Virus record (IMG/VR): IMGVR_UViG_3300025319_000005
Span: 62,001 to 126,000 of that record
DNA length: 64,000 nt
Direction: 5' to 3' (one strand)
The notes beneath the pieces are model-generated. The model did not search any database. It was not told the origin of the DNA and worked only from the letters and a program-made list of their open reading frames with translations. Made by a program: the position numbers and the translations under genes. This document shows positions 1-64,000 of this stretch, one piece after another (within the stretch, counting starts at the first letter, position 1; every line of letters begins with the position of its first letter).

Positions 1-413
1 TCATTTATTTGATTAATTACTTTTTTAGGAACAAGCTCATACAATTTGCCTTTTAATTCACTTTTTTCTACTTCTGCAATTTCTCCTGAAATTTCTGCAA
101 ATATATCACCCTGAAATATACGCTCACTCATATCGGTAACATCTTTAAATGCTTCACGACCTTTTAAAAGTTTAACTACATCATCCAGTAAAACATTTTC
201 CGGCATGGTCATAATTGACATTTTGTGCATTGATTTTAATATATTATGCTTAACAAGTTCTATTTCCCCGCCAAATGCTCTTGCTTTTTTAATAGCTTCT
301 CCCCTTGTGTATTCTTGTATTACTCCATAAGATGCTAAATATCCATTTCGTTTTTGGTCAGCTCTTGCATGGTTGTTTTCTTTTAAAACAACTCTGTATA
401 ATTTCTTTTCCAT
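1..413 (-). CDS. hypothetical protein (runs off window edge)
   Basis: MEKKLYRVVLKE... open to position 1; motif upstream at 437-472. Confidence 0.75.
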   Translation of the reverse strand, partial: MEKKLYRVVLKENNHARADQKRNGYLASYGVIQEYTRGEAIKKARAFGGEIELVKHNILKSMHKMSIMTMPENVLLDDVVKLLKGREAFKDVTDMSERIFQGDIFAEISGEIAEVEKSELKGKLYELVPKKVINQIN

Positions 414-467
414 GAGATATTTTGTTTTTTGGTTATGATGTACTATACAATATTTAATTCTTTGGTG

Positions 468-704
468 TTACAAGGCAGTTATTAAAAATTTAGCTATGGC
501 TTCCAATTCTTCTGCATGAATTAAAATCGAGCCATTACCTTCTGCTTTATCTACTTCCAAGCCAGTAGAACTTAAATGTCCTATTCGACTTCGTTGTCCA
601 TCAATTGTTCTGAATATCCAGAAGTTTCCAACACCATCATCAATAAATTCAAGTTTATGATTTTTGAATACAGGGTTTTCTATTATTTTGGTTATTGTTT
701 TCAT
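468..704 (-). CDS. hypothetical protein
   Basis: Array orientation; stop lies in TGTAAC box. Confidence 0.75.
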   Translation of the reverse strand: MKTITKIIENPVFKNHKLEFIDDGVGNFWIFRTIDGQRSRIGHLSSTGLEVDKAEGNGSILIHAEELEAIAKFLITAL

Positions 705-707
705 GGC

Positions 708-893
708 TTATTTTCTTTCGTTGATTACCTGATAAATTAAATCCTCAACCACAAGACTCCAATTTGCTGTTTCATCCTGGTTTTGAGCTGCCGGATACCT
801 TTTTAATACTTCTTGAATTTCCGCGTCAGTCAGTTCTTTTTTTAATGAATCGGCGATTGTTTCGACATCTAAGTCAATTATTTCGTTTTCCAT
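708..893 (-). CDS. small acidic hypothetical protein
   Basis: Tightly packed operon. Confidence 0.7.
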   Translation of the reverse strand: MENEIIDLDVETIADSLKKELTDAEIQEVLKRYPAAQNQDETANWSLVVEDLIYQVINERK

Positions 894-897
894 GTTG

Positions 898-1116
898 TTA
901 AGGTATTGAAATTATAACTTTTGCTTCAGGGAGAAACTGAGGCGTTACTTCAACTTTGGTTGTGTAAAATTCAGCATCATCAGGAGCAAGTCCTTGATGG
1001 TCAGCAACATCCTGCAACCCTCCTGCAATGTTGTTAGTAATTGTTTTTATATCTTCATCAGATGTGATTTTATCTGAAAAGGTAAGTGTTACTAAAAATG
1101 TGTGTGTCTTACTCAT
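898..1116 (-). CDS. hypothetical protein
   Basis: Motif upstream. Confidence 0.75.
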   Translation of the reverse strand: MSKTHTFLVTLTFSDKITSDEDIKTITNNIAGGLQDVADHQGLAPDDAEFYTTKVEVTPQFLPEAKVIISIP

Positions 1117-1175
1117 GGCGTTATGTTTTGTTTACAATGTACTATACAAGAAATAATTGAATGGTGTTACAAATA

Positions 1176-1373
1176 TTATTCGACTTGTAAAATCCTATCA
1201 AGAATCATTCTCTCAACATTCCCATTCTTTATTTTGTTCGCCCACATACCGGCAATTGCTATAAACTCATCCAATGTATCGGCTTCATCAATTTCTTCTG
1301 TTATTTGTTCTAAATCATCTCCCTCTAAGGTGATGGATTTTTTGTATTCTGATTTCAATTTGTCTAATGTCAT
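1176..1373 (-). CDS. small acidic hypothetical protein
   Basis: Array orientation. Confidence 0.7.
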   Translation of the reverse strand: MTLDKLKSEYKKSITLEGDDLEQITEEIDEADTLDEFIAIAGMWANKIKNGNVERMILDRILQVE

Positions 1374-1378
1374 AGCGT

Positions 1379-1555
1379 TTAGTTTTTTACGTTAATTTCA
1401 GTCATTAATATAAAGTCTTCAAGTTCAGCTCCGTCAAGTGATTTACCACCGTCAGCATAAAATGAAGCAAGCATCATTTCACTTAACTCTTTGAGTTTTG
1501 TTGCAATTTCAACGGCTGTTCCACTTCCTGTTATTTTAATTTCTAATTCTTCCAT
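1379..1555 (-). CDS. hypothetical protein (58 aa, not in ORF track)
   Basis: MEELEIKITGSG...; motif upstream at 1576. Confidence 0.7.
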   Translation of the reverse strand: MEELEIKITGSGTAVEIATKLKELSEMMLASFYADGGKSLDGAELEDFILMTEINVKN

Positions 1556-1629
1556 GATATTTTGTTTTTGTTTACAATGTACTATACAAGAAATAATTGA
1601 ATGGTGTTACAGATACGTGAATATATTTG

Positions 1630-2442
1630 TTACGCTTCCACCGCAATTTTACTGTTTTCTATTCGGGCGTTTTTCATTTCCTCCCTGTTTTGTGGGAAAA
1701 TATCCCCAAGTTCCTCAACAGTTAAAGTTTTAAATCCTTTAAAACGTTCAAGAAATTTTTTATTGATTGAAATGTTTTGTTCAAATTCAATTGGTTTTTT
1801 ATCTTCTTTTGCACTCTTCAATTCATCTTTTGAACAATCGTTTTTGCTTTCAGGATAGTATGCTTTCAAATAAGTAGAAGCATCAACAGGTGTCATACGT
1901 TTTAGTTTTTCAACTGTGCTATCTCCACCGATATTAACAAAGCAGTATTTTGGATTTTTAAGTGTAAAATCCATAATTAACACGCCATCATTATTATCTC
2001 CCTTATCAAAAGAACTACTATATATCAATTCGTTCTCGTCTATATGTTCTTCATTTAAAAGACTTAAATGGTCAATGCCAATACGACAATATTTACCCAA
2101 CTCAAAATCAAACATATTTTGCATATAATTTTTAAACCATTCGATTACATCATTTGGATTTTTTATGCTATCACATTTTTTGTGTAGTAAATTATTATAA
2201 CCATAGGTATCTTCGTGAAAATCTTTAACGGCGAATAAGACTTGAGAAGCCACTAAAGCAAAAGAGCGACCGTATAACCATTGGTGATGAAAAGCAACTA
2301 TAATGGTATTTTCTTCACCATACATTTGTTTCCATTTTTTGTATATTTCCTGGTTTGCTACATAACCGGTAATATCCTCTCTCCATTCCTTTTTGGAATC
2401 AATTTTTATTCTTTTTGCCCATGTTTTGCCAATATTTGGCAT
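1630..2442 (-). CDS. hypothetical protein
   Basis: 270-aa ORF, motif upstream. Confidence 0.75.
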   Translation of the reverse strand: MPNIGKTWAKRIKIDSKKEWREDITGYVANQEIYKKWKQMYGEENTIIVAFHHQWLYGRSFALVASQVLFAVKDFHEDTYGYNNLLHKKCDSIKNPNDVIEWFKNYMQNMFDFELGKYCRIGIDHLSLLNEEHIDENELIYSSSFDKGDNNDGVLIMDFTLKNPKYCFVNIGGDSTVEKLKRMTPVDASTYLKAYYPESKNDCSKDELKSAKEDKKPIEFEQNISINKKFLERFKGFKTLTVEELGDIFPQNREEMKNARIENSKIAVEA

Positions 2443-2592
2443 CTGGATATAAATTTGGCTGCGTTGTCCGATAATTTTAACGACCTTTTGGGTTCGCCCT
2501 CGTTTTAATTAATACTTATTTATAATGTACTATACAAGAAATAATTTGATTGTGTTACAACTTCGTTGGGTTACACCACAAATAATATGTTT

Positions 2593-2892
2593 TTATTTCA
2601 CCAGTTCTCCCTCGCCGTGTTTTCCGGTTAATATTTCTGTGTGGATTTTACTGCAGAATGCAAGAATATCTCCCTGTGGATAATCTCCGCTACTATAAGG
2701 GCAAGTTATTCTAAGAAACAATTTTGACTCCAGCCGGCTGATGAATTTATGTATTGTTCCGGATTTTACAATATTGATTTGATTATCTAAGAAAAACTTA
2801 AAGTGTGTTGAATACTCAACATCTTCGTTTATCCTGTACCACTGTTTTTCTTTTGATTTTTCTCCCATGATTTTTATTTTTAAATATGACAA
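2593..2892 (-). CDS. hypothetical protein
   Basis: Array orientation; start uncertain. Confidence 0.6.
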   Translation of the reverse strand: MSYLKIKIMGEKSKEKQWYRINEDVEYSTHFKFFLDNQINIVKSGTIHKFISRLESKLFLRITCPYSSGDYPQGDILAFCSKIHTEILTGKHGEGELVK

Positions 2893-3641
2893 TCTAAAAT
2901 TGTTATTTGAAAATTCCTATCTTCTGTTTTGTTTAAGTTTAAAAAATAGTTATACTTTTCGATAAGAAATTTCTCATTAATGTTTTCATCTCCCTCATAA
3001 TATGTTTCTTCATCTCCGTTTTCATCTTCAATGATAATATTACAAATCATTCTTTTTACAGCATCTTCTTTCGACATATTTTCATTCCAACTCTTTTGTA
3101 TTGCCTTGAATTTGTTTATTATATCTTGTGCTGAAATATCTTCAGAAATTAGCATTTCACTTTGTCCATCTAATTCCAAATGCGAACACGCTTCTATTAA
3201 TTCCATTTCGCTTATTTTAACGTATTCTTGTACGTTATCTCGATATTTTTCTGCTACCTTTTCATCTTTTAAGTTAAGAGCTTTTTTCAAAAGAGCCTTT
3301 AATTCTTCTTCGCTTTTACAGGTTGGCAATATATTTTTCCAACGACCACCTACCTCACACCAATCATACATCGAATCGCTGTTATAGCTATTTCCATATT
3401 CTCCATATTTTAAATCGAGATGTGAGTATTCTCCCTCCATAAACTCGGCTAATGTTGGATATGTTTTTTCTATTTCAGGAACTTCTTTTATTGTGTTCTT
3501 ATATAGCTTTTTTGCTTGTTTTGCAGTATATTCAACTTCAAATGTTATTTCTGCTCCATCGTCTTCGGTTGCATCGCAATTATGTTTTGCCATTATGGAA
3601 GATTCTTCGCTTTCGTGGATTAATAAAACTGAGAAGTGCAT
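2880..3641 (-). CDS. phage hypothetical protein (MHFSVL...YDWCEVGGRW...ILDCHI)
   Basis: DW-x-x-GGRW and C-terminal DCH pattern typical of a recurrent phage family. Confidence 0.75.
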   Translation of the reverse strand: MHFSVLLIHESEESSIMAKHNCDATEDDGAEITFEVEYTAKQAKKLYKNTIKEVPEIEKTYPTLAEFMEGEYSHLDLKYGEYGNSYNSDSMYDWCEVGGRWKNILPTCKSEEELKALLKKALNLKDEKVAEKYRDNVQEYVKISEMELIEACSHLELDGQSEMLISEDISAQDIINKFKAIQKSWNENMSKEDAVKRMICNIIIEDENGDEETYYEGDENINEKFLIEKYNYFLNLNKTEDRNFQITILDCHI

Positions 3642-3705
3642 AGGATATAATTTTAGTTTGTGTTATAATGTACTATACCAAGAAAAATTGAGCTACGTTA
3701 CAAAA

Positions 3706-4038
3706 TCAATCATCATTTTCAACTTCTTCTTCACCTGTTTCCCATTCTTTTTCTGTGATGATATATCCAAAACGATTAACATAATGAAATCCTGCAGAAA
3801 TAATAAGTTTGCCATCTACATCTAAAATAGTCCAAACACGTTTTTTGGTTTTTTCATCTTGTGCCATTTTAAGGATATATGCTTCTTCCTCTCTATAAGT
3901 TTCATACATTGTTCCACCAAAAGAACAAACATCTTCATCTTTAATTAAAATGTTGGTTTCAGCTCTAATAATATGATTTATTTGAGGCTTATACTCTTTG
4001 TAAAAAACTTCGTCTTTTATTTTCTTTATCTTTTTCAT
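3706..4038 (-). CDS. hypothetical protein
   Basis: Start reassigned downstream of motif at 4058. Confidence 0.7.
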   Translation of the reverse strand: MKKIKKIKDEVFYKEYKPQINHIIRAETNILIKDEDVCSFGGTMYETYREEEAYILKMAQDEKTKKRVWTILDVDGKLIISAGFHYVNRFGYIITEKEWETGEEEVENDD

Positions 4039-4103
4039 GATTTTGTAATTTTTTATTATTGCACTATACAAAAAATTAAATTCCTGTGTTACAAAAAGAA
4101 ACT

Positions 4104-4439
4104 TCACACTCTATCTTGCAGATTTTGGATTAGTTCTTCTAAAATAAACTGCTCCTTATATGGCATTTCAGAATCAACGTTCTTAGCTTCTTTTTTGATT
4201 TCTTTACAAACTTGAGATGCAATTTTTGCTACAACTTCCTTAAATTCGGGATACCTTTCAAGACCAATTAAGGGTTTGACTTTATAGTAGTTATCATTAA
4301 CATATTTAAGGTCATCTTCATAACTGATAGAAACAATCGCTTTCATGTAGGGACTATATGCTAAATTGCCGACTTTGATTTTTGAATAATCATCTTTTTC
4401 AATCTTGTATTTGACGTTATTATAAGTTGCTGTTTCCAT
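4104..4439 (-). CDS. hypothetical protein
   Basis: Motif upstream. Confidence 0.75.
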   Translation of the reverse strand: METATYNNVKYKIEKDDYSKIKVGNLAYSPYMKAIVSISYEDDLKYVNDNYYKVKPLIGLERYPEFKEVVAKIASQVCKEIKKEAKNVDSEMPYKEQFILEELIQNLQDRV

Positions 4440-4494
4440 TTTGTTTTTGGTTTATAATGTACTATACCAATTTTAATTTAATCGCGTTACACTT

Positions 4495-4689
4495 TTAAAT
4501 ATGTTTCTCCGCATTTTCTCTATTCTTGAAATAAACAGTATCCATTGTTCCTGCAAAAGGGTTTTGTTCTTTTATAGTAAATGCTTTATCTCCAGCTTCA
4601 ATTGAAATTCCTGTGTCTTTAAATAAAAACAAGCCTGCTTCATCTTTCCCGATGGTTACTTCCTTAACTTTTTCTCCTGTGATTTTCAT
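4495..4689 (-). CDS. hypothetical protein
   Basis: Motif upstream. Confidence 0.65.
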   Translation of the reverse strand: MKITGEKVKEVTIGKDEAGLFLFKDTGISIEAGDKAFTIKEQNPFAGTMDTVYFKNRENAEKHI

Positions 4690-4857
4690 ACTGTTTAATT
4701 AAATTATGTTTATATTTTTTCATGTTATATTGGTTGTTGGTTTGTGATGTGATATTTTGTTTGTTATAATGTACTATACAAATTTTAATTCTTTTGTGTT
4801 ACAAAGAAGGCGGATGTGGCGTCACAGGCTGGTTTCAGGCGATTTTTTGATTTATTA

Positions 4858-4939
4858 GATATACGTAAAATCCAATTCAATTTTTGTCACAAACTTAATT
4901 CTTTTTGTGACAGAATTTCAGATTTATGTTTCGTATATC
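4858..4939. repeat. Nested palindromic element copy 1
   Basis: GATATACG..TGTCAC-N16-GTGACA..CGTATATC. Confidence 0.95.
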
Positions 4940-5071
4940 CAAATAAAAATTAAATCCTACTTTAGGAGCCCTGGGAAATTCTGAAGCTCCGGTGCTTCAG
5001 AATCAGGATTTTACGCAAACAAAAAGCCCAGGAATTTTCCCGGGCTTCGTGTGAAATGTAAAAATATATCT

Positions 5072-5458
5072 TTAATCAATGCACAAATATCCTTTAAGAT
5101 TTACTGCTGGACAAAACATTAGCAACTCATCAATTGCTGTAACATCGCCACTTGCACATTGCTCTTTAATGAGTTCTAAACATTCGTCAATTAATAACTG
5201 CTTGCGTTTCTTTTGCTCTTCCTGTACTTCTGCGATTGCGTTTTTCACAAGGATACAATCGAAATCAGAGGATTTTACTTCTGGATTTGTTTTTCCTATA
5301 TTTGAAATAATTTCACCGTCAATAGTAATTGTAGCAATTACTCTTGCATTTTCAGAGTTCGGGTTGGTATCGGGATAACAGTCAATTGAAATTTCTCCTG
5401 TTTCTTCATTAGTATAATCTGTTATTACCTCTGCAAAAATTTGGATTTTGTTTTTCAT
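5072..5458 (-). CDS. hypothetical protein
   Basis: ATG overlaps upstream stop. Confidence 0.7.
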   Translation of the reverse strand: MKNKIQIFAEVITDYTNEETGEISIDCYPDTNPNSENARVIATITIDGEIISNIGKTNPEVKSSDFDCILVKNAIAEVQEEQKKRKQLLIDECLELIKEQCASGDVTAIDELLMFCPAVNLKGYLCID

Positions 5459-5778
5459 TATATTTGTTTTGGGTTTATAGTAAATTTCCAATGCAACAAT
5501 TGTTTCTTTCCAACCTCATAGTAAATTTCCAGTATAGCAATTGCTTCTTTCCAACCTCCTTTATATTTGTGTTGTTTTATACCTTGCTCAACAAATTTTT
5601 CAAGTATATTTGATGACTGTTCTAAAAGAAGTGGTGTTTCTGCAACAATAACTTCCCACGTAAATGCTTTTTTCCCTGCTCTAAAACTAAACTTCTCCCC
5701 ATTAAGCGTTTCATAAACATGAATTTCTTTTGGACCGGGGTTTAATACTTCTTTAAGTGTGAGAGTTAGTTTTGCCAT
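5458..5778 (-). CDS. hypothetical protein
   Basis: Motif upstream. Confidence 0.75.
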   Translation of the reverse strand: MAKLTLTLKEVLNPGPKEIHVYETLNGEKFSFRAGKKAFTWEVIVAETPLLLEQSSNILEKFVEQGIKQHKYKGGWKEAIAILEIYYEVGKKQLLHWKFTINPKQI

Positions 5779-5828
5779 GATGTTTCGTTTTGGTTATAAT
5801 GTACTATACAAGAAATAATTGGATTGCG

Positions 5829-6029
5829 TTACACCTCTTCGTTTTCTTGTATATTTATATCATCTGCATCAATGCCAGAGCTTAAAATTTGTGCGCCTAA
5901 ACAACTCGGTTCATTCTGCAGAGCTAAATTAATTAGGTCAATTGCAGTTAGAGCATCTGCTACCATGTTTCCATGAATTCTAGGTATGTCTACTTGTATT
6001 GTCAGGTTTTTGATTGTGATTGTTTTCAT
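5829..6029 (-). CDS. hypothetical protein
   Basis: Motif upstream; stop in TGTAAC. Confidence 0.7.
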   Translation of the reverse strand: MKTITIKNLTIQVDIPRIHGNMVADALTAIDLINLALQNEPSCLGAQILSSGIDADDINIQENEEV

Positions 6030-6089
6030 AAGCTATGTTTTTTTGGTTTATAATGCACTATACAAGATTTAATTTAATGGCGTTACAAC

Positions 6090-6530
6090 TTATTGAGAAA
6101 TCAAAGTTTGTCTGTAAGAGTTTGATATTTCATTACTCCAATGATAGGGTTCTACACATTCCTTAAAGTATTGTTCTGGAGTTAAATCTCTTGTATAAAC
6201 ATATTTAAAGAAATTTTCTTTTATAAGTTCTTTATAGCGAACATCTCTACTCTCTTTAGTTGGAAAATTTTGATAAATTCTACCGACTTTAGGAGAAATA
6301 TAACTTAACTCAAATGGAGTTTCAAAGTTTTTAATATTCATTACAAAATCAATTCCATAAGACCATTCATCTTTGGTATCAATAACGGTAAAATCCCTTT
6401 TCAACCCTTTTAAATCATTCCTGGATTTTCCTTCTATAAACAAATGCACAATAGAAATACACTCCATTCTTTTAGCTGAAAGCTCCATCGCATATTTCTC
6501 AGCATCAAGATATTTTTTAAAAGTTTTCAT
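6090..6530 (-). CDS. hypothetical protein
   Basis: Motif upstream. Confidence 0.75.
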   Translation of the reverse strand: MKTFKKYLDAEKYAMELSAKRMECISIVHLFIEGKSRNDLKGLKRDFTVIDTKDEWSYGIDFVMNIKNFETPFELSYISPKVGRIYQNFPTKESRDVRYKELIKENFFKYVYTRDLTPEQYFKECVEPYHWSNEISNSYRQTLISQ

Positions 6531-6590
6531 TTGTTTGTGTTTTGGTTATAATGTACTATACAAATTTTAATTTAAGGGCGTTACAATTTT

Positions 6591-7208
6591 TCAGTTTTTT
6601 TCTATCTCTTTCAACATTTCAACTTCTTCTGTTTCAAGTTGAGCGTATTCGTTTAATTTATTTGTGTGTTCAGTTGCAAGTTTTTCGATTACCTTTTCTT
6701 TATCAATTTTCAATTTTTTTATACAAGTGAGTACTTCTATTTGAACTTCACGTTTGTTTTTGGAAATATTTACTTTATCACCATGAACAGCACCCCAAAC
6801 ATTTTTACCAACTTCTTCTTGAATTGATATTTCACAACATACTATTCCCAATATGTTTAAGTCAAACAAATTAATTTTATATACCCCTATTTTAGAATTA
6901 TGCTTTTCAAAGTAAGCAAATCTAGGTGTAATCTTTGTAATTACGTCCGACCATACTTTATGAGAATAAACACTGGAGAACCAAAACACATCACCAACTT
7001 TAACATCAGATTTTATTCGTGTATCAACAAAATAGGATTTGTCAGCTTGAATGTAAATTCCCATTAGTTTGGGATGTTTAACTGTATAAACATTTTCAAA
7101 AGTGTGAATTTCTACTTCTACCTCCGTTCCTTTCTCAATTGGACAGACAGCGTGCGACCATTTAGGACATTTTAGGCTCTTTGCTAATATTAGTTTCTTC
7201 GTTTCCAT
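6591..7208 (-). CDS. hypothetical protein
   Basis: Motif upstream. Confidence 0.75.
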   Translation of the reverse strand: METKKLILAKSLKCPKWSHAVCPIEKGTEVEVEIHTFENVYTVKHPKLMGIYIQADKSYFVDTRIKSDVKVGDVFWFSSVYSHKVWSDVITKITPRFAYFEKHNSKIGVYKINLFDLNILGIVCCEISIQEEVGKNVWGAVHGDKVNISKNKREVQIEVLTCIKKLKIDKEKVIEKLATEHTNKLNEYAQLETEEVEMLKEIEKN

Positions 7209-7509
7209 AGAAAATTCTGTTTTTATTGGTTTGTAATGTACTATACCAAAAATTAAATTGCCGTGTTACACTTTTAAATTGATATTCTCAGCTATTAAAA
7301 ATAGGCTTTCGTCTATTAAAAATCAGTTTTTAACTATTTTATTAAATTGTTAATAATATCCAGCCTACTTTTACAGTGAATGTCAAATATGATACAGATC
7401 ACCAAAATTAGTGATAAACATCACTTAGTTTTAAGAAACAGATAAATAACTCTATCGTTTAATTTTATATAAACTGAACCGTCAGAAACGGCAACTTAAA
7501 AAACAGATT

Positions 7510-7827
7510 ATGGAAACAAATTATGTCAACGTTGAAAATTTGGATTTAAAAAACTTAACATCAAAAGAGCTTTTTCTATACACTTTAAATAAAATTGGCA
7601 GACCTTCACTAGCAAGGGATATGGCTGAATATTTGGAAAGAAATAAATTAATTTCAATGAAAAAAGAGGAAATATTAATCAGATTATATACTGGTGCGAC
7701 ACAATTAAACAAATCAAAAGTAGTTAGTAGGATGCCCTATGATGGCAGAATGTATATGTATGCTATCATAAAACAACAACAATTTGTTAATTTGACAGCT
7801 CAGAATAAATTTAAAATGGTTGCATAA
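7510..7827 (+). CDS. putative winged-helix DNA-binding protein, paralog 1
   Basis: Shares DL-x-x-LT-x-x-E-x-FL...IG-x-P...RDM...Y with next two ORFs; basic; fold is inference. Confidence 0.6.
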   Translation: METNYVNVENLDLKNLTSKELFLYTLNKIGRPSLARDMAEYLERNKLISMKKEEILIRLYTGATQLNKSKVVSRMPYDGRMYMYAIIKQQQFVNLTAQNKFKMVA

Positions 7828-7975
7828 CAAATAAATGTGTGAATTATATAACACAAAAATAAAATTGTGTAATAGCTACATGTTCATAAATTGCAACCTT
7901 TGTTGCGTTAAAAAGTATAAACAATAAAGATTTTAACTGTACCGACAGAATCGGCAATTTAAAAACAAAAACAAA

Positions 7976-8377
7976 ATGAATACAATTAGCAAAAAAAAGG
8001 TTAAGGTTAAAGTTCCAACTCCTTCGGCAAAAGCCGTAAAGTCAAAAACTAAAGAAGAAAAAACAACGAAAAAAGCGATAGAAGAAAAAACAAAAGATGT
8101 TGATTTGAATAATTTAACAGCAGATGAAATCTTTTTACAGACCCTAAAAGAGATAGGCGCACCTTCTCGCGTTAGAGATATGGTTGCTTTACTTAAAAAG
8201 AATAAACGAGTTTCAATAGCAAAGAAAAAATTGTTGATAAAATTTTATGCCAGTGCATCACACTTAAATCGAGATGGTGTAGTAAAAAGAACCCCGGTAA
8301 ATGGAAGTATGTATGCTTACAGTCTTTTGGGCTGGAAGAAAAATAAAACCAAAGCTAAACTATCTGTGGCTGCATAA
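7976..8377 (+). CDS. putative winged-helix DNA-binding protein, paralog 2, Lys-rich N-tail
   Basis: As above. Confidence 0.6.
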   Translation: MNTISKKKVKVKVPTPSAKAVKSKTKEEKTTKKAIEEKTKDVDLNNLTADEIFLQTLKEIGAPSRVRDMVALLKKNKRVSIAKKKLLIKFYASASHLNRDGVVKRTPVNGSMYAYSLLGWKKNKTKAKLSVAA

Positions 8378-8398
8378 CACACGTTTATTTTTGTATTA

Positions 8399-8445
8399 AA
8401 GGGAGAGAATATAGACCAAAAATCCTATTCTCTCCCTTATTTTTT
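8399..8445. terminator. Bidirectional terminator between convergent paralogs
   Basis: aagggagagaata...tattctctccctt. Confidence 0.75.
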
Positions 8446-8452
8446 GGGAATA

Positions 8453-8803
8453 TTATGCAACCTTTTTCTCTTTTGCTTTACCAAATTTCCAACCAGACAT
8501 ACCATAAACAAACATACTTTTATTTACTGGCTCTCTTTTTACGAATCCTACCTTATTCAAAAGAGAAGCACTGGCATAGAGTTTTATCAAAAGTTTAGCT
8601 TCTTCTGTTTTTAGTGATTCATCCTTTTTGAGCTCCTTAACCATATCCCTCACAATAGCCGGTTTTCCAATTTGCTTTAAAGCGTGTAAAAACAATTCGT
8701 CTGCCGTTAATGTGTTTAAATCAATAGCCTTTGCTTTCCTTGCTTGTGCTTTTAAAGCTGAAGTATTTAATACTTTAACTTTACCAATGCTTTGAGTTTC
8801 CAT
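8453..8803 (-). CDS. putative winged-helix DNA-binding protein, paralog 3
   Basis: As above; array motif upstream. Confidence 0.6.
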   Translation of the reverse strand: METQSIGKVKVLNTSALKAQARKAKAIDLNTLTADELFLHALKQIGKPAIVRDMVKELKKDESLKTEEAKLLIKLYASASLLNKVGFVKREPVNKSMFVYGMSGWKFGKAKEKKVA

Positions 8804-8880
8804 TTTGTTTGATTTTTTAGATTAATTTATAATGCACTATACAAAAAATACTGGAGAGGTGTTACAAAAAGGGAGAATTA

Positions 8881-9201
8881 TTACCATTTCTTTTTTCCAT
8901 TGCGACCTTTAGGGGATGGCCAGGGATTATTCTCCCTTAATAAATCAACATTTATAAGTTCATTAAGACGATAATTTCTTATTGGTATTGGCTCTCTATC
9001 AAATACTGTGGATTTTATCTTTACTTCTTCCGGCAAATCCTTTATATCAATGCCAGTCTTTTTTGACAATTCTTCTATTGAGTCAATAATGATTATCTCC
9101 CCAGCTTCTATCAATTTTTCTGCAATCCTTTGAGCTTCTTCTCCAACCAGACCCATTCCAATTACAATTATCTTTGCTTTATTTTTCTTTTTAGAGTTCA
9201 T
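8881..9201 (-). CDS. hypothetical protein
   Basis: Operon with 9198-9416. Confidence 0.65.
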   Translation of the reverse strand: MNSKKKNKAKIIVIGMGLVGEEAQRIAEKLIEAGEIIIIDSIEELSKKTGIDIKDLPEEVKIKSTVFDREPIPIRNYRLNELINVDLLRENNPWPSPKGRNGKKKW

Positions 9202-9416
9202 GTTGTTTTATTTTCTATTAATTTATATGCTCCAGAATCTAATCCATGTTGAAATTGTTTAACCGAAGTCCAAGCCATACTCATTGTGTTTCTCCCTAAA
9301 TTATGTGTAGGAACGTTCCAGCTAATCCTTTTTTCAGTTACTTTTACAACTTCAAACTCTTTTCCGGTTGGAGTGAATAAAAATATTGTTCCAATCTTTA
9401 CATCTGTTGCTTTCAT
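9198..9416 (-). CDS. hypothetical protein (likely leaderless)
   Basis: ATG directly follows motif. Confidence 0.7.
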   Translation of the reverse strand: MKATDVKIGTIFLFTPTGKEFEVVKVTEKRISWNVPTHNLGRNTMSMAWTSVKQFQHGLDSGAYKLIENKTT

Positions 9417-9454
9417 ATTGTACTATACAATAAACAATTGAATTATGTTACAAA

Positions 9455-10003
9455 TTATGAGGGGAGAACATCAGGAAAAACAACTGTATGACTTGCTATA
9501 TAAATTCCTTTTGTAATATCAGATAGTTTATCAGCCACTCTTTCTTTTCCTTCTGCTGTTAATAAGTCAGTAAAAAGTATGCCGTTTAAATGATCAATCT
9601 CATGAGAGAAAACCACTGCATCAAATCCTCTTAATCTAAGTTTCTGTTTATTGAAATCAATATCATAAAATTCGACATCAATTATCTCGTTTCTAACAAA
9701 CACATCTTCATAGACACCAGCAATACTTAAACAGCCCTCGTGTGATTTTTGAATTCCTCTTTGTTTTTTTATAATTGGATTAACAACAACAATCTCTTTA
9801 TTGCCCATTTTCATTACAAACACACGACTATTAACATTTAGTTGTGGACTTGCTAATCCTACTGCTGTACCTATACTTTTCATTGTAAAAAGCATATCAT
9901 TAGCCAAAGTTTTAATCTCTGGAGTATTTTCAGCTTCAATACATACTTCCCGAAGCATTTTAGAGCCGTAGCCAATGATGGGTAGGATTTTATTTTCTTC
10001 CAT
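9455..10003 (-). CDS. def: peptide deformylase
   Basis: VGLASPQ, EGCLS and HEIDH motifs. Confidence 0.95.
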   Translation of the reverse strand: MEENKILPIIGYGSKMLREVCIEAENTPEIKTLANDMLFTMKSIGTAVGLASPQLNVNSRVFVMKMGNKEIVVVNPIIKKQRGIQKSHEGCLSIAGVYEDVFVRNEIIDVEFYDIDFNKQKLRLRGFDAVVFSHEIDHLNGILFTDLLTAEGKERVADKLSDITKGIYIASHTVVFPDVLPS

Positions 10004-10178
10004 ATTTTAACATATTTGTTAATTGAGCCATTTCATCTTCTGATAGAAAATTATAATCAGTAATCCCGTTAAGTTCTCTATCTAAATAGATTTTGCGTTT
10101 CAAGTTATCAACAAACCACTTAAAGCCATTTATATTTACCTCTATAAGTCTTTTCTTTATTTGTTCTTTTTCTGTCAT
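9990..10178 (-). CDS. hypothetical protein (likely leaderless)
   Basis: ATG directly follows motif. Confidence 0.7.
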   Translation of the reverse strand: MTEKEQIKKRLIEVNINGFKWFVDNLKRKIYLDRELNGITDYNFLSEDEMAQLTNMLKYGRK

Positions 10179-10291
10179 ATTGTACTATACAATAAATTAA
10201 AACACTACGTTACAATTTTTAAACTTGAGGCCACCGGGATTAAATCCGGGCCAGCCAGGAGGCTCCCAATACCCATTTTTTTAATTTTTTA

Positions 10292-10372
10292 GATATACGA
10301 TTAATCAAAGTCAATTTATGTCACAAAGATAAATAATTTGTGACAGAAATACAGTTTTATATTTCATATATC
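10292..10372. repeat. Nested palindromic element copy 2
   Basis: Same architecture, CATATATC variant. Confidence 0.9.
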
Positions 10373-10638
10373 TACAAGTCAAAAAAACAGGCTTTTTCTT
10401 GCTGCTGGTTAGCCGCCATTCTGCTGCTTTTTTCTGGTTTTTTAACCAGTTGAAATTCTAATTTATCAATGTTTATAGCACTTACAGAGCTTTGTTTAGC
10501 CGCTGGTTCCTGGAAATCCTGAAGTTGGCGAGTTCTAAAAAAGAAAACCCCGGAGAATGTCCGAGGTTATTAGTGTTGATGTTAAAAAATAAAATCCACC
10601 AAACGGAAGAGCCGAAGGTGGATTTTACTTTATAATCG

Positions 10639-10735
10639 TGGAAACAAAAGGACTCGAACCTATACATCTACTTTTTCAGGGTAGCACTCTACCGAACTTT
10701 TGACAGCTCTCCTTTCGGAGTTGAGTTACATTTCC
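10639..10735 (-). tRNA. tRNA-Phe(GAA)-like gene with enlarged D-loop (possibly pseudo)
   Basis: Acceptor GGAAATG/TGTTTCC, D stem ACTC/GAGT enclosing extra CTCC-GAAA-GGAG hairpin, loop CTGAAAA, T loop TTCGAGT; mismatches in anticodon and T stems. Confidence 0.6.
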
Positions 10736-10789
10736 TTGTTACATTATAAAACGAATATGTTTTATAATTGTTTCACAAAACTAAAAAAA

Positions 10790-11023
10790 TTATTCTACTA
10801 TTCCAAGTTTATTTAAAAAATTATTTGCGTATTCTACTGCATTTTTAATAGATGCTTGATGGTCATCCTTGAAATCATAAGCAACGGCATCAATAGCAGA
10901 ATGTATTTCATTCATTAATTCACACATCGCTTTTAAATTCTCTAATCTTTTAGCATCCACTTCTGATTTCCCAACTGGTCTAATTTCACCAATTAGCTTT
11001 TTTACTACATCGTAATTTGTCAT
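10790..11023 (-). CDS. hypothetical protein between two tRNA-like genes
   Basis: ORF track. Confidence 0.7.
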   Translation of the reverse strand: MTNYDVVKKLIGEIRPVGKSEVDAKRLENLKAMCELMNEIHSAIDAVAYDFKDDHQASIKNAVEYANNFLNKLGIVE

Positions 11024-11045
11024 CGTTTTATGTTTTGAGTTTTAG

Positions 11046-11119
11046 TGGAAGAAATTGGATTTGAACCAATGGCACAAACGTTTTCGGCGTTTTGCTCTAC
11101 CAGACTGAGCTACCCTTCC
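11046..11119 (-). tRNA. tRNA-Phe(GAA), non-canonical C33
   Basis: GGAAGGG TA GCTC AGTCTGGTA GAGC A AAACG CCGAAAA CGTTT GTGCC ATTGG TTCAAAT CCAAT TTCTTCC A; starts just after a promoter motif. Confidence 0.85.
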
Positions 11120-11156
11120 AGTTATAATGTACTATACAAAAAGAATTATTGCTACG

Positions 11157-11411
11157 TTACAAAAGTGCGATTTTTATGCTTGTTTGTAGGTCTTTAAGGA
11201 ATTTTGTTTCATCTTCCATTTCAGCGCCACCAAATTCAATATTACGTTGAATGGCTCTTTCTGTGAATTTGCCCATTTGGAACGCTTCTAATGGAGTTAA
11301 ATCTTTTGGTGATGTTTCTGCTTTAGTACAGACTTTTTGCCAAGTTTGTGTTTGAAGTGTATTTAATTCACCGCTGAAGGTAAATAATGGTCTTATGATT
11401 TCAAATAGCAT
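11157..11411 (-). CDS. hypothetical protein
   Basis: Motif upstream; stop in TGTAAC. Confidence 0.7.
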   Translation of the reverse strand: MLFEIIRPLFTFSGELNTLQTQTWQKVCTKAETSPKDLTPLEAFQMGKFTERAIQRNIEFGGAEMEDETKFLKDLQTSIKIALL

Positions 11412-11476
11412 GAGATATGTTTTTTAGTTATAATGTACTATACAAATTAAAATCGAGTTGCGTTACAAAAAATGTT

Positions 11477-11749
11477 TTATCTAATTTCTTCAGAAATACG
11501 TTCTGCTTCTGCAAGTGTCCAAATGTTATCTTCCATTGCTTTCTCCCTTTTAAATAAAGTAAAACCCCAGACTCCATTTGTATTGTATTTAATCTCGATA
11601 CCATTCTTAGTAGAAATATGACGATAGGATATTTTCCCTTCTTTTACTTTAAATGGTTCATTAGAGCCAATTTGTTGAAACAATCTCCCTTTAGCATCAG
11701 CAAGGAATGTTACATCACCTTTTTTCTCTATAAAATTAAGTCCTTCCAT
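11477..11749 (-). CDS. hypothetical protein
   Basis: Operon. Confidence 0.7.
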   Translation of the reverse strand: MEGLNFIEKKGDVTFLADAKGRLFQQIGSNEPFKVKEGKISYRHISTKNGIEIKYNTNGVWGFTLFKREKAMEDNIWTLAEAERISEEIR

Positions 11750-11755
11750 TTTGTT

Positions 11756-12298
11756 TTATTTTAAATCATTTCTAAATACCAATACATTCGCTTGAAGTAC
11801 AGAACTATACACTAAAGCCTTTTTAGCATATTTCTTTGGCTCTTCGATTAATTCAACACAATCAACAATCCGAGTTCCTTCATGTTGACTAACTCTGTAA
11901 GTATCAATAGCGTATTCTTGCTTTACGTTTTTCAAAAACTCTTTAACTTTTTCGTCTATTTCTTTTTCATTTAATTCACTTATTTTCAAGTAAGTTAAAT
12001 TTTCAAAAAATTCTCCCTCTCTGCCTGCTATTAACCAATCAGCCATTTCTTGTAAGTGAGAAGGCAAAATATCATCTTCATTTTCAAAATCAAACAGGGA
12101 AGAATTTGAGCTATCATTAACCATTTTCTCAAAGGCATAAGCATAATCCTTTTTTAAAAATCTTCCATTTAAGCGTTCCCTGTAACATTGTCCAACCAGA
12201 TGCTCCCCATTATGCCAAATAATTGCTACACCGCCATCTTCTGCTAATAAAGTGCCATCGCTTCCACCTTCGTTTATATATAAGAATTTGTTTTCCAT
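11756..12298 (-). CDS. hypothetical protein (likely leaderless)
   Basis: ATG directly follows motif. Confidence 0.75.
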   Translation of the reverse strand: MENKFLYINEGGSDGTLLAEDGGVAIIWHNGEHLVGQCYRERLNGRFLKKDYAYAFEKMVNDSSNSSLFDFENEDDILPSHLQEMADWLIAGREGEFFENLTYLKISELNEKEIDEKVKEFLKNVKQEYAIDTYRVSQHEGTRIVDCVELIEEPKKYAKKALVYSSVLQANVLVFRNDLK

Positions 12299-12329
12299 AA
12301 TGCACTATACAAGTTTTAATTTAACTGCG

Positions 12330-12644
12330 TTACAAAAAAGAACAATTGGATAGAAATTCTTTTTGCTTATCAGTAAGTTCTCCAACAAATTCATATTCAA
12401 TTTCATCGCAAGTAAAAACCTTGCCTTCTATTACTGTTGTAGTTGTTTTTACAATAATAAGTTCAGCTCCAAGTAGCCGTTCAAATCCCATTCCCGAATC
12501 CAAAGAACCGTCAAGTCCTTTTGTTGCCTGTTTGATTATTTCATCTTTGGTTTTTCCAGTTAATTTTGTTGCTGGATATGCTCCAGTACCTCCACCCCAA
12601 AGATTTCCTAATACTGTTCCTGTCGATTTAAATGAAGTTTTCAT
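12330..12644 (-). CDS. Gly-rich hypothetical protein
   Basis: Start reassigned downstream of motif; stop in TGTAAC. Confidence 0.7.
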   Translation of the reverse strand: MKTSFKSTGTVLGNLWGGGTGAYPATKLTGKTKDEIIKQATKGLDGSLDSGMGFERLLGAELIIVKTTTTVIEGKVFTCDEIEYEFVGELTDKQKEFLSNCSFL

Positions 12645-12710
12645 GGTGTTTGTTTTTGGTTTATAACGCACTATACAAAAAAGAATTTAATTGCGTTACA
12701 TTAACTAATA

Positions 12711-12962
12711 TTATTCAAGTTCTTTACCGTTTTCGTCCATTTGAAAAAAGTCTATTGAACTACCTTGTTTTTGAACAAGTTTAACAGCTTTTAACCCTTT
12801 TACTTTTTGATTTCTAATTTTAAAATCATGTACTCCCGAAAATGAGCCAGTGTTACATTCTTCTTCAATATCATCAATACTCATATTTCTATCAATCGGT
12901 TCTTCTGACAGAACTTCAACTTGATATACTGTTCTGTAAAGTGTTTTTGTTTTAGGCTTCAT
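12711..12962 (-). CDS. hypothetical protein
   Basis: Motif upstream. Confidence 0.7.
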   Translation of the reverse strand: MKPKTKTLYRTVYQVEVLSEEPIDRNMSIDDIEEECNTGSFSGVHDFKIRNQKVKGLKAVKLVQKQGSSIDFFQMDENGKELE

Positions 12963-13020
12963 GGCTGTTTTTATTTAAGTTATAATGTACTATACAAATT
13001 TTAATTTGATTGTGTTACAA

Positions 13021-13230
13021 CTATTTTACATCAGAATAAACACATTCGTAAGAACACCCAAGTGAACTTCCACCTTCTAACATAAAACTAACTGTTAAAT
13101 CTTTGTCATTATGCTTAAGAACAATAAAGTTTTCGCCGATTGTATTACCACCATATTCAATAACTTCGTAATCATTATCATTAGCAAAATTACTAATTTC
13201 TTCATAGTTGCAAATTTGTCCTTTTTTCAT
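13021..13230 (-). CDS. hypothetical protein
   Basis: Motif upstream. Confidence 0.7.
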   Translation of the reverse strand: MKKGQICNYEEISNFANDNDYEVIEYGGNTIGENFIVLKHNDKDLTVSFMLEGGSSLGCSYECVYSDVK

Positions 13231-13362
13231 AACGTTTGTTTTTGGTTGTAATGTACTATACGAATTTAAAACATATCGCGTTACAAAAACATAAAATAAC
13301 AGGCGGATGTTTCTGGAGAAGCCCGTCGCCGGCGAGTTCTGGAGCTATTTTTGATTTTAAAA

Positions 13363-13444
13363 GATATACGTAAAATCCAACTCAATTTTTGTCACAAACT
13401 TAATTCTTTTCGTGACACAATTTCAGATTTATATTTCGTATATC
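13363..13444. repeat. Nested palindromic element copy 3
   Basis: Same architecture. Confidence 0.95.
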
Positions 13445-13534
13445 CAAATCAAAGAAAATTCTACTCCAGGAGCCTCCAGGGATTCTGAAGCACCGGAGGC
13501 TTCATATATTTATCTTCAGGATTTTACAAAAAAC

Positions 13535-13565
13535 AAAAGCCCCAACATTTCTGCCGGGGCTTTTC
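13535..13565 (-). terminator. Conserved intrinsic terminator family ending each array block
   Basis: AAAGCCCCGGCAGAAATGTTGGGGCTTTTGTTTT on minus strand; related copies near 5022, 10543, 16060, 18360, 21505, 23370, 25207, 25960, 27405, 29420. Confidence 0.85.
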
Positions 13566-13583
13566 TTTAAATTTGAAACTTTA

Positions 13584-13865
13584 CTATTCTTCACCGAATA
13601 CATGACAAGCAAACGTATCAATGAACTCTTGATCGTTATAGTCGCTGAATTTATCTCCTATGATGGTATCATCGCCTTCAAATTTGAACTGGTAATGAAA
13701 TCCATTCCTCACAGTTCTTATATAGAAGTATTCTTCTCCCTTTTTGTGTTCTATGCCGTTATTTGCTTCTTTAATGGTGTAAATTCTTTCTTCACCATAT
13801 TTGGTAATCTTTAAGGATTTTCCTGATAGGATAACTTTAAATCCGTTGTGGGTTATTTTGTTCAT
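13584..13865 (-). CDS. hypothetical protein
   Basis: Operon; terminator downstream. Confidence 0.7.
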   Translation of the reverse strand: MNKITHNGFKVILSGKSLKITKYGEERIYTIKEANNGIEHKKGEEYFYIRTVRNGFHYQFKFEGDDTIIGDKFSDYNDQEFIDTFACHVFGEE

Positions 13866-13880
13866 GGGAATAGGTTTTGG

Positions 13881-14105
13881 TTAGTTTAATTTAATACCTG
13901 ATTTTTCAATTACTTCTTTTACGTTTCCGCAGGGGAACATCAAACCATTAATATTACCGTTTCTTAAAAACCTATCTAAATAATGAACTATCATTTCTAA
14001 ATCGGCTCTACTGCAAGTAATACCAAGAACTTTCACTCCCCTGTATTCACTGTTGTCAATTATGTTTTGAACTTTTGCTTTTAAAGCTGTTGCCTTGTTT
14101 TTCAT
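13881..14105 (-). CDS. hypothetical protein
   Basis: Motif upstream. Confidence 0.7.
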   Translation of the reverse strand: MKNKATALKAKVQNIIDNSEYRGVKVLGITCSRADLEMIVHYLDRFLRNGNINGLMFPCGNVKEVIEKSGIKLN

Positions 14106-14291
14106 GGTGTTTTGTTTTGGTTATAATGTACTATACCAAAAATTAAAACACGGTGTTACAAATAAAGGGAGAATAAACGAAGAAAGTCCGAAAAGGGTTT
14201 TGTTATTCCCTGTCGGACTTTCTATATGTTGAGCCTTAGCTCTTGTGGCTTATAGCCTATGTTTTGTTTTTTTCTTTCCGGGGCAGTTAAT

Positions 14292-14678
14292 TTAACAATA
14301 AAATGATTGCGATAAACCAAATTTGTTTGGTAAAACGTGCCGGGTAATTGTTTCAATAGTTTCATTATATAAGTAATTCGGGATTACGCTGCATAAATCC
14401 ACGTCACGCTCTCTCCGTATTCCTTTACATATAACCATTTCATTTCTTTTTTCCGAGTTTCTCGCTACGATTCCAAGATTTTCTTCGTTGAATACTTCCG
14501 AAGCAACTATTGAAATTCCTAAAATATTCGCAGGTAATTCAATATTAACAATAGAAGTTTCAAAAATTAGAGGTTGTCCTCTTGCTGATTTTCCATGCTC
14601 TGTAATTCTCGGAGCAGTTACCGCCGACAATGTAAAAATAATTTGCGTCAGCATAAAAATTAAGCCAATTCGTTTCAT
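14292..14678 (-). CDS. hypothetical protein with signal-peptide-like N-terminus
   Basis: MKRIGLIFMLTQIIFTLSA; AAGGAGG upstream. Confidence 0.55.
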   Translation of the reverse strand: MKRIGLIFMLTQIIFTLSAVTAPRITEHGKSARGQPLIFETSIVNIELPANILGISIVASEVFNEENLGIVARNSEKRNEMVICKGIRRERDVDLCSVIPNYLYNETIETITRHVLPNKFGLSQSFYC

Positions 14679-14877
14679 GTGTTTTAGTCCTCCTTTGTTT
14701 TAATGGTTAATACTACTTTACTACTTGCCTGAGCTTGCGCCTCAAGTTCCTTTGCGTGGAAATGATACATTTCACATTCGCGATTCATAATCTCTTTTTG
14801 CTCCTTCATGCTTTTTTGATTATTTTAAGTTTATTTATAATGTACTATACCAAAATTAAAAGACAGGTGTTACACTT

Positions 14878-15162
14878 TTAAAACAATTTATTGTACTTAT
14901 TTTCGTAGGTAACAGGGAGAACTATCTCTCTTTCAAAAACATCAAACCACGTAGTATCAGATAATTCATGAAAATCGCCATCTCCAGTAATTTCGTCAAT
15001 CACTTTTAAATCTTCTTCAAGCACTTCTGCGTTTTTAGTACCTTCGTGTATTATATCAACAACGGATTTTACTTCGGCTTTAACTTCTTCAATACTATTA
15101 TGAACAGTTAAGCCGTGTTCGCCTGATTTGTGGCTCATAAAAAGAATAAATACCTTTTTCAT
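14878..15162 (-). CDS. hypothetical protein
   Basis: Operon. Confidence 0.7.
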   Translation of the reverse strand: MKKVFILFMSHKSGEHGLTVHNSIEEVKAEVKSVVDIIHEGTKNAEVLEEDLKVIDEITGDGDFHELSDTTWFDVFEREIVLPVTYENKYNKLF

Positions 15163-15173
15163 TTTGTTTGGTT

Positions 15174-15425
15174 TTAGTTATAAGCAAAATTTCTGTTTTT
15201 ATTGATAGCGATGGTCATCAGAACAATTTTTTCAGTAAAGTGCATTTTATATTTTTGTTCTAATAATGTACCTTCTGAATCAATCACTTCCAATTCTTTT
15301 TTATCATTCAAATTTTCAGCAGTTGCATATCTTTCGTTTATTTTTTTAAACTCTTCTAATAGTTTCGCTTCTTTTTCAACAATTTTAACTATTTTTGCTT
15401 CTAAATTTTGTCCGTTGAGTAGCAT
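15174..15425 (-). CDS. hypothetical coiled-coil protein
   Basis: Motif upstream. Confidence 0.7.
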   Translation of the reverse strand: MLLNGQNLEAKIVKIVEKEAKLLEEFKKINERYATAENLNDKKELEVIDSEGTLLEQKYKMHFTEKIVLMTIAINKNRNFAYN

Positions 15426-15524
15426 GATGTTTTAGATTTAGTTGGTTTATAATGTGATACTTTGTTGTTTGCAATGTACTATACCAAAAGAAATTGTATT
15501 GCGTTACAACTTTATTGAACTATG

Positions 15525-15734
15525 TTACACAAATACAATATTATGTTTCTTTGCCCAAGACTTAGCACGTTGTTCTGCCTTATCTATTTCAGAAGTAAAG
15601 CATTTAATAAATCCCCAAGCCTGTCCTACTGGAACAATTCTTGACCGTTGAACATTCCACATTCCACCTCTCCAATGAATATAATCAGTAAGAAGGTAAT
15701 ACTTTTGAACTTTGATTTCTGTTTTCGTTTCCAT
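15525..15734 (-). CDS. hypothetical protein (likely leaderless)
   Basis: ATG directly follows motif. Confidence 0.7.
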   Translation of the reverse strand: METKTEIKVQKYYLLTDYIHWRGGMWNVQRSRIVPVGQAWGFIKCFTSEIDKAEQRAKSWAKKHNIVFV

Positions 15735-15839
15735 AATGTACTATACAAAAAAGAATTTAATCGCGTTACAGAAATATTAGAATAGTTGGCGGATGTTTCT
15801 GGAGGAGAAGCCCGTCCAGTAAGGATTTAAACAGATTTT

Positions 15840-15921
15840 GATATACGTAAAATCCAATTAAATTCCTGTCACGAAAAGAATTTAATTAGTGACAGGATTT
15901 CGGATTTATATTTCGTATATC
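15840..15921. repeat. Nested palindromic element copy 4
   Basis: Same architecture; central spacer in reverse orientation. Confidence 0.95.
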
Positions 15922-15960
15922 TATTTTAAAATAAAATTCATCAGCTGGTCGCCGGCTCCT

Positions 15961-16050
15961 GGGATTTTTCGGGATTTTTCGGGATTTGTCAGGATTCGTC
16001 GGGATTTTTCGGGATTCGTCGGGATTTTACGGGATTCATCAGGATTTTAC
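15961..16050. repeat. Tandem 10-bp repeat x9 (consensus GGGATTTTTC)
   Basis: gggatttttc gggatttttc gggatttgtc aggattcgtc gggatttttc gggattcgtc gggattttac gggattcatc aggattttac. Confidence 0.95.
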
Positions 16051-16287
16051 CAAAAACAAAAAAGCCACACATTTCTGCATGGCTCTTTAAATAAAATTTG
16101 CTCAACTTATAACTACGCTTGATTCCCCTTAATTGTTGTGACTCGTTCGGGTATTGTATCTGGTTTCAATGCGTTTATATTTATTTGTGTATCTGTTGCT
16201 TGGATAAATTCTTTTTTAAGGTCAGCCCAAAATCCAATTCTTTCAATTTCTAACATAATATGTTTTTTTAAATAAATATGATTGATT

Positions 16288-16503
16288 TTAACGTGTATAA
16301 ATTAAACCATCATTTTTTGCCTTAAGACGTTCTTTCATGCTTCCATCTTTCTTTAGACATTCTTCAACTGGAAAATCCCGATAATGTGTTGCGCCTTCTC
16401 CAAACTTAATTTCCAATGCCGTTGGCTTTCTATGGTACGTTAATTCTTTTATATTCCTTTCTGCAAAAATTTCTTTGTCGGTAGGAAGTGCTTTCTTTTT
16501 CAT
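16288..16503 (-). CDS. hypothetical protein
   Basis: ATGA overlap with upstream ORF. Confidence 0.7.
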   Translation of the reverse strand: MKKKALPTDKEIFAERNIKELTYHRKPTALEIKFGEGATHYRDFPVEECLKKDGSMKERLKAKNDGLIYTR

Positions 16504-16730
16504 TTGCTTTGGTTTTTTAAATCGTCAGGAAGTCCAACACCATCAAAATTATAATTTCCTTTTTTACATTCTGCAAGTTCAGCATCACACGCTTCTCTGT
16601 ATTTCGGATGCAGTTTTTCTTTATCTATACAAGAGATACATAAAATTTCTCTGTTGAACATAGACATTTTTGTAATGTTATTGGTGGGTTCATTACACCT
16701 ATCGCAGATACCTTTTACTTTCTCGTCCAT
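16500..16730 (-). CDS. small putative Zn-binding protein
   Basis: CDRC...CISC. Confidence 0.7.
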   Translation of the reverse strand: MDEKVKGICDRCNEPTNNITKMSMFNREILCISCIDKEKLHPKYREACDAELAECKKGNYNFDGVGLPDDLKNQSK

Positions 16731-16811
16731 GACATTTTATTTTGGTTATAATGTACTATACAAAAAATTAAATTGTTGCGTTACAACTTCGTTGGGTTTC
16801 ACCACAGATTT

Positions 16812-17222
16812 TTACCCTACCTGTTTTACTTTACCACACTCTTTGCAAATCCAATGATGTTTATCGCACACTTCTGATACACCATCATCAACGTATATAG
16901 CCTTAGTATCACACTCACATTTACACCAAAAATCATCGCTTTCTTCATTTATCTCTTCGATTTGTTCTTTAGCATCGCGTTCCTTTTGTAAATTTTTAAT
17001 AACTTTCCCATCACGAACTTCAAGCGGCCATCCGTATTTAATAAAATCTTTCCCTTTAATGTTTGTTTCATTGGTTCTACGAACTCCTTTTTTGTGAGTT
17101 ATGTTATCTCTTGTCCGAGAATGTGAGCCGGAAGTTTCGCCAAAGTGTTTTTTGTCTTTATGCTTTTTGCGGTCTTTAGCAGTGTACTCTTCTCCCTTAT
17201 ATTTTTTTTTTGTCTTGCTCAT
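16812..17222 (-). CDS. basic protein with C-terminal Cys/His cluster
   Basis: WCKCEC...CDKHHWICKECG. Confidence 0.7.
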   Translation of the reverse strand: MSKTKKKYKGEEYTAKDRKKHKDKKHFGETSGSHSRTRDNITHKKGVRRTNETNIKGKDFIKYGWPLEVRDGKVIKNLQKERDAKEQIEEINEESDDFWCKCECDTKAIYVDDGVSEVCDKHHWICKECGKVKQVG

Positions 17223-17313
17223 TTGATTTCAGTTTTACCATTAATGTTAATTACAATGTACTATACGAACTTTAATTCTTTTGCGTTACAACTTCGTTGA
17301 ACTTCGTTACAAG

Positions 17314-17577
17314 TTATACCATTTCTTCCACATTTGCACCTAATTCTGCTAATACATTTGAAACGCTAATCATTCTTACTGTGTCTGTTTCAGAAATACA
17401 CTCGGTGTCAATTTTGTGATAAGCAACTTCAAGAAGGGTTCCGATTTCATCTACATGGTCTTCTTCTACATACAAAGACGCTGATTCCTTCATTTGAATT
17501 CTTTCAGCTTCATTGCTCGTAAAGTAGTCAATAAAATTCTCAATTATCATTAACTTAAATTCATCTGTTTTTTTCAT
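17314..17577 (-). CDS. acidic hypothetical protein
   Basis: ORF track. Confidence 0.65.
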   Translation of the reverse strand: MKKTDEFKLMIIENFIDYFTSNEAERIQMKESASLYVEEDHVDEIGTLLEVAYHKIDTECISETDTVRMISVSNVLAELGANVEEMV

Positions 17578-17808
17578 GGCTTTATTGTTTGGTTGATTAA
17601 TTTTTACTTCTCCAGATTTTTATTGCATCTTTTATAGAGTAAAACAAAAATTTTTTCCCTTGAATGTTAACAACTCCATTACTGTATTTATAAGCATAAA
17701 CGCCATTTCTAACTTTTGTTTTACTGATTGGGGTTGCGAATAAGTCAGGTTGCATTTGCTTTTAAGTTTTGGTTTGTAATGTACTATACAAAATTAAATA
17801 ATATTACG

Positions 17809-18006
17809 TTACACTTTGCCACAATTCTTTAATTCAGTTTCAGTAGCTATTTTGAATAACTCCCAAAACTGTTTGCTTTCCAATAAACACAACTGAATAA
17901 CACCAAATAACTCCAACATGGTTTTCCGATTATCTCTTTCATTCCATTCTAAAAGATAATAATAACATCGTGCAGGAACTTCTATATCATCTAAGCATTT
18001 TTTCAT
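17809..18006 (-). CDS. hypothetical protein
   Basis: Stop in TGTAAC. Confidence 0.6.
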   Translation of the reverse strand: MKKCLDDIEVPARCYYYLLEWNERDNRKTMLELFGVIQLCLLESKQFWELFKIATETELKNCGKV

Positions 18007-18185
18007 AATGTACTGCCGTTAGGCGTATGTTATTTATAACGTACTATACGAAAAAGAATTGAGCCATGTTACACGTTACGGGTGCGTTTAGGATTTTACA
18101 ACAATTAATTGCATCTAACGGATGGCGGATATACGCAGTTTTGCAGCGTTTTGCAGCGAAAATTTAAGTGATTTTAAAACTAAAA

Positions 18186-18267
18186 GATATACGTAAAATC
18201 CAATTCAATTTGTGTCACGAATTTAATTCTTTTCGTGACATAATCTCATTTTTATATTTCGTATATC
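18186..18267. repeat. Nested palindromic element copy 5
   Basis: Same architecture. Confidence 0.95.
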
Positions 18268-18632
18268 AAAATCAAAGTAAAATTCCACTGCGGAGCCTCC
18301 AGGAAATCTAAAGTTCCGGTGCTTCAGAACTTTGGGCATCAGGATTTTACCACAAAACAAAAACCCCAACATTTCTGCCGGGGCTTTTTTATTAATCTTT
18401 TATCTAATATATAAGTAATCATTATTATAAATTACCTCTTGGGGGCATCTCTTGTCCGATTCATCTCGTCTGAGTTTAAGGGTTAATACTAATTAACGCG
18501 AATAATGTGTTTAGCTACCAATTCAGCTACAATTACGCTGTTTATTTTTTGTATTGCTTGGTCTATTGTAAGTCCTAAAAGCAACCATTGTTTTAAGTCC
18601 ATGTGATTTAATATTAAAGTTAACGTTTGAGT

Positions 18633-18785
18633 TTATAAATTGCGATTTCCACAAGTACAACAATATTTTGCTATCATTAACCTGTTAGTTTTGCAATGAT
18701 TACAGTAGTGGTTGATTTTTGCTACAACGTATTTTACTTCTGCATTGACAACTTTTGATTTGGATTTTATTTCTGTCGTTTCCAT
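18633..18785 (-). CDS. small Zn-ribbon protein
   Basis: METTEIK...CNHC...CCTCG; start reassigned. Confidence 0.6.
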   Translation of the reverse strand: METTEIKSKSKVVNAEVKYVVAKINHYCNHCKTNRLMIAKYCCTCGNRNL

Positions 18786-18876
18786 GACTTTAAGTTTTGG
18801 TTTGTAATGTACTGCCTTCGGCGGCGTTCTTAACGCACTATACCAAAAGAAATTGTATTGTGTTACAAAAACGGAG

Positions 18877-19122
18877 TTAATCCCAATCTTTTGCAAGTTC
18901 AATGTTTTCTATTAATGTTGAATTACTTTTTAACCATTGGATAGGTTCAGGACAGTTTGGAGTTTGATCGATTACTGCAACACCATAGTATTTATTGGAT
19001 TTCCAAATTTCTTTTGCTTGGTCAACTGCAGTCTTAAATGGAAGTCCAGTTGCAACTGGAACTGCTCCATGCACATCGCTTTTAAATGTGGCTATTTCAA
19101 ATTTTGTTGTGGCGTTTTTCAT
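18877..19122 (-). CDS. hypothetical protein
   Basis: Operon. Confidence 0.7.
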   Translation of the reverse strand: MKNATTKFEIATFKSDVHGAVPVATGLPFKTAVDQAKEIWKSNKYYGVAVIDQTPNCPEPIQWLKSNSTLIENIELAKDWD

Positions 19123-19139
19123 GGTTGGTTGTTTTTTGT

Positions 19140-19478
19140 TTAAAATTTATAGTCAGCAATCTTTTCAATTTTTTCATCCAATAGATTAAAAATTTCATCT
19201 ATATAAATTTCATTAAAAATCTGCTGTATTGTTCCTTGCGTAGAAGTTAAATAAATATCAAAGGCATCCATAAAATTAAGATAAATATAAACATGACCTT
19301 TGTGGTGATGCCCATTAACTTTGAAACGCAAAGCTGATTCAGTCATTTTAGTAAAGCCATGAGCTCCCCAAGACCAAAATTTTGCTTTATGGGCATAAAG
19401 AAAATCTACAATCTCTTTATGATCCATTATTCTCCCCTCCCTTAATCCTTCAATATTTATTTTTTCTCCGATTTTCAT
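19140..19478 (-). CDS. phage hypothetical protein
   Basis: FWSWGA...FKVNGHHHKGHVYI; motif upstream. Confidence 0.75.
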   Translation of the reverse strand: MKIGEKINIEGLREGRIMDHKEIVDFLYAHKAKFWSWGAHGFTKMTESALRFKVNGHHHKGHVYIYLNFMDAFDIYLTSTQGTIQQIFNEIYIDEIFNLLDEKIEKIADYKF

Positions 19479-19528
19479 GGTTGGTTATTTTGGTTATAAT
19501 GGACTATACGAATTTTAATTCTTTCGTG

Positions 19529-19933
19529 TTACAAATCTCCTTTAATTCCAAGTTTATCTTTCCGCTCCTTTGCCATTTCTTCCAGTTTTAATTGAAAACT
19601 ACTTTTTTTCTTGGGAAGCATCCAACCGTCTGTTTGTACTGGTGCAGAAGTAGCAGAATTTTCCTTTAAAAGACGCCTATTATCTTTGTATCTGCCACTT
19701 TTAGGGAGAATTATATTTAAAATTCCTAATGCAATAATAGATGCAAGCATAGTAAGTAAAATCACAATTCCACTTGTATAAACAATCATTACTATAACAA
19801 GTATGATTTTGATTAATCCAAGCCATTCAGTTTGTGGTATCGCGTTTATAATTAGGTCATACAACAGAGTATCTAAATATATGACAAACCAAGCGCAAAG
19901 ACCTACGATAATAATTTTTAATAATGTGTTCAT
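19529..19933 (-). CDS. membrane protein
   Basis: 2-3 hydrophobic segments; stop in TGTAAC. Confidence 0.75.
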   Translation of the reverse strand: MNTLLKIIIVGLCAWFVIYLDTLLYDLIINAIPQTEWLGLIKIILVIVMIVYTSGIVILLTMLASIIALGILNIILPKSGRYKDNRRLLKENSATSAPVQTDGWMLPKKKSSFQLKLEEMAKERKDKLGIKGDL

Positions 19934-19945
19934 GTTTTTTTGGTT

Positions 19946-20239
19946 TTAAGGTTTGATTTCTATTTGTTTTGTGTTTCCGTTCCAATCTCCAATTCTCCCC
20001 TCCCATACCCTTCCGTTATATGATACGTGAGCGATGATTTTATTGTTTTCATCGAGTATCTCCCCGCCACTCCAGTTACCACTCCCCAAATCATTATTAT
20101 CAATAAAATCTCGACAAACATCACTTGCTTCTTTGAAAGACGTTACGGTAACAACTTTATTCTTTTCAGAGCCGTATAATCTTTGATTTGGATTTTGACC
20201 GAAGTCGGGATTTCCTACTGAACTTAATTTGACTTTCAT
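19946..20239 (-). CDS. phage hypothetical protein
   Basis: GNPDFGQ...GNWSGG...VSYNGRVW; motif upstream. Confidence 0.75.
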   Translation of the reverse strand: MKVKLSSVGNPDFGQNPNQRLYGSEKNKVVTVTSFKEASDVCRDFIDNNDLGSGNWSGGEILDENNKIIAHVSYNGRVWEGRIGDWNGNTKQIEIKP

Positions 20240-20291
20240 GGAATATGGTTTTTGGTTTGTAGTGTACTATACCAATTTTAATTTAAGGGTG

Positions 20292-20561
20292 TTACAGATA
20301 TAATCCAATTTCTTTAATGTCCTTTTTCATTTGTTTTTCAAATGAAGTGCCCGAAACATCATATTGTTCAGACTCATCATTAAGAATTGCTACTACAATT
20401 GCTTTCGGAATAAGCATTGGATTGGAATTTGGACTCCAAGCATCAATGTCTATTGCTCCACAATTAAGAGCTTTATCAACTTTTTTCTTCGCTTGTTCAA
20501 AACTTTCTTTTAACATTTGAACTGCCAACTTTTTGATTTGAGATTTCTTTTTATTTGTCAT
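20292..20561 (-). CDS. hypothetical protein
   Basis: Stop in TGTAAC. Confidence 0.7.
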   Translation of the reverse strand: MTNKKKSQIKKLAVQMLKESFEQAKKKVDKALNCGAIDIDAWSPNSNPMLIPKAIVVAILNDESEQYDVSGTSFEKQMKKDIKEIGLYL

Positions 20562-20567
20562 GATTTT

Positions 20568-20924
20568 TTATTTAGTTTGATAAACAATTTGGTGTACTGT
20601 TCTAACTTTACCGCTTTCGAGGATTTTACTTGAACTTTCTTCTACGAAAAACACTTTGTTTTTGAACGCTTGTTTCATTAAGTTTGCTTTTTGTCTTGCT
20701 TTGCCGATTGGAACAATACCTTTTGTCCTATCACATTTATAAGTATCAATAGGTTCTCTTTGACCACTTACTTCGTTATTGTGAGTTGAAAATATTTTAT
20801 AATCTAAAGGAACAAGTATAAAATTTTCTTCTTCAACTACTTCAATGCTTTTTGTAATATTCAAATCACATATCACATCTAAGTTCAAACTATCTAAATC
20901 TCCAAATATGTCATCAATTTCCAT
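20568..20924 (-). CDS. hypothetical protein
   Basis: Motif upstream. Confidence 0.7.
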   Translation of the reverse strand: MEIDDIFGDLDSLNLDVICDLNITKSIEVVEEENFILVPLDYKIFSTHNNEVSGQREPIDTYKCDRTKGIVPIGKARQKANLMKQAFKNKVFFVEESSSKILESGKVRTVHQIVYQTK

Positions 20925-20975
20925 AGCTTTAAGTTGTTGGTTATAATGTACTATACCAAAAAAAATTGGATTGCG

Positions 20976-21212
20976 TTACATATCAGTTAAACATAAATGA
21001 GAATTTTTAGACAAAACGTCCTTATAAAACTCCTGCTTTTCAACAATTTCCTGTTCAACTGTTTTTTCAGCTTCCCATATATCTATTTTTTTTGTTTGAT
21101 AGTAAGAAAGTTTCCAACATTTGCGGATTCCTTTAATTGCTTCTTTTTTGTTATTAGCATTAATGCTATAACAATTTGCACTTTCTGATAAATAATACTT
21201 ATATCTTTTCAT
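20976..21212 (-). CDS. hypothetical protein filling exactly the space between two motifs
   Basis: ATG follows motif, TAA in next TGTAAC. Confidence 0.75.
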   Translation of the reverse strand: MKRYKYYLSESANCYSINANNKKEAIKGIRKCWKLSYYQTKKIDIWEAEKTVEQEIVEKQEFYKDVLSKNSHLCLTDM

Positions 21213-21336
21213 AATGTACTATACAAGAAAAAAACGAATTTCGTTACAACTTCGTTGGGTTACACCACAAATATCCGTGCATAAAAACTGGGACTCCAGC
21301 CGGCGTACATCTCTGGCGTAAAAATCCTAAATATTT

Positions 21337-21418
21337 GATATACGTAAAATCCAATTCAATTTCTGTCACGAATTAATTTATTTTTGTGACAGGATTTCAC
21401 TTTTATATTTCGTATATC
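21337..21418. repeat. Nested palindromic element copy 6
   Basis: Same architecture. Confidence 0.95.
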
Positions 21419-21603
21419 CTTATCCGGTAAAATCCTCTAGCTGGCCACCGCCTGGGGAATTTTTTTCAAGCTCTTACTTTGGGCATCAGGATTTTACACA
21501 AAACAAAAAGCCCCAACATTTCTGTTGAGGCCTTTGTCAATAAGTTCACTCCGTATTACTCCGCAGTGCCTATTCGAGGAAAATGGTGCGCCATATCCCT
21601 ATA

Positions 21604-21858
21604 TTAAAAAAACTTAATTTCTGATTTTGGAAAATTATATTTAATACCTTGAACAATAGTTAAGTGAATAACCGCATAATCTCCATTCATATACTCTATA
21701 AGCTGTCCTACTTTTATGGCTGGACAACCAATAGTATTAACACGAAATAAATCCCATCTGTTGTTTATTTGTCCGAAATTATCTTCTTGTGTAGTTGGTT
21801 TACTCGCACAATTAAATTCATTATTTTGTATTTTTACAACTTTTTTATCTGTGTTCAT
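21604..21858 (-). CDS. hypothetical protein
   Basis: Motif upstream. Confidence 0.7.
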   Translation of the reverse strand: MNTDKKVVKIQNNEFNCASKPTTQEDNFGQINNRWDLFRVNTIGCPAIKVGQLIEYMNGDYAVIHLTIVQGIKYNFPKSEIKFF

Positions 21859-21928
21859 GGCTTTGGGTTTTGTTATGTCGTACTATACAAAAGAAATTAA
21901 AACTACGTTACAACTCCGTTGAACTTTG

Positions 21929-22210
21929 TTACACATAAAACGCTTTAACACTCATATTAAAATATTTAATTTTTGATACAGGTTCAAACAAATCATTAAT
22001 GATTATTTTATCTACAATAGGAATAGATTTGATTTTCAGACTCGTACTTTCTCCATAGGCTTCGATTTCTACTTCTCTACGCATTATCTTTACATTTACA
22101 AACCCTGCTGAATACACTTTTTTAAAACCTTTAGCTACTTGTTTGTGAATTGTGTTTTCATTAAATAATATAGCACCGCTGTCAGTAATTATGTATTTGA
22201 ATATTGGCAT
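21929..22210 (-). CDS. phage hypothetical protein
   Basis: H...SAGF...YGESTSL pattern. Confidence 0.7.
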   Translation of the reverse strand: MPIFKYIITDSGAILFNENTIHKQVAKGFKKVYSAGFVNVKIMRREVEIEAYGESTSLKIKSIPIVDKIIINDLFEPVSKIKYFNMSVKAFYV

Positions 22211-22220
22211 AGATACACTC

Positions 22221-22415
22221 TTAATTCATTGAATATTTTATATGGGTTTCTGGATATAGATTTTTATCACCTAACCACACATACAAAACTATCCACGAAG
22301 GGAATTTCTTTAATTCATAATTTAAAATAGGTTGAAAGCATTTCAAATTAGCCCTCATGTCTAACCATTCATTTTCAATATAACCTCTGAATTTTATGTT
22401 TTTATTTTCCATCAC
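22221..22415 (-). CDS. hypothetical protein
   Basis: Motif upstream. Confidence 0.65.
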   Translation of the reverse strand: MMENKNIKFRGYIENEWLDMRANLKCFQPILNYELKKFPSWIVLYVWLGDKNLYPETHIKYSMN

Positions 22416-22461
22416 TTAAATGTTGGTTGTAATGTACTATACGAAAAAGAATAGAGCTATG

Positions 22462-22647
22462 TTACAACTCATCATCTTTAGATTTGTGTTTTGTTTTTCT
22501 ACTATGTTTAGTTCCGCTACACATATAACAGCTACAAGGCTTACCCTGCTCTTTATATTCATAGTGTTCTTTAGGATTTAAGCCTAATTCGTTACACCTC
22601 TTCTTCTGTTTTAGTTTAGATATCTCTTGTCGTCTTGCCTTATTCAT
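22462..22647 (-). CDS. small basic Cys-cluster protein
   Basis: PCSCYMC; stop in TGTAAC; start reassigned. Confidence 0.65.
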   Translation of the reverse strand: MNKARRQEISKLKQKKRCNELGLNPKEHYEYKEQGKPCSCYMCSGTKHSRKTKHKSKDDEL

Positions 22648-22795
22648 TATCGTTTTTAGATTTTTTACGGTTGTACTTTGTTTTGTCTTTAAAAGTTTTA
22701 GGCATAAACCTACCATCGTATGCACCAGCTTCTTTCATAGCTTCACGCTTACGTTCTAATATTAAGGATTTTACGGTACGTTTTTTCTTTGCCAT
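22640..22795 (-). CDS. small basic protein
   Basis: GAYDGRF...KDKTKYNRK; start reassigned. Confidence 0.6.
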   Translation of the reverse strand: MAKKKRTVKSLILERKREAMKEAGAYDGRFMPKTFKDKTKYNRKKSKNDNE

Positions 22796-22805
22796 TATGA
22801 TTTGA

Positions 22806-23042
22806 TTAATTTGCACAAAGTTTATCTTGGTCTTTAACACTTATTTTTATTCCAGTACTCAACATTTGCTTATAAGAGTTAATAATATCTCTTTGATTTT
22901 CTATCGTTTGTCTTTGAAATTCTGATGAACTTTCTTTAAGGTAGTACGCTTTTCTCCAATTAATAACATTTTTAATCAAACGAACAATAAGAAGCATTGC
23001 CATTCCTAATAAAATTGCGAGTATCATTGTGGTTGTTGTCAT
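22806..23042 (-). CDS. single-pass membrane protein
   Basis: Hydrophobic N-terminus; motif upstream. Confidence 0.7.
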   Translation of the reverse strand: MTTTTMILAILLGMAMLLIVRLIKNVINWRKAYYLKESSSEFQRQTIENQRDIINSYKQMLSTGIKISVKDQDKLCAN

Positions 23043-23173
23043 AGTTTTAAATTATTGGTTATTGTACTATACAAATATAAATAGTATTACGTTACGAAAA
23101 ATCAGAATAACATGGCGGATGTTTCTGGAGAAGCCCGTCGCCGGCGAGTTCTGGAGCTATTTTTGATTTATTA

Positions 23174-23255
23174 GATATACGTTTAATCAAAGCCAATTTG
23201 TGTCACGAAAAGAATTTAATTAGTGACAGGATTTCGGGTTTAAATTTCGTATATC
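23174..23255. repeat. Nested palindromic element copy 7
   Basis: Same architecture; alternative left arm, reversed central spacer. Confidence 0.95.
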
Positions 23256-23424
23256 TAAATTAAAAGAAAAATCCTGTTCTGGAGCCTCCTGGCCGGATTT
23301 CCTTCAGCTTCAGTTTCTTGCGGTGAATGGGTTAGTTTAACTCCGCAAAAGTGCGTCGAACAGAAAACAAAAAACCCCCGCATTTCTGCAAAGGGCTTTC
23401 TGAACCAACCAATAAATTAAAAAG

Positions 23425-23497
23425 TGGAAAGGGTAGGAATTGAACCCACGACACGAGTGCTTTCGACACCCTGCTCTACCAACTGAGCTACCTCACC
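23425..23497 (-). tRNA. tRNA-Phe(GAA), non-canonical C33
   Basis: GGTGAGG TA GCTC AGTTGGTA GAGC A GGGTG TCGAAAG CACTC GTGTC GTGGG TTCAATT CCTAC CCTTTCC A. Confidence 0.85.
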
Positions 23498-23664
23498 ATA
23501 GTTTCGTTCTTCCTGATGTTAGGCATTTATACTCAAGCATCTTCCCCGAACGACAAAGGCTTGAGATTTTCTTTAATGGCGCATGATTTCTAAGTTTTAG
23601 TGAGTCGTTATCTCGTTAATAATGTTGCTTTAGAATGTACTATACGAATTTTAATTCTTTGGTG

Positions 23665-23901
23665 TTACAATTTTATTTCTTTTTCAGTTCCGCAAATAGC
23701 ACAGGTGCTTCTTTTTGGATCAGAAATAGTTGGAGTTTCAGCATCGCATAGAATACATTTATGATAAGCCAATTTAACTTTATTAGCATAATCATAAACT
23801 GCTGTTGCTCCAGTTGCAGTATATAACTTTTCACATATCTCTCTTGTTACATTAGCTAAACTCTCTCTAAGAAATTTCGGTTTTTGTGGTTTCCTTGCCA
23901 T
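23665..23901 (-). CDS. Zn-ribbon protein
   Basis: CILC...CAICG; stop in TGTAAC. Confidence 0.7.
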   Translation of the reverse strand: MARKPQKPKFLRESLANVTREICEKLYTATGATAVYDYANKVKLAYHKCILCDAETPTISDPKRSTCAICGTEKEIKL

Positions 23902-24059
23902 AGCGTTATAATTTGTTTTTAATCAGCCTACCACTTGTTGTCTTTAGTGCCTCGACATCTTTTGACCAATTTTATTGGCTCGATTTCTCTGCTGATAATG
24001 TACTATACAAAATTAAATCGGATTGCGTTACAAAAAGAATATAATAGGGAGAGTTTATT

Positions 24060-24881
24060 TTAGATAAGTGTTTTAAGATACAAAACAAAAGCGTTCATAT
24101 CTACCTCATTTGCGTTTTCAAATTTATCATTTATTGAATGGCAAAGACTCCATGTATAACAAAAACCTCTTGTTATTACATTGTTCATACACACATCATT
24201 TAAAGAACCAATACAAATGCTTGGAAGTCCATTTTTTTCAAAAGTATTTGAATCACTTGGCGGTATTCTAACCCTACGGATTTCGGGCTTATCAATCATA
24301 TTTGACATTCTATAACCCATCCAATAATTTTGCCCATTTGCCGTGAGTTCTAACACAAATATTTTATTCACATTTCCATATTTGTTTTCTAATATTTGTT
24401 TAGCTATTTTTGTTGCACCCGATGTTGTTAAACTCACTCTTTCTTCCGAATCGTTAAAACATATTACTACATTGTTTGCTGGTTTTTCTTTTGATAATTG
24501 AATACATAAATCCAAGAGATTACATACACTCGCACTGTTATCTTGACATGATTCACTATTTATATTTGCAACGTCATGGTGTGCCGTAAATATAGTAGTT
24601 ATTTCTTTATTATGTCCTTCAATCTCAACTACAATATTAACTTCGGCAGGCAATCCTTCAACAAAGTCAGGAACGTCCAAAATCGGTTGATACATACTAA
24701 CAATAAATTTTATATCATTAATTTCAAGTTGGTGCATAATATACTGCACTCTATTTGTAATTGGGTTTAAGTTATTTGTGAAAGCATTAAAGTCTGCATT
24801 GAACGCACATAACTCACGGAGCATTTCATACCCATTCTTAATTTTTATCGGCTTTTCTATTTTCTCTGTATCTGTGTCCAT
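24060..24881 (-). CDS. M28-family Zn metallopeptidase-like protein
   Basis: TAHHD, QDNSASV, DSEE, SDS and late CHS-x-x-D motifs. Confidence 0.85.
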   Translation of the reverse strand: MDTDTEKIEKPIKIKNGYEMLRELCAFNADFNAFTNNLNPITNRVQYIMHQLEINDIKFIVSMYQPILDVPDFVEGLPAEVNIVVEIEGHNKEITTIFTAHHDVANINSESCQDNSASVCNLLDLCIQLSKEKPANNVVICFNDSEERVSLTTSGATKIAKQILENKYGNVNKIFVLELTANGQNYWMGYRMSNMIDKPEIRRVRIPPSDSNTFEKNGLPSICIGSLNDVCMNNVITRGFCYTWSLCHSINDKFENANEVDMNAFVLYLKTLI

Positions 24882-25011
24882 AATGTACTATACGAAATAT
24901 AATTTATATTTGTTACAAAGTTAATATTAAATAATTGCAAATGAAACAGTTAAAACAAAACGAGAACTACTGGAGAAGCTCCGTCGAGCTGGTTCTAAAT
25001 TATTTATTCGA

Positions 25012-25093
25012 GATATACGTAAAATCCAACTCAATTTGTGTCACGAATTAAATTATTTTCGTGACAGGATTTCGCTTTTATATTTCGTATATC
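25012..25093. repeat. Nested palindromic element copy 8
   Basis: Same architecture. Confidence 0.95.
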
Positions 25094-25257
25094 CTTATCT
25101 GGTAAAAATCCACGAGCTGGACGCCTGGCCAGGAATTTCCTTCAGCTCCTCCGGGGTAAACTATATTTTGGCACCAGTTTCAATCTGCTGTCGAATTATA
25201 GAAAACAAAAAACCCCTGCATTTCTGCAAGGGCTTCTCGTACCAACCAACCAATAAT

Positions 25258-25488
25258 TTACATTTTCGCCTTCTCAATGGCTTTTACAATATCTTTTATT
25301 CCAATGTTTTGAGTTTTGCTTGCATATAAATAACTTTGAATGTATGCTTCCGAGTAACCTGTTTTTACCATTGCTTTAGCTTTTAATTCTAAAGGTGGTA
25401 TTTCATACATTTGGGCACGTTGCTTATCTCTTAAAATTTGCAAGTTGCGTTCAGCTTCTTTGATTTCACTTTTTAATGGATTTTTCAT
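25258..25488 (-). CDS. hypothetical protein
   Basis: ORF track. Confidence 0.65.
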   Translation of the reverse strand: MKNPLKSEIKEAERNLQILRDKQRAQMYEIPPLELKAKAMVKTGYSEAYIQSYLYASKTQNIGIKDIVKAIEKAKM

Positions 25489-25757
25489 AGTTACATTTGT
25501 TTTTCAGTACTTACAATAACGGAATTTCCATCTTCTTTACAAAGTAGTGTTCCTTCAATTTGAACATTAACACAACCTTTTTCAGATAGTTGTTCTAATT
25601 CAAAAATTAGTTTGTTTATGTTTATCGTTTCCATTGTGTTTAATTGTTGGTTATAATGTACTATACCAAAAATAAAATTACTGCGTTACAATAATATATC
25701 CCGTGCATAAAACTGGGACTCCAGCCGGCGAGCTCTGGTGTAAAATCCTAAATTTAT

Positions 25758-25839
25758 AATATACACTTAATCAAACTCAATTTGTGTCACAAAATAAATT
25801 CTTTTCGTGACAAACTATCACTTTTAGTTTGCGTATATC
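25758..25839. repeat. Nested palindromic element copy 9
   Basis: Same architecture, AATATACA variant. Confidence 0.9.
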
Positions 25840-26009
25840 TCCCTAAGGTAAAATACACCACCGGCCAGCCTGCTGAGCCCAGGAATTTTTCAGGAATAGG
25901 CATCAGGATTTCATTTTGGCTTTAAGTGGGTCAAAAACATGAGTTATGGCCAAAAACAAAAAACCCCTGCATTTCTGCAAGGGCTTTCTGAACCGAACCA
26001 ACCAATGTA

Positions 26010-26369
26010 TTATATTTCTCTTCGTATTTCTCTGCGTGATTCTAATATTTTTGAATTGGGATACCAAAAACTTTGCTTGTGTATTTGAGAGTACCCTTTC
26101 TCCCCCGTGAAATAATCAACCCAAAATGCGAACAGTTCTATTTCGCCATTCTTGTCCTCTGTCAGCAACAATGTCCTTGATAACTCTTTTAACTGTGCAA
26201 ATCTTTTCATTGCCCAATCTCCATAACTGAATCGGTCTTTCCAAAAATGATATGCGACCTCTCTCCCTCATTGTTCATCAACAGCACGATGTAGGATTTT
26301 ACGTTCATTTTCCTCATTTTTGAAAACATAGGGAAAGTTAGCTAATATGTAGGGAGTGCTTAGTATCAT
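26010..26369 (-). pseudogene. hypothetical gene interrupted by one in-frame TGA (26268-26270)
   Basis: MILSTPY...DEQ*GREVAYHFW...MKRFAQ in one frame. Confidence 0.5.
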
Positions 26370-26519
26370 TATATTTTTTGAGATTTCGGGTGTTTTATTT
26401 TTTTGTTTTTCAACAAAGTCTGATAAGCCTTACCATACTTATCGTTTGAATACTTACCACGACTAACTTTTTCTTTTTCTGCTTTCATAATGTACTATAC
26501 AAGTTTTAATTCTTCTGCG

Positions 26520-27104
26520 TTACATTTGTAAAACACTTCTAATTTCAGCTTCTTTTGTTTTTGGAAAAATCCAACCTGCACCACAAGTTAAACGAAAATT
26601 GAAACGACCGCCCAATGCTTTTAAAGTATCTTTGATAGGTTTAGTATCTCCAATTATTGCAATTGCCTTTTCTGAATAATCAACTACTTTAATTTTACCA
26701 TCATTTTCAATTGGTTCAACTTTTACATTTGTTGGTTTTTTCGGTAACTCTGTTTTAGGAATGTATTTAAAAGGTTTATCCCATTCTCCAATACTTAAAC
26801 TTGTGTAAAACTTTGGAATAGCACCATAATCTCCATCAATAGAAACTATTTCATTGTTTCCTTCCATTATATCAACAATCTTTTGCAATGCTTCTGCTAC
26901 TTCAGTATTGTCTTTATAGTGGTCTTTGATGTAGTAATGATTAACCCCTTCATAATCTTTTTCTGTCAGCTTAATATCAGTTTCCAAAATAACAACGTTA
27001 ATACTCGAATAGTGTCGTCTTGTAATACTGAATTTCCAATTAGGAAATGCTAATTTAATTGCTTTCCTTTTTTCTGCGATTTGTTCCGTTGAAATATATG
27101 GCAT
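26520..27104 (-). CDS. LPD29-like domain protein with C-terminal DYSEKA...GGRFN...GWIF domain
   Basis: AFPNWKFSI..YSSINV N-terminus resembles polyvalent-protein-associated domain; recalled, not searched. Confidence 0.55.
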   Translation of the reverse strand: MPYISTEQIAEKRKAIKLAFPNWKFSITRRHYSSINVVILETDIKLTEKDYEGVNHYYIKDHYKDNTEVAEALQKIVDIMEGNNEIVSIDGDYGAIPKFYTSLSIGEWDKPFKYIPKTELPKKPTNVKVEPIENDGKIKVVDYSEKAIAIIGDTKPIKDTLKALGGRFNFRLTCGAGWIFPKTKEAEIRSVLQM

Positions 27105-27248
27105 AACGATTGGTTTATTTGGTTAATGTACTATACGATATTAAATCATATCGCGTTACAACTTCGTTGACTATACCACAAATATTCTATGCAGGAAAAC
27201 TGGGACTCCAGCCGGCGTGAGGCTCTGGCGTAAAATCCTGAAGTATTT

Positions 27249-27331
27249 GATATACGATTAATCAAAGTCAATTTGTGTCACAAATTTAAATTCTTTTTGT
27301 GACAGGAAATCAATTGGATTTTACGTATATC
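27249..27331. repeat. Nested palindromic element copy 10
   Basis: Right arm is reverse complement of the usual left arm. Confidence 0.95.
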
Positions 27332-27554
27332 TTTTCAAAGTAAAATCCACCGCCGGCCAGCCGCTGAGCCCAGGGATTTTTCCTCCGGGGGAGAGAATCC
27401 CAAAAACAAAAACCCTCACATTTCTGCGAGGGCTTTCCAAACCAACCAATTGGTATAGGGCAATACATTACTGCAAGACTACAAACCCCTATCTTTGAGT
27501 GAAAACATCTACACGTAGCTATGCAAATTCATGTTTTCATACTATCTTAAATAT

Positions 27555-27737
27555 CTATTTGTGCTTTTTCTTTTCACGCTGTTCTTTTTCATACTTTTGA
27601 ACTCTTATTTTTTCTTCACGAGTTAGCGGAATTTTACCTGCCGTTTGTTTATATAATAAATCACTCAAGTAAGGAAAATCAGCTTGTCTTTGCAGTTTAC
27701 TTTTGCCGTCATGTATTCTATAACTGTATTCTCTCAT
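27555..27737 (-). CDS. hypothetical protein
   Basis: Operon. Confidence 0.6.
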   Translation of the reverse strand: MREYSYRIHDGKSKLQRQADFPYLSDLLYKQTAGKIPLTREEKIRVQKYEKEQREKKKHK

Positions 27738-27741
27738 TATT

Positions 27742-27945
27742 TTAAATTTTATTTATTAAATCAAAAATGTGAACTAAATTTCCTTTGTGCTTTCCACTTA
27801 CGATTTCATAAAACGCATCGTTGTACCTTTTAGCTTTTTCGGTTAGGATTTTACCCTCACTCCAAAATTTGATTTCTTTTGCTTCTGCTAATGTCTGAAT
27901 TTCAGATTTCACATAAGGATTTTTACCGCAGTGGATACAACTCAT
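27742..27945 (-). CDS. hypothetical protein
   Basis: Motif upstream. Confidence 0.65.
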   Translation of the reverse strand: MSCIHCGKNPYVKSEIQTLAEAKEIKFWSEGKILTEKAKRYNDAFYEIVSGKHKGNLVHIFDLINKI

Positions 27946-28333
27946 AGTTTTAAATTTAATTGGTTATATTGTACTATACAAGTTTTAATCCTCTTGCGTT
28001 ACAGATTTATGCTCTTTATATCTTTTATTTGCTTCTAATACCTCAATAATAGTTTCTTCTACATCAGCGTAAGTGAGTTTTGTTATTTTAGCGTAAAATT
28101 CAAAAGGTGTCCGTAAGTAAGCCAATGCAGTTACCAATCTCGTAGCCGAACCGAAGCAACCAATATTTATGTGTTACAAATTCGCTTTCTGATAGGATTT
28201 TACTTCAAAGTCAGTAGCAACACGAATGTCATCATCGTCATTTATTAAATGTGATATCGAACCGTATTGACAAATAACACCTTGCCAAACTATAATGGCG
28301 AACGAATAAAAAGAGTTTTTGTTGTTCATAGTT

Positions 28334-28567
28334 TTAATTTTTAGAATCAATGTAAATTACTATTGCCATATAAGGAATAAGTATTCCAAACATTAAGTAC
28401 CAATTCGGCTTAGATAAAATTCCAATCAACATAGGAATGAAATAATAAATAGCAAGTCTGAATATCGTTTTTAATACCATAATATGTGATAGATTGGGAT
28501 ACCATAATCGTATCCGATTATTATTATAATTTTTTTTCATGTTTTTGATTGTTTTAGTTATTACCAA
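28334..28567 (-). CDS. small membrane protein
   Basis: Two hydrophobic segments; start uncertain. Confidence 0.55.
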   Translation of the reverse strand: MVITKTIKNMKKNYNNNRIRLWYPNLSHIMVLKTIFRLAIYYFIPMLIGILSKPNWYLMFGILIPYMAIVIYIDSKN

Positions 28568-28798
28568 TACTTTACTACAAAATGCGTTATAACATAAGTG
28601 ACTGAAATAATACCAAGTAATCCAATTGCCATAACAATAACTATTGGTAAATATATTTGGATTTTACAGACAATTCTCACTATTCTCATTTGAATGTTTG
28701 TAAGTTTCTTTCCTGATTTGTAATTAAATAAATTCATGGAGTTGGTTGTTGGTTACAATGTACTATACGAAATATTAAATTCCTATGTTACAACTATT

Positions 28799-29149
28799 CT
28801 ATTTTGCAGTACCTTCATATTCATAAATTCTTGTTTCTCCTTCTATCTTCACAAGTCGAAATATACAAATAGCAGAGTCAAAATTTTCTTTTTCGCAGTC
28901 AATCATTACACAAGCATTGGTATTATCCCCATCTTTTTCAACGTGAGTTATAACACCCTTTCTTCCTTGTGTTGATTGTGGCTGTTCCCTTTTATCATTC
29001 AAATCTAAGAAACTATTTGCGACAAACAAATCATTACAAATTTCAATTGCTGTTTTATAATTTTTGCCAATTGGAGTAGTTAGTCCAAATTGTTCTTTAA
29101 CTACTTTCCAATTGCTGATTTTTGGTCTTACTGATGTTATTGATTGCAT
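28799..29149 (-). CDS. hypothetical protein
   Basis: Motif upstream. Confidence 0.7.
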   Translation of the reverse strand: MQSITSVRPKISNWKVVKEQFGLTTPIGKNYKTAIEICNDLFVANSFLDLNDKREQPQSTQGRKGVITHVEKDGDNTNACVMIDCEKENFDSAICIFRLVKIEGETRIYEYEGTAK

Positions 29150-29269
29150 ATCTTTATAGTTGTTGGTTATTGTACTATACGAAAAAGAATTGAATCATGT
29201 TACAAGGGAGAACACACCGTGCGAGAAAACTGGAGTACCAGATCGCCGAGGGTGAGCCTGAGAATTTAA

Positions 29270-29351
29270 GATATACGCTTAATCAATACCAATTTGTGTC
29301 ACTAATTAAATTATTTTCGTGACAGGATTTTAGGTTTAAATTTCGTATATT
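29270..29351. repeat. Nested palindromic element copy 11
   Basis: Same architecture. Confidence 0.9.
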
Positions 29352-29475
29352 AATATGCGATGCACTCCGGGGAGAGTCGCCTCTGAGGTGGAGCTATTTT
29401 TTTCGGATTTGTAGAAAACAAAAAAGGCAACCCGATTTTCGGATTGCCTTTTGTTTTGCATAAGGGAGAGAGTGA

Positions 29476-30063
29476 TTAATCGCGGTATTCAATTTCGATC
29501 ACAATTTCTTCTCTATCCTCGCCATCAATGTTTATTACTTGTTTGTTCACTTTTACCGTTCCTGCTAAGTTCTTCAATAAAAACGAACGAAACTGTGAAG
29601 ATTTTAAGGATTTTTCAATTACCTTTTTTGCAATGGTCTTTGCTCTTGACTTAACAACTTTGTAAGTACACGCTTCCAACACTTCTTTTTTCTCACTTTT
29701 AGCGAACAAGTAAAGTTCTTCTGTATTCATGTTGTATTTCACACTTCCGTTGTCCTCATTTAAAACAACATAAGCATTAGTTTGACCTAAAGAACGATTT
29801 TCGTCAGGTTTAATAAGTGATTGCTTTTTTTCAGCCATAGCCAAATCCCAATCAATTTTTGTGTATTTTTCAGATGCAACATAAGGAATACCATCGGCAA
29901 TCAACTCCAAATCTGATTTTTTGGCATTTTCAATTTTTGCACCAACATTCAACAGTCGTCTGCTCAATTCGCCCTCTTTGCTACGATATTTTAGTGAAAC
30001 AAATCCACAGCCTCTGTATTTCATGAAGGCATCTAACAATTCATTAAAAATTCCATTTTCCAT
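29476..30063 (-). CDS. hypothetical protein, first gene of leftward array
   Basis: Own promoter and terminator, between palindrome copies 11 and 12. Confidence 0.8.
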   Translation of the reverse strand: MENGIFNELLDAFMKYRGCGFVSLKYRSKEGELSRRLLNVGAKIENAKKSDLELIADGIPYVASEKYTKIDWDLAMAEKKQSLIKPDENRSLGQTNAYVVLNEDNGSVKYNMNTEELYLFAKSEKKEVLEACTYKVVKSRAKTIAKKVIEKSLKSSQFRSFLLKNLAGTVKVNKQVINIDGEDREEIVIEIEYRD

Positions 30064-30181
30064 GTTTTCTAAGTTTAGTTGGTTTCTATATTGTACTATA
30101 CGAAAAAAAATATATCCATGTTACAAAACTGAAAAAGTTTTTATCGACCGAAAAATCCTGGAAATCTGTGCTTTTCTTTAT

Positions 30182-30264
30182 AATATACGTAAAATCCAAC
30201 TCATTTCCTGTCACTAATTTTAATTATTTTCGTGACAGAATATTAGATTTATGTTTCGTATATC
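30182..30264. repeat. Nested palindromic element copy 12 (at divergence point)
   Basis: Same architecture, between divergent promoters. Confidence 0.9.
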
Positions 30265-30492
30265 TACAAGTCAAAAAAAACGTGATCTGGGACTCTGTGG
30301 ACCCCTGAAAAAACTCCTGAGCCGACATCTAAAATCCTTTGAAACGCTTGCTATCATTGAGAATTTTCTTCCAGTCAGGACCTGGATGCCTTCCGTATAA
30401 ATTTTGACTCAAGAACTCAAAACAAGTGGTAAAATCCTCCATTTGTATCCCGAAAATAATTTATTTTTATTTGTTGTATAACTCACTGAAAG

Positions 30493-30528
30493 TGTAACGC
30501 AGTAGTTTATCATTTCGTATAGTACATT
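30493..30528 (+). promoter_or_regulatory. Plus-strand copy of the TGTAAC-N17-CGTATAG motif
   Basis: tgtaac gcagtagtttatcattt cgtatagtacatt upstream of ORF 30546; further + copies at 30916-30951 and 31323-31358. Confidence 0.85.
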
Positions 30529-30545
30529 AACCAATAACAAGTACC

Positions 30546-30872
30546 ATGAATTTATTGAATGTAATTTATTCAAAAAACACCTACAAAAAAGCAATCTGTA
30601 AAGGTTGTAGCAATAAACTAATTGAAGGCAGTACAATTCTTTCGATAGTACGTACACAAGGTCGTTTTACATCGGTCAGCAACTATTGTCAAAAATGTGC
30701 AGAAAAAGAACTGCAGGATGCTTTGAATGAAGTTTTACCATTGGCACAACGAATAATAAAAATCCAAGAAACATTGGATAATGACTTAATAATGGCAAAA
30801 AAGATTGAAGGGATAGCAAAGGAAGCTATGGAAAAATATGATACCACTATGAAAAAATTGGGTAACGAGTAA
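30546..30872 (+). CDS. Zn-finger/coiled-coil protein
   Basis: CKGC...CQKC; + strand motif upstream. Confidence 0.75.
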   Translation: MNLLNVIYSKNTYKKAICKGCSNKLIEGSTILSIVRTQGRFTSVSNYCQKCAEKELQDALNEVLPLAQRIIKIQETLDNDLIMAKKIEGIAKEAMEKYDTTMKKLGNE

Positions 30873-30951
30873 TCAACATACGAAAGTTCATAACTTTAAT
30901 GAAATTTTATAAATCTGTAACATAGTTCTTTTTAAATTTGTATAGCACAAT

Positions 30952-31314
30952 ATGGAAACAAAGACATTAGATAACCTAAAAGACTTACATTCAAAATTGG
31001 AAGTTGTTTTTAAAGCCGAAAATGAAGCTATAAAGACAAAACAAAAAGATGTGTTAAGTGAACAACTTAAATTACAAGTCAATTTAATATATGACTTTGT
31101 AAAAGAAAACAACTTAATACTTGTTGAATTAAACACTGCTTGGGTGGAAAAAAATGAAGCTCGTAGAACTATATATAACCCAAAAACTTTAGAACATAAA
31201 AGTTTTAAAAATTTATCCGATAAAGACTTTGTAAACAAATTCAATAAAGGAAAAAATAATTGTTTATTTGTACATAGCACATTTTGGGGTATGGATTATA
31301 TGTTAATAATGTAG
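30952..31314 (+). CDS. hypothetical protein (likely leaderless)
   Basis: ATG directly follows + strand motif. Confidence 0.75.
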   Translation: METKTLDNLKDLHSKLEVVFKAENEAIKTKQKDVLSEQLKLQVNLIYDFVKENNLILVELNTAWVEKNEARRTIYNPKTLEHKSFKNLSDKDFVNKFNKGKNNCLFVHSTFWGMDYMLIM

Positions 31315-31576
31315 CTGTATTTTGTAACACCGGAATTTTATATTTTGTATAGTATATTAGAAACAAAAACTTAAAGCCATGATAATTTTATACTACTACT
31401 TTAATCCAAATCAAATAGAATTTCTTAACCTCAAAAACCTAAACACCATGAAACAACAACTCGCAGTAATCGCAAACAATCTTACCAAAATGGAACGTTA
31501 CGAACAAATGGAACGCATCGCGCAGAATCTACTTGATATGGAAATCGAGTAGAATAGTTTTAAACATTGTTAGAGG

Positions 31577-31606
31577 AAAAGCACGGACATCATCCGTGCT
31601 TTTTTC
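31577..31606 (+). terminator. Intrinsic terminator of plus-strand block
   Basis: aaaagcacgga-catca-tccgtgctttttt. Confidence 0.85.
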
Positions 31607-31680
31607 GTATGCAATAAATCGAGATGGCGTAATGGCACATCCGGTCGCCGGGGCTGGAAAAGTTTTATACATTATCTTTT

Positions 31681-31764
31681 GATATACGAAAGATAAAACT
31701 AAAATCCTGTCACTAATTTTAATTATATTTCGTGACAGGAAATGAATTGGATTTTACGTATATC
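31681..31764. repeat. Nested palindromic element copy 13 (arms inverted)
   Basis: Arms reverse-complemented relative to the other copies. Confidence 0.9.
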
Positions 31765-32318
31765 TATAAGGTGAGAAAAATCGGAAAAGTGGCTCCGGAT
31801 TTTTCATACCCGGTGGCGTTAGACTTAGGATTTTACATCCAAAGAAATTCATCAATATCTCCACCCTTAATCAACGTCTTATTTAAGTAGGCAATCCACA
31901 AGTTCCTTAATTAAGGTCTTAATCGGTATATAACGCCTTAATTGACTATTTAAGGGCTTATTTAGCCCGTATCGATATTTAGCTCTAAAAACCCCTATTC
32001 TGGGCGTGGAAAGGGAGGCTCAAAAATTATGGAGCCAACTTTTAAAAATGGATTTATCAAACCATCCGAATTAGCACCGGAGTAAAATCCTACAATCCTG
32101 CTTCCATATATATAATACCTGTTGCTCGATTATATGCAAGAACATATAATAATGCCTAAAATACACCATTTTTAACTTTTTATATGCATTGGCATATACA
32201 CATTAAATTTTCGAACTGGCAATTTCCAAAAAAATAACCAATTTCGCCCTTTCAAAAAATTTCCAGCCAAAAAATTTTTTCAAAATATTAAGACCTATTT
32301 ATATCAAAACTTATTTCC

Positions 32319-32852
32319 ATGAAAACAAAGATGACCATCACCGAATTAAAACAATATGTAAATTCAGAAGCAAAAAGGATTATAAAGGAGCAAAAGCTTA
32401 ACAAAGAAAAATCCAGGATAATTAGTGAAATATCCAAATTAGATGAGACAGAAGAAACCTTTAAGTCCTATAAATTTAAAGTAAAACACGATAAAGGATT
32501 TACAACAATAAGCACGACTGGTTCAAGTGAAGAAGTTGCAAAGAAAAAAATAGCAAAATCAGAAGGTTGTCCGGAAAGTGCAATTACTTTAATGAATAAA
32601 AAATTGAATGAAATGAGCACATCTTCTGAATTAGATGGAACTTTCAATAAAAGTGCAGACTCAGTAAGAAGAAAAGATAAAACTTGGTCAGATGGAAATT
32701 TAACTTATGATTTTAATGAAAGCAATGAATTTGACAGATTAAAATGTAGGAACTGTGGTGGAACAACTTTTGAAGTATTACACACTGACGATTGGCAAAC
32801 ATCAGCAAAATGTAATAATTGCGGTATGTATTACATAGTTCACAGTGGATAA
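32319..32852 (+). CDS. hypothetical protein with C-terminal Zn ribbon
   Basis: CRNC...CNNC; TATTTATA upstream. Confidence 0.75.
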   Translation: MKTKMTITELKQYVNSEAKRIIKEQKLNKEKSRIISEISKLDETEETFKSYKFKVKHDKGFTTISTTGSSEEVAKKKIAKSEGCPESAITLMNKKLNEMSTSSELDGTFNKSADSVRRKDKTWSDGNLTYDFNESNEFDRLKCRNCGGTTFEVLHTDDWQTSAKCNNCGMYYIVHSG

Positions 32853-32861
32853 TCAAAGCAA

Positions 32862-33701
32862 ATGAATTCCCTTTCAGAAAATATTATCCGGACCCAAATC
32901 CGTAAAATCCTGTTAAAAGAAGAATTTTTAAAAGAAGTTTTTTTAAAAGAGCTTACCGGTAAATTCAAGGACGAAGTAGAAATCATCTATCGTGATAAAA
33001 ACATTGTGTGTTTGATTCCAAAAAGTCAAATGACTTCTTACATATATGGAAACAAAGCTAATTGGTGTCAAAAAGAGAAGAATGGATTTGAGGGGTGGTC
33101 AAAAGCCGGTTTACTAATTAGGTTTTTATTTAAAGAAGGAGGAAGGAAAATCAGGTTTACGTATTTTACGGGTCAAAATGAATCGAGAGGATTTTACTGG
33201 GCAAATGAATCTGGCCATCATATTTTATCAGAAGAAGGAAAAGGTAAAAATCCATTTGAGGCATCTTCCAAGAATAAAACTCTATGGCCAAACGAAATAG
33301 ACACATTAAATTTAATAAATCAAATACCAGAAGAATGTAAACAAAAAGTTTTAGAGTTTATAGAAAAGCATAAAGAAGCGTATGAATATTGTTATAAAGA
33401 TACTGAGTACAAGCCTGTAGGTTTAAAAGCAAAAATGGATGAGTTTGAAAGTATATATAATTATTACATAGATGCGTTTCATGCCATACATGAGCATAAT
33501 CAAAACATTATTATTTCAATACACTTTGATAAATCGACAAAAGAATTTACTATAAATCATTCAAACGAATATGGAATAAAAATTAATTACCTTGTACAAA
33601 ACGAACGTTTTAAAGACTCTAAATCTTTTGAGAAAAGGATTAAAGAATTGATAGTCATGTATCGAAAACAATTCAACATTTTTTCTTCTCCGGAAAAATA
33701 A
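32862..33701 (+). CDS. phage protein, distant paralog of 61213-62778
   Basis: IPKS...S-x-x-YG-x-x-A-x-WC motif. Confidence 0.65.
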   Translation: MNSLSENIIRTQIRKILLKEEFLKEVFLKELTGKFKDEVEIIYRDKNIVCLIPKSQMTSYIYGNKANWCQKEKNGFEGWSKAGLLIRFLFKEGGRKIRFTYFTGQNESRGFYWANESGHHILSEEGKGKNPFEASSKNKTLWPNEIDTLNLINQIPEECKQKVLEFIEKHKEAYEYCYKDTEYKPVGLKAKMDEFESIYNYYIDAFHAIHEHNQNIIISIHFDKSTKEFTINHSNEYGIKINYLVQNERFKDSKSFEKRIKELIVMYRKQFNIFSSPEK

Positions 33702-33872
33702 ACATCATCATCATTTTATTACAACATTTTTCGTATCTTCGCCTCATGAAACAAATACAAATTTCATGACCCATACAAATCTTATAACTGAAAATACAGA
33801 TTTTATGACCGGAGATATAATTTCTGTTTTTCGTATGGAAGAAAATTTCAAAGAAAAAGGAGAAAACTACTA

Positions 33873-34142
33873 ATGGAAAGCTTTTCAATAGGAGATACGG
33901 TTAGTATGAGAAGGAATGGGAATTCTATAGGAGCTGGTTATTATATAAAACCAATTTGTATTGATGGATTTATTACAAATAATAGAGTGTTTCATAGAAA
34001 TCAAGTTATTTACCAGATATTAGTAAATAAAGGCGAAACTCATCACATTGATACAAGATACAAATATGAAGCAGAATTATATACTTGCCGGTTAGTTTTG
34101 ACTGAAAAGATTAAATTTAAGATTAAAGAAGAAATGAGATGA
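33873..34142 (+). CDS. GDT...TCRxVLxEK family paralog
   Basis: FSIGDTV...YTCRLVLTEK. Confidence 0.8.
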   Translation: MESFSIGDTVSMRRNGNSIGAGYYIKPICIDGFITNNRVFHRNQVIYQILVNKGETHHIDTRYKYEAELYTCRLVLTEKIKFKIKEEMR

Positions 34143-34402
34143 AAGAGATTCTTGAAAATACATTCACGGAAAACATTGGGAACCAGGAATATCATTTTTT
34201 TGATACAGTACGTTGCGTTTCCATAACGGGTCATGTATTCGACGGATTATTATTTGAAGTTGGAAACTCTTGTTTTATTAAAGTACTTTACAATGAGTGG
34301 TTATATGAATTTAGATACAAAACTGTTAACCCATTAAGAAAAGTCCTAATAGAAAAGGTGGAAAAGATGATTTATTTAAATTTTGAATTCTCAAATAAAT
34401 GA
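34139..34402 (+). CDS. RxVLxEK-motif protein
   Basis: FFDTV...LRKVLIEK. Confidence 0.7.
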   Translation: MKEILENTFTENIGNQEYHFFDTVRCVSITGHVFDGLLFEVGNSCFIKVLYNEWLYEFRYKTVNPLRKVLIEKVEKMIYLNFEFSNK

Positions 34403-34749
34403 TAGATTGGATAAATATAAATTGTGATAAACTAATCGAAAAACCAAGTTCAGAAGAACTCAAGCGTTATATTAGAAGATTTCGATTTATTAACTTTATG
34501 CGAGGTGATACTGTTCATATTTATTCTTTAGATTCCAATCGCGAAAGTCTTGTTAAGGGTTTTTATCGAAATAGAGAAGATTATGGTGTTGCGGATTATT
34601 CTCCAAATTCTATTTTTGAGATAATTAAAAACAATGGTCAAATAATAGTTGGTACGATTGGTATTGACAATATAAACAGGAAAATAAATACCTGCAGGCT
34701 CGTATTAACTGAAAAAATAATTGAGTCAGATAAAACGATTTGGTATTAA
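34399..34749 (+). CDS. GDT...TCRxVLxEK family paralog
   Basis: FMRGDTV...NTCRLVLTEK. Confidence 0.8.
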   Translation: MIDWININCDKLIEKPSSEELKRYIRRFRFINFMRGDTVHIYSLDSNRESLVKGFYRNREDYGVADYSPNSIFEIIKNNGQIIVGTIGIDNINRKINTCRLVLTEKIIESDKTIWY

Positions 34750-34790
34750 ATTCCTCAAAAAACAATTAAACTCAAATAAAATATAAAACA

Positions 34791-35240
34791 ATGTTAGAAT
34801 TAGAAAAAATAACAGAAGCAATTATTAACATAGAAGATGGTGTTATTAATATTACAATTGGAAATATAAACAAGACTCATGATGACTTTCATGACAGAGT
34901 TCGTATTAATATAGTAGAAAACGAGATATTAATTTCGGGACATAAACTTGAATGTAAAAAGATTTATGGTCACGTTACTGAATTAAATAAAGAATTTGAA
35001 ATATATAGAAAAAAACTTATTGGATTTGAAGAAGATATAATAGAAAGTAAATTTTTATCTTGGTATGAATGTTTAACTATATCAGAATTTAAAAAAATCT
35101 TCTCTTGGAAAAAATTACGTTTTAATAAATTCAAAATGATTAAAAACGGTTATTACACAACAAAATACATCTATAAACCAGAATTTTGGACACAGAAAGA
35201 ATATAGGGCAAACAATTGGGTTATTACAGAATATAAATAA
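34791..35240 (+). CDS. hypothetical protein
   Basis: ORF track. Confidence 0.7.
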   Translation: MLELEKITEAIINIEDGVINITIGNINKTHDDFHDRVRINIVENEILISGHKLECKKIYGHVTELNKEFEIYRKKLIGFEEDIIESKFLSWYECLTISEFKKIFSWKKLRFNKFKMIKNGYYTTKYIYKPEFWTQKEYRANNWVITEYK

Positions 35241-35245
35241 TACTA

Positions 35246-35506
35246 ATGACTGAAAAAACAATATTTCACAAAGGAGACACAATAGAAATGCGTTCTGAGG
35301 GATATAGAGTCAGGTACAAATCAATTATCTCTTCTGAGCTCGATTTTAAATTCGTTAGCGCATTTTGCACTAGGATGGTTTTGACTGAAAACATGTTTAT
35401 TTCAATTAAGCTATATTTGTACACAAAAGATAAGATAATATGGAAGATTTTTTACGCGAACAGAAAGAAGAATATAAACAAGGTGATACGGTTAGTTACT
35501 ATTTGA
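35246..35506 (+). CDS. GDT family paralog (3' end possibly frameshifted)
   Basis: FHKGDTI...CTRMVLTEN; overlaps next ORF by 67 bp. Confidence 0.6.
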   Translation: MTEKTIFHKGDTIEMRSEGYRVRYKSIISSELDFKFVSAFCTRMVLTENMFISIKLYLYTKDKIIWKIFYANRKKNINKVIRLVTI

Positions 35507-35703
35507 AAGACGTTAATAGACATGTAAAACTATTTTTTAAAAGCGTAGAAACAAAGGTTAAATACGACATCATAGAGACTCTTTCGATGAAGAAAAAGAG
35601 ATTTTCATTTCCAATAAGAAATTACTCTTTAGTTTTGTGCACCTGCAGGACTGTTTTAACTGAAAAAACTATAAACTGGGATATTGAAATTGAATCAAAT
35701 TAA
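35440..35703 (+). CDS. GDT...TCRxVLxEK family paralog
   Basis: YKQGDTV...CTCRTVLTEK. Confidence 0.8.
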   Translation: MEDFLREQKEEYKQGDTVSYYLKDVNRHVKLFFKSVETKVKYDIIETLSMKKKRFSFPIRNYSLVLCTCRTVLTEKTINWDIEIESN

Positions 35704-35705
35704 GT

Positions 35706-35981
35706 ATGGAAGAATTTTTAAAAGGTGATACGATTGAATTGATAAATCCTTACTGGCGCTCAAAGCGTTTTATAGTTTCTACTGAAGTATATCACACTTT
35801 GACAAAAGACATGAAAACAATTAAAGAAACGAAATATACTATTGTATCACTAAATCTCTATAACCAAATAAGAACTAATTACGTTTCAAACCTTTATAAC
35901 ACTTTAAAAATCTTAACTTGCCGGATGGTATTAACTGAAAAAAGAAATAAAAAATTAAATTTATACTTTGACTTTGAATGA
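35706..35981 (+). CDS. GDT...TCRxVLxEK family paralog
   Basis: FLKGDTI...LTCRMVLTEK. Confidence 0.8.
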   Translation: MEEFLKGDTIELINPYWRSKRFIVSTEVYHTLTKDMKTIKETKYTIVSLNLYNQIRTNYVSNLYNTLKILTCRMVLTEKRNKKLNLYFDFE

Positions 35982-36250
35982 AAGATTTTAAATTAGGTGA
36001 TACAGTTGATATAATTAATTTTGGTACAAATAAAACTGAAGAACGAAGTTTGAAAACTTTTTTATGTGGATGCGACAAATATAAGAGTATTAATTCAAAA
36101 GGTACTGTGCATGAAAATTATTATTTTTACGCATTTGATAATCAAAATGTATTGCGTGAGTATTATGCTGGAGATTCTTATCCATATATGAGGATTTATA
36201 CCTGTAGGATGGTTCTATTTGAAAAACAAAATAAATATTTAATTTTATAA
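35978..36250 (+). CDS. GDT...TCRxVLxEK family paralog
   Basis: FKLGDTV...YTCRMVLFEK. Confidence 0.8.
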   Translation: MKDFKLGDTVDIINFGTNKTEERSLKTFLCGCDKYKSINSKGTVHENYYFYAFDNQNVLREYYAGDSYPYMRIYTCRMVLFEKQNKYLIL

Positions 36251-36504
36251 TGGAAGAGATAGAGTTTGAATTAGGAGATACGATTGCTTTTATTTCCCAG
36301 CATGGATATAACAAAAAAGGGTTTATAATATTTAAAAATTCATGGTTTTATAACAAAGATTGTTTCACCTATAGATTAATTGAATATAGCGGCAGAAGAT
36401 ATCAAGTAGATAGAGGTTGTGGATTTGAAAGCACAATGCGTACTTGCCGGATGGTTTTGTTTGAAAAGACGCATAAATGTTTGAGGAAACGCATAATTAT
36501 ATAA
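36250..36504 (+). CDS. GDT...TCRxVLxEK family paralog
   Basis: FELGDTI...RTCRMVLFEK. Confidence 0.8.
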   Translation: MEEIEFELGDTIAFISQHGYNKKGFIIFKNSWFYNKDCFTYRLIEYSGRRYQVDRGCGFESTMRTCRMVLFEKTHKCLRKRIII

Positions 36505-36514
36505 AGAAATTACA

Positions 36515-36751
36515 ATGGAAGAAATTTTATTTTTAGAAGGAGATACTATTAATTTAAAAAATAGTGATGTAAAAGGGTTTTTGTTTAAGATTCTTGATTG
36601 GATTCTTATTAATTCATATGATGATGAAACACCTTACAAAACAATAATAATTGAAAATTGTAAAGAAGAAAGAGGATTTTACATTGTGAAAAAAAAAGAT
36701 TTAAGTTTATATACCTGCAGGATGGTTTTGATTGAGAAAAATAAACTGTGA
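36515..36751 (+). CDS. GDT...TCRxVLxEK family paralog
   Basis: FLEGDTI...YTCRMVLIEK. Confidence 0.8.
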   Translation: MEEILFLEGDTINLKNSDVKGFLFKILDWILINSYDDETPYKTIIIENCKEERGFYIVKKKDLSLYTCRMVLIEKNKL

Positions 36752-36764
36752 TTAAATGAAAACA

Positions 36765-36796
36765 AAAGGCAAGTGATAATTTACCACTTGCCTTCC
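36765..36796. terminator. Terminator hairpin between convergent operons
   Basis: aaggcaagtg...cacttgcctt. Confidence 0.7.
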
Positions 36797-36815
36797 GGTT
36801 TAATAAAAAATAAAT

Positions 36816-36995
36816 TTATTGGTCATTTTCTGAATTAGAATCTTTGCTCCATTGCAATAAAAATCCTATTCCGAAGAACAATACGGTAATCCAACTAAGT
36901 ACAGTACAAAAAAATGATGCATTATCATCAGTATTTTTCCTGGTTATTACATAAGCTATTATAGCTCCTATCAAATATATTATAAAAATCGTCAT
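36816..36995 (-). CDS. small membrane protein
   Basis: Two hydrophobic helices; start reassigned. Confidence 0.65.
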   Translation of the reverse strand: MTIFIIYLIGAIIAYVITRKNTDDNASFFCTVLSWITVLFFGIGFLLQWSKDSNSENDQ

Positions 36996-37008
36996 TATAT
37001 TTATTGTT

Positions 37009-37752
37009 TTAAATTTTTTCTTTTTCTTCTCCGTTGTCAGATAGTAAAGTATCACTAAAATTAGAATCCATTGTTGCAAATGATGCACTTCTCATACGTT
37101 TTACTGAGCTACTCATATTCATATAAGCCACATTAACTCCTCTTAAAGTATTAGAATAAGACATTGTATTTCCTGCAGAAACACCCATTCCTCCACCGGC
37201 TTGCATTGTATCTATATTGGCTCCAATGAATAAAAACGCCCATTTGTCATCATCTTTTCTTTTTTGAATTAAATCAAAAACAGATTTTTGGGTATATTCC
37301 TTACTGGAATTTTCCTGACCATCGGTCATGATAAGGAAAATCACTTTATCAGATTTATCTTTAGAATCTTTCCATTTAGTATAAACAGAGTCAATAGTTG
37401 CGCCAATGGCATCAAACATGGCGGTCATTCCTCTTGGAACAAATGTATCTTTATTTAATTCCGGAACATCTTTAATGTCGAGTCTTTCATGAATGATTTC
37501 ATATGTCTTACCATCAACAGCTCCATAACTGGAACCGCCATCAAATAAGCATAATGTTAATTTTGCTTTACCGGTAGATTTTTTTTGATCTGCAAGGAAA
37601 GAGTTAAATCCTTCGATTGTTTTTTCTGTTAGTCCGGAAGTTCTAATAGAAGTTGAGCGGTCAAGAACACAAATAATGTCTGTAGTTTCGTCTGTTGCTT
37701 TTGTGGTTTTCTTCTTACTTGTTTTTTCTTTTTTTGCTTTAGTTTTTGCCAT
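37009..37752 (-). CDS. von Willebrand factor A domain protein
   Basis: MIDAS VLDRSTS, T-A-M-F-DAIG, IMTDGQENSS, FLFIGAN. Confidence 0.9.
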   Translation of the reverse strand: MAKTKAKKEKTSKKKTTKATDETTDIICVLDRSTSIRTSGLTEKTIEGFNSFLADQKKSTGKAKLTLCLFDGGSSYGAVDGKTYEIIHERLDIKDVPELNKDTFVPRGMTAMFDAIGATIDSVYTKWKDSKDKSDKVIFLIMTDGQENSSKEYTQKSVFDLIQKRKDDDKWAFLFIGANIDTMQAGGGMGVSAGNTMSYSNTLRGVNVAYMNMSSSVKRMRSASFATMDSNFSDTLLSDNGEEKEKI

Positions 37753-37826
37753 TGTTATTTTGTTTTTAATTGGTTAATTGCAAATATAATATATTTTCTT
37801 AAAAAATGAAATAGTTATTGTTTCAT

Positions 37827-38093
37827 TTAAAAATGTTTGTTTAAAAGTTGAAATAAATTTTCTTTTTCTTGAGAATTGTCTAAGCGATTAACTTCTGAAA
37901 ATATTTCATTTCTTACGGTTTTTTCCTTTATTTTATTGTTCAGTTCCAATAAAGAAGTCTCATCTATAATAGAATTTGAAATGGTTGATAAATCGCTTAA
38001 ATATTTATCAAAAGAAACATTTTCATATCCACTAGGTTCCATTTTAGCGATAAGTTCATTTACTAATTTTAGTGTTGTTGTCATATTTTTCAC
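37827..38093 (-). CDS. hypothetical protein
   Basis: Operon. Confidence 0.6.
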   Translation of the reverse strand: MKNMTTTLKLVNELIAKMEPSGYENVSFDKYLSDLSTISNSIIDETSLLELNNKIKEKTVRNEIFSEVNRLDNSQEKENLFQLLNKHF

Positions 38094-38323
38094 ATTTTTC
38101 TTTTTCCTCTGTTTGGTCCGCTTGCGTAATAATCATCTTCGTCATCGTCATATGTAGCTATTTTTTTAACTTCATATAAACAAGTAATAAATAAAAATGG
38201 AGCCAATATCCACCACCATGCACTTGAATAGATTGCGTCATTTATACAGACTCCGGTAGCTAAACCAGTTATGATAGCCCAAATAATATTCCAGAGCATA
38301 GAGCGTTTATTGATTGTTGTCAT
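38090..38323 (-). CDS. membrane protein
   Basis: Two hydrophobic segments. Confidence 0.7.
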   Translation of the reverse strand: MTTINKRSMLWNIIWAIITGLATGVCINDAIYSSAWWWILAPFLFITCLYEVKKIATYDDDEDDYYASGPNRGKRKM

Positions 38324-38326
38324 TGT

Positions 38327-38590
38327 CTAATCTATTAATTTATCTTGTTTAGTTTTTCTCACTCTTACAGAACTCGGAATATTAACATCAGTTTGAACGC
38401 CACATTCACAGCATTCGAATGTAGTATATATTTCACGTCCTCCACCATAATCTTCGTTATATGTATTATAAAAATCTCCTTCTTCAACCAACAAAATAGA
38501 ACCACATCCGCCTTCTCCATTTCCTTTACCGGTACATTCAATTTCTTTAACCCAACCTTTTTGTGCTCTTCCTTTTTTTATTGTTTTCAT
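38327..38590 (-). CDS. Zn-ribbon protein
   Basis: CTGKGNGEGGCG...CCECG. Confidence 0.7.
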   Translation of the reverse strand: MKTIKKGRAQKGWVKEIECTGKGNGEGGCGSILLVEEGDFYNTYNEDYGGGREIYTTFECCECGVQTDVNIPSSVRVRKTKQDKLID

Positions 38591-38931
38591 TGTTGTTTTT
38601 TTTGAGTTGAAATTATCTGGGATAATATATTTCTACTTACTTCTGCTTTAAATTCAAGATGCACAACATAAGCAGTAATTCTATCTAACAAATAAGCGTT
38701 GAGCAATTTATCTTGCAATATGTTAGAATCAGATACTGGATAAGCGTCATGAATTGTAAATTCCTCTTTATGAATATAATAAAACTGTTTAATATTTTTA
38801 CTATCAGGTTTATTTGTCCTAAGAACTTTGGTACCGCCATCTCTTACAATGTCAATTAATTCGATGTGAAATAATTCTCCGGATGATTTTATATATTCTA
38901 AAATTAGAGCTTCTGAAGTTTCTTTGTTCAT
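38587..38931 (-). CDS. hypothetical protein
   Basis: TACATTTG promoter upstream. Confidence 0.7.
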   Translation of the reverse strand: MNKETSEALILEYIKSSGELFHIELIDIVRDGGTKVLRTNKPDSKNIKQFYYIHKEEFTIHDAYPVSDSNILQDKLLNAYLLDRITAYVVHLEFKAEVSRNILSQIISTQKKQQ

Positions 38932-39032
38932 TTATTATTTTACGTTAGATGACTACAAATGTAAAACATGTTTTTTATATATTCAAGAAATCTGGATATT
39001 ATTTTGAAAAAAAATTTTAATTTCTCACATCC

Positions 39033-39270
39033 ATTGAGTAATTTGTTTTTTAAAGTTTCTTCGTCATCATTGTGTAATTAATTTTTTTGAGCTTCTTTAC
39101 AGGGTATTGTGTAACTTTTTTAAATTTTATATTTTTCATTCTTTGCTAGGATTGTGTAACTTTATAATTTTGAGATTCTTCCATCATTGTGTAACTTTTT
39201 TAAATTTGTTATATTCATGTTGTGTAAAATCCATTTAAATTTACTTCTTCTAACCCATTGTATAACTTTT
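39033..39270. repeat. Seven spaced direct repeats ATTGTGTAAC(TTTT) in AT-rich intergenic gap
   Basis: Copies at ~39033, 39069, 39106, 39151, 39186, 39219, 39257 (spacing 33-45 bp). Confidence 0.8.
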
Positions 39271-39620
39271 ATAAAAGTAGTTATTTTTTGTTACTTTTAT
39301 GTCTATATTTATAGTGCTCATTTTAAGGTGGTTATGTGTTAAATAACAAAAAAGTTATGCAATGATATGAGAAGCTATTTAATTATGACAAATGTAATTA
39401 TTTTTTCGGTGATATACTTATGATATTGTAAAATAACATATGATACTATTTTTTGCTGTGACATAAAAAATTAAGGTTAAAAAAACAATTGATATTTATT
39501 ATTACGGAACAAAACAAGTTTAAAAAATAAAAATACCGGCTAAAAATACCGGCGGTGCGGCTTCGCCAAAATATTAGTTATTTATAAAATAATGCAGTAT
39601 TTATTATTAAACACAAAACA

Positions 39621-39959
39621 ATGAAAAAAGACTTATTAAAAGAGGAGCTTGGCAGAATGAGAAAGCTGGCTGGTATAATTAATGAAAATTCATTTTTAGA
39701 AGATGTTAACATTACAGAAGCTCAAGACGTAATGGTAGCAGACATGAAAGAAGAGGCTCAAGGACTTATGATTGAAGTGAAAGATTCATTGGATTTTGCA
39801 AGTGCAAAGCTCTATGAACTACAAAAAATGGCGAGTGCTATAATAATGGATTATCCTGAACTTTCAATTTATATATCCGGAACGGTAGAACCAATGATGG
39901 AAGCATTTGAAAAAACATATCCCACTCAATTAAAAGAACTATTAAAAAAGTTTCATTAA
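39621..39959 (+). CDS. hypothetical (putative late/virion) protein
   Basis: LLKEELGRMRKLAGI N-terminus; TATTTATT upstream. Confidence 0.7.
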   Translation: MKKDLLKEELGRMRKLAGIINENSFLEDVNITEAQDVMVADMKEEAQGLMIEVKDSLDFASAKLYELQKMASAIIMDYPELSIYISGTVEPMMEAFEKTYPTQLKELLKKFH

Positions 39960-40073
39960 TATAACCATAATTTTATTTATCTTTGACGGTAGCAACTTTT
40001 GGTTGCTATTTTCGTTTAATGTGATATAAGAAACATTAAAGTGTTATAATTAGTTCACCAAATAAATAAAACA

Positions 40074-40352
40074 ATGGATAGTAGCCAAATATACAGAATG
40101 ATGATTTATTTTGCTCATAGCACAATAATAATTTACGGCAAAACAATAATTGACAAAAAGGAAATGACAATTAAAGAGTTTAGAGAACAAAACAAGGAAG
40201 TTGTTCAACGTATTTTTGATGAAGGATTATCGATTTTTAACTATGAACTATCTTACGACCAAGTAAGTAAAGCTATTGCTGTGTATTTGAAATCAAAATA
40301 CGACCCTTCGTCTGTTTTTGAAAGAAAAATCTATCAAACAAAATCCGTTTAA
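40074..40352 (+). CDS. hypothetical protein
   Basis: ORF track; start uncertain. Confidence 0.55.
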   Translation: MDSSQIYRMMIYFAHSTIIIYGKTIIDKKEMTIKEFREQNKEVVQRIFDEGLSIFNYELSYDQVSKAIAVYLKSKYDPSSVFERKIYQTKSV

Positions 40353-40355
40353 ATT

Positions 40356-40541
40356 ATGGAAAAACAGGAAACTTTCACCAAAGAAAACTTTGAAAACTTA
40401 AAAAATGTATGCGAAAAGATAATTGCTCTTTCCGATGAAAACATTGATGGAAAGCTTATGTTCTCTCAACTCCAGTGTTTGGGTGAAAGAATAAAAGATT
40501 TTAAACAAAATCCAATTATAAATAATTCCGGATTAATATGA
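40356..40541 (+). CDS. hypothetical protein
   Basis: Operon. Confidence 0.6.
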   Translation: MEKQETFTKENFENLKNVCEKIIALSDENIDGKLMFSQLQCLGERIKDFKQNPIINNSGLI

Positions 40542-41017
40542 AAGAATTCTTAAAAGAAGCACAATCTTATTTATCGGTATTTAGTTCATTGTTGATGATT
40601 GGGTTGATTTATCAACTATATACTCTTCCGGATAAAATAAGTAATGTATTTGGAATTAAAGACATTACACACGACACTGTAACTATAACGAAAACAGTTA
40701 CTGCTACTTTGCAGACATCTGGTAATTTTGTTTATTTTGAAGGCACATTGACTTCGGAAAAATTCAGATTTAGAGATAAATTTGAATACGATACAAGATA
40801 TCCGACCGAAATTTATCAAGGCTGGCTGATACTTGCCGAATCAAAGGCAAAAGGAAAATTTTTTCTTTGGAATAGAAATGAGCCTCCTAATTTAAGTATT
40901 CCTATTCAAGGATGGTTTTTTGGTGATAATTTAAGTGTATTTGGAACTAATGAAAATAAAGAATTTTGTCAGGTATTATATCCGATAGTGGAAAAACAAT
41001 GGAAAGATAATAACTAA
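40538..41017 (+). CDS. membrane-anchored hypothetical protein
   Basis: N-terminal TM segment. Confidence 0.7.
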   Translation: MKEFLKEAQSYLSVFSSLLMIGLIYQLYTLPDKISNVFGIKDITHDTVTITKTVTATLQTSGNFVYFEGTLTSEKFRFRDKFEYDTRYPTEIYQGWLILAESKAKGKFFLWNRNEPPNLSIPIQGWFFGDNLSVFGTNENKEFCQVLYPIVEKQWKDNN

Positions 41018-41031
41018 TTTAAAAAAATAAA

Positions 41032-41214
41032 ATGGGCATAATAGATGGGCAAGCTTGGGAACATACATATCCTGATGACGTTAGAAAAGTAAAAGAAGAA
41101 GAAAAAATTTCAGAAGAAGATTTTAGAAACTTTATTCGAGCCAATCACTTGACGGACTTATGGGAAACTTGGATTAAAAACAACATTCAAAATAGCAAGG
41201 AAAGAAGTAAATGA
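41032..41214 (+). CDS. hypothetical protein
   Basis: Operon. Confidence 0.6.
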   Translation: MGIIDGQAWEHTYPDDVRKVKEEEKISEEDFRNFIRANHLTDLWETWIKNNIQNSKERSK

Positions 41215-41399
41215 AAACAGTATTAACATTTTTATTCGGAACATTAATGGTGATTGGATTAATCATTGGAATAATATTCGTATTTGTATTTATTTTCAAT
41301 CCTTCTGTTATATATTTTAAAATTTTAATATCAGGATGGGCAGCATATTTAATTTTTGGAAGGTTGGTTCCAGATTAATTTAAAATAATCAATCATAAA

Positions 41400-41723
41400 A
41401 TGAAAAAAGTATTATTAGTTATTGTTGCATTTTCGTTGTCGAATTGCGACATAAGCGTTAGAAAAACAAACGCACAATCAGAAATATTTTATCAGACTTA
41501 CACAAGAGAAATAGTAGAATTCGATGGAATGAAATATTTACTTTTATATGTTGTTAATAAATCATCGCAAACCGGATATTCAATAACGACAATTAACCTA
41601 ACAAAAGACAAGTTAGAAGTTGAATTATTACGGCACCAATTGACAGTCGTTAATTGTATATTCAATATCCAATTTGTTTTTTACCAACTTATTACTATAA
41701 ACGGTTCTGACCACATAAGATAA
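41400..41723 (+). CDS. putative lipoprotein
   Basis: MKKVLLVIVAFSLSNC; 3' end overlaps convergent cytolysin-like gene. Confidence 0.6.
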   Translation: MKKVLLVIVAFSLSNCDISVRKTNAQSEIFYQTYTREIVEFDGMKYLLLYVVNKSSQTGYSITTINLTKDKLEVELLRHQLTVVNCIFNIQFVFYQLITINGSDHIR

Positions 41724-42749
41724 TGGAACCCCTGTTTTAAGGTCAGATGATTGACCTAATAAAGTAGTTAAAGAGCTTAAAGAATTGCTGTTAATTGCTG
41801 AAAAAGTACTGGTAGTACTACCTCCAAGTGCAATTACTTTAATTGACAAATTTTCTAATGTAGATAAATAATTCGCATCAATATTTCCAGATACCGGTAT
41901 ACCATCAAAAGAAACATTAATTGCAGCTGTTATTTCTTCTTTTGAAGAAGTAGATTCAATGAGTAGATAAAATACACGTCCATAAGTTACATCTGATACA
42001 TAACATGCCGGATTATCTTTGCCAACATACTTAGCAAGATCCATAGGTTTAACGGTTGGGTCAAAGAAATCATCATATGATGGTGGTATATCATAACTCA
42101 TAGTAAAAAATGTTTGTTTTAATTCTACCAAATAATGATTTGCTGTTGAATTATTTAAAAAAGACAAATTAGCAACTATAGTTACCGGTGAAATTTCAAC
42201 ATTTAATCCAAGTGCTAATGATAATTCTTCATTCGTTTTAACTAACTCATGATTAAAAGTAAATCTTGCCGGCATAACTTTATTGTTACTAAAAATAATA
42301 TTATTTAATGCTTGTGTAACTACGCTTTTTTTAATTTCATTTAAATTCACATACACAGAGCCGGAACCATTAATAATATCAATAGACACTGTTCCTCCAC
42401 CACGTTTTACTGCAATAACATCTGGAGTTGCATTATTTAAAGAAGCTCCTTGTAATAAACTTCCAGGATAAACTACTGATACGTTAGGGTCATATAATGG
42501 ATAATACATATTTCCTTGCAAAACACTCCAAGTACTATTTGTACAATTCCAATTACCACTATCAACAGGTACTGAAGTTGTATTTACATCAATAAGATTT
42601 TTATAATCACTAAATGGAGCAAATTCACCTCCTGATTTTAAAACTTCTTCATATGATACATTTTCACTTGGTGATACGTCTTTTTTACAAGAGTTTAAAG
42701 TGATTAAAGTAATAAACATTAGACTGATAAAATAAAAGTGTTTTTTCAT
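41628..42749 (-). CDS. thiol-activated/cholesterol-dependent cytolysin-like (CDCL) lipoprotein lacking domain 4
   Basis: Lipobox LNSCKKD; VYPGSLLQG, YVSDVTYGRVFY, IALGG and GVPLSY motifs of CDC domains 1-3; no undecapeptide. Confidence 0.85.
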   Translation of the reverse strand: MKKHFYFISLMFITLITLNSCKKDVSPSENVSYEEVLKSGGEFAPFSDYKNLIDVNTTSVPVDSGNWNCTNSTWSVLQGNMYYPLYDPNVSVVYPGSLLQGASLNNATPDVIAVKRGGGTVSIDIINGSGSVYVNLNEIKKSVVTQALNNIIFSNNKVMPARFTFNHELVKTNEELSLALGLNVEISPVTIVANLSFLNNSTANHYLVELKQTFFTMSYDIPPSYDDFFDPTVKPMDLAKYVGKDNPACYVSDVTYGRVFYLLIESTSSKEEITAAINVSFDGIPVSGNIDANYLSTLENLSIKVIALGGSTTSTFSAINSNSLSSLTTLLGQSSDLKTGVPLSYVVRTVYSNKLVKNKLDIEYTINDCQLVP

Positions 42750-42885
42750 TTGTTTATGGATTAGGTGTGTATGTTCTATGTAAATATTTAGTTTTTTCCG
42801 TTTTACAAATATATATTTTTTATTTTAGATTGTCAATTATTGAGTTTATTTGATTTTAATTGTTTTTTTATTTAAATTTGTGGAA

Positions 42886-43188
42886 ATGAATGAATTTTCA
42901 AAATACGATACTGTTATGGCTATAAAAGGAGATAGACTTAGATTTGAAAAAGGATTATATCTAACTTCTTTTAAACGGCATGTTGAATTTGAGAGTGAAT
43001 ATAAAACAATTATTTTGTATAATACTGAAAGAAAAAGAATAATAAAATTTTATGGAAAGAGACATATAATCAGAATTTTTTCTACACGAATGGTTTTAAC
43101 TGAAAAAAGCATAGTTAAAAAAGTAACAATAGCTATTGAAAATAACGTAGGATTTAAAAATAGAATAAATAGTAATACTTTTTTTTAA
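42886..43188 (+). CDS. dispersed GDT...RMVLTEK family paralog
   Basis: FSKYDTV...STRMVLTEK; start reassigned. Confidence 0.7.
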   Translation: MNEFSKYDTVMAIKGDRLRFEKGLYLTSFKRHVEFESEYKTIILYNTERKRIIKFYGKRHIIRIFSTRMVLTEKSIVKKVTIAIENNVGFKNRINSNTFF

Positions 43189-43205
43189 AAATTCTCATTT
43201 TAAAA

Positions 43206-43236
43206 TTTGCTGGATAGAAATAAATTCCTACATTTG
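43206..43236 (+). promoter_or_regulatory. Bacteroidota primary-sigma promoter (-33 TTTG / -7 TAnnTTTG)
   Basis: TTTG-N19-TACATTTG; TAnnTTTG also upstream of genes near 37785(-), 38960(-), 39980(+), 42880(+), 49990(-), 63157(-). Confidence 0.75.
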
Positions 43237-43286
43237 CAATCTCAATTAATTAAAATCAAATTAAACATTATCAAATCTTAAACATC

Positions 43287-44084
43287 ATGAAATTAAAATT
43301 AAACACTCTATTAGCTAAGACAGACCACTTAGCTACGTCTTACAAAAACTCTATTAAAGATTACATTGGTTTCTTCAAAGATAAACAATCCGCTTTTAAA
43401 GGCGAGAAGAAAACTTATGATCCAAAATCAGGGACAATCGACATTCCTTCTGAAAGAGGAAATAAAATGGTTGTTACAACCGTAAAAGAAAAGCTTGACT
43501 GGTTAAAAGAAACCAATACCGAATATATTAATGCGTTATTTTCTCAGGAAGCTACAAACGCAAATGGATTAGCTAAAGCGAAACTTGCAATTGACGGAAT
43601 TGAATTCGGAGAATTTTCTTCTCTTGAGCTTTTGCGTTTGAAATCTCTTATTGAAAACGGTGAGCTTGAACAAATGTATGCCAACATTCCAGTTCGTGCT
43701 GACGATGAAGAATGGAATAAAACAGATGAAGACCAATACGTAGAAAGAGAAATCTTTGAAGGTAAGAAACAAGAAGGGATTAAAAAATCCATCACAAAAG
43801 AAAGTTATATACTTTCTGACCCCAACATCAAAGAATTAAAAGATTCTTCTTCTTATAAGCCACAAATGGCTTCTAAAGACACTATTATTGAACTTGGGGA
43901 TTATTCTTATCAAAAATTTTCCGGTGAATGGTCTCACAGAGAAAGAGCAGAATTGCTTCGCAGAAGAACAAAACTTTTGAGTGCTGTAATTGAAGCGTTG
44001 AAAATTGCAAATGAAGCAGAAGTAATTAATTCAAATATGACTGCAGATAAGTTGTTCAATTTTTTACATACCGGTAAAATTTAA
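43287..44084 (+). CDS. conserved-looking hypothetical protein upstream of ncRNA locus
   Basis: 265-aa helical/coiled-coil protein MKLKLNTLLAK...KFSGEW...ALKIANEAEV. Confidence 0.85.
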   Translation: MKLKLNTLLAKTDHLATSYKNSIKDYIGFFKDKQSAFKGEKKTYDPKSGTIDIPSERGNKMVVTTVKEKLDWLKETNTEYINALFSQEATNANGLAKAKLAIDGIEFGEFSSLELLRLKSLIENGELEQMYANIPVRADDEEWNKTDEDQYVEREIFEGKKQEGIKKSITKESYILSDPNIKELKDSSSYKPQMASKDTIIELGDYSYQKFSGEWSHRERAELLRRRTKLLSAVIEALKIANEAEVINSNMTADKLFNFLHTGKI

Positions 44085-44090
44085 AAACTA

Positions 44091-44270
44091 ATGGACAAAG
44101 ATAAACTTAATTGGGGATTGATTTCTTGGGTGTTGTATTCAATTAGTGCGTATGTTTTACTAATACCATTTTTTGAATATTCCTTAAAAACACTGAGTGG
44201 TTCCATAATATTAGGTTTTTTCGGAAGTTTATTAAACATCATAATACAGTTATTAAATAAAAAAAATTAA
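44091..44270 (+). CDS. small membrane protein (59 aa, not in ORF track)
   Basis: MDKDKLNWGLISWVLY... two hydrophobic segments. Confidence 0.6.
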   Translation: MDKDKLNWGLISWVLYSISAYVLLIPFFEYSLKTLSGSIILGFFGSLLNIIIQLLNKKN

Positions 44271-44384
44271 ACGTTCACTGCTGGAAGTTACAATATGTCG
44301 TACGTAACAGTTGCAAATTGAGTTAAATGGTTCCAGCGCCTCAAGGTGAACACTTATTAAAATCGTTCTTTAAAATATTTAAAA

Positions 44385-44665
44385 TACTGACGGAGCGTGA
44401 ACTTCATAATTAGCCTTACATTTAAAATTGCGGTTTTAATGTTGAGTCAGAAGCTTCATAATCATGTTAAAAACGAATAGAAAATCAAGTAAAAAAGCAA
44501 GAAACTGGTGGTTCGAATCCACTCCCATCCTCTTTAAAAACAAAAAACAAGGACGGGCAGTTTGAGCGGGGAAACGCTTGTTAAATAAACTATAAACTTG
44601 GTTAATTTCTATTCATACATTTTCAGTAATGTACAGCCCCGGAGCTAGGATATATGCTACGGGGC
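44385..44665 (+). ncRNA. structured ncRNA with circularly permuted tRNA-like domain (YrlA/Y-RNA-like topology)
   Basis: T arm GGTGG-TTCGAAT-CCACT and acceptor 3' strand CCCATCC precede acceptor 5' strand GGACGGG and D arm GTTT..AAAC; closed by GCAAG/CTTGT, ATCAAGT/ACTTGGT, GAATAGAAA/TTTCTATTC, TACTGA/TCAGTA. Confidence 0.75.
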
Positions 44666-44669
44666 ATTT

Positions 44670-44771
44670 GGGAAAATACGAGAATTGGTATATCGGCTAT
44701 GAAAAAGAAATCCGCAAAGCTTTTTTTAGTGACCGAAAGGTGTAGGGGTTCGATGCCCTTTTTTCCCACCA
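44670..44771 (+). tRNA. aberrant class-II tRNA-like gene with elongated anticodon arm, ends ACCA
   Basis: GGGAAAA/TTTTCCC acceptor, GAATTGGTATA D loop, ACC-GAAA-GGT variable arm, TTCGATG T loop; anticodon not assignable. Confidence 0.65.
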
Positions 44772-44775
44772 AATA

Positions 44776-45180
44776 ATGAACACAGAAGAACAAGAAATAA
44801 TAAAAGAATTCTCAATTCTTGAAGATTGGATGGAAAAATACGACCATCTTATCAAACTTGGAAAATCCATGAAAACCATGGATGAAAATAATAAAATCGA
44901 TGAAAATTTAATTAAAGGATGCCAGAGCCGAGTTTGGTTGCATTCTGAATTTTTGAATGACAAAGTTATTTTCACTGCGGATAGTGATACTACAATTACA
45001 AAAGGAATGGTTTCAATGCTGGTAAGAGTTTTTTCTAACCGGACCGCATTAGAAATTATAAATGGTAATCTTGATTTTATTTCCGAAATAGGATTAATGC
45101 AACACATTTCACCAACCAGGAGCAATGGTTTAGTTAGTATGTTCAAACAAATGAAGAACGACGCTCGTGAATTTATTTAA
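44776..45180 (+). CDS. sufE: SufE-family sulfur acceptor protein
   Basis: DWMEKYDHLI, IKGCQSRVWL, ADSD, HISPTRSNGL. Confidence 0.95.
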   Translation: MNTEEQEIIKEFSILEDWMEKYDHLIKLGKSMKTMDENNKIDENLIKGCQSRVWLHSEFLNDKVIFTADSDTTITKGMVSMLVRVFSNRTALEIINGNLDFISEIGLMQHISPTRSNGLVSMFKQMKNDAREFI

Positions 45181-45377
45181 TCTATTCTATTAGAGTGGTG
45201 ATGTGGATTTGATTTCCTTTTTTCTTTAACATCTTCTTTATAAGCCTTTTTTGCATCTTTCATGTGCTGAGATACATTCTGATTATTTATAGATATTGCA
45301 TCATTAGACATTGCATCCTCATAACCTTTCTTATATAAATAAGCTGCGATAAAATTCGTCTTATATTCTTTTTCCAT
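45177..45377 (-). CDS. hypothetical protein
   Basis: ORF track. Confidence 0.55.
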   Translation of the reverse strand: MEKEYKTNFIAAYLYKKGYEDAMSNDAISINNQNVSQHMKDAKKAYKEDVKEKRKSNPHHHSNRID

Positions 45378-45434
45378 TTTATCATGTTTTAGTTCCGGTG
45401 ATAAATAGAAGAAAATTGGAAATTCCGTGATTAT

Positions 45435-45755
45435 TTATTCGTTTTTTCTATTTTTTATAGAATTAAACAACTCAAGTTGCCCCTTCATAAGTTCTACATC
45501 TTTGCAATATTCGAACAATTCAAGGTCTATTAAAGTGTCGAGTGTTTTTTGTAAGAATTTCTCAGCATCTTTTTTGCTGGTATTAGAAACCCATTCAGTA
45601 AACCAACCTGGATTTTTCCATTCTTTAACTGTTCTAATAATGATTTGAGATAATATCTCAATAATACGCTCTTCAGATATGTTTCTATCATTAGCTTCGC
45701 GTTGCAACTCTTCTGTTGAAACGTTTTCATCTTTAGGGTTTAGTGCCATGTTCAT
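45435..45755 (-). CDS. hypothetical protein
   Basis: Operon. Confidence 0.65.
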   Translation of the reverse strand: MNMALNPKDENVSTEELQREANDRNISEERIIEILSQIIIRTVKEWKNPGWFTEWVSNTSKKDAEKFLQKTLDTLIDLELFEYCKDVELMKGQLELFNSIKNRKNE

Positions 45756-45767
45756 TTTAATAAATTA

Positions 45768-45968
45768 TTACTTACTTTCACAACCACATATATCACATTT
45801 ATAGTAATCATTATGTGAATCATGACCATCATATTTCATTGCATCCAAGCCACTTACATGCGCATGAGCACAAACTTCTCGAAATGCGTTTATTGCATTA
45901 TCAATTTTTTTAACTCGTTCAAGCAATGTTGACTTTTCGATTTCTAATTTTTTAATTTCTTCTTTCAT
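45768..45968 (-). CDS. small coiled-coil/Zn-binding protein
   Basis: CAH...CDICG. Confidence 0.65.
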   Translation of the reverse strand: MKEEIKKLEIEKSTLLERVKKIDNAINAFREVCAHAHVSGLDAMKYDGHDSHNDYYKCDICGCESK

Positions 45969-45969
45969 G

Positions 45970-46947
45970 TTATTGTAAATTTATTATGCTTTTTATTTTA
46001 GTATAATCAAAATCTATAATAAATAAAAAATTATATCCATTTTTTATTGTATTTCTTCTTTTTGAAAAGTTTTTCTTTAAATCATATCTTAAAGTATAAA
46101 GTGATTTTATTTCAATAATTAAATTATATTTTGGAAGTAAAAAATCTGAATAATAACATCTTTCTTTATTATCAAAAAAATATTTAATAGATTTTCCTTT
46201 TTCAACTTGTATTTTATTGTTAATGCAAAAATCTAAAAAATCTTTTTCATTTAAACCTTGATACTTTAATCCAGTACCAATATGTATTCTATTTCTAAAA
46301 GCGTTTTTTAAACTTTTTTGATGTATTTTATCATTGTGCATTGCGCTTTTAACGCCATACCTTTTTAAATTTGTTTCTTCTAATCTTGAAATCTGTAAAT
46401 CTCTTAAATATTGTGGTCTATCTTTTTTAGTTTTTGAAGTTCTTTTAATTATTTCATCTTTTTCTTCAAATGATTTATTGTTTACTGTAATTTTCGTTTT
46501 TTCTTTATTGTTGAAGTTTTTGTCACCATATTTTTTTTCTTTAATTATGCTGTGTTTTTCTCTTTCATTTTTATCTGAAAAATTGCTTACATAACCATAT
46601 TTCTTTAAATTTGTATTTTTTGCTTTTTCTATATTAACATAATTCTCATCACCATATTTTTCAAATAATGTGTTTTTATTCTTTCTTAAATTGTGTGCAC
46701 ATTGTTCAGAACAAGAATATAAATTATATTTTTTTATGTTTTTTAAATAATGTCTATATTGTATATTTTTTTTATTTCCACAACAATCACATTGTACATC
46801 AATTCGTGAATGACTGTTTGGTGAAAGGTCTTCAACTTTAACAGTTATATTAATACCAGCAGTTTCAAAATCATATCCTTTATTTTGATAATATTTTAAT
46901 AATGTATTGTTTGATATTCTTGTATTTGCTTTTGTGCTTAAAATCAT
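45970..46947 (-). CDS. putative free-standing endonuclease: Zn finger + (T)NLKKYG repeats + PD-(D/E)XK domain
   Basis: CDCCG...CSEQC; TLFEKYG/TNLKKYG/TNLKRYG repeats; YYSDF...IIEIKS. Confidence 0.75.
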   Translation of the reverse strand: MILSTKANTRISNNTLLKYYQNKGYDFETAGINITVKVEDLSPNSHSRIDVQCDCCGNKKNIQYRHYLKNIKKYNLYSCSEQCAHNLRKNKNTLFEKYGDENYVNIEKAKNTNLKKYGYVSNFSDKNEREKHSIIKEKKYGDKNFNNKEKTKITVNNKSFEEKDEIIKRTSKTKKDRPQYLRDLQISRLEETNLKRYGVKSAMHNDKIHQKSLKNAFRNRIHIGTGLKYQGLNEKDFLDFCINNKIQVEKGKSIKYFFDNKERCYYSDFLLPKYNLIIEIKSLYTLRYDLKKNFSKRRNTIKNGYNFLFIIDFDYTKIKSIINLQ

Positions 46948-46997
46948 AAAATATACTTTTTTATAAATAGTATATTTTATACATAACACACTAACAA

Positions 46998-47213
46998 TCA
47001 ATCATTTTTTATTCGTTTAAGTATTTGTTCATTTGTTTGTAAATCACTACTACTTACATCGTCTCCAATTATGTAATCTTGCCAACCTATTTCATAAGCT
47101 TTTTTTAATAAAGGACTTTCATTAAAAGATAAAATATTTGTATCATCACCAGAAAAGCAATCATCCCATCCTAATTTATATGCCTGTAATATTATTTCTT
47201 TTTCTTCATCCAT
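46998..47213 (-). CDS. hypothetical protein
   Basis: AY-x-x-GW-x-D duplicated. Confidence 0.65.
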   Translation of the reverse strand: MDEEKEIILQAYKLGWDDCFSGDDTNILSFNESPLLKKAYEIGWQDYIIGDDVSSSDLQTNEQILKRIKND

Positions 47214-47664
47214 TATTTTCTAATTTTTCAGTCAAAACTTTTCTTTCTAAAGAAACACCTCCCATATTTTCTATTTTCACAATAAGAGCATTTGCATTTA
47301 AAATAATTTCTTCCAACTCTTCAAGTTTTTTTATTATAGATTCACAATAAAGTTTATACGCCAAAAAAGGACTGTCATATTTTTCAACATTACTATTTGG
47401 AGCAGTCCAAAATAAGGGGCAAGATTTCTCGCCAGAAAAATCCATTGCAAAAAAACTATTATCAGCAGAGAAAAAAAGTATTTTATTATTGCTTGTTATA
47501 CGAAATTCTTTCAAACCTTTAACTTCTTCACATTTAGCTTCTTCAATTCCAAGCCTATTTAATGCATTAATTATTCTTGGATAAATTTGCTGAGCCATCA
47601 ATTCAGCTAAATATATATTTTTAGGGTCGCTTCTATATAATTTATTTTGTAAATCTGTAGCCAT
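47206..47664 (-). CDS. hypothetical protein with C-terminal RKVLTEK
   Basis: ORF track. Confidence 0.7.
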   Translation of the reverse strand: MATDLQNKLYRSDPKNIYLAELMAQQIYPRIINALNRLGIEEAKCEEVKGLKEFRITSNNKILFFSADNSFFAMDFSGEKSCPLFWTAPNSNVEKYDSPFLAYKLYCESIIKKLEELEEIILNANALIVKIENMGGVSLERKVLTEKLENNG

Positions 47665-48311
47665 TATTTAGAAAGTTCTTTTAACTTGTTTTCTAATTCA
47701 ATTTTAAATGTAAGATATTTTTCTCGGAAGTATTCCCATTCTGTTTCATCACATTCGTTTATTTCTTTATGAAGATAATTTGCAGCTGTAAAATCCACTA
47801 TTTTTCCATATTCCATAATTTGGATTGCAAAAATAAGCATTTTAAGTGAATGAAATATACTTTTTAATGCACGATATATATCCCCTTCATTAAGTTTATG
47901 TTTTCCACCTCTCCAGCTGTTAAATGATTGAGCTATAATATTTTTAGCAAGCTTCTTTTTGTTTAAAACAAATTTCAAACTTTCTTTTTCCTGGAACCTT
48001 GCCCATGTCGGAGAAAAGAAACACTCAAGGTTCATGATGTCATGATTTTCTAAATCACGTTTGAATTTATCCGGAGTAATAACATGAATATTGAGACGAC
48101 AATTATCTATTTCTGCTGTCATTTCGTTATGTTCTAATAGTGCAGCTCCAATAATTATAATATCGTAATCAGAATCTACTCTATTGTTAGAGTATACTCT
48201 TGATCCATATAAAAATATGTTTCTTATTTTAATAGGATGAATTCCGGCTTTTTCTATGATTTCTGCAACCGTAAATGGAATATCAAATATTGTACGTGTT
48301 GTTGTGTTCAT
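47664..48311 (-). CDS. pol-beta-superfamily nucleotidyltransferase domain protein
   Basis: FLYGSRVY...DSDYD followed by helical domain. Confidence 0.85.
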   Translation of the reverse strand: MNTTTRTIFDIPFTVAEIIEKAGIHPIKIRNIFLYGSRVYSNNRVDSDYDIIIIGAALLEHNEMTAEIDNCRLNIHVITPDKFKRDLENHDIMNLECFFSPTWARFQEKESLKFVLNKKKLAKNIIAQSFNSWRGGKHKLNEGDIYRALKSIFHSLKMLIFAIQIMEYGKIVDFTAANYLHKEINECDETEWEYFREKYLTFKIELENKLKELSK

Positions 48312-48690
48312 TTTTATATTTTTCGGTTAATACTTTTCTATCATTTAAAAATTGCAACGGAACCTTACTTAATGTGACGTAATAGATTTTCCACTTTTCA
48401 GTTTTATCATTAAAAAAGAATGAAATAGTTCCAATCTTATCATGAGAAATATATTTAGAATTATTTAAATTATTTTTATAATTAAAAGGCTCACTTATAA
48501 AAAAATAAATTTGTCTTCCATTTTTATCTCTTCTTATTGATTTATCTTTTTCAAAATATCCAATATTTTTATTGTTAAAATATACAAAATAAAGATTCCA
48601 AATTTTAGAAGGCCTTACTTCAAATTCTTTTAATTTGTGTTTTTTACATACAAAATACGGATAAACTTGTTTCATGATATTAATTATCAA
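48283..48690 (-). CDS. hypothetical protein with C-terminal RKVLTEK
   Basis: ORF track. Confidence 0.65.
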   Translation of the reverse strand: MIINIMKQVYPYFVCKKHKLKEFEVRPSKIWNLYFVYFNNKNIGYFEKDKSIRRDKNGRQIYFFISEPFNYKNNLNNSKYISHDKIGTISFFFNDKTEKWKIYYVTLSKVPLQFLNDRKVLTEKYKNEHNNTYNI

Positions 48691-49216
48691 ACCAAAAAAC
48701 TATCCTTACATCATCCAAATTTCCAAGTTCTGACAATTCTTCAATATGTTTACAAAAAGTACCATCCGGACCACCAATAATGTCATAATAAGTTTTGTCT
48801 TCCCAATCTTCATCATACTCTCGTGGAAATGATATTTTTTCGAATATAACATTCCTTGAATTTGTAGAAAATTCCTGTTCTGGTGTTCTTAAATCTTGAT
48901 TAAAATCAAATTCAACCAATTCTCTAAGCGTTACAAAAGAAATAGTATGACCATCACCTTCCCATCCTATCCAGTTGCTTTTAACTGCAATAGAAACATC
49001 AATCGGCAATTTATAAGAAGGCTCTTTTATTGGTTTTACGTTACTTCTAACACCAGCTAAAAAACCAAACATACTATAAGAGCGCCAATCAAAAGGTGAA
49101 CTGGATTTTTCCGTATCAAAACTATATGATGGAGTAAAATGTTTACCGGTAAATAATTCCCATTTACATTTACCGTTTTTTCTTGTTTCAACGTGAATAT
49201 GAATATCAGCTCCCAT
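48680..49216 (-). CDS. phage hypothetical protein (MGADIH...RIVFWFDN)
   Basis: Recurrent phage-family termini; internal RNVIFEK. Confidence 0.8.
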   Translation of the reverse strand: MGADIHIHVETRKNGKCKWELFTGKHFTPSYSFDTEKSSSPFDWRSYSMFGFLAGVRSNVKPIKEPSYKLPIDVSIAVKSNWIGWEGDGHTISFVTLRELVEFDFNQDLRTPEQEFSTNSRNVIFEKISFPREYDEDWEDKTYYDIIGGPDGTFCKHIEELSELGNLDDVRIVFWFDN

Positions 49217-49902
49217 TATTTTAAAATATTTACTTTTTCAATTAAAACATTTCTTGAATATGTATTTGCTTTTAAAATATAATAGTTTAACATATCTTCA
49301 TATTTATCATGCTTTCTATCTAAATATACACTCGCATCTTTATATAACCAATTTAAAATACTCATAATTTGTTGATTACCTTTTTTATAAACTCTATATA
49401 TCATTTTCATTTTTCCATATCCAAGGACAATATTTGTTTCTTTCAAAAATATATCATAAATTTTTTTCATAAGCTGTTCAGTTCCAACAATACTAAATTG
49501 ATAACGTCTATAATTTTTATCCATCGTATAACAAATAGAACCATCTCCATCAAACAAACCTCTAATAAAATGCCTATATAAATGCTCTTTTATAATAGGA
49601 AATTTAGCTATTTTACTTTTTCTTGGAACGACTCCATAGTTGTTTAAATTGTTTATTATTTCTTTTTTTGTACAACTGAAATAATATATAGGCCCAAATC
49701 CATGGTCTGTAATTGAAATTGGTTTTTCATCTATATAAATTAATTTAGATAACTTTTCTAAGTGTCCCTTATCTTTAATATTAACTCTTAAATTCTTATT
49801 TCCAATATTACAACCATCAGCAAGAATAAATCCTAACCAATATGCTTCTTCTTCTGTATTTATATTTTTAAATACATTTTTGTTATATTCATATTTTTTC
49901 AT
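49216..49902 (-). CDS. LAGLIDADG homing endonuclease
   Basis: AYWLGFILADG and HFIRGLFDGDG; YLDRK; extra C-terminal RNVLIEK. Confidence 0.9.
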   Translation of the reverse strand: MKKYEYNKNVFKNINTEEEAYWLGFILADGCNIGNKNLRVNIKDKGHLEKLSKLIYIDEKPISITDHGFGPIYYFSCTKKEIINNLNNYGVVPRKSKIAKFPIIKEHLYRHFIRGLFDGDGSICYTMDKNYRRYQFSIVGTEQLMKKIYDIFLKETNIVLGYGKMKMIYRVYKKGNQQIMSILNWLYKDASVYLDRKHDKYEDMLNYYILKANTYSRNVLIEKVNILK

Positions 49903-50085
49903 GTTAATAAATATGGAAAAAATAATTAGTTACAACCCATCACAACCCACAATAACAATTAAACATAATTTGTGTTTTTTTTTCTTGCAAATGTAAAAAA
50001 AAAATTTGATAATATTTATTAAAAGCTAATAAAAATAGCAAAGATATTTAAGATACGACTTAGGAGTTCCAAAAAACATAGAGAC

Positions 50086-51642
50086 TTATAGAAAGAGCAT
50101 AGTTTTCACTTTGCTTTTTTCTGTTTTATTCTGTGCGTTTTGCTGAAACAAATAATTGTTCTTATTTGCCCTACGAACACTCTTCTTCGTAAGTTGGAGG
50201 CGTTTACACATTTCTTTCCAAGAACTTATGTTCTGTAATTCGTTATAATCCATCTGTGTGATATTACTCACGTTGGTTATAACTCCTTCATGGAAAGAAG
50301 GCATAAACTTTCCTCCTTTAATATATTTTATCATCCCTCTCCTACAAATCTCAATGCTTGCTGCGATTGGATCAAATGTATTATAATTTATATTTCCGAT
50401 AAAACTCGAATAACATGGGTTTATCTCAATCTTCTTTATTCCATAAAATGAACACCACTTATCTGAAAGTTGAGCAATTAAATTTCGACACCAGATATTG
50501 TTTATCTGTCTATTTGAATTCTTATTTCCATTGTCTTTACCAGAAATGTTGGTTAGTTCCTCAATAACAAAATTACACGTATGATAATGTTCTAGTTCTG
50601 AAAAAAGATTTTTTATTGCAATTGACAATTCATGTTTTCTTTTGTCTGAAGACACTTCTTTTTCTGAGAGTTTTACGAAATCAATAAATCCTTTTTTTAT
50701 TATCTTAAAATCACCTTCCAATGAACTACTTAATTCATTTTTGTCACAAATTGAATAACCGATTCCTTTTGGATTTAAATCTATTCCACAATATCTATTT
50801 TGCATTTTTATACCAAACATGCGTTGTTCGTGATCTCTGTGTGCTTGTGAAATAAGTTGTTTTCGTTCGGTTTTATCTGTAACGTGTTTTATGTCTTTAT
50901 AGAGTTGTTTTTCGTTAAACCATTTTCCACTAATCCTACTTTCTTCATATGTGATACAAATGTATGTTGAAGTCAATTTAATTGTAACAGGTATTTCTTT
51001 TTGCTGACACAACAAAGCAATAATTTTTAATATTCCTTTTTGTTTTTGTGTTGCATAAAACGAAATGTTAACTTTTCTTTTTGAATTTTCATATTTAAAA
51101 ATAACATTTCCATTTCCGAGTTCTTTTAAATTAAAAAAACGGTTACCTTTGCTGGCTGAATCTCCATAAAAAGTAATTGGCAACAATCTATTTTCTTTAA
51201 ATTTCTGTTTGTTTTTTAAATATAATTCTGGATTAGAAATCTTTTGTTTTGTTATAACTTGCAATAATTTTCTCCCGCCAAAAACAACATTCAAATTTAA
51301 AGACTTGTTTAAAGAAGAAATTTTTCTTTGCAATTTTTTCTTTAAATTTGGTTTTGTTTCGTTTTTAAGTTTTTCATGCAATTTAATAATATTCTTGTTA
51401 ATCCTTTCTTTGTTGGATTTCTCTCGTTCTTTAAAAGCGATTACTTCTTTTATAAGATAACTATATGCTTTATTTGAGTGAATGTGTTTAGAAATAATTT
51501 CATCGATAAAATTCTTATCCTCAATTAACTCAATATTGCGATACATTTTTCTGAAGGCAATCGAATATTGTTTTTGTAAAGAAATGATAAACTCTTTGTC
51601 TTCTTGATTGATGTTTGTTATTTTGAGTTTAAGGGTTAACAT
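50086..51642 (-). CDS. tnpB: TnpB-like RNA-guided RuvC nuclease
   Basis: VVFGGR, GNRFF, GIDLNP, VIEEL, INPCYSSFIG, DPIAASIEICRRG; D/E/D intact; no C4 Zn finger. Confidence 0.85.
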   Translation of the reverse strand: MLTLKLKITNINQEDKEFIISLQKQYSIAFRKMYRNIELIEDKNFIDEIISKHIHSNKAYSYLIKEVIAFKEREKSNKERINKNIIKLHEKLKNETKPNLKKKLQRKISSLNKSLNLNVVFGGRKLLQVITKQKISNPELYLKNKQKFKENRLLPITFYGDSASKGNRFFNLKELGNGNVIFKYENSKRKVNISFYATQKQKGILKIIALLCQQKEIPVTIKLTSTYICITYEESRISGKWFNEKQLYKDIKHVTDKTERKQLISQAHRDHEQRMFGIKMQNRYCGIDLNPKGIGYSICDKNELSSSLEGDFKIIKKGFIDFVKLSEKEVSSDKRKHELSIAIKNLFSELEHYHTCNFVIEELTNISGKDNGNKNSNRQINNIWCRNLIAQLSDKWCSFYGIKKIEINPCYSSFIGNINYNTFDPIAASIEICRRGMIKYIKGGKFMPSFHEGVITNVSNITQMDYNELQNISSWKEMCKRLQLTKKSVRRANKNNYLFQQNAQNKTEKSKVKTMLFL

Positions 51643-51645
51643 AAC

Positions 51646-51801
51646 TTATTTGTTATTGTTTTTTAAATCATTTTCCATAAATTGTCTAATCCGTTCAGAC
51701 ATATTATATTCATTATTCATACAAAAAATTCTATAATTATTTTTGAGATTTTTGTTAACTCGAATGATTAGCAATTTATTTTCTTTCTCTTTTGTTTTCA
51801 T
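51646..51801 (-). CDS. ribbon-helix-helix-like protein upstream of tnpB
   Basis: LLIIRVNKNLK...NMSERIRQFM; start reassigned. Confidence 0.7.
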   Translation of the reverse strand: MKTKEKENKLLIIRVNKNLKNNYRIFCMNNEYNMSERIRQFMENDLKNNNK

Positions 51802-51946
51802 GTCTATAAATATAAACAAAAAAATTAAAATCGCAATAAATAAATATTTTAAAGATAAATAAAATTTTGTAATATTTATTAAAGCCGATAGAAATGGCAA
51901 AGACATTCAAAATACAGCTTAGGCCGTTATTGTTGCAAAACAATAA

Positions 51947-51980
51947 AAATCCCATCCAGTTCGCTGCCGGATGGGATTTT
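51947..51980. terminator. Intrinsic terminator
   Basis: aaaatcccatcc...ggatgggatttt. Confidence 0.8.
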
Positions 51981-52003
51981 GCTTTATGGATATGTTTTAA
52001 ATC

Positions 52004-52432
52004 TTAAGATCTAAGAATATATTTTGCTATTTTTGAAGTCCGGCCACTTTTGTTTACAAAAGAATGAACGGATGTCTCAATATTCATTCCTCCTTTTTTT
52101 AAATCAAAAACAAGAGCTCCAAGTCTCAAAACTCCATATAATTCAATGGCTTCTAACACATTGATAGAACCTTTCTTCATAAGATGTTTAAGAACCATAT
52201 CATATTGAGAACTTGGTTTTACATATTTTTTAATAATTGTTTTTTTTGCTACCGGTGTTTTTAATGCTGGTCTTACTTTTGATAACATTTTTTTTGCTAC
52301 AGGCGCTTTTTTTGTTGTTGTAACTGATTTAGTTAAGCGATTTGCACTTTTCTTTAGTGGAGATTTTGTTGCTGCTTTTTTTAAGCGAGCTGGCTTTGCA
52401 GTTTTCGCACTGCTTTTAGTTGTTTTTTTCAT
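52004..52432 (-). CDS. winged-HTH protein with histone-H1-like Lys/Ala/Thr N-tail
   Basis: AKK/KKT repeats then SQ..VL.HL...GSI..LEA...YG..RL.A.V.DL. Confidence 0.8.
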   Translation of the reverse strand: MKKTTKSSAKTAKPARLKKAATKSPLKKSANRLTKSVTTTKKAPVAKKMLSKVRPALKTPVAKKTIIKKYVKPSSQYDMVLKHLMKKGSINVLEAIELYGVLRLGALVFDLKKGGMNIETSVHSFVNKSGRTSKIAKYILRS

Positions 52433-52559
52433 TGTTTTTTAGATTTGATTATTGATTGATATTTTATTATTGGCAGCTAAGATAATAATTTATTTGTTAT
52501 TTCCAGCAATTATGGTTAAATTCTTAAAAATTTAGCATATTTATATTAAAACTGACTAA

Positions 52560-52772
52560 ATGAAAAACTTTTTGATTAATTTATGGAAAGAATTATTTGG
52601 AAAAACACCAAATACAACAATAATTATACCTGCAGAAACTATTTCCGAAAAAACTATTGAAGTACATAAGGTTGATTGTGCTTGTAAAGAAAAAAAAGAA
52701 GTTAAAAAGGTGAAGCCAGTTAAAAAGACACAACCTGCAAAAATAGCTCCAAAAACAAAGAAGAAAAAGTGA
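52560..52772 (+). CDS. small basic protein
   Basis: TATTTATA upstream; Lys/Pro-rich tail. Confidence 0.6.
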   Translation: MKNFLINLWKELFGKTPNTTIIIPAETISEKTIEVHKVDCACKEKKEVKKVKPVKKTQPAKIAPKTKKKK

Positions 52773-53043
52773 TGTTAATCCATGTCCATGAACATATGTT
52801 CAGTGACAACACTGTCTGATAGTTCTTTATTTGCTCTTTTTGGAAATTTAATAATTCTTTTTCTCTGTTTATTATAATTTCAGCAATTTCTTTTTTTGGA
52901 AATGAAAGAGCTTTTGTTGGGTCATTTGTCCATCCTCTCATCGGAGAGTCTACTGTGTGATTGTGATTTTCTAAATCTAAACTCATAAAATACCATAATC
53001 TGGTTATTGAATTTTCTATAAAATATATGCAATTCGTTTCCAC
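52720..53043 (-). CDS. hypothetical protein
   Basis: Operon; GTG start. Confidence 0.5.
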   Translation of the reverse strand: METNCIYFIENSITRLWYFMSLDLENHNHTVDSPMRGWTNDPTKALSFPKKEIAEIIINREKELLNFQKEQIKNYQTVLSLNICSWTWINITFSSLFLELFLQVVSF

Positions 53044-53274
53044 TTATTTTTTTAAAACTAAGTTATGGCTTATTTCTACTATTTTTTTACCACTAACTAT
53101 TATGGCGCCATTTTCTATAGCTTTTAACATAATGGTTTTGTTGGTTAAGTCGTAATGCGGATGTCCTTTTCTAACTCCTTCAAAAAAATGTCTCTTGAGT
53201 CCTATTTTTTCAGCGAAAGAATGTAGCTCTTTTAAACTATCTGCTACCATATGGACTCTATCCACATATACCAT
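53044..53274 (-). CDS. DUF4031-like protein
   Basis: MVYVD..HMVADS..ELH.FA..IGLKR..F...HPHYDL. Confidence 0.85.
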   Translation of the reverse strand: MVYVDRVHMVADSLKELHSFAEKIGLKRHFFEGVRKGHPHYDLTNKTIMLKAIENGAIIVSGKKIVEISHNLVLKK

Positions 53275-53925
53275 TTAAACAGTTTTATCTAAATTATATT
53301 TTTCATAATAAAACTTTCTGGTTTTATCAATATAAGATTTATCAACTCTTGAAACCTCTAAAAGATAAAGATAAGCGTCAAGTGCAATTTTAGCACGAGA
53401 ATTCATCGGAAAAATATCTGCATTTTTTACCAGAAAATACTTAACAATATCTTTTGCATGTGTTTTTGCGTCTTCTGGAATCATTTTAAAAATATAACCT
53501 TTACCAAGAAGTGGTTTTGACCTTTTCGACCTAAACAAACTATATAGTTCCAAAATTCCAGGAAACTCAGATACTCCATTGTTGAATAGATTATCATAAT
53601 GTTTTATAAAAGCTTCTTTTTCATTTTTAAGATTTTCTTCTACAAACTTAGGACTTTTCCCTTTAAGGTTCTTCCTTATTATTATAATACTTTTAATATC
53701 TTCATCAGAATGTATTCTGCCGGGAAATAAGTCTTCGCCAGAAAAATCATTATTAGTTTTTGGAACGTCAATATTTTTTATTTTCGAAACAGCTTTTTTT
53801 ACTATTCTTGGTGGAATTCCTAATGATTTTAACTTATTTGCAACTACTATTGGATTTCTTTTAGAATTATCGGCTTCTAAAAGCACATCTAATTGTTTTG
53901 AAATGTATTTTTTTAACTGGCTCAT
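53275..53925 (-). CDS. hypothetical (putative late/virion) protein
   Basis: LKKYISKQLDVLLEA N-terminus; TATTTATT upstream. Confidence 0.7.
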   Translation of the reverse strand: MSQLKKYISKQLDVLLEADNSKRNPIVVANKLKSLGIPPRIVKKAVSKIKNIDVPKTNNDFSGEDLFPGRIHSDEDIKSIIIIRKNLKGKSPKFVEENLKNEKEAFIKHYDNLFNNGVSEFPGILELYSLFRSKRSKPLLGKGYIFKMIPEDAKTHAKDIVKYFLVKNADIFPMNSRAKIALDAYLYLLEVSRVDKSYIDKTRKFYYEKYNLDKTV

Positions 53926-53959
53926 GACATTGTTTTATAATAAATAGGTCAACAAAACA

Positions 53960-54175
53960 TTAATTATCTGATTTTTCAAATAGCACTTTTCTTGTTTGAT
54001 TCTCTCTATATATTATATCTGTTCTAAAATTATCATTATTTGACCCAAATACCGTTGTGTTCATACTAATAAAGGCGTGTCCCTCTAAAGAAATAAATGC
54101 TAAAGCAGAACTTATCGCTTCTGAATCTATTTGTTCTTGACTACTATGAGATGTTATTTTTATATGTTTTAGCAT
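53960..54175 (-). CDS. hypothetical protein with C-terminal RKVLFEK
   Basis: ORF track. Confidence 0.7.
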   Translation of the reverse strand: MLKHIKITSHSSQEQIDSEAISSALAFISLEGHAFISMNTTVFGSNNDNFRTDIIYRENQTRKVLFEKSDN

Positions 54176-54178
54176 TAT

Positions 54179-54421
54179 TTAAGGTCTAAATCTTCCAAAG
54201 TCAATTATTTTTTCAGTCAATACTATTCTGGTTATTTTATTTTCTCCTTCAATTGTCGCTGAATAATGAGGGTAAATGTTAAATTTTATAGAAAATTTTT
54301 TAATTTTTTGTCCAGAATTTGCAAAAAAAGCAAAACACTCTTCTATTTCTGGCGTTATGAAATGTATTTGAAATCCGTCAATCGGATTAATTATTCCATT
54401 TATTATCATTTCTTTAGTCAT
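54179..54421 (-). CDS. hypothetical protein with C-terminal RIVLTEK
   Basis: ORF track. Confidence 0.7.
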   Translation of the reverse strand: MTKEMIINGIINPIDGFQIHFITPEIEECFAFFANSGQKIKKFSIKFNIYPHYSATIEGENKITRIVLTEKIIDFGRFRP

Positions 54422-54689
54422 GATTTTAATCTATTATCTTCCAGCAACAGCATATTTTGTTATTCCTATGAATTCTTTTTTTGCCCAATTATCAATTATT
54501 GATAATTCCTTGTCTGTTGGACGTTTATTATGTGGACCACGTATTTGCACTGCTCTACCATCTCTAACCTCTATAGTTACCATACTTATACCGAACAGTC
54601 TTAAAGAGAAAATTGAACATGACCATTTTAAACAAGAGCTTAAATAAGAATACACACAATGAGCCATACTTTTTCCCTCATCAGACACC

Positions 54690-56426
54690 TTAAACAATAG
54701 AAGATAGATATAAACATGATTCTTTTTGTTTTGTTTGTTTTGCATTCAAAACAAAAACATGTTTATCTATTTTGCTATGTCGAAGTTTCGCTGAACGAAG
54801 GTGAAAAAAAGTTGCCTCCTTTTCCTGTTCATCCAGCCACAAGTCTCGTAAAGACTTTCGGTATCTGAGTCCCGATAATTGGATTTTGTCGTGAAGTTCT
54901 TTCCAATTACAACACTCCTCCAATGCCTCAACATCTCGCAGAGAACCTGAGTTCATCCGTCTCATAGCGTGAAGACCAGTTTGTGATATACTTGGATAGA
55001 ATGTGCCTTTTGTGAATTTAAAAGCACCACGCCTACCAATTTCAATTGCCGCATTTACACAATCAACAAAGGAATTGTTTATGTTTCCTATAGTGGTTGA
55101 ATAAGCACAGTTTATTTCTAATTTTTTTATTCCAATTTTTGTGCAATAAGAATTAATTATCTCTTCGGAAAGAGTTCTGTGCCACACATTGTAAATCTGC
55201 CTGTTTGCTTCTTTTGGTTTATCATTTGAATCTTTTTTGTTGAAATTAAGTTCCTCACAAATGAAATATGCACACTTAAAGTATCTCGCTGTCTTAAACA
55301 CGTCTTTCCAAATGTGGCTTATTCCGTGTGTTCTTTTATTTGTTATGCAAGCTCGTTCTTCTTTTGTTGCTTCTTTTGGTGGGTTTGCATTAAGCTCTTT
55401 TAAGTCGTAATATGAGCCATGAACAAACGAAAAATCACCGGTATCGTTATTTTTATCTATTATTGCAACTCCAATATAATTGGGGTTTGAATCGTAAGCG
55501 ATATATCTGTTTTTATTTTTTCCAAACAACATTTTTTTATCCAACTCATTATAATGTTTTTTGTATATATTACTTATTAATTCTTTTGTTTGTTCTTTTG
55601 AAAGATTTTTCTTTTTTATATCTAAACATTCTTGCCTTCTTTTGGATTTATCGATATTAAATCCTTCCAAAATAGAGTCGTCATAAGCAATGGATATTGT
55701 TTTTGTTGACAAATAAACTGATAAAGATATTTCTTTTTTATCAGACATAGCCTGCAGTTCAGAAAGAAGATTTTTTCTTTTGTCAGAAAATTCTATTTTT
55801 ATTTTTTTGCCTTTTCCTGGTTTATAGATTATAATTCCATTGCATAAATCAAATGTAAAAAACCTATTTCCTTTTTGGTTTGATTCACCAAGAATGTATA
55901 AACTATTATTTCTTTGTTCTTGATATTCTTCTTTTGTTTTTGCTAATTTTCCTGCAAAATCTTGTTTTTTATCTTCTTCTTTTTCTGCTGAAACCATATT
56001 TGACAAATAAGAAATATACCTTAAATTTTCTTTGCCTCCGAAAGTGATGTCTTTTGGCATTAAAAAATTTAATTCCGAAAGTTTATTTTTGAGTTTGTAT
56101 AGTTTCTTTTTATTAAATTTATCTTGTTTTTTACCTTTTGCTTCTAATTTCTCAATTGATTTATTTATGTCAATAATTCGATTATTAACTTCTTCTTTGT
56201 TTGATAAAGTTTTTTTAAACAGGCTAATAACTTCTGAAGCAACGCTTCTGGATTCTATAAGATTTAATCCAAGATTATTTTTTGCAAAAGCAACAAGCTC
56301 TTCTTCTTTTGTATTTCCATTTGTCATTCGATATAGCACACGTTTCGCATGAGAATATTGCATTTGTTTTTCAGAAACAAATTCTTCATCAGAAAGCGAT
56401 TTTATATCTAATAGAATAGATTTCAT
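54690..56426 (-). CDS. tnpB: TnpB-like RuvC nuclease of IS607
   Basis: ITFGGK, GNRFF, AYDSNP, ICEEL, INCAYSTTIG, DCVNAAIEIGRRG. Confidence 0.85.
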   Translation of the reverse strand: MKSILLDIKSLSDEEFVSEKQMQYSHAKRVLYRMTNGNTKEEELVAFAKNNLGLNLIESRSVASEVISLFKKTLSNKEEVNNRIIDINKSIEKLEAKGKKQDKFNKKKLYKLKNKLSELNFLMPKDITFGGKENLRYISYLSNMVSAEKEEDKKQDFAGKLAKTKEEYQEQRNNSLYILGESNQKGNRFFTFDLCNGIIIYKPGKGKKIKIEFSDKRKNLLSELQAMSDKKEISLSVYLSTKTISIAYDDSILEGFNIDKSKRRQECLDIKKKNLSKEQTKELISNIYKKHYNELDKKMLFGKNKNRYIAYDSNPNYIGVAIIDKNNDTGDFSFVHGSYYDLKELNANPPKEATKEERACITNKRTHGISHIWKDVFKTARYFKCAYFICEELNFNKKDSNDKPKEANRQIYNVWHRTLSEEIINSYCTKIGIKKLEINCAYSTTIGNINNSFVDCVNAAIEIGRRGAFKFTKGTFYPSISQTGLHAMRRMNSGSLRDVEALEECCNWKELHDKIQLSGLRYRKSLRDLWLDEQEKEATFFHLRSAKLRHSKIDKHVFVLNAKQTKQKESCLYLSSIV

Positions 56427-57026
56427 TTATTTTTCTTGCAGTTCTTTTTTAAATTGATTTAATTTTCTTCTGTGTGAATAAGATTTCATAGAAAAATAAT
56501 GAATAATAGATACGAGGTCTTCCGTAAGTTCTTGTTCATAATTTTTTTCAACAGTTTGTGTTGCGACCACAATTTTTGTTCCAAAAAATCGACAGAAAGT
56601 CTCAAACAAATCAAAGCCAAACCTACAAAGCCTATCTTTGTGTTCTACTACAATATTGTCTATATTTCCTTTTATTACCTCTTCCAATAATTCGTTAAAA
56701 AATTTTCTATCAGAAAAATTCATTCCGGATTTAATATCCTGATATTGTTTATTAATAACAATTCCTTTACTTACGCAAAAATCCATTAATCTTTTTTCTT
56801 GAGAAATTAAATCATTTTTTTGTTTAGATAAGGAAACTCTTGAGTAAGTTACGTTTATTTTTTCTTTTTTTGTGTTTGACAAACCTATTAGTTTATATAC
56901 ATCTTCGTTGTCATACACATAATGATAAGGGTTAATAGCAACATATTTAATTATTCCTTTTTTAGAATAAGAATTTAATGTTTTTTGTGTAATTCCTAAG
57001 GTTTTTCTTACTTCTTTTGCTTTCAT
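56427..57026 (-). CDS. tnpA: IS607 serine transposase
   Basis: N-terminal HTH, YSRVS, QKNDL..Q, DIKSG, EHKDRLCRFGF, ELTEDL. Confidence 0.95.
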   Translation of the reverse strand: MKAKEVRKTLGITQKTLNSYSKKGIIKYVAINPYHYVYDNEDVYKLIGLSNTKKEKINVTYSRVSLSKQKNDLISQEKRLMDFCVSKGIVINKQYQDIKSGMNFSDRKFFNELLEEVIKGNIDNIVVEHKDRLCRFGFDLFETFCRFFGTKIVVATQTVEKNYEQELTEDLVSIIHYFSMKSYSHRRKLNQFKKELQEK

Positions 57027-58285
57027 GTTTTTGTATTAATAAGTATAATTAAAAATACTTTTCTTTTCACAATAGTAAATAGTAATAAAAAAAATTAATC
57101 TGTTTTTATTTGTTTTTATTTAAATCGAGTTCATATAAATCTGCAGCGTTGGATATTTCTGTAATTGTCCAAGTTTTTCTTTTATCATTTTTACCTTCTG
57201 AAAAAGTAAAAGGTCTAACAATAGAGCGATTCCATTTAGAAGTTAAATCCGGCTTATGATAAGAATAAACATTGTTATTTTCTGCTCTGGCTATTCTTCC
57301 TAATTGATTTATTTCTTTGTGCCAAGCGTGTGTATCTCTTATTAGAGCTACAATATTTCTGCCCTTCATATTGAAATTAGGACTTTCTGGTCTATATACA
57401 GCAACCCCATTATTAACCATTCGTTTTGAAACAAATTTCTTTTCATTTATATAATCCAAAACAGTACCAACCTCATCATAGTTTAACATTGGTATATTAA
57501 CAAAAAATTTTATTACAGCTGTCCAAAAATCATTATTTGTAAAATCATGTCTAAGTCTGGACATTAATATTGCGTCAGCCAATCTTGAATCTCCTCCCAA
57601 GCCTAAAACTTGAGAGCGCCTAACTGCATCATCTATTGAATATCCAGGGAATGGAGTTTCAATAAATTCATGAGCCATTTTTTTGGTAATTGGAATAGGA
57701 AATTTAAAAAGCTCTCTTGCACTTTTACCGGATGCTAAATGCAAAAACCATTCTTTATGTTTATCAGTGTTAAATGAACTTTTTTCTGTCCAAGATTGGA
57801 ACATAAATTCTGGAACTTCATATTCACAAAACAAATGTTCTAAAAGTGATTTTAATTACTTGTAAGTATTTTTGCTTTTGAATTCTAAAGTGGAAATATC
57901 TCGAATCCAAAAAATATTCATTTTTAAGACTTCATTAATTACCACATAGTACTCTTTAAGCATTCTAAATGCTTTTATTTTTACAAAAAACTCTAAAACC
58001 TCTTTAACTTTTTTTCTTTCATTTTCATCTTTCATATAGATGAATTGTCCATGAATATTCGTTAATAAAGGTTCAATGATTTTAATTAATTCTTTATTGC
58101 ATCTTCCGGTATTATCAGAAGAGCATTTTTCGGTAGATAATATTTTTAAAGCTTTAGGAAGAGATTTATGCAAATCTATATCAACTGGAAGTTTAGGAAT
58201 AGACTTAACATATTTTTTATGAGCTTCTATTTCTATGATTTCATTATGTATGTATTTTGCATTGGCCATTCCAGTTGTGTGACTA

Positions 58286-58735
58286 TTATTTCTTTATTTT
58301 AAATTTAACCTGTCCAATTCCATCTTTAAATCCAACACCGGTAATAAACATATGTTGGTTTGTTAAAACTTTTAGTTCAGTTTTTTGTTCTATAAATTTG
58401 GCAAGAACGAACCATTTTTTTCCGTCAGAAATACACCTAACTCCTTTATTTATATATGGAAGGACTTCTCCTTTATTTTCTGTTGTTACACTTCCATTAG
58501 TTACTTCTAAGACATGAACAAAAGAAACTATTTCGTCTTTTTCCAGTGCTTCTTTTATGGAGTTAATTATTATTCCAGCTCTTTTTAAGGATACTTTTTC
58601 ATTTTCTTTATAATTGGCAGTAATGATTTTTATGGTTCCTAGGACTTTACCATTCTCGAAAACATCTGCACATTGCATAAATTTGTTCATCTGTTTATTT
58701 CCAGAAATAACCATTAATTTTGCAATTGATTCCAT
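58286..58735 (-). CDS. hypothetical protein
   Basis: Start reassigned. Confidence 0.65.
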   Translation of the reverse strand: MESIAKLMVISGNKQMNKFMQCADVFENGKVLGTIKIITANYKENEKVSLKRAGIIINSIKEALEKDEIVSFVHVLEVTNGSVTTENKGEVLPYINKGVRCISDGKKWFVLAKFIEQKTELKVLTNQHMFITGVGFKDGIGQVKFKIKK

Positions 58736-58801
58736 GATAATACGTTTTAAAAAAGAAAATCCGGAACACAACACTCCGGATTCCTTTTTGTGTGAATGAT
58801 T

Positions 58802-59551
58802 TTATTTATTTGTAAAAACCAATCTATTTTTGCGTTGGAAATTGTAATTGTAAATTTCTTCAAACATCTGCAAATACATTTCGCCGTCAGCACAATGAAC
58901 AAACTTTCTTGGGTTTTTGTCTATTTGACTAATCATCCGGTTGTGATTGTAATCCTTTGTTTTAACAAGTCTTTTACAAGCAGTAACAGCTGAACGGTAA
59001 TCCATTTTCGGAAGATAAGTCCTAAAACTCTTCCAAATATTTAACACCTTTTGAGCTTCATTTATTTGGTTTTGAGTAATTTCAACTATTTCTCCTGCCA
59101 AAATTCCCTTACGAATATCCGAACTTCCCTCTCCTCTCAAAAACGAAACAGCTTGGCTCGGTTTTAATCCGTTTGACATAGAAAAACTTTCAATTGCCTG
59201 GAAAACTTTGTTTCCACTTTTTGCTCGTGCAACAATATGATCATCGGTACTCCAAGGCTTTTGTAAAGAATTTGTTTTTGCAACAGCATCTAAATTAAGA
59301 GTTTGTTCTGCGATGTGAAAATAAATAACAAGACCCAATTCTTTTCTGGCAGTAAGGCGGTGTTGACCATCTCTAACTACGCCATTTTTTGATATGATAA
59401 TTGGATACGATTTACCATAATCGGCAATTTCAATTTCTTTTTTTAATTTTTCAACTCTATTCCTGTCAACAGGACGATTTTGACTAAATTTGAAAGAATT
59501 ATAATTTTTACTATTATAAATCTTTCCCGGTTTGTAATTACTTAGACTCAT
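58802..59551 (-). CDS. ParB/Srx-like N-terminal domain protein
   Basis: QNRPV...YPIII...DGQHRLTA. Confidence 0.85.
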   Translation of the reverse strand: MSLSNYKPGKIYNSKNYNSFKFSQNRPVDRNRVEKLKKEIEIADYGKSYPIIISKNGVVRDGQHRLTARKELGLVIYFHIAEQTLNLDAVAKTNSLQKPWSTDDHIVARAKSGNKVFQAIESFSMSNGLKPSQAVSFLRGEGSSDIRKGILAGEIVEITQNQINEAQKVLNIWKSFRTYLPKMDYRSAVTACKRLVKTKDYNHNRMISQIDKNPRKFVHCADGEMYLQMFEEIYNYNFQRKNRLVFTNK

Positions 59552-59637
59552 GATTTTGTTTTTTTTGGTTTATACTAATTTATATTTGAACTTAAAATTT
59601 ATTAAACGAAAATTGATTTGATATGTTGCAAATTGAA

Positions 59638-60093
59638 TTATTTCGTTTTTTCCTCGCAAATATACGAAATTAAACTCTCAATTGTTTGAAATAATGGTAT
59701 TTTATGCATTTCACATCTTTTACCTATATAACGATTGTTTACTGATTCAGGAGGGAAACCTACAGCTATTTTGCCAGAATGCATAAATTCTCCAAATTCA
59801 ATATTTGTGGTAAATGCCGGCATTGTCTCAAGATTCCTTGGAATCCAATATATGATTAAGCTGGCTTTATTTAAACCTTTTACTTCCCATGCAATTTGTT
59901 TTTCGAAATCATATAAAGAACCTAATATTCTATTTTCGGGAGCAAATACAGAGCCTTTAAATCCTTTTAATTTTAAAGCTTTTATAAACTCAGGCCTCCA
60001 GGATTTAACTGATACATCTCTTGGAGTTGGTCCGGCTAAAAACACACTAAACTCAGGATTGTTAAACTCTTCTCCGGCGTATATGACTTTCAT
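59638..60093 (-). CDS. nucleoside 2-deoxyribosyltransferase-like protein
   Basis: VFLAGPTPR, SWR, QIAWE, TTNIEFG. Confidence 0.85.
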   Translation of the reverse strand: MKVIYAGEEFNNPEFSVFLAGPTPRDVSVKSWRPEFIKALKLKGFKGSVFAPENRILGSLYDFEKQIAWEVKGLNKASLIIYWIPRNLETMPAFTTNIEFGEFMHSGKIAVGFPPESVNNRYIGKRCEMHKIPLFQTIESLISYICEEKTK

Positions 60094-60231
60094 TGTGTTA
60101 TTTTGTTTTTCTTAATTTTAACCTTTTTTGTTTTTTGATTGGTGAATGTATATTTAGTCATGTTACCAATATAATTATTCAAACGCCAATTTATTCTATT
60201 AATTCGTTGCTCTTGTGTCAGTTCTACTTTA

Positions 60232-60504
60232 TCATTTTTTTTCATTTCTGTTATATTTAATTAAGGCAGCGATTATTGGAATAGCCAGACATGCTGAGCC
60301 TACTATTGTCCAAAAAATAACCATATTTTGGTTTTTGCCATCTCCGAGATAAAGAGCTAAGAAAAAAGCTACAAAAACGTCAATAATTATCATCCAAAAT
60401 ATATCACCAATTGTTAAAACCACAATTGGATGTACAAAATGAAAGACGGTAAATATTGCAAGAGATACTGCAATAACAATTCCTACTATAAATGCATTTT
60501 TCAT
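60232..60504 (-). CDS. membrane protein
   Basis: Three hydrophobic segments. Confidence 0.75.
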   Translation of the reverse strand: MKNAFIVGIVIAVSLAIFTVFHFVHPIVVLTIGDIFWMIIIDVFVAFFLALYLGDGKNQNMVIFWTIVGSACLAIPIIAALIKYNRNEKK

Positions 60505-60571
60505 ATTTGTTTTTTAAAATTATGTTGGAAACAAAATTAATAAAAAAAACATTAAAAACAAATTTTGTGGA

Positions 60572-60943
60572 TTAAAATTCTTTATTTGTTTTAGAAACAA
60601 AATCCTGAGCTAACCTAAAAAACACTTGCATATTTTTATCTTTAAGGTCGGTGGATGGGAGGGCAATTATTATTTCGGTTATACATTTTATCCACTCATT
60701 TAATATTTTCACCTCATTCAAAGAAATTTCTATTTTCTTTTCGCTCAAAGAAAGTTTTTCCATTAAGGATAAAAATTTAGGACTTTCTTGAATTATTTTT
60801 CCTTTTTCTATTGAGATTGATTCCATGTATTTAGAGTGGAAAGTAAAACTAACAGCCATTAAATGGGCAAATTTATCATTCTTTAATAATTTGAATGAAT
60901 TATTTATTCCTTTTCTAAATGATATTATATCTTTCTTTGCCAT
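60572..60943 (-). CDS. hypothetical protein
   Basis: Start reassigned to MAKKDI. Confidence 0.65.
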   Translation of the reverse strand: MAKKDIISFRKGINNSFKLLKNDKFAHLMAVSFTFHSKYMESISIEKGKIIQESPKFLSLMEKLSLSEKKIEISLNEVKILNEWIKCITEIIIALPSTDLKDKNMQVFFRLAQDFVSKTNKEF

Positions 60944-61212
60944 TATATTTGTAAATATAAATTTTAAAAGATAAAAAATAAATGGTAGTGATTTTAAAAA
61001 CAAAAAATGGTCAAATATTGACCAAATTAATTTATAAACGCAATTTGACAAAAAACTTTATATTTATAGAAATAAAACATTAGTCAATGGATAAGAAGCC
61101 CGAAAATACCGAAATGGAAATAAAGCCAGAAAATGAAATTTCAGAAAACTTAGCTATAGTTAGTTGCGAATATGATAATTGGCATTCAGAATAATTATTT
61201 AATAATAAAAAA

Positions 61213-62778
61213 ATGTCAATAATAAGCGAATCATATAAAAATAAATTAATGAGACTTGCTGGAGTAAATTTAAAAACACTTACAGAAGCGTCAAGAATTG
61301 ATTTTTTAAAAAATGACTTTATAGAAAGGGTCGGAAGAAAATATGATAAGTTCTTGAAATTTTATTCTACAGGAATCTGGAATCCAGAAAAAGAGCCGGA
61401 TAACTTTATAAAAAATATATTATGGAACGAAAAATTAGTTTTTACAAATACAAGGAATGTTAAAAATGTTTTAATACCAAGACAAAGATTTGTAGAAACA
61501 ATGACTAATGCATATTTTATACAATTAGAAAATGCAGACCCAACAGAAAATAATCAATATTTAACTTGGTTAATAAATATATTTCTTGCTGGAAATCTTC
61601 CTACAGAAGACATTTATAAAGTCAATGAAGCTCTTACTTTGTTTTATAAAAACAAAGAAAAATTACCGGTAGAGCAAAGAAACATAAACTCTTTTAAAGA
61701 TTTATCATCTCTTTTTTCAACAATTTCCAAATATAGTTCTGAGGATGAATTAAGTACTTCTGAAAAAGAACGAATAATTAAACTTGAAGGTGCAGAACAA
61801 ATTTATGATAGTCCAAATTGGAAAATAATTATCCCAAAAACAAAAGAAGCTGCATGTTTGTATGGAAAAAGTACTAAATGGTGTACAGCATCTGAAGATA
61901 ATAATAGATTTAAGTATTATAGTCAACAAAGTCCTCTCTATATTTTAATAGATAAAAGGATAAAAGATGATAGGGATATATTTAAAAAATTACAATTTCA
62001 TTTTTCATCCAATCAATTTATGGACACAACAGATAGACAAATAAGTGTTAATAAATTTTTTAATGAGAATAGAGAACTAAAAGATTTTTTTAAAAAAATA
62101 GGAGAAATAGATGCTTCTTTTGAGATAGAACATATATTAGTCTCAAAAGAAGAGGGGTTAAATCTTTTAAAAACAACAAAAAATAAAATCGCCTTAATTG
62201 AAAGAAAAAATTTTAATTTTCTTAAGGATTTTTTCCTTGGAATTGGGGCTAAAAAAGAATTTATACAAGCAATATTAACAGATAAAGAATTTATAAAGCA
62301 TTTATTTGAATACGGTTTATTCGATAATTTAATTGACTCTTATAAAGAAATGGATGTTCCCTTAGAAGGTCTTAATGTAATAAAATCATTACCATGGTTA
62401 AATTCATGGATTATGAATAAAGACACTAAGCCTGAAAGAATTCAAGATTTTATATTTAGTATTTCAAAAAATTTAGGAAACGAAGGACAAGAGTTCGTTA
62501 AACATTTACTAACAAAAGGAGGAATTATTTGGAATGCACTTCTTCAGCCTGGAAACATAAGAATAACACATTATTTTAATATGTTATCTTCAAGAAAATC
62601 TCTTGGAACTTCCGGAATGATCATGTCAAAAAAATTATTAAGAAACCCAAGTGTTATAGCTGAATTATTATCAAAAGGGGTGTCTAAAACATCTATTGAA
62701 ATGCTTAATAATTTTTACAATAGCGGAATAAAGGAATGTTATCAAGCACGTTTATATTTAAGAAACATACTTAGGTAA
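61213..62778 (+). CDS. large phage protein (ADPT..QYL.W / AAC.YG..TKWCTA type)
   Basis: 521 aa; KLMRLAGV N-terminal motif; function unknown. Confidence 0.8.
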   Translation: MSIISESYKNKLMRLAGVNLKTLTEASRIDFLKNDFIERVGRKYDKFLKFYSTGIWNPEKEPDNFIKNILWNEKLVFTNTRNVKNVLIPRQRFVETMTNAYFIQLENADPTENNQYLTWLINIFLAGNLPTEDIYKVNEALTLFYKNKEKLPVEQRNINSFKDLSSLFSTISKYSSEDELSTSEKERIIKLEGAEQIYDSPNWKIIIPKTKEAACLYGKSTKWCTASEDNNRFKYYSQQSPLYILIDKRIKDDRDIFKKLQFHFSSNQFMDTTDRQISVNKFFNENRELKDFFKKIGEIDASFEIEHILVSKEEGLNLLKTTKNKIALIERKNFNFLKDFFLGIGAKKEFIQAILTDKEFIKHLFEYGLFDNLIDSYKEMDVPLEGLNVIKSLPWLNSWIMNKDTKPERIQDFIFSISKNLGNEGQEFVKHLLTKGGIIWNALLQPGNIRITHYFNMLSSRKSLGTSGMIMSKKLLRNPSVIAELLSKGVSKTSIEMLNNFYNSGIKECYQARLYLRNILR

Positions 62779-62780
62779 TA

Positions 62781-63137
62781 TTAAAATGGCAAATCCTCTT
62801 TATCATCATAAACAATCCCTGAGTTTTCAGCTGGAGTTTCTACAAAATCAGGAGATTTTTTAATAATCTCTATTCTCCACACTTCTAAAGAATTAAAAAC
62901 TCTAACAATACTATTTTTATCAACAAATTCTTTTCCTTTTAAATCAAATAAAAGTTTCACTTCATCTCCTGGATTTAAACCATCAGCCAAAGAAACATTA
63001 TTTTGAATTAATGTAAATTCTGAAGTCTGTGGATAATTCGTACTTTTAGAATGTTCTACAATCAATCTTCTTTTCTTAAATTTTTCAGAAATCTGTTCCA
63101 GATTTTCTACTCTTATTATTTTTGCTATTATTTCCAT
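62781..63137 (-). CDS. DUF3127-like OB-fold (SSB-like) protein
   Basis: FKKR...YPQ...GDEV...F.LKG.E...FNSL..WRI, acidic tail DLPF. Confidence 0.85.
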   Translation of the reverse strand: MEIIAKIIRVENLEQISEKFKKRRLIVEHSKSTNYPQTSEFTLIQNNVSLADGLNPGDEVKLLFDLKGKEFVDKNSIVRVFNSLEVWRIEIIKKSPDFVETPAENSGIVYDDKEDLPF

Positions 63138-63244
63138 TTTATGTTGTTTTTAGCAAATGTAACTATTTAAAATAGAAAAACACATTATTATTGACTTTTT
63201 CATTAAAAAATGTTTTATTTGAATAATTTTAAAAAAACAAAAAT

Positions 63245-63502
63245 ATGAACGAACCGGATAATCAACAACAAAATAGTGACGAGACTATGCAATATGATTC
63301 TAAAATCAATAACGTAGTAGCTCTTACTCAACTCATAGGTACAATAGTCGATTATTATTCTTTCAAAAGCAAGATAATAGAAGATGAGGATGATGTGGAA
63401 AAATGGAAAAAAAATCCAGATGAGACTCCAATTATACCAACAAAAATAGACGGTGTTATAGAGAAATCCTTTCTATTCCAGCTTAAAAAATTCACCGAAT
63501 AA
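63245..63502 (+). CDS. hypothetical protein
   Basis: ORF track. Confidence 0.65.
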   Translation: MNEPDNQQQNSDETMQYDSKINNVVALTQLIGTIVDYYSFKSKIIEDEDDVEKWKKNPDETPIIPTKIDGVIEKSFLFQLKKFTE

Positions 63503-63504
63503 GG

Positions 63505-64000
63505 ATGGAATTTGATGAATTGATAAGTAATATTGATTTACATTCTCCGTTCCATAAAATGCTGGAAAAAAATAAATTAACAATTACACAAAATGAATTA
63601 TTAAAATATGTTGATGATAATCATTTTACAATAATACATAAAAGAAGGCAAGAAGGAGTTAGTACTGCGTTATCAGTTTATATTTTGTGGTTATTAATTA
63701 ATAATCCGGGACATTCAATTGCTTTGATATTTTCTCAGACAGAAGAGAGGGAAAAATTCAGACAAATTATCAACATGAATTTAACTTTACTTGAAAAAAT
63801 ATTTAAACTTCATGGCTATGATATGGTTTTAACAGCTAAAAACCATAACATAAATGAAACTATATTTCCAAATGGTTCGCGTATTCATTATTGGTCAAAA
63901 AACAATAAACATGCCGGCAGGGGTCATAGTTTAGATTTTGTTTATATATCAGAAGTAACTCACCAAGATAATTACATGGAACTAATTCAATGCCTTTATC
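63505..64000 (+). CDS. terminase large subunit-like ATPase domain (truncated by window, degenerate motifs)
   Basis: Hand translation: HKRRQEGVST, FPNGSRI, AGRGHSLDFVYISE resemble T4 gp17-type Walker A/B region. Confidence 0.7.
   Translation, partial: MEFDELISNIDLHSPFHKMLEKNKLTITQNELLKYVDDNHFTIIHKRRQEGVSTALSVYILWLLINNPGHSIALIFSQTEEREKFRQIINMNLTLLEKIFKLHGYDMVLTAKNHNINETIFPNGSRIHYWSKNNKHAGRGHSLDFVYISEVTHQDNYMELIQCLY

What the first reader, a model, noticed from the sequence alone, without database searches (positions are those of the whole stretch)
4858..31764. Thirteen ~82-bp nested palindromes with mix-and-match arms partition the gene array: candidate recombination or protein-loading system
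Seen: each copy is GATATACG-N19-TGTCAC-N15-18-GTGACA-N19-CGTATATC, nearly fixed in length, inside GC-richer non-coding flanks, typically between a terminator and the next promoter. Three arm types recur: A (taaaatccaaYtcaatt), B (ttaatcaaagtcaattt) and C (gatttc..tttatattt). They combine as A-C (most), B-C (10292, 23174, 25758, 29270), B-A' (27249) and C'-A' (31681). The asymmetric centre is flipped in 15840 and 23174. Only the four boxes are symmetric, which fits a four-site protein-binding layout better than an RNA hairpin. Inference: sites for a recombinase that shuffles or inverts gene blocks, or for a protein acting on the first-injected DNA. I do not recognise this element, and no candidate recombinase lies inside the array.
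Basis: partly seen in the sequence, partly recalled or inferred. Interest (0 to 1): 0.9.

Follow-up and report, generated by a model that had tools for sequence, protein, structure and literature searches.

The report
Polar palindromes bounding huge-phage gene blocks
The thirteen 82-bp four-box palindromes are real and conserved: they form the core of a repeated terminator-palindrome-promoter cassette that splits a long array of small early-type genes of an uncultivated phage (about 0.5 Mb) into transcription units, and they look like docking sites for a DNA-binding protein, not recombinase sites.

Summary
There are 13 copies in the window where none is expected by chance, and 2 more lie just upstream. 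All 30 arms are exactly 19 nt long. The window is part of a phage contig (212 kb in IMG/VR, 503 kb in NCBI).

Each element sits between a strong intrinsic terminator and the first of several near-identical promoters (about 50 in 31 kb). GC-rich blocks flank it on both sides.

The working unit is a 33-bp half-site: an outer box, a 19-nt arm and an inner box. Four related phages, with proteins 34-62% identical, carry the same outer box at orthologous positions. Their inner boxes or spacings differ, and some of their sites are single half-sites.

The arms are polar: type C faces the terminator and types A or B face the promoter. I found no RNA covariation, no Rfam match and no target-site duplications.

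Gene order is the same in 48 near-identical contigs, apart from one microhomology deletion. The only recombinase in the window is an IS607 transposase.

Best reading: a protein-binding boundary or operator module inside a cassette like the PeSL cassettes of T4-type phages (confidence about 0.45). Site-specific recombination is unlikely. The function is untested and no binding protein has been shown.

The parts
4858..4939 (.). Element 1. Arms A (promoter side) and C (terminator side); centre 16 nt.
10292..10372 (.). Element 2. Arms B-C; centre 15 nt; right outer box reads CATATATC.
13363..13444 (.). Element 3. Arms A-C; centre 16 nt.
15840..15921 (.). Element 4. Arms A-C; centre flipped. Its A arm is one end of the natural 11.8-kb deletion.
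18186..18267 (.). Element 5. Arms A-C; centre 16 nt.
21337..21418 (.). Element 6. Arms A-C.
23174..23255 (.). Element 7. Arms B-C; centre flipped.
25012..25093 (.). Element 8. Arms A-C. Lies upstream of the M28-peptidase-like gene, as does its orthologue in phage 2 (L041:1603-1693).
25758..25839 (.). Element 9. Arms B-C (the C arm is divergent); left outer box reads AATATACA.
27249..27331 (.). Element 10. Arms B-A', so A is on the terminator side; centre 17 nt.
29270..29351 (.). Element 11. Arms B-C. Lies downstream of the 195-aa gene, as do its orthologues L040:4312-4393 and L099:1486-1556.
30182..30264 (.). Element 12. Arms A-C. Lies between divergent promoters with no terminator. Orthologues: L098:646-717 and L099:2672-2743.
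31681..31764 (.). Element 13. Arms C'-A', flipped together with the direction of transcription. It is the last element before the array boundary.
5023..5048 (-). Intrinsic terminator ahead of element 1.
10546..10568 (-). Intrinsic terminator ahead of element 2.
13535..13564 (-). Intrinsic terminator ahead of element 3, with a GAAA loop closed by CA/UG.
16059..16088 (-). Intrinsic terminator ahead of element 4.
15961..16048 (.). Tandem array, 8.8 copies of GGGATTTTTC, between that terminator and element 4. The unit is related to the TAAAATCC motif.
18359..18388 (-). Intrinsic terminator ahead of element 5.
21506..21535 (-). Intrinsic terminator ahead of element 6.
23375..23394 (-). Intrinsic terminator ahead of element 7.
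25205..25240 (-). Intrinsic terminator ahead of element 8.
25957..25990 (-). Intrinsic terminator ahead of element 9.
27408..27437 (-). Intrinsic terminator ahead of element 10.
29422..29452 (-). Intrinsic terminator ahead of element 11.
31581..31606 (+). Hairpin plus T run that ends the three plus-strand genes ahead of element 13.
   Evidence: read from the sequence
4771..4802 (-). First promoter after element 1 (GTAAC-N18-GTATAGTAC), 55 nt from the outer box.
10182..10213 (-). First promoter after element 2 (78 nt).
13253..13284 (-). First promoter after element 3 (78 nt).
15738..15769 (-). First promoter after element 4 (70 nt). The ATG follows directly, so the transcript looks leaderless.
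18041..18072 (-). First promoter after element 5 (113 nt).
21216..21247 (-). First promoter after element 6 (89 nt).
23064..23095 (-). First promoter after element 7 (78 nt).
24885..24916 (-). First promoter after element 8 (95 nt).
25658..25689 (-). First promoter after element 9 (68 nt).
27128..27159 (-). First promoter after element 10 (89 nt).
29172..29203 (-). First promoter after element 11 (66 nt).
30093..30124 (-). Leftward promoter next to element 12 (57 nt).
30494..30525 (+). Rightward promoter on the other side of element 12. It drives the zf-PARP-like 108-aa gene.

Best explanation
Each element is the AT-rich core of a boundary cassette of about 300-350 bp. Read along the direction of transcription, the cassette runs: intrinsic terminator, GC-rich block, palindrome, GC-rich block, first promoter of the next unit. 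The cassettes cut an array of at least 45 kb of small, individually promoted, early-type genes into transcription units. The host genome is an uncultivated phage with a contig of about 0.5 Mb.

The working unit is a 33-bp bipartite half-site: outer box GATATACG, a 19-nt arm, and inner box TGTCAC. An element is two such half-sites placed head to head.

Inferred, not shown: each half-site is bound along its length by a sequence-specific DNA-binding protein, probably phage-encoded. This may be the same factor that reads the array promoter. The inner box differs by one base from the promoter's upstream box TGTAAC, and the outer box shares GTATA with its downstream box.

Bound just after a terminator and ahead of the first promoter, such a complex would act in one or both of two ways. 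It could be a boundary, that is, a roadblock or insulator against read-through and antisense polymerases. It could also be an operator that sets or shuts off the first promoter of each unit.

Shown: the anatomy, the conservation, the polarity of the arms, and the modular half-sites. Inferred: that a protein binds, and what the binding does.
For: Position
- Terminators and elements pair one to one.
- About 50 copies of one promoter lie in 31 kb, but only the first promoter after a terminator has an element upstream.

Half-site as the unit
- All 30 arms are exactly 19 nt, and the boxes are nearly invariant.
- The arms are not complementary. Five box cells are unpaired, only one is compensatory, and no pair covaries.
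- Relatives carry single half-sites with the same GC block and terminator: L040:1725, L044:120, L057:1511, L098:2286 and L100:1555. In two of them the inner box lies exactly 42 nt from GTAAC.

Conservation
- The outer box and the arm length are kept in four related phages with proteins 34-62% identical, at orthologous positions.
- The inner box or the spacing differs between lineages. TGTCA-N7-8-TGACA in L098 and L099 compares with N17-20 here, which is about one helical turn more.

Polarity
- Arm C faces the terminator and arm A or B faces the promoter in 13 of 15 elements. Element 31681 is flipped together with the direction of transcription.

Weaker points
- The distance from the outer box to the promoter clusters at a period of about 11 bp (p = 0.002 with all 19 distances, 0.05 with unique values).
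- TGTCAC occurs nowhere else in the array: 0 seen against 9.5 expected.
Against: - No binding protein has been identified and there are no experimental data.
- Internal promoters of identical sequence have no element, so it is unclear what the element adds.
- The GC-rich blocks and the TAAAATCC motifs are not explained by this model.
- Phage 2 uses a different inner box (TCTGCC or TCTACC), yet its array also avoids TGTCAC (1 seen, 18.9 expected). So the avoidance cannot simply be credited to the element's binder.
- The helical phasing is weak once near-duplicate flanks are collapsed.
- The resemblance to the promoter boxes does not hold for phage 2's inner box.
Confidence: 0.45

Rival explanations
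1. The elements are sites for a site-specific recombinase that shuffles, inverts or excises gene blocks.
For: - The arm combinations are mixed and some centres are flipped.
- The inner palindrome is 28 bp with a central AT. From my own memory this recalls resolvase site I, so it is only a lead.
- Gene content of the array is reshuffled between phage 1 and phage 2.
Against: - Gene order is identical in the 48 near-identical contigs read. The one exception is a deletion whose junction is a 14-nt microhomology between an arm and a promoter spacer.
- The elements are positionally orthologous in the relatives.
- The centre length ranges from 7 to 43 nt among lineages.
- Single half-sites exist.
- The only recombinase in the window is an IS607-family transposase (165.9 bits against a cut-off of 110).
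- The plus-strand genes at 7510-8377 run against the array here, while the phage 2 homologue of one of them runs with its array. No element borders that segment.
Confidence: 0.06
2. The whole cassette is a repeat of the PeSL type, kept and spread by homologous recombination and gene conversion. On this view the palindrome has no function of its own.
For: - Homology between copies extends 200-300 bp beyond the 82 bp.
- The terminators are homologous to one another.
- One natural deletion joins cassette-like sequences.
- The array is rich in ORFans and is reshuffled gene by gene between phages.
Against: - The outer box and the 19-nt arm geometry are invariant across phages that have diverged to 34-62% protein identity, while the sequence around them has changed.
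- The arms are polar.
- TGTCAC is excluded from the rest of the array.
Confidence: 0.13
3. The half-sites are outward-facing promoters of a second class. Read outwards, each is GTGACA-N19-CGTATATC. One would drive a short transcript through the GC-rich flank into the bidirectional terminator, and the other would run into the operon.
For: - GTGACA differs from the promoter box GTAACA by one base, and the outer box shares GTATA with the downstream promoter box. Scores against the promoter matrix reach the top 0.1-1% of the background.
- Most terminators have A and T runs on both sides.
- TAAAATCC and its complement often bracket the terminator-side flank.
Against: - Matrix scores are -20 to -32 bits, against more than 50 for real promoters, and the box spacing is 3 bp too long.
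- Phage 2's inner box is unlike the promoter box.
- No such half-sites occur at 32-64 kb of the window.
- The flanks have no consensus RNA structure, and the promoter-side flank folds no better than shuffles.
Confidence: 0.12
4. The element acts as RNA. For example, it could be a read-through 3' hairpin, a processing site or an antitermination site.
For: The nested stems give folding z-scores of -3.8 to -4.9.
Against: - Those scores follow from the palindromic boxes alone.
- There is no covariation and box changes are not compensated.
- Single half-sites exist in relatives.
- The element lies downstream of strong terminators.
- There is no Rfam match, even at a permissive threshold.
Confidence: 0.08
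5. The elements are structural DNA sites: programmed nicks, cruciforms, replication-start sites or condensation sites. A structure-sensing protein would read them.
For: - An AT-rich core sits between GC-rich clamps.
- Flipped centres are the mutational trace expected of hairpin extrusion (own knowledge).
- A conserved protein with a PARP-type zinc finger and a long helix is encoded between elements 12 and 13, and at the same place in all relatives.
Against: - The stems are only 6-9 and 8 bp with 19-nt mismatched arms, which is poor for a cruciform.
- Proximity of the zinc-finger gene is not evidence that it binds.
- Fifteen replication origins would be unusual.
Confidence: 0.1

Closest known systems
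PeSL cassettes (promoter-early stem-loop) in the hyperplastic regions of T4-type phages (PMC2839356, PMC4122927)
   Same: Both are small composite cassettes of a terminator and a strong early promoter. Both are repeated many times among small ORFan genes, the copies are homologous to each other, and both are linked to insertions and deletions.
   Different: Here a conserved 82-bp four-box palindrome and two GC-rich blocks lie between terminator and promoter. The promoter is not of the sigma-70 consensus type. Most promoters of the array stand alone without a cassette. Recombination between cassettes is documented only by one microhomology deletion.
Stoperators of cluster A mycobacteriophages (mentioned in PMC12266134; the details are from my own knowledge)
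   Same: Both are many dispersed intergenic sites that resemble a promoter box and are oriented with respect to transcription. Stoperators are thought to bind one phage protein that stops or silences transcription.
   Different: Stoperators are single asymmetric sites of about 13 bp bound by the immunity repressor of temperate phages. The present sites are bipartite 33-bp half-sites, mostly paired head to head, and are tied to terminators. No repressor is known here.
P1/P7 parS centromere (own knowledge)
   Same: Both are sites of about 80 bp in which two kinds of recognition box are arranged on both sides of an AT-rich centre.
   Different: parS is a single site bound by ParB together with IHF. 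No ParB-like gene was seen in the window, and here there are 15 sites inside a transcription array.
REP/BIME elements of enterobacteria (own knowledge)
   Same: Both are extragenic mosaics of inverted units of several types, placed after the 3' ends of operons.
   Different: REP units are self-complementary hairpins. The arms here are not complementary. No RAYT-type transposase is associated with the elements.
Serine-recombinase sites (res site I, hix or gix) and integron attC sites (own knowledge)
   Same: All have inverted boxes around an AT-rich centre, and attC sites also lie between gene cassettes.
   Different: The centre length is not fixed across lineages. There is no cognate recombinase and there are no rearrangements at the cores. 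The arms cannot fold in the way attC does.

Membership tests
PeSL-type regulatory cassette | A stem-loop terminator and a strong early promoter combined in one short repeated cassette. | tested here: met
   Terminators pair one to one with the elements, and a conserved promoter lies 46-124 nt beyond the element. The promoter is not sigma-70-like: a sigma-70 scan gave 105 sites against 89 expected.
PeSL-type regulatory cassette | Located in a hyperplastic region of small, variable genes. | tested here: met
   The array consists of small genes, mostly without Pfam hits. Gene content is reshuffled between phage 1 and phage 2.
PeSL-type regulatory cassette | Recombination between cassettes produces insertions, deletions and mini-circles. 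| tested here: inconclusive
   One 11.8-kb deletion was seen in two samples. Its junction is a 14-nt match between an element arm and a promoter spacer. Mini-circles cannot be tested with these tools.
Site-specific recombination site (res, hix, lox or attC) | A cognate recombinase is encoded nearby or co-occurs with the sites. | tested here: not met
   The only recombinase in the window is an IS607-family transposase at 56427-57026. The rest of the genome was not searched.
Site-specific recombination site (res, hix, lox or attC) | Rearrangement breakpoints fall at the core. | tested here: not met
   The 24 + 24 contigs read are colinear with the window. The one variant junction is not at a core.
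Site-specific recombination site (res, hix, lox or attC) | A short crossover spacer of fixed length lies between the inverted binding arms. | tested here: not met
   The centre is 15-18 nt here, 7-8 nt in L098 and L099, and 20-43 nt in phage 2.
MITE or other small transposable element | Terminal inverted repeats with target-site duplications, inserted at variable places. | tested here: not met
   The bases next to the outer boxes show no duplication. Homology between copies runs on into the flanks. The positions are orthologous among phages.
Known ncRNA family (Rfam 15) | A match to a covariance model. | tested here: not met
   Only the two tRNAs match at gathering score. Nothing matches on the cassettes at E up to 1.
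Structured RNA or DNA hairpin | Base pairs are maintained through compensatory changes. | tested here: not met
   Eight of the 14 pairs never vary, one cell is compensatory and five are unpaired. Single half-sites exist.
Stoperator-like operator array | Bound by a phage repressor that blocks transcription. | not testable with these tools
   No binder is known. The only support is resemblance: many polar intergenic sites that look like a promoter box.
parS-type centromere | A ParB-type partner protein is present. | not tested
   The window ORFs that I scanned against Pfam gave no ParB family. Most small ORFs and the rest of the genome were not scanned.

The most novel reading that the evidence does not exclude
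The elements are programmed structural DNA sites, such as site-specific nicks or extruded structures, in the early array of a huge phage. The conserved dimeric PARP-type zinc-finger protein encoded between two of them would read these sites. Together they would form a previously undescribed system that marks and insulates transcription units on the phage chromosome.
Probability: 0.07. Interest if true: 0.85.

Novelty: new variant of a known kind. Interest (0 to 1): 0.55.

Why it matters
Huge phages carry long arrays of small genes of unknown function, and how those arrays are transcribed and insulated is unknown. This work defines a conserved cis-element family with clear geometry: a bipartite 33-bp half-site, polar arms, and a fixed place between terminator and first promoter. 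It also defines the array promoter, which is present about 50 times in 31 kb.

That yields concrete probes for finding the protein that organises the array. It also gives a testable example of boundary or operator elements in a viral genome. In addition, it shows that mosaic arm patterns can arise without an active shuffling system.

Tried and rejected
- BLAST of the array and of one cassette against GenBank phages found nothing relevant, in either near or distant mode.
- Rfam gave only the tRNAs, both at gathering score and at E up to 1.
- RNAalifold on the terminator-side flanks gave no consensus structure. The promoter-side flanks fold no better than shuffles.
- A position weight matrix of the 50 array promoters shows that the elements are not copies of that promoter.
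- A C-rich, rut-like composition of the flanks is rejected, because there is no G/C skew.
- An nhmmer profile of the half-units found no copies in loci of other huge phages, or in further loci of the same phage.
- An exact-pattern scan of genome contigs gave only single half-matches in unrelated MAGs, which I took as chance. L014 is a chance match in 49% GC coding DNA.
- A scan of IMG/VR for the short-centre form gave 11 single hits, none with the array promoter, so these are chance too.
- SNP density in the elements could not be assessed, because the contigs differ too little.
- The structure model of the 195-aa protein flanked by elements 11 and 12 had a mean pLDDT of 51.6 and was not used.
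- Reading the serine recombinase at 56427-57026 as the array's recombinase is rejected: it is an IS607-type transposase.
- A literature search for the motifs and for similar cassettes in jumbo phages found no description.

Full report
**Observation.** The four-box pattern is real. A pattern search gives 22 strand-wise matches where 100 shuffles give none. Each element is 81-84 bp long. Both arms are 19 nt in all copies, and the centre is 15-18 nt. Two more copies lie just upstream of the window, at L006:4375-4455 and L007:6041-6123.

**Source.** The window is positions 62001-126000 of IMGVR_UViG_3300025319_000005, a contig of 212,632 bp. The same sequence occurs in a second JGI contig of 209,885 bp. 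It also occurs, at 100% identity, in a 503,412-bp contig of NCBI assembly GCA_902731165.1. The 50,697 GenBank phage records hold nothing similar. GC content is about 0.3. Start codons lack Shine-Dalgarno sequences and follow A/C-rich leaders. From this I infer, with low confidence, a Bacteroidota-like host.

**Anatomy.** From window 1 to about 30100, nearly all ORFs are small and lie on the minus strand; the plus-strand genes at 7510-8377 are the exception. One promoter-like motif, tTGTAACrc-N17-GTATAGTACATTATAAC, occurs about 50 times. It sits on the minus strand up to 30101 and on the plus strand at 30517, 30940 and 31347. In several cases the ATG follows directly, so those transcripts would be leaderless.

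Strong intrinsic terminators are far fewer than promoters and pair one to one with the elements. Read in the direction of transcription, each cassette runs as follows:
- gene end;
- terminator, whose GAAA-loop apex is conserved among copies;
- about 70-170 nt that include a GC-rich block;
- the element;
- 46-124 nt that include a second GC-rich block;
- the first promoter of the next unit.

GC content reaches 0.67 at 30-40 bp outside each outer box and shows no G/C skew. The motif TAAAATCC occurs 49 times against 7 expected. It is found in arm A, after the terminators, and about 18 bp outside the outer boxes. Next to element 4 a related 10-nt unit forms an 8.8-copy tandem array.

**Half-sites and polarity.** The 30 half-sites align to one pattern: GATATACG, a 19-nt arm with shared A/T positions, then TGTCAC followed by rAA. 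The arms fall into three families. In 13 of 15 elements, C faces the terminator and A or B faces the promoter. The exceptions are 27249 and L006:4375. At 31681, where transcription runs rightwards, the whole element is turned round. So the element is symmetric in its boxes but polar in its arms.

**Relatives.** A search of IMG/VR with the promoter pattern found a second phage, IMGVR_UViG_3300014205_000170, of 518,809 bp. Its contig ends overlap by 123 nt, which suggests a circular assembly. Its array proteins are 32-62% identical to those of the window.

It carries homologous elements with the same outer box, arms of 17 nt, and a different inner box (TCTGCC or TCTACC). Three are full elements with centres of 20, 29 and 43 nt. 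Four are single or degenerate half-sites, each preceded by a terminator and a GC block and pointing towards the next promoter. In two of these the inner box lies exactly 42 nt from GTAAC.

Homologues of the 108-aa protein at 30546-30872 led to three more relatives on short contigs, L098, L099 and L100. They have the same promoter. Their elements read GATATACG-N18/19-TGTCA-N7/8-TGACA-N18/19-CGTATATC, and they have single half-sites at the array boundary.

The elements sit at orthologous places:
- upstream of the M28-peptidase-like gene;
- upstream of the peptide deformylase gene;
- downstream of the 195-aa gene;
- between the divergent promoters;
- at the array boundary.

The spacing between inner boxes differs by about one helical turn between lineages.

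**RNA or DNA?** The nested stems give folding z-scores of about -4 to -5, but that follows from the boxes alone. On the 16-sequence alignment, 8 of the 14 box pairs never vary. One cell is compensatory and five are simply unpaired. The terminator-side flanks have no consensus structure, and the promoter-side flanks fold like shuffles. Rfam has no match. Single half-sites also argue against any need for a hairpin. The evidence therefore favours recognition as duplex DNA.

**Relation to the promoter.** The inner box differs by one base from the promoter's upstream box, and the outer box shares GTATA with its downstream box. Against a matrix built from the 50 promoters, the elements score only -20 to -32 bits, while real promoters score above 50. 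The best register has the boxes 3 bp too far apart. Phage 2's inner box shows no such likeness. The elements are therefore not promoters of the main class. They may still be read by a related factor.

The distance from the promoter-side outer box to GTAAC clusters at 46, 57, 68, 78, 89, 113 and 124 nt. A test for a period near 11 bp gives p = 0.002 with all 19 distances and 0.05 with unique values. This is suggestive only.

**Avoidance of the inner box.** TGTCAC occurs 26 times in the array, always inside elements. With the elements masked, 0 are seen where 9.5 are expected. Phage 2's array, which does not use this box, has 1 where 18.9 are expected. In the two arrays together it is the 7th most depleted of 1,869 hexamers. 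The six above it are five palindromes and AAAATT. At 32-64 kb of the window the depletion is mild, 4 against 6.9. I cannot explain why phage 2 avoids it as well.

**Recombination.** The 24 contigs read for the M28 gene and the 24 read for the deformylase gene are colinear with the window. The single exception is a deletion of window 4088-15855, seen in two independent datasets (L032 and L013). Its junction is a 14-nt identity between the A arm of element 4 and the spacer of an ordinary promoter at 4087. One JGI contig (L096) spans almost exactly the deleted segment.

Between phage 1 and phage 2 the backbone is colinear, with single genes moved or lost. The only recombinase in the window is an IS607-family transposase: it has a MerR-type HTH ahead of the resolvase domain and scores 165.9 bits on NF033518. 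The mixed arms and flipped centres are better read as old duplication, gene conversion and small inversions between the inverted boxes.

**Candidate binder (weak).** The 108-aa protein at 30546-30872 is encoded between elements 12 and 13. It is found in all four relatives; where the context is known, it sits next to the divergent-promoter element. Its model has a mean pLDDT of 89.5. The N-terminal part resembles PARP-1 and DNA ligase III zinc fingers bound to DNA, with Foldseek probability 0.97-1.0 and E-values of 0.03-0.3. Two of the five homologues match Pfam zf-PARP, best E = 6e-5. A long helix follows the zinc finger. In PARP-1 and ligase III such fingers sense DNA breaks (entry titles; own knowledge). 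Nothing links this protein to the elements except its position.

**Verdict.** The elements form a conserved, polar, modular family of cis-elements at the boundaries of transcription units in a huge-phage gene array. They most likely bind protein and act as boundaries or operators (confidence 0.45). The nearest described kind is the PeSL cassette of T4-type phages (PMC2839356, PMC4122927). The palindromic core goes beyond that cassette, and the papers I searched do not describe it.

Noticed in passing
window 448-31355, both strands: About 50 near-identical promoter-like motifs (tTGTAACrc-N17-GTATAGTACATTATAAC), roughly one per small gene. The ATG often follows directly, so those transcripts would be leaderless. 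The motif does not fit the sigma-70 consensus, nor (from my own knowledge) the Bacteroidota -33/-7 consensus. A phage-specific factor or polymerase is likely.
   Followed up: partly
window 1-31800, and the phage 2 array loci L057, L041, L040, L077, L044, L043, L042, L067: Short palindromes are strongly avoided: GATC (18 seen, 140 expected; 4 seen, 287 expected in phage 2), CTAG, AAGCTT, TTCGAA and ATGCAT. The non-palindromic TGTCAC is also avoided (0 of 9.5 outside the elements; 1 of 18.9 in phage 2). The TGTCAC depletion is strongest in the arrays and is unexplained.
   Followed up: partly
window 4088-15855: A natural 11.8-kb deletion variant occurs in two datasets (L032 from ENA ERZ28564304 and L013 from JGI Ga0209728). 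Its junction is a 14-nt microhomology. Contig Ga0209521_10003916 (L096) covers almost exactly the deleted segment.
   Followed up: yes
window 30546-30872 (+): A 108-aa protein with a CxxC...C/HxxC zinc finger of the PARP and DNA-ligase-III type, followed by a long helix. It is found in all four relatives; where the context is known it sits at the divergent edge of the array.
   Followed up: partly
window 31840-32320: A non-coding region of about 480 bp at the array boundary, with repeated CCTTAAT/TTAAGG and GGGCTTATTTA motifs. Similar motifs follow the last half-site in L057, L098 and L100. Its function is unknown; an origin or a packaging signal is possible.
   Followed up: partly
window 11045-11119 and 23424-23497 (-): Two tRNA-Phe(GAA) genes inside the array. 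The first lies directly behind an array promoter, and an array promoter also lies upstream of the second. Each lies in a block that ends in a terminator and a B-C element.
   Followed up: no
window 56427-57026 (-) and 54690-56426 (-); also 50086-51642 (-): An IS607-family serine transposase is followed directly by a 578-aa ORF with no family match. A separate 518-aa ORF has a weak TnpB-related zinc-ribbon hit (27 bits, below the 32-bit cut-off).
   Followed up: partly
window 41628-42749 (-): A 373-aa ORF with a thiol-activated cytolysin domain (Pfam PF01289, E = 3e-35). This is unusual for a phage. I handled it by reference only.
   Followed up: no
window 9455-10003 (-) and 24060-24881 (-): A peptide deformylase gene and an M28-peptidase-like gene lie in the array, each the first or second gene after an element. 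Both are conserved with their element in phage 2.
   Followed up: partly
window 15961-16048: A tandem array, 8.8 copies of GGGATTTTTC, lies between a terminator and element 4. The unit is related to the TAAAATCC motif, which is enriched across the array (49 seen, 7 expected).
   Followed up: partly
window 7510-8377 (+): Two plus-strand genes lie inside the minus-strand array. The phage 2 homologue of 7976-8377 runs with its array, so the segment is inverted between the two phages. No element borders it.
   Followed up: no
L024, L025, L027 (OY282444.1, Poribacteria MAG): The half-pattern matches three separate places in one bacterial chromosome. This is probably an unrelated repeat or chance. 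I did not examine it.
   Followed up: no
window 45970-47001, 49216-49902, 47664-48311, 52004-52432 (all -): Four ORFs in the non-array half of the window: a DUF7487 protein with a weak homing-endonuclease hit, a LAGLIDADG-like ORF, a Pol-beta-type nucleotidyltransferase, and a winged-helix (HTH_39) protein.
   Followed up: no

Follow-up and report, generated by a model that had tools for sequence, protein, structure and literature searches.

The capsid-targeting peptide of phage T4 ends in an (L/I)-x-E protease site, and T4-type prohead proteases have this same (L/I)-x-E cut specificity. The cargo-loading peptides of encapsulins, whose shells have the HK97 fold as phage capsids do, and the encapsulation peptides of microcompartments are likewise short and stand at the N- or C-terminus of diverse cargo recognized by one shell reader; they are not protease sites. 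Like the locus described here, the T4 internal proteins (IPI-III and the hyperplastic IP loci of T-even phages) are many, small, diverse and fast-evolving and have a short terminal peptide alone in common (PMC3012670). Prohead proteases of giant phages cleave after the Glu of X-x-E, often at several propeptide sites, and giant phages also possess paralogous families of ejected proteins (PMC10052503).

The phage under study is a huge phage from an aquifer. The window (the whole 64,000-nucleotide stretch analysed, to which the coordinates below refer) contains an array of small genes at 33766-36751, which a preliminary description had interpreted as a repertoire of variable barrels under diversifying selection with a constant adaptor end. 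That interpretation survives in part: the fold and the constant end stand, the tag is not specific to the family, and diversifying selection is not demonstrated by dN/dS. Translation table 11 was the only one applied throughout.

The array, its predicted fold and its turnover

The array comprises seven clear members and one divergent one, together with a 35-aa remnant and a copy that has decayed. All ORFs of the original membership list (seven clear, one divergent, one truncated 35-aa copy) were found, all on the plus strand, and the list proved correct; two copies were added to it, one within the array (35246-35506) and an eleventh family member outside it (42886-43188), detected by profile search within the genome.

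33766-33873, + strand: 35-aa remnant, the N-terminal third of a member only (FMTGDII), tagless; matches the family profile at positions 2-33 only (E 1.4e-3)
33873-34142, + strand: family member, 89 aa; tag RLVLTEK at 34089-34109
34139-34402, + strand: divergent member, 87 aa (FFDTV ... PLRKVLIEK); tag at 34337-34357
34399-34749, + strand: family member, 116 aa, with an N-terminal extension of 30 aa; tag at 34696-34716
34791-35240, + strand: non-member ORF, 149 aa, that splits the array; tagless, no homologue in relatives
35246-35506, + strand: decayed copy with shortened middle; tag variant RMVLTEN (N replaces K); weak match to the family profile (E 1e-3); overlaps the downstream gene by 67 nt
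35440-35703, + strand: family member, 87 aa; tag at 35647-35667
35706-35981, + strand: family member, 91 aa; tag at 35922-35942
35978-36250, + strand: family member, 90 aa; tag at 36206-36226
36250-36504, + strand: family member, 84 aa; tag at 36448-36468
36515-36751, + strand: family member, 78 aa, source of the first structure model; tag at 36719-36739
36763-36797, unstranded: terminator-like hairpin with a 16-bp stem, between the array and convergent minus-strand genes
42886-43188, + strand: outlying family member, 100 aa from ATG, adjoining a DUF7873 gene; tag at 43087-43107

Gene junctions in the array are mostly 1-4-nt overlaps or 2-10-nt gaps, a spacing compatible with the translational coupling suggested earlier for most of these genes. 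The family goes beyond chance resemblance: array copies score E 1e-9 to 1e-28 against the family profile within the genome (remnant and decayed copy as listed), and the mean column identity of the family alignment is only 24-25%, which agrees with the previously noted F-x-x-GDT(V/I) and TCRxVLxEK ends around dissimilar middles. Few or no substitutions occur at the D and T of GDT(V/I) or at R, V, L, E and K in the C-terminal motif.

AlphaFold (AF2) models were made for two members whose middles differ strongly (36515-36751, pLDDT 81; 34139-34402, pLDDT 79). Both models are five- or six-stranded SH3-like small barrels, that is, the same predicted fold and not different ones. The best structural matches of both are EF-P KOW domain I, Tudor, Sm/Lsm/Hfq, NusG/Spt5 KOW and the BirA C-domain at Z 5-6.8, which for predicted structures such as these is the range of a common fold or arrangement only; twelve PDB chains are matched by both models in common. 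The SH3/KOW-like barrel that had been guessed from the letters thus holds in both predictions, and we assign the family, on its models, to the SH3-like small beta-barrels of the KOW/Tudor/Sm class. Strands in the model of 36515-36751 span residues 11-14, 20-32, 38-47, 53-59 and 65-67, with the N-terminal GDT(V/I) modelled as barrel strand 1 and tag residues 69-75 in lower-confidence coil. In neither model does the tag belong to the barrel: it forms a low-confidence tail, with mean pLDDT 55-58 in the last blocks of 10 residues (40 for the final residues of the second model) vs. 84-94 in the barrel core. A homodimer prediction for the family returned a score of 0.00, which is no answer and counts as evidence neither way.

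The family had no match in Pfam, PHROGs, NCBIfam or a PDB sequence profile search, nor did KOW (PF00467) match any of ten array ORFs scanned against Pfam at E <= 1. No blastn or tblastn match to the array was obtained among 50,697 phage records, scans of IMG/VR and JGI with the family matched only this phage's own records, and Foldseek (PDB and viral models) and the ESM Atlas gave nothing beyond generic SH3-like or uncharacterised matches. At E <= 1e-3, metagenomes contain 161 representative relatives, among which are a few spurious repeat proteins. Neither the family nor the tag is described in the sequence libraries and literature searched.

Flanking genes are 64-90% identical to those of the relative L030, vs. 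at most 37% for the canonical members, and no orthologue of any of the seven canonical members could be recognised in relatives with flanks this similar. One-to-one orthology of each member, which had been named as an outcome that would speak against a variable repertoire, was found for two members and not for the other seven: 34139-34402 has an orthologue in three related phages (reciprocal best hits, 45-53% identity; clade support 99/96), and the orthologues of 42886-43188 form a clade with support 97/95. The remaining members form a long-branched star and a lineage-specific expansion in the tree, and family copy number across relatives ranges from about 9 to 22. Pairwise dN/dS is 0.3-0.7, vs. 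0.11-0.17 in the flanks, with dS near saturation. It is raised but never exceeds 1, so the proposed diversifying selection is not supported; this also counts against reading the array as a repertoire of binders. The array is also present on five further contigs, which all match the window at 100% identity and so make a population dN/dS impossible. We conclude that the array is a fast-turning-over repertoire of small SH3-like barrels. Close kinship of this phage to the Lak megaphages was considered and rejected: only some genes match (DUF7873, for example, at 44% identity), Lak-A1 has neither the family nor the tag, and the best helicase matches fall outside the Lak phages.

The tag across the genome

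Judged by sequence, the constant end of the barrel family is a portable tag, also borne at either terminus by about 50 other proteins that belong to unrelated families. The idea of a constant adaptor end holds even more strongly than proposed earlier, and with about 60 tagged proteins that end is not specific to the family. The pattern R-x-V-[LI]-x-E-K occurs at 61 in-frame sites in the 212-kb record, vs. 0-2 in 20 shuffles. Searched as a DNA pattern, the tag gave 56 matches vs. none in a reversed control, and none in two other huge phages, Lak-A1 (541 kb) and LR756500.1 (462 kb). R, V, L/I, E and K are each essentially invariant, and every site has V-[L/I]-x-E-K; the barrels carry the fuller form [T/C/S]-R-x-V-[L/I]-x-E-K in a short exposed tail. 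Among the genome's tag sites, each of the six Arg, four Val and six Leu codons is represented, and several codons per motif position occur within the array too. Synonymous codons thus vary freely, which argues that the motifs are conserved as protein and not as DNA. A DNA-level repeat or recombination site was rejected on this ground, and also because paired tags are unlike at the DNA level; a polyprotein expressed through a recoded TAG was rejected because tag-bearing ORFs stop mostly at TAA or TGA.

Tags lie 4-16 residues from the N-terminus (about 27) or 3-50 from the C-terminus (about 30, including all those of the barrel family), and tagged ORFs make up about 14% of the crude ORF set. Clustered after masking of the tag, the proteins form families of 9, 6, 4, 4, 3, 2 and 2, with about 30 singletons left over; each family is tagged at a constant end, apart from a single mid-chain exception in each of two families. 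Some proteins are tagged at both ends (P0116; L013 12899-13312). In the LAGLIDADG endonuclease and a phrog_10141 protein, the tag lies beyond the profile-aligned domain. The genes described in this phage also include a cytolysin-like one. Further tagged genes in the window are listed below.

47206-47664, - strand: C-terminally tagged gene
48283-48690, - strand: C-terminally tagged gene (an untagged 215-aa gene, 47664-48311, stands among these four)
48680-49216, - strand: C-terminally tagged gene
49216-49902, - strand: C-terminally tagged gene, the LAGLIDADG endonuclease
53960-54421, - strand: two small genes (71 and 80 aa), each tagged near the C-terminus; kinship with the SH3-like family uncertain

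Tags are also found in fragments of head genes. The Gp23-like N-fragment of this phage (Gp23 being the T4-type major capsid protein) has two, one of them near its C end. Stand-alone homologues of this fragment on other contigs share 36-88% identity and measure 211-329 aa, and all 10 that were inspected, out of 13 with a Gp23 domain, have one or two tags in an N-terminal extension and another ahead of a short tail; capsid-like proteins carry one to three tags each. A separate T4-like contig, which encodes a Gp20 portal and an intact TerL, also has a 116-aa protein that opens with the tag and continues with a match to Gp23 positions 301-350 of 376. The string RIVLFEK is identical near the C end of the capsid N-fragment and near the N end of another phage's capsid C-fragment. 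A TerL-like N-fragment, which has lost the Walker A lysine, ends in the tag. An intron between the capsid or terminase pieces was rejected, as Rfam at gathering score returned tRNAs only on L033, L034, L056 and the window. No prohead protease match (PF03420) was obtained in the 212 kb searched, about 42% of the 503-kb genome.

Possible functions of the tag

By analogy with the T4 capsid-targeting sequence and its L-x-E site, we tentatively favour, at somewhat under an even chance, a hyperplastic repertoire of small binders that bears a lineage-wide targeting or processing tag. One common factor would read the tag in trans, and this reader would most likely be the T4-type head-maturation machinery, because V-[L/I]-x-E matches its cut specificity. 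The tag may then load a large, variable set of small proteins into the prohead, as the T4 sequence does, to be trimmed and delivered with the DNA. The variable barrel loops would bind variable, probably host, targets, with the tag as their constant address. Against such targeting stand the missing PF03420 match and the position of the tag, since half of all tags, and every one in the barrel family, are C-terminal and the T4 targeting sequence is N-terminal. Known prohead proteases need far less than the invariance seen at P6 (R), P4 (V) and P1' (K), tagged ORFs far outnumber the head proteins known to be cleaved, and the homing endonuclease and the TerL-like fragment are tagged without an obvious head role.

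A different hub might read the tag as a short linear motif, for example a degron by which an AAA+ protease, of host or phage, times the removal of early proteins, or a peptide that docks to a host machine. Its terminal, flexible, low-confidence setting would suit such a role, as would its carriers, which are mainly small accessory proteins in early-gene-like arrays, and its invariance, which suggests a single reader. We nevertheless consider this unlikely, as the distance to the chain end ranges from 3 to 50 residues, the tag is kept inside capsid-like proteins, and we know of no degron or clamp-binding motif that it resembles.

The near-equal numbers of N- and C-type tags would be expected of a joint at the protein level, in which C-tagged modules, for instance the barrels or the capsid N-fragment, and N-tagged ones pair by antiparallel strands (R against E, V against L) and so assemble split proteins, possibly combinatorially. 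Doubly tagged proteins, the capsid pieces tagged on facing sides with an identical RIVLFEK, the terminal tag of the TerL-like fragment, and the lack of introns and of DNA repeats able to rejoin the genes are all in line with this, and the invariant residues appear self-complementary. Near-identical tags would, however, pair promiscuously, to the harm of an essential capsid protein; the capsid pieces belong to different phages, with no matched pair seen within one genome; and the extra tags in the capsid-like N-terminal extensions are near and not at the N-terminus, more like cleavage sites. A joint of this kind therefore seems rather improbable to us.

Fixed ends, variable middles, an SH3-like fold, raised dN/dS and seven members without orthologues had suggested a self-contained family with adaptor ends of its own and middles under positive diversifying selection. 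This now appears highly improbable: the C-terminal end is common to dozens of unrelated families, which refutes family specificity, the N-terminal end is a barrel strand, dN/dS never exceeds 1, dS is saturated, and two members are conserved orthologues. A long shot is that the tag is a natural protein-joining device, with a serine prohead protease cleaving both C- and N-tagged proteins at E|K, after which the pieces are joined non-covalently (split hairpin) or covalently (transpeptidation), the capsid being built from separate pieces and some 30 front modules, including the barrels, mixed with some 30 back modules. Least plausible is a motif without function in trans (a structurally favoured strand at the chain end, whether inherited or convergent, or a relic of a DNA-level element, in an array of decaying duplicates), for although the array holds a remnant and a decayed copy and the terminal tree branches are very long, five residues are invariant over more than 25 sequence families while synonymous change is free, two other huge phages lack the motif, it lies outside the modelled barrel, and dN/dS is below 1.

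Comparison with known systems

The family has the five-strand barrel topology of the SH3-like small barrels (KOW of NusG/Spt5 and EF-P domain I; Tudor; Sm/Hfq) and recalls the KOW motif, with G-D-x-V in strand 1 and K-G at the opening of strand 2. It differs in having no Pfam profile match. Sm/Hfq proteins assemble into homo- or hetero-oligomeric rings through pairing of strand 4 with strand 5; for the present family, ring formation and nucleic-acid binding would be hypothetical. The tag may be likened to the encapsulin and microcompartment peptides, which are also short, conserved and found at either terminus of diverse proteins, although the sequences are unrelated. The giant phages phiKZ, 201phi2-1 and SPN3US (A/S/G-x-E sites) cleave after Glu at multiple sites in N-terminal extensions of head proteins (PMC10052503), but their sites specify about three residues and are nearly always N-terminal, whereas the tag is longer and occurs at either end.

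Were the tag to join protein pieces, it would represent a new mode of expressing genes in pieces. As the targeting or processing signal that we favour, it would offer a compact natural tag for either terminus and a direct sequence handle for finding which proteins uncultured huge phages package or inject, and the SH3-like array would be a library of small variable binders, probably against host defences.

The T4 internal proteins remain the nearest parallel. Here too a short terminal peptide is all that is shared, at 61 sites in more than 25 sequence families, and this phage also has T4-type head genes. The T4 capsid-targeting sequence is the N-terminal stretch of about 10 residues, whereas the tag is C-terminal in the barrels and at either end genome-wide; it is longer than the T4 peptide, far more invariant, and present on about 60 proteins in 212 kb. 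If it is a targeting or processing signal, this lineage would carry the T4 internal-protein principle to an extreme, with about one-seventh of its genes under one seven-residue code.

The tandem array and its predicted fold

The preliminary description of the small tandem proteins at window positions 33766–36751 listed seven clear (canonical) members, one divergent member and a 35-residue N-terminal remnant, and the ORF list and alignments bear out both this count and the positions. They also exposed a decayed copy at 35246–35506, and an eleventh family member, at 42886–43188, emerged when the phage genome itself was searched with a profile. Mean column identity in the family alignment is 24–25%, and conservation is limited to G-D-T-(V/I) close to the start, K-G-F some 10 residues on and (T/C)-R-x-V-L-x-E-K close to the end (whose core we call the tag). 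Since synonymous positions in the motif codons vary freely, the constraint acts on the protein. Gene junctions are short gaps or small overlaps, and a strong hairpin (36763–36797) ends the array before convergent genes. Three further genes interrupt or bracket the region:

34791–35240 (+), 149-aa non-member ORF interrupting the array, without tag or family match
37009–37752 (−), VWA-domain protein (phrog_7371), one bracket
43287–44084 (+), DUF7873 protein, the other bracket

No homologue of the 149-aa ORF was found in the related contigs.

The AF2 model of member 36515–36748 (pLDDT 81) has five strands in SH3 topology, and that of the divergent member 34139–34399 (pLDDT 79) has an equal barrel with an N-terminal hairpin. 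An exhaustive structural search with both models returned EF-P KOW domain I, Tudor, Sm/Lsm/Hfq, NusG/Spt5 KOW, the BirA C-domain and the MscS beta-domain at Z of 5–6.8, with 12 identical chains common to both lists; Foldseek and Atlas added only uncharacterised small phage proteins. The models and the search support a predicted SH3-like small barrel, in line with the original guess of an SH3/KOW-like fold; the class is backed but no specific family. The conserved C-terminal motif follows directly on the last barrel strand in either model and is of low confidence.

Relatives and turnover of the array family

The parent IMG/VR virus record, of which the window covers bases 62001–126000, comprises 212,632 bp at a GC content of ~30%, and the array DNA is identical on further contigs, including a 503,412-bp NCBI contig. 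RIF_PHAGE_CU_29_17, from sediment at Rifle, Colorado, has 503,412 bp and encodes cas14K; ~81% of its genes lack a taxonomic assignment, and Bacteroidetes hold the largest assigned share (Al-Shayeb et al., 2020; PMC7162821). The majority of the phage's large proteins gave no match in PHROG/Pfam searches, and likeness to Lak megaphages is confined to a few genes (e.g. DUF7873, 44% identity), other genes being unlike. A 373-aa intact ORF (41628–42749, −) contains a thiol-activated (cholesterol-dependent) cytolysin domain (Pfam E 3.3e-35), an unusual cargo for an aquifer-sediment phage, and a 273-aa protein (24060–24881, −) a partial M28 peptidase domain (E 5.7e-10). A DUF7487 protein resembling a homing endonuclease is encoded at 45970–47001 (−). 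All translation used table 11; no suppressor was present among the 18 tRNA genes of the 212-kb record, which include:

11045–11119 (−), tRNA-Phe(GAA)
23424–23497 (−), tRNA-Phe(GAA)

Searches of Pfam, PHROGs, NCBIfam and PDB sequences returned nothing for the array family. A word-indexed search yielded 18 family proteins and an exhaustive profile search (E ≤ 1e-3) 161 representatives, nearly all of 66–120 aa, the longer matches being a few spurious repeat proteins and one two-domain fusion. The tandem layout recurs in the related contigs L013 (20 copies in tandem and a further two close to DUF7873), L030 (~10) and L031 (~9).

Among the flanking genes, identity to L030 is 87% for the VWA gene, 90% for DUF7873 and 64% for the 279-aa gene upstream; best matches of the seven canonical members reach only 30–37%, not above their best within-genome matches. 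In the tree, the divergent member and the member adjoining DUF7873 form one-per-genome clades, an eight-gene expansion is confined to L013, and 19 sequences make up an unresolved star with terminal branches of 1–3.7 substitutions/site. Judged from these alignments and the tree, the family shows rapid divergence and birth-and-death turnover. As for the diversifying selection proposed earlier, the rough Nei–Gojobori values (0.26–0.67 for family pairs, 0.11–0.17 for flanks; dS ~1–1.5) do not prove positive selection.

The tag on unrelated proteins

Weak family-profile matches clustered elsewhere in the genome prompted a regular-expression count of R-x-V-[LI]-x-E-K, which occurs at 61 sites in plausible reading frames of the 212 kb, compared with 0–2 in 20 shuffles. 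Its back-translated DNA pattern has 56 matches against 0 in a reversed control, and 0 in both Prevotella phage Lak-A1 (541 kb) and LR756500.1 (462 kb). When one position was freed at a time, R, V, L/I, E and K each proved essentially invariant. The tag's flanks favour T/C/S on its N-terminal side and Y/F/S on its C-terminal side. About 27 sites lie 4–16 residues from the N terminus and ~30 lie 3–50 residues from the C terminus; ~56 of ~389 crude ORFs are tagged. With the tag masked, 60 tagged proteins form families of 9, 6, 4, 4, 3, 2 and 2 plus ~30 singletons, and its position is fixed within each family, except for one mid-chain site apiece in two. The tag also occurs outside the array family in L013, L030 and L031, and an IMG/VR pattern scan found more contigs with several tags, among them L056 (IMGVR_UViG_3300035701_000572) with seven, including three tandem SH3-like tagged genes at 976–2005. 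The "constant adaptor end" first ascribed to the array is thus real as a fixed C-terminal motif but not specific to that family.

Most tagged proteins have no recognisable family; those that can be assigned include the N-terminal half of phrog_10141 and:

49216–49902 (−), LAGLIDADG homing endonuclease, tag beyond the domain, 5 residues before the stop
from 63505 (record 125505–126176, +), TerL-like N-fragment, 223 aa, stopping 8 residues past the tag
record 171024–171836 (−), outside the window, Gp23-like major-capsid N-fragment, two tags
L056 7923–8273 (−), 116-aa protein, N-terminal tag then capsid C-terminal part, 0.6 kb downstream of a T4-type portal gene

A nine-member N-tagged family lies outside the window (record 31.1–35.8 kb, −), and in several members the C-terminal part has a further peptide, roughly LETHVKLEGYTP, repeated 2–4 times.

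The TerL-like fragment has its Walker A lysine replaced (QEGVST), and no C-terminal half was found in the 212 kb. The capsid N-fragment gene, conserved and stand-alone in many contigs (homologues P0161–P0173; 36–88% identical, 211–329 aa), encodes a long N-terminal extension and, of the T4-type major capsid protein itself, just the initial portion. Of the 13 homologues, all ten whose sequences were inspected carry 1–2 tags in the extension and one more immediately ahead of a short variable tail. Synteny is conserved in a non-structural setting: a methylase gene and a PcfJ-like gene lie close by, and the nearest 10 kb contain no other Gp23 gene. The 116-aa protein comes from L056, a different phage whose portal is T4-type and whose TerL is intact; it matches Gp23 positions 301–350 of 376 above Pfam's cut-off. 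No introns were detected around the capsid and terminase pieces, and paired tags are unlike at the DNA level.

Possible roles of the tag

The array proteins join a variable SH3-like module to a portable terminal tag, and from these patterns we infer that some common reader must recognise the tag. The main rival for the tag itself, that it couples C-tagged with N-tagged protein pieces, would account for the N/C symmetry and for the capsid gene being in pieces, but has no matched pair inside one genome. We favour a signal that would direct head targeting or processing of the proteins bearing it, although its C-terminal placement in the array family, its unusually invariant residues, the very large number of tagged proteins and the lack of a prohead protease in the searched 212 of 503 kb weigh heavily against this. 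T4-type prohead proteases recognise an (L/I)-x-E cleavage pattern, which the tag contains, and several copies are kept in the N-terminal extension of the capsid-like proteins; both points argue for the head-targeting or processing reading. So does the precedent of T4, whose internal proteins are diverse and have only a targeting peptide in common (PMC3012670).

What the first reader, a model, noticed from the sequence alone, without database searches (positions are those of the whole stretch)
43287..44665. Protein gene followed by an ncRNA with a circularly permuted tRNA domain and a codon-periodic loop
Seen: the tRNA 3' half (44496-44531) precedes the 5' half (44550-44582), joined by an A-rich loop closing the acceptor stem. 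The anticodon stem continues into a long helix closed by TACTGA/TCAGTA, followed by a GC hairpin (44636-44665). The enclosed unpaired 5' segment shows 6-nt periodicity (agcgtg aacttc ataatt agcctt acattt aaaatt ... agcttc ataatc atgtta). Known: this topology matches YrlA Y RNAs, which normally sit beside Ro60/Rsr; no Rsr is in this window. Inference: a possibly undescribed ribonucleoprotein of the 265-aa protein and a tRNA mimic, perhaps with a tmRNA-like template segment.
Basis: partly seen in the sequence, partly recalled or inferred. Interest (0 to 1): 0.85.

Follow-up and report, generated by a model that had tools for sequence, protein, structure and literature searches.

The report
Phage permuted-tRNA RNA beside DUF7873
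Next to an uncharacterised phage protein lies a conserved, undescribed RNA built around a tRNA with its halves in swapped order, periodic six-base repeats and a dedicated partner tRNA; it recurs in phages of four bacterial groups, including cultured ones, so it can be tested directly.

Summary
Window 44386-44771 (+) encodes a multi-domain RNA system that follows a DUF7873 gene in about 80 of 90 related loci. In the reverse test, all 12 true instances found from an RNA pattern alone follow a DUF7873-like gene.

Shown by covariation:
- a 5' hairpin carrying in-register A-g-c-n-U-n hexamers;
- a canonical but circularly permuted tRNA (T arm, then an acceptor stem closed by a spacer of 16 nt or more, then the D arm; the anticodon loop is opened);
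- a long-range helix, GAATAGAAA/TTTCTATTC;
- a GC hairpin that is terminator-like in relatives;
One of its loops is complementary to the apex of the 5' hairpin and changes with it, even where it is encoded behind an ORF.

It fails the tested defining features of YrlA (no Ro-binding motif, no Rsr nearby, no Rfam hit) and of tmRNA (no G3.U70, U73, repeats not codon-like).

Best reading, inferred: a new phage ribonucleoprotein that mimics tRNA, is cut by tRNA-processing enzymes, and uses the hexamers as a periodic protein-binding track. No expression data could be obtained. Function is unknown.

The parts
43287..44084 (+). DUF7873 gene (265 aa), the conserved upstream partner of the RNA
   Evidence: Pfam PF25283, E 6e-38. 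623 homologues and 844 clusters at 50% identity. AF2 model pLDDT 82 with no structural relative at E<1e-3.
44091..44270 (+). 59-aa ORF (hydrophobic). This ORF and the hairpin-rich spacer after it (44271-44385) are peculiar to this locus and separate the DUF7873 gene from the RNA.
   Evidence: ORF list. In most relatives the RNA starts within about 10 nt of the DUF7873 stop codon.
44386..44450 (+). 5' hairpin domain. P1 stem: CTGAC 44387-44391 with GTCAG 44446-44450. Apical stem-loop 44418-44442 with apex loop UUGCGG 44428-44433. Conserved 3'-arm motif UUAAUGUUG 44436-44444 (family consensus UUAGUGUUG).
   Evidence: Coordinates. P1 differs on both sides between clades; 75% of loci have 5 bp or more with their own partner, against 32% when strands are swapped between loci. 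The motif is found with 2 or fewer mismatches in 59 of 60 loci.
44394..44429 (+). Hexamer run 1 (AGCGUG AACUUC AUAAUU AGCCUU ACAUUU AAAAUU). The last two units lie in the apical stem.
   Evidence: Period-6 statistics. Aligned columns show A and U invariant every 6 nt.
44452..44469 (+). Hexamer run 2 (AGCUUC AUAAUC AUGUUA), directly 3' of P1
44475..44483 (+). 5' strand of the long-range helix P-ext (GAAUAGAAA), which pairs with 44606-44614
   Evidence: Found as the longest within-locus complement. Compensatory changes in the window clade. 48% of loci have 9 bp or more with their own partner, against 15% when swapped.
44496..44582 (+). Circularly permuted tRNA. Anticodon-stem 3' strand 44496-44501, variable loop, T arm 44507-44523, acceptor 3' strand 44524-44530, U73-C74 44531-44532, A-rich spacer up to 44550, acceptor 5' strand 44551-44557, D arm 44560-44575, anticodon-stem 5' strand 44577-44582.
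   Evidence: The covariance model R1 scores 67.8 bits here (the window sequence is in the seed) and 40-89 bits in relatives that were not in the seed.
44606..44614 (+). 3' strand of P-ext (UUUCUAUUC)
44617..44632 (+).
   Evidence: RNAalifold with AU-to-GC exchanges
44636..44665 (+). GC hairpin with a conserved loop (family consensus GAAGGAUAUUGA; here GAGCUAGGAUAUAUGCUAC). It is followed by a U tract in many relatives.
   Evidence: Covariation. Loop motif and U tracts seen.
44670..44771 (+). Partner tRNA-like RNA ('tRNA2'): 7-8 bp acceptor stem, D arm, a long arm with the 12-nt loop AAAUCCGCAAAG (44708-44719), a short extra hairpin, T arm 44744-44759, A73 and an encoded CCA. CCGCAA is complementary to the apex loop UUGCGG.
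   Evidence: Weak tRNA-Sec hit only (19.5 bits); ARAGORN finds nothing. Covarying stems. Loop-loop complementarity across the family.

Best explanation
Window 44386-44771 encodes a previously undescribed phage RNA system that is inherited together with the DUF7873 protein gene.

SHOWN
- A core RNA of about 280 nt made of five parts:
  - a 5' hairpin (P1) whose 5' arm and 3' flank carry 7-8 hexamers A-g-c-n-U-n in one register;
  - a canonical tRNA fold with permuted strand order and the anticodon loop opened;
  - a helix (P-ext) that continues the anticodon stem beyond an internal loop;
  - a small hairpin;
  - a GC hairpin with a conserved loop, which is terminator-like in relatives.
- A separate tRNA-like partner, tRNA2. 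One of its loops is complementary to the apex loop of the 5' hairpin and changes with it. The partner loop is the anticodon loop in short versions and an extra-arm loop in long ones.
- The complementarity also holds in loci where tRNA2 lies 300-800 nt away, behind a terminator-like hairpin and an ORF. The pairing can therefore act in trans.

INFERRED
- Host RNase P, RNase Z or 3' exonucleases, and the CCA-adding enzyme cut at both tRNA-like modules. This removes the variable spacer that closes the acceptor stem. The result is a multi-piece RNA held together by the acceptor, anticodon and P-ext helices, as in two-piece tmRNA and M. smegmatis YrlA.
- The assembled RNA displays two tRNA 'top halves' (acceptor stem plus T arm).
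- The unpaired hexamer tracks are a periodic binding platform, one unit per subunit, for an oligomeric protein. That protein is most likely DUF7873, made from the same transcript.
- The resulting ribonucleoprotein mimics tRNA to bind or divert a host or phage enzyme that handles tRNA.

Which enzyme, and to what end, is not known.
For: Linkage
- A T loop lies at +120 to +170 nt after the DUF7873 stop codon in most of 90 unique loci.
- The full permuted tRNA is found in 72 of 90 loci by script and in about 78 sources at 48 bits or more by the covariance model.
- Three apparent misses have a UUUGA variant of the T loop.
- Reverse test: of 29 hits to an RNA-only pattern, 12 are true instances. All 12 follow a DUF7873(-like) gene; the other 17 are ordinary tRNAs.
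- The pair persists in distant homologues (L148, L149). It is also present in isolates: Vibrio phage D505, Arthrobacter phage Racecar and Rhizobium phage RHph_Y65, where it sits inside tRNA clusters.

Structure
- (94.9% paired, 267 double-change cells).
- (95 pairs, 49 with compensatory change in the window clade).
- (P1 and P-ext, own partner against swapped partner).

Loop-loop pairing
- At least 20 different complementary loop pairs at constant positions. Examples: UUGCGG/CCGCAA, CCUCUAUC/GAUAGAGG, UCUCGGU/ACCGAGA, GCUAGA/UCUAGC, CCUUGGC/GCCAAGG.
- 43 of 58 loci have a complement of 6 nt or more, against 27 expected (z = 4.4).
- It is kept where tRNA2 is distant.

Processing
- Both modules keep the 7-bp acceptor plus 5-bp T stem, the T loop and the GG D loop.
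- C follows the discriminator in all 60 loci (the U at 73 was a condition of the script, but both columns are also invariant in alignment A3).
- The closing spacer is 16-169 nt long, never shorter.
- M. smegmatis YrlA, which also has a 7-bp acceptor stem, is cut by RNase P in vitro and is cleaved and receives CCA in vivo (PMC4201824).

Hexamers as a protein track
- Period 6 with no period 3.
- A1 and U5 are invariant, while the rest of the unit differs between lineages (AGCnUn, AAACUn, AGCCUU).
Against:
- DUF7873 has no recognisable RNA-binding fold and no structural relative. By eye its sequence is rich in both Lys and Glu rather than clearly basic.
- Lak megaphages carry DUF7873 with no RNA directly downstream, and about 5 of 90 loci lack it there. 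The protein can therefore exist without an adjacent RNA.
- Parts of the hexamer tracks can also pair with each other or with the UUAGUGUUG motif, so they may not be single-stranded.
- The statistical excess for the loop-loop pairing is moderate because the sequences are AT-rich.
Confidence: 0.45

Rival explanations
1. A processing and stability cassette with no dedicated ribonucleoprotein. The tRNA-like modules act as punctuation for RNase P and RNase Z. They define the 3' end of the DUF7873 mRNA, protect it, and release tRNA2 or downstream tRNAs. DUF7873 is only a syntenic neighbour inside phage tRNA clusters.
For: - The RNA begins at or within about 10 nt of the stop codon and ends in a terminator-like hairpin.
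- In isolates the locus sits inside tRNA gene clusters.
- tRNA-like punctuation is an established principle (mitochondrial transcripts, MALAT1-mascRNA; from general knowledge).
Against: - It does not explain the hexamer register, the invariant UUAGUGUUG motif, the conserved GC-hairpin loop, or a covarying loop-loop match with a tRNA-like RNA that can be encoded elsewhere.
- A normal tRNA would punctuate as well as a permuted one.
- The linkage to DUF7873 survives divergence to 23-26% identity across four host groups, while the other neighbours change.
Confidence: 0.2
2. A self-assembling RNA scaffold.
For: - The two complementary loops lie far apart and can act in trans.
- Many loop sequences are near-palindromic (CUAG core).
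- The best, though weak, Foldseek matches of DUF7873 among viral models are phi29-type collar proteins (E 0.03-0.13).
Against: - The fold matches are not significant (TM 0.13-0.2).
- No Rfam hit to ROOL, GOLLD or pRNA.
- Nothing tested here tells intra-complex from inter-complex pairing.
Confidence: 0.1
3. A divergent two-piece (permuted) tmRNA that is aminoacylated and whose repeats, or the stretch after the anticodon stem, encode a short Ala/Leu-rich tag.
For: - The gene order (3' tRNA half, spacer, 5' tRNA half) is that of permuted tmRNA genes (PMC11915505).
- Read as GCN-UNA, many arrays give ALAL...A-stop. The segment after the anticodon stem reads A-L-A-stop in several loci.
- A phage-encoded tmRNA without a coding sequence, which inhibits host tmRNA, is on record (phage DS6A, cited in PMC11915505).
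Against: - ARAGORN finds no tmRNA. No Rfam tmRNA model, permuted ones included, matches even at E<=10.
- The 3:70 pair is never G.U, and the discriminator is U, not A.
- The module has a full D arm and anticodon stem.
- The hexamers conserve positions 1, 2, 3 and 5 and show no period 3. C at the would-be wobble position of AGC is kept in an AT-rich genome. The GCN-UNA frame has stops inside the arrays. The window itself reads GCG-UGA.
- SmpB was not looked for among short ORFs.
Confidence: 0.08
4. A true YrlA-type Y RNA whose Ro60/Rsr partner is encoded elsewhere in the 212-kb genome or supplied by the host.
For: - Same module order and a closed acceptor stem (PMC4201824).
- A few jumbo phages encode TROVE proteins (PMC7824862).
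Against: - GNCGAAN0-1G is absent from the window RNA and present in only 4 of 60 5' domains, at non-homologous places.
- No TROVE domain among the 24 window ORFs of 170 aa or more, nor in the gene lists of L117, L148 and L149.
- YrlA genes lie within 4 kb of rsr on the same strand (PMC4201824); here the constant neighbour is DUF7873.
- No Rfam hit.
Confidence: 0.07
5. Chance resemblance, decayed tRNA genes, or the junction of two tandem tRNA genes.
For: The covariance model also gives 20-45-bit hits at junctions of ordinary tandem tRNAs. The YrlA authors warn of this false positive (PMC4201824).
Against: - No 5' tRNA half lies upstream of the T arm and no 3' half lies downstream of the D arm.
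- The two acceptor strands pair with each other and covary.
- True members score 48-89 bits (42-47 bits in the distant isolates) and keep all flanking domains.
Confidence: 0.01

Closest known systems
YrlA (bacterial Y RNA) with Ro60/Rsr
   Same: - A tRNA-like module in the order T arm, acceptor-like stem closed by a loop, D arm, with the anticodon side opening into the rest of the RNA.
- Encoded next to its protein partner.
- The M. smegmatis member, with a 7-bp acceptor stem, is cut by RNase P and receives CCA (PMC4201824).
   Different: - The constant neighbour is DUF7873, not a TROVE protein.
- No GNCGAAN0-1G motif and no Rfam hit.
- Extra domains: hexamer arrays, P-ext, a GC hairpin with a conserved loop.
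- A dedicated partner tRNA-like RNA bound by loop-loop pairing.
Two-piece (circularly permuted) tmRNA
   Same: A permuted gene order whose transcript is cut by tRNA-processing enzymes into pieces held together by base pairing. The spacer between the acceptor strands is variable (PMC11915505).
   Different: - No G3.U70 or A73 alanine identity.
- A full D arm and anticodon stem are present.
- No pseudoknots were identified.
- The repeats are not codon-like.
- Not detected by ARAGORN or the Rfam tmRNA models.
T-box leader bound to tRNA (and other anticodon-loop kissing complexes)
   Same: A structured RNA recognises a specific tRNA-shaped partner by base pairing with its anticodon loop. In the short tRNA2 versions, 6-8 nt of the anticodon loop pair with the hairpin apex.
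   Different: - The pairing is longer than a codon.
- The partner is a dedicated phage RNA whose 'anticodon' drifts freely.
- No antiterminator or T-box bulge was identified.
- The downstream genes are not conserved.
- The comparison rests on general knowledge, not on a test.
Periodic protein-RNA assemblies: TRAP on (G/U)AG repeats; Cas7 backbones with a 6-nt register
   Same: Short units repeated every 5-6 nt in unpaired RNA, about 9-10 units in all, with only some positions of each unit specified.
   Different: - DUF7873 shows no sequence or fold relation to TRAP or Cas7. The many Cas7/Csm3 entries among the Foldseek PDB hits all have E of 0.39 or more and TM about 0.1.
- Binding has not been shown.
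- This is an analogy from general knowledge.
phi29 packaging RNA; ROOL/GOLLD RNAs of phages
   Same: Phage-encoded structured RNAs that use covarying loop-loop contacts between molecules. ROOL and GOLLD lie near tRNA genes (general knowledge).
   Different: No sequence or model match. A tRNA fold is the core here. Multimerisation is untested.

Membership tests
YrlA / bacterial Y RNA | tRNA-like module in the order T arm, closed acceptor-like stem, D arm | tested here: met
   definition from PMC4201824
YrlA / bacterial Y RNA | GNCGAAN0-1G (Ro60-binding) motif near the 5' end | tested here: not met
   None in window 44271-44780. Found in 4 of 60 5' domains, at different positions. The same string occurs in the GC-hairpin loop of 7 loci only.
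YrlA / bacterial Y RNA | Encoded within about 4 kb of a Ro60/Rsr (TROVE) gene on the same strand | tested here: not met
   No TROVE hit in 24 window ORFs of 170 aa or more, nor in the precomputed Pfam lists of L117, L148 and L149. The rest of the 212-kb genome is not available.
YrlA / bacterial Y RNA | Physical binding by Ro60 | not testable with these tools
   Needs immunoprecipitation
tmRNA (permuted, two-piece) | Recognised by tmRNA finders and models | tested here: not met
   ARAGORN finds no tmRNA in the window or in 90 loci. No Rfam tmRNA model matches at E<=10. Rfam holds the permuted models RF01849-51 (PMC11915505).
tmRNA (permuted, two-piece) | Alanine identity: G3.U70 and A73 | tested here: not met
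   3:70 is GC, CG, AU or UA (one U.G, one C.A), never G.U. The next base, N74, is C in all 60. N73 = U was a condition of the detection script; U73 and C74 are also invariant columns in alignment A3.
tmRNA (permuted, two-piece) | Tag reading frame with a resume codon and a stop codon | tested here: not met
   No period 3. Conserved hexamer positions are 1, 2, 3 and 5. There are stops inside the arrays in the GCN-UNA frame. The phase is not fixed relative to conserved motifs.
tmRNA (permuted, two-piece) | Permuted gene cut into base-paired pieces by tRNA-processing enzymes | not testable with these tools
   Predicted from the 7-bp acceptor stem, U73-C74 and the spacer of 16 nt or more.
Permuted tRNA genes (algal/archaeal type giving a decoding tRNA) | The ends rejoin to make a normal 7-nt anticodon loop with a conserved U33 and purine 37 | tested here: not met
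   The sequences flanking the 5-bp anticodon stem are not conserved as a loop. They lead into hexamers and P-ext.
Canonical tRNA (for tRNA2) | Cloverleaf with a 7-nt anticodon loop, detectable by tRNA finders | tested here: inconclusive
   Window copy: ARAGORN finds nothing and Rfam gives only tRNA-Sec at 19.5 bits (gathering score 47). Relatives range from 72-nt cloverleaves with odd anticodons, through 150-nt forms with extra arms, to a bare acceptor/T minihelix.
DUF7873 (Pfam PF25283) | Match above Pfam's gathering score over the full length | tested here: met
   131.4 bits against a cut-off of 27, residues 4-261

The most novel reading that the evidence does not exclude
A new class of phage ribonucleoprotein. 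An orphan protein polymerises in a 6-nt register on A-n-n-n-U-n tracks of an RNA scaffold. The scaffold holds two tRNA 'top halves' side by side: one from a permuted tRNA cut into two pieces, the other from a captured partner tRNA-like RNA. This would be a machine built to imitate a pair of tRNAs, for instance to occupy ribosomes, elongation factors, synthetases or anti-phage tRNA nucleases, or to carry out an aminoacyl-transfer reaction of its own. It would be unrelated in sequence and partners to Y RNA, tmRNA and T-box systems.
Probability: 0.3. Interest if true: 0.92.

Novelty: new variant of a known kind. Interest (0 to 1): 0.8.

Why it matters
- tRNA mimics such as tmRNA, Y RNAs and viral tRNA-like structures are few, and each revealed a new way of using the translation or RNA-decay machinery.
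- This one is abundant. DUF7873 has 844 clusters at 50% identity, three quarters of the members with recorded taxa are viral, and it occurs in phages of Bacteroidota, Alpha- and Gammaproteobacteria and Actinomycetota.
- It sits in phage tRNA clusters whose role in countering host defences is under active study. No Rfam 15 family matched it and no paper found here describes it. In deposited genomes it is either left blank or covered by spurious small CDSs.
- Because it is present in cultured phages (Vibrio phage D505 group, Arthrobacter phage Racecar, Rhizobium phage RHph_Y65), its processing, partners and phenotype can be tested directly.
- It would also give a function to a large DUF family. 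It would explain 'odd' phage tRNAs, including apparent amber suppressors that are really kissing-loop partners.

Tried and rejected
- Rfam at gathering and at E<=10: only weak noise, plus tRNA-Sec at 19.5 bits on tRNA2.
- blastn of the locus against phage records: no match.
- PHROGs, PADLOC, PDB by sequence, Foldseek against PDB and BFVD, and the ESM Atlas for DUF7873: no informative relative.
- Stop-codon recoding as the reason for the few long ORFs: no gain from reading TAG or TGA as sense.
- Translational extension of DUF7873 into the repeats: the hexamer phase relative to the ORF is 20/17/5.
- Repeats as a coding tag: rejected on nucleotide-level conservation.
- tRNA2 anticodon loops complementary to the hexamers: seen in about 5 of 10 long forms. 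This is not convincing.
- An automatic hairpin finder for P1 and the apex mis-placed many stems. The MAFFT alignment mis-registers the P1 5' strand. Both were replaced by anchored tests of own partner against swapped partner.
- The 'Pyl/CTA suppressor' calls of ARAGORN are explained by the CUAG kissing motif.
- The possible K-turn reading of the GAAGGAUAUUGA loop is a recollection only and was not tested.
Full report
**What the window is.** The window is AT-rich (about 30% GC) and is 100% identical at this locus to a 212,632-bp IMG/VR viral contig. It holds many short ORFs, two tRNA-Phe genes, a peptide deformylase, SufE and homing-endonuclease-like genes, but no TROVE protein. ORF 43287-44084 is a full-length member of Pfam DUF7873. 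This family has 623 close homologues and 844 clusters at 50% identity, and is mostly viral. An AlphaFold model (pLDDT 82) shows long helices plus beta hairpins and has no significant structural or sequence relative. No paper in the library mentions the family.

**Checking the observation.**
It is canonical in every part except strand order. It has a 5-bp T stem with a UUCGAAU loop, a 7-bp acceptor stem, two linker bases, a 4-bp D stem whose loop contains GG, one base, and a 5-6-bp anticodon stem.
- A script found the same arrangement in 72 of 90 unique loci downstream of DUF7873 homologues.
- On a 38-sequence alignment the four helices pair in 94.9% of cells, against 63% after shuffling and at most 47% when slid. 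Twenty of 21 pairs show compensatory change. One caveat: the seed loci were chosen by a script that demanded pairing in three helices. The anticodon stem was not a criterion, and it still covaries.
- A covariance model built from this alignment scores 48-89 bits just downstream of DUF7873 in about 78 sources, many of them not in the seed. Three of the misses merely have a UUUGA T loop.
- The hexamer periodicity is strong and specific. AGC-AGC distances of 6, 12 and 18 occur 66, 38 and 31 times, against 0-9 at the other lags up to 20. There is no period-3 component.
- In an alignment of 57 5' domains the units fall in fixed columns. A at position 1 and U at position 5 are present in 51-57 of 57 sequences. 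G2 and C3 are common. Positions 4 and 6 are free. There are four units in the 5' arm and three to four after the stem.
- The GC hairpin covaries.
- The TACTGA/TCAGTA closing helix is not supported. CTGAC pairs with GTCAG 55 nt downstream, in a stem that is CCAAC/GTTGG, GACCA/TGGTC, TTGACT/AGTCAA and so on in other clades. TCAGTA is the loop of a small covarying hairpin.
- The helix that does prolong the anticodon stem, beyond an internal loop, is 44475-44483 with 44606-44614.

- Four bases after the GC hairpin starts a second tRNA-like element, 44670-44771: GGGAAAA...UUUUCCC-A-CCA. It has a T arm, a D arm, a long arm with a 12-nt loop and a small extra hairpin.
- Every relative has such a partner, but its body varies a great deal. 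There are 72-78-nt cloverleaves with odd anticodons, 100-165-nt forms with a tRNA-Leu-like D arm and extra arms, and in one distant lineage only an acceptor/T minihelix.
- What stays constant is the acceptor/T 'top half', the A73-C74 end, and one loop complementary to the apex loop of the 5' hairpin.
- The two loops change together. Examples are UUGCGG/CCGCAA (window), CCUCUAUC/GAUAGAGG, CCCAGUC/GACUGGG, UCUCGGU/ACCGAGA, ACUCGGU/ACCGAGU, UCUCGAU/AUCGAGA, GCUAGA/UCUAGC, ACUAGA/UCUAGU, CCUUGGC/GCCAAGG and AAAUGUGGGG/CCCCACAUUU, among others.
- Against random windows of the same loci, 43 of 58 loci have a complement of 6 nt or more where 27 are expected (z = 4.4). The excess is modest because the DNA is AT-rich. 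The constant position and the many different pairs are the stronger argument.
- In short partners the pairing loop is the anticodon loop itself. This explains ARAGORN's 'Pyl/CTA' and undetermined calls.
- In five loci that seemed to lack the partner, the complementary loop sits next to a T arm 300-800 nt further on, behind a U-tract hairpin and an ORF. The contact can therefore work between separate molecules.

**Linkage with the protein.**
- The RNA starts within about 10 nt of the DUF7873 stop codon in most loci, sometimes overlapping it. The window is an exception: a 59-aa ORF and about 115 nt lie in between.
- A search of viral contigs with an RNA-only pattern gave 29 loci. Twelve have the full signature, and all twelve have a DUF7873(-like) gene immediately upstream. 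One was recognisable only through its C-terminal helix by profile comparison. The other 17 are ordinary tRNAs.
- The pair is kept in homologues with profile E-values near 1e-20. It is also kept in deposited isolates with only 23-26% identity to the window protein:
  - Vibrio phage D505 (42.5 bits, under two tiny annotated CDSs, followed by a tRNA);
  - Arthrobacter phage Racecar (two permuted modules in an unannotated 410-nt gap);
  - Rhizobium phage RHph_Y65 (55 bits in a 455-nt gap).
- In all three the gene lies inside a tRNA cluster.
- Their repeats keep A1 and U5 but differ otherwise (AAACUA/AAACUC; AAACUC AGCCUU AAACUU AUCGUG).
- Lak megaphages have the protein (44% identity) without an adjacent RNA.

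**How it most likely works.**
- Shown: the architecture and the co-inheritance.
- Inferred, step 1: both tRNA-like modules are substrates of RNase P, RNase Z or 3' trimming, and the CCA-adding enzyme. They keep precisely the features these enzymes read: a 12-bp acceptor/T stack, the T and D loops, and a discriminator. Both are followed by C74. The spacer that closes the permuted acceptor stem is unstructured, 16-169 nt long, variable in sequence and never reduced to a tight loop. The M. smegmatis YrlA precedent shows that such a closed 7-bp stem is cut by RNase P in vitro and is cleaved and CCA-tailed in vivo (PMC4201824). Permuted tmRNA genes are matured the same way (PMC11915505).
- Inferred, step 2: the pieces stay together through the acceptor, anticodon and P-ext helices and capture tRNA2 by the loop-loop contact. 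The assembly then presents two tRNA top halves.
- Inferred, step 3: the hexamer tracks bind a repeated protein unit. Their conservation is at the nucleotide level, with no period 3, and the unit changes between distant lineages while its A1/U5 frame stays. This fits a co-evolving protein better than a coding or a fixed RNA-pairing role. DUF7873, translated from the same transcript right next to the track, is the obvious candidate, but nothing in its sequence proves it.
- Inferred, step 4: the particle imitates tRNA towards some tRNA-handling machine. I put about 0.45 on this chain as a whole. I put well above 0.9 on the existence of the RNA family and its structure.

**Comparison with known systems.** It works most like YrlA/Ro60 and like two-piece tmRNA, but it fails the defining tests of both.
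- YrlA: no Ro-binding motif, no Rsr neighbour and no model hit.
- tmRNA: no G3.U70 or A73, no tag frame, and no ARAGORN or Rfam tmRNA hit.
- It is not a permuted gene for a decoding tRNA, because no anticodon loop is conserved.
- The anticodon-loop reading recalls T-box leaders. The covarying loop contacts recall phi29 pRNA. The 6-nt register recalls TRAP and Cas7 assemblies. These three are analogies from general knowledge, not tests.

**Limits.** Only 64 kb of the 212-kb genome could be read. SmpB-sized ORFs were not scanned. Whether the hexamers are unpaired is uncertain, since RNAalifold can pair part of run 1 with run 2 and with the UUAGUGUUG motif. The function of the conserved GC-hairpin loop is unknown.

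**Verdict.** This is a real, widespread, undescribed RNA-protein gene pair of phage tRNA clusters. The element is bigger than reported, one proposed helix is wrong, and it belongs neither to the YrlA family nor to the tmRNA family.

Noticed in passing
window 41628-42749 (-): A 373-aa ORF matching the thiol-activated (cholesterol-dependent) cytolysin family (PF01289, E 3e-35), on a phage-like contig just upstream of the DUF7873 gene.
   Followed up: no
window 11046-11119 (-) and 23425-23497 (-): Two different tRNA-Phe(GAA) genes 12 kb apart (60 and 50 bits). The covariance model for the permuted tRNA also gives a weak 29-bit hit at 10993-11082 next to the first one.
   Followed up: no
window 44271-44385: The spacer between the 59-aa ORF and the RNA folds into a long hairpin (about 44273-44351, GTTCACTGCTGGAA...TTCCAGCG...GGTGAAC). 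It is specific to this locus, and its role (terminator of the small ORF?) is unknown.
   Followed up: no
window 44769-44778: The encoded CCA end of tRNA2 (44769-44771) lies only 4 nt before the ATG of sufE (44776). This leaves no room for a separate promoter, so sufE is probably on the same transcript.
   Followed up: no
window 1-64000, especially 13000-24000: Only 5 ORFs of 280 aa or more in 64 kb, and a stretch of about 10 kb without ORFs of 150 codons or more. Reading TAG or TGA as sense does not lengthen ORFs appreciably, so recoding is not the cause.
   Followed up: partly
proteins P0163, P0167, P0175, P0181, P0183, P0184, P0206 and others; L124:2301-3023: Many DUF7873 representatives are half-proteins that start exactly at profile position 131 or end near 122-130. 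In L124 the gene is in two adjacent ORFs. This suggests a recurrent in-frame interruption (stop, frameshift or insertion) at one site.
   Followed up: no
L073:1236-1329; L152:2806-2883 and 2960-3059: Some loci carry two permuted tRNA modules. In L073 a second one follows tRNA2, with CC instead of UC after the acceptor strand. Arthrobacter phage Racecar has two in tandem.
   Followed up: partly
L149:4015-4991: Behind a distant DUF7873 homologue and a 73-aa ORF lies a GC-rich gap of about 1 kb without called genes. It holds a permuted T-arm/acceptor module without a D arm (19 bits). It may be a much larger variant of the RNA.
   Followed up: no
L151:2610-2852 (Vibrio phage D505, OZ195742): Two annotated 'hypothetical protein' CDSs of 44 and 31 aa cover the hexamer region and the permuted tRNA. 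They are probably annotation artefacts.
   Followed up: partly
L117:13140-14675; window 47664-48311 (-): A CCA-adding-enzyme-like gene (PolyA_pol) lies 2.3 kb downstream of the RNA in a related 518-kb phage. A Pol-beta-type nucleotidyltransferase lies 3 kb from it in the window. A possible functional neighbourhood.
   Followed up: no
L150 (Prevotella phage Lak-A1, MK250016) 2001-2783: Lak megaphages encode a DUF7873 homologue (44% identity). It is followed by a plain terminator and an opposite-strand gene, with no permuted tRNA within 2 kb.
   Followed up: partly
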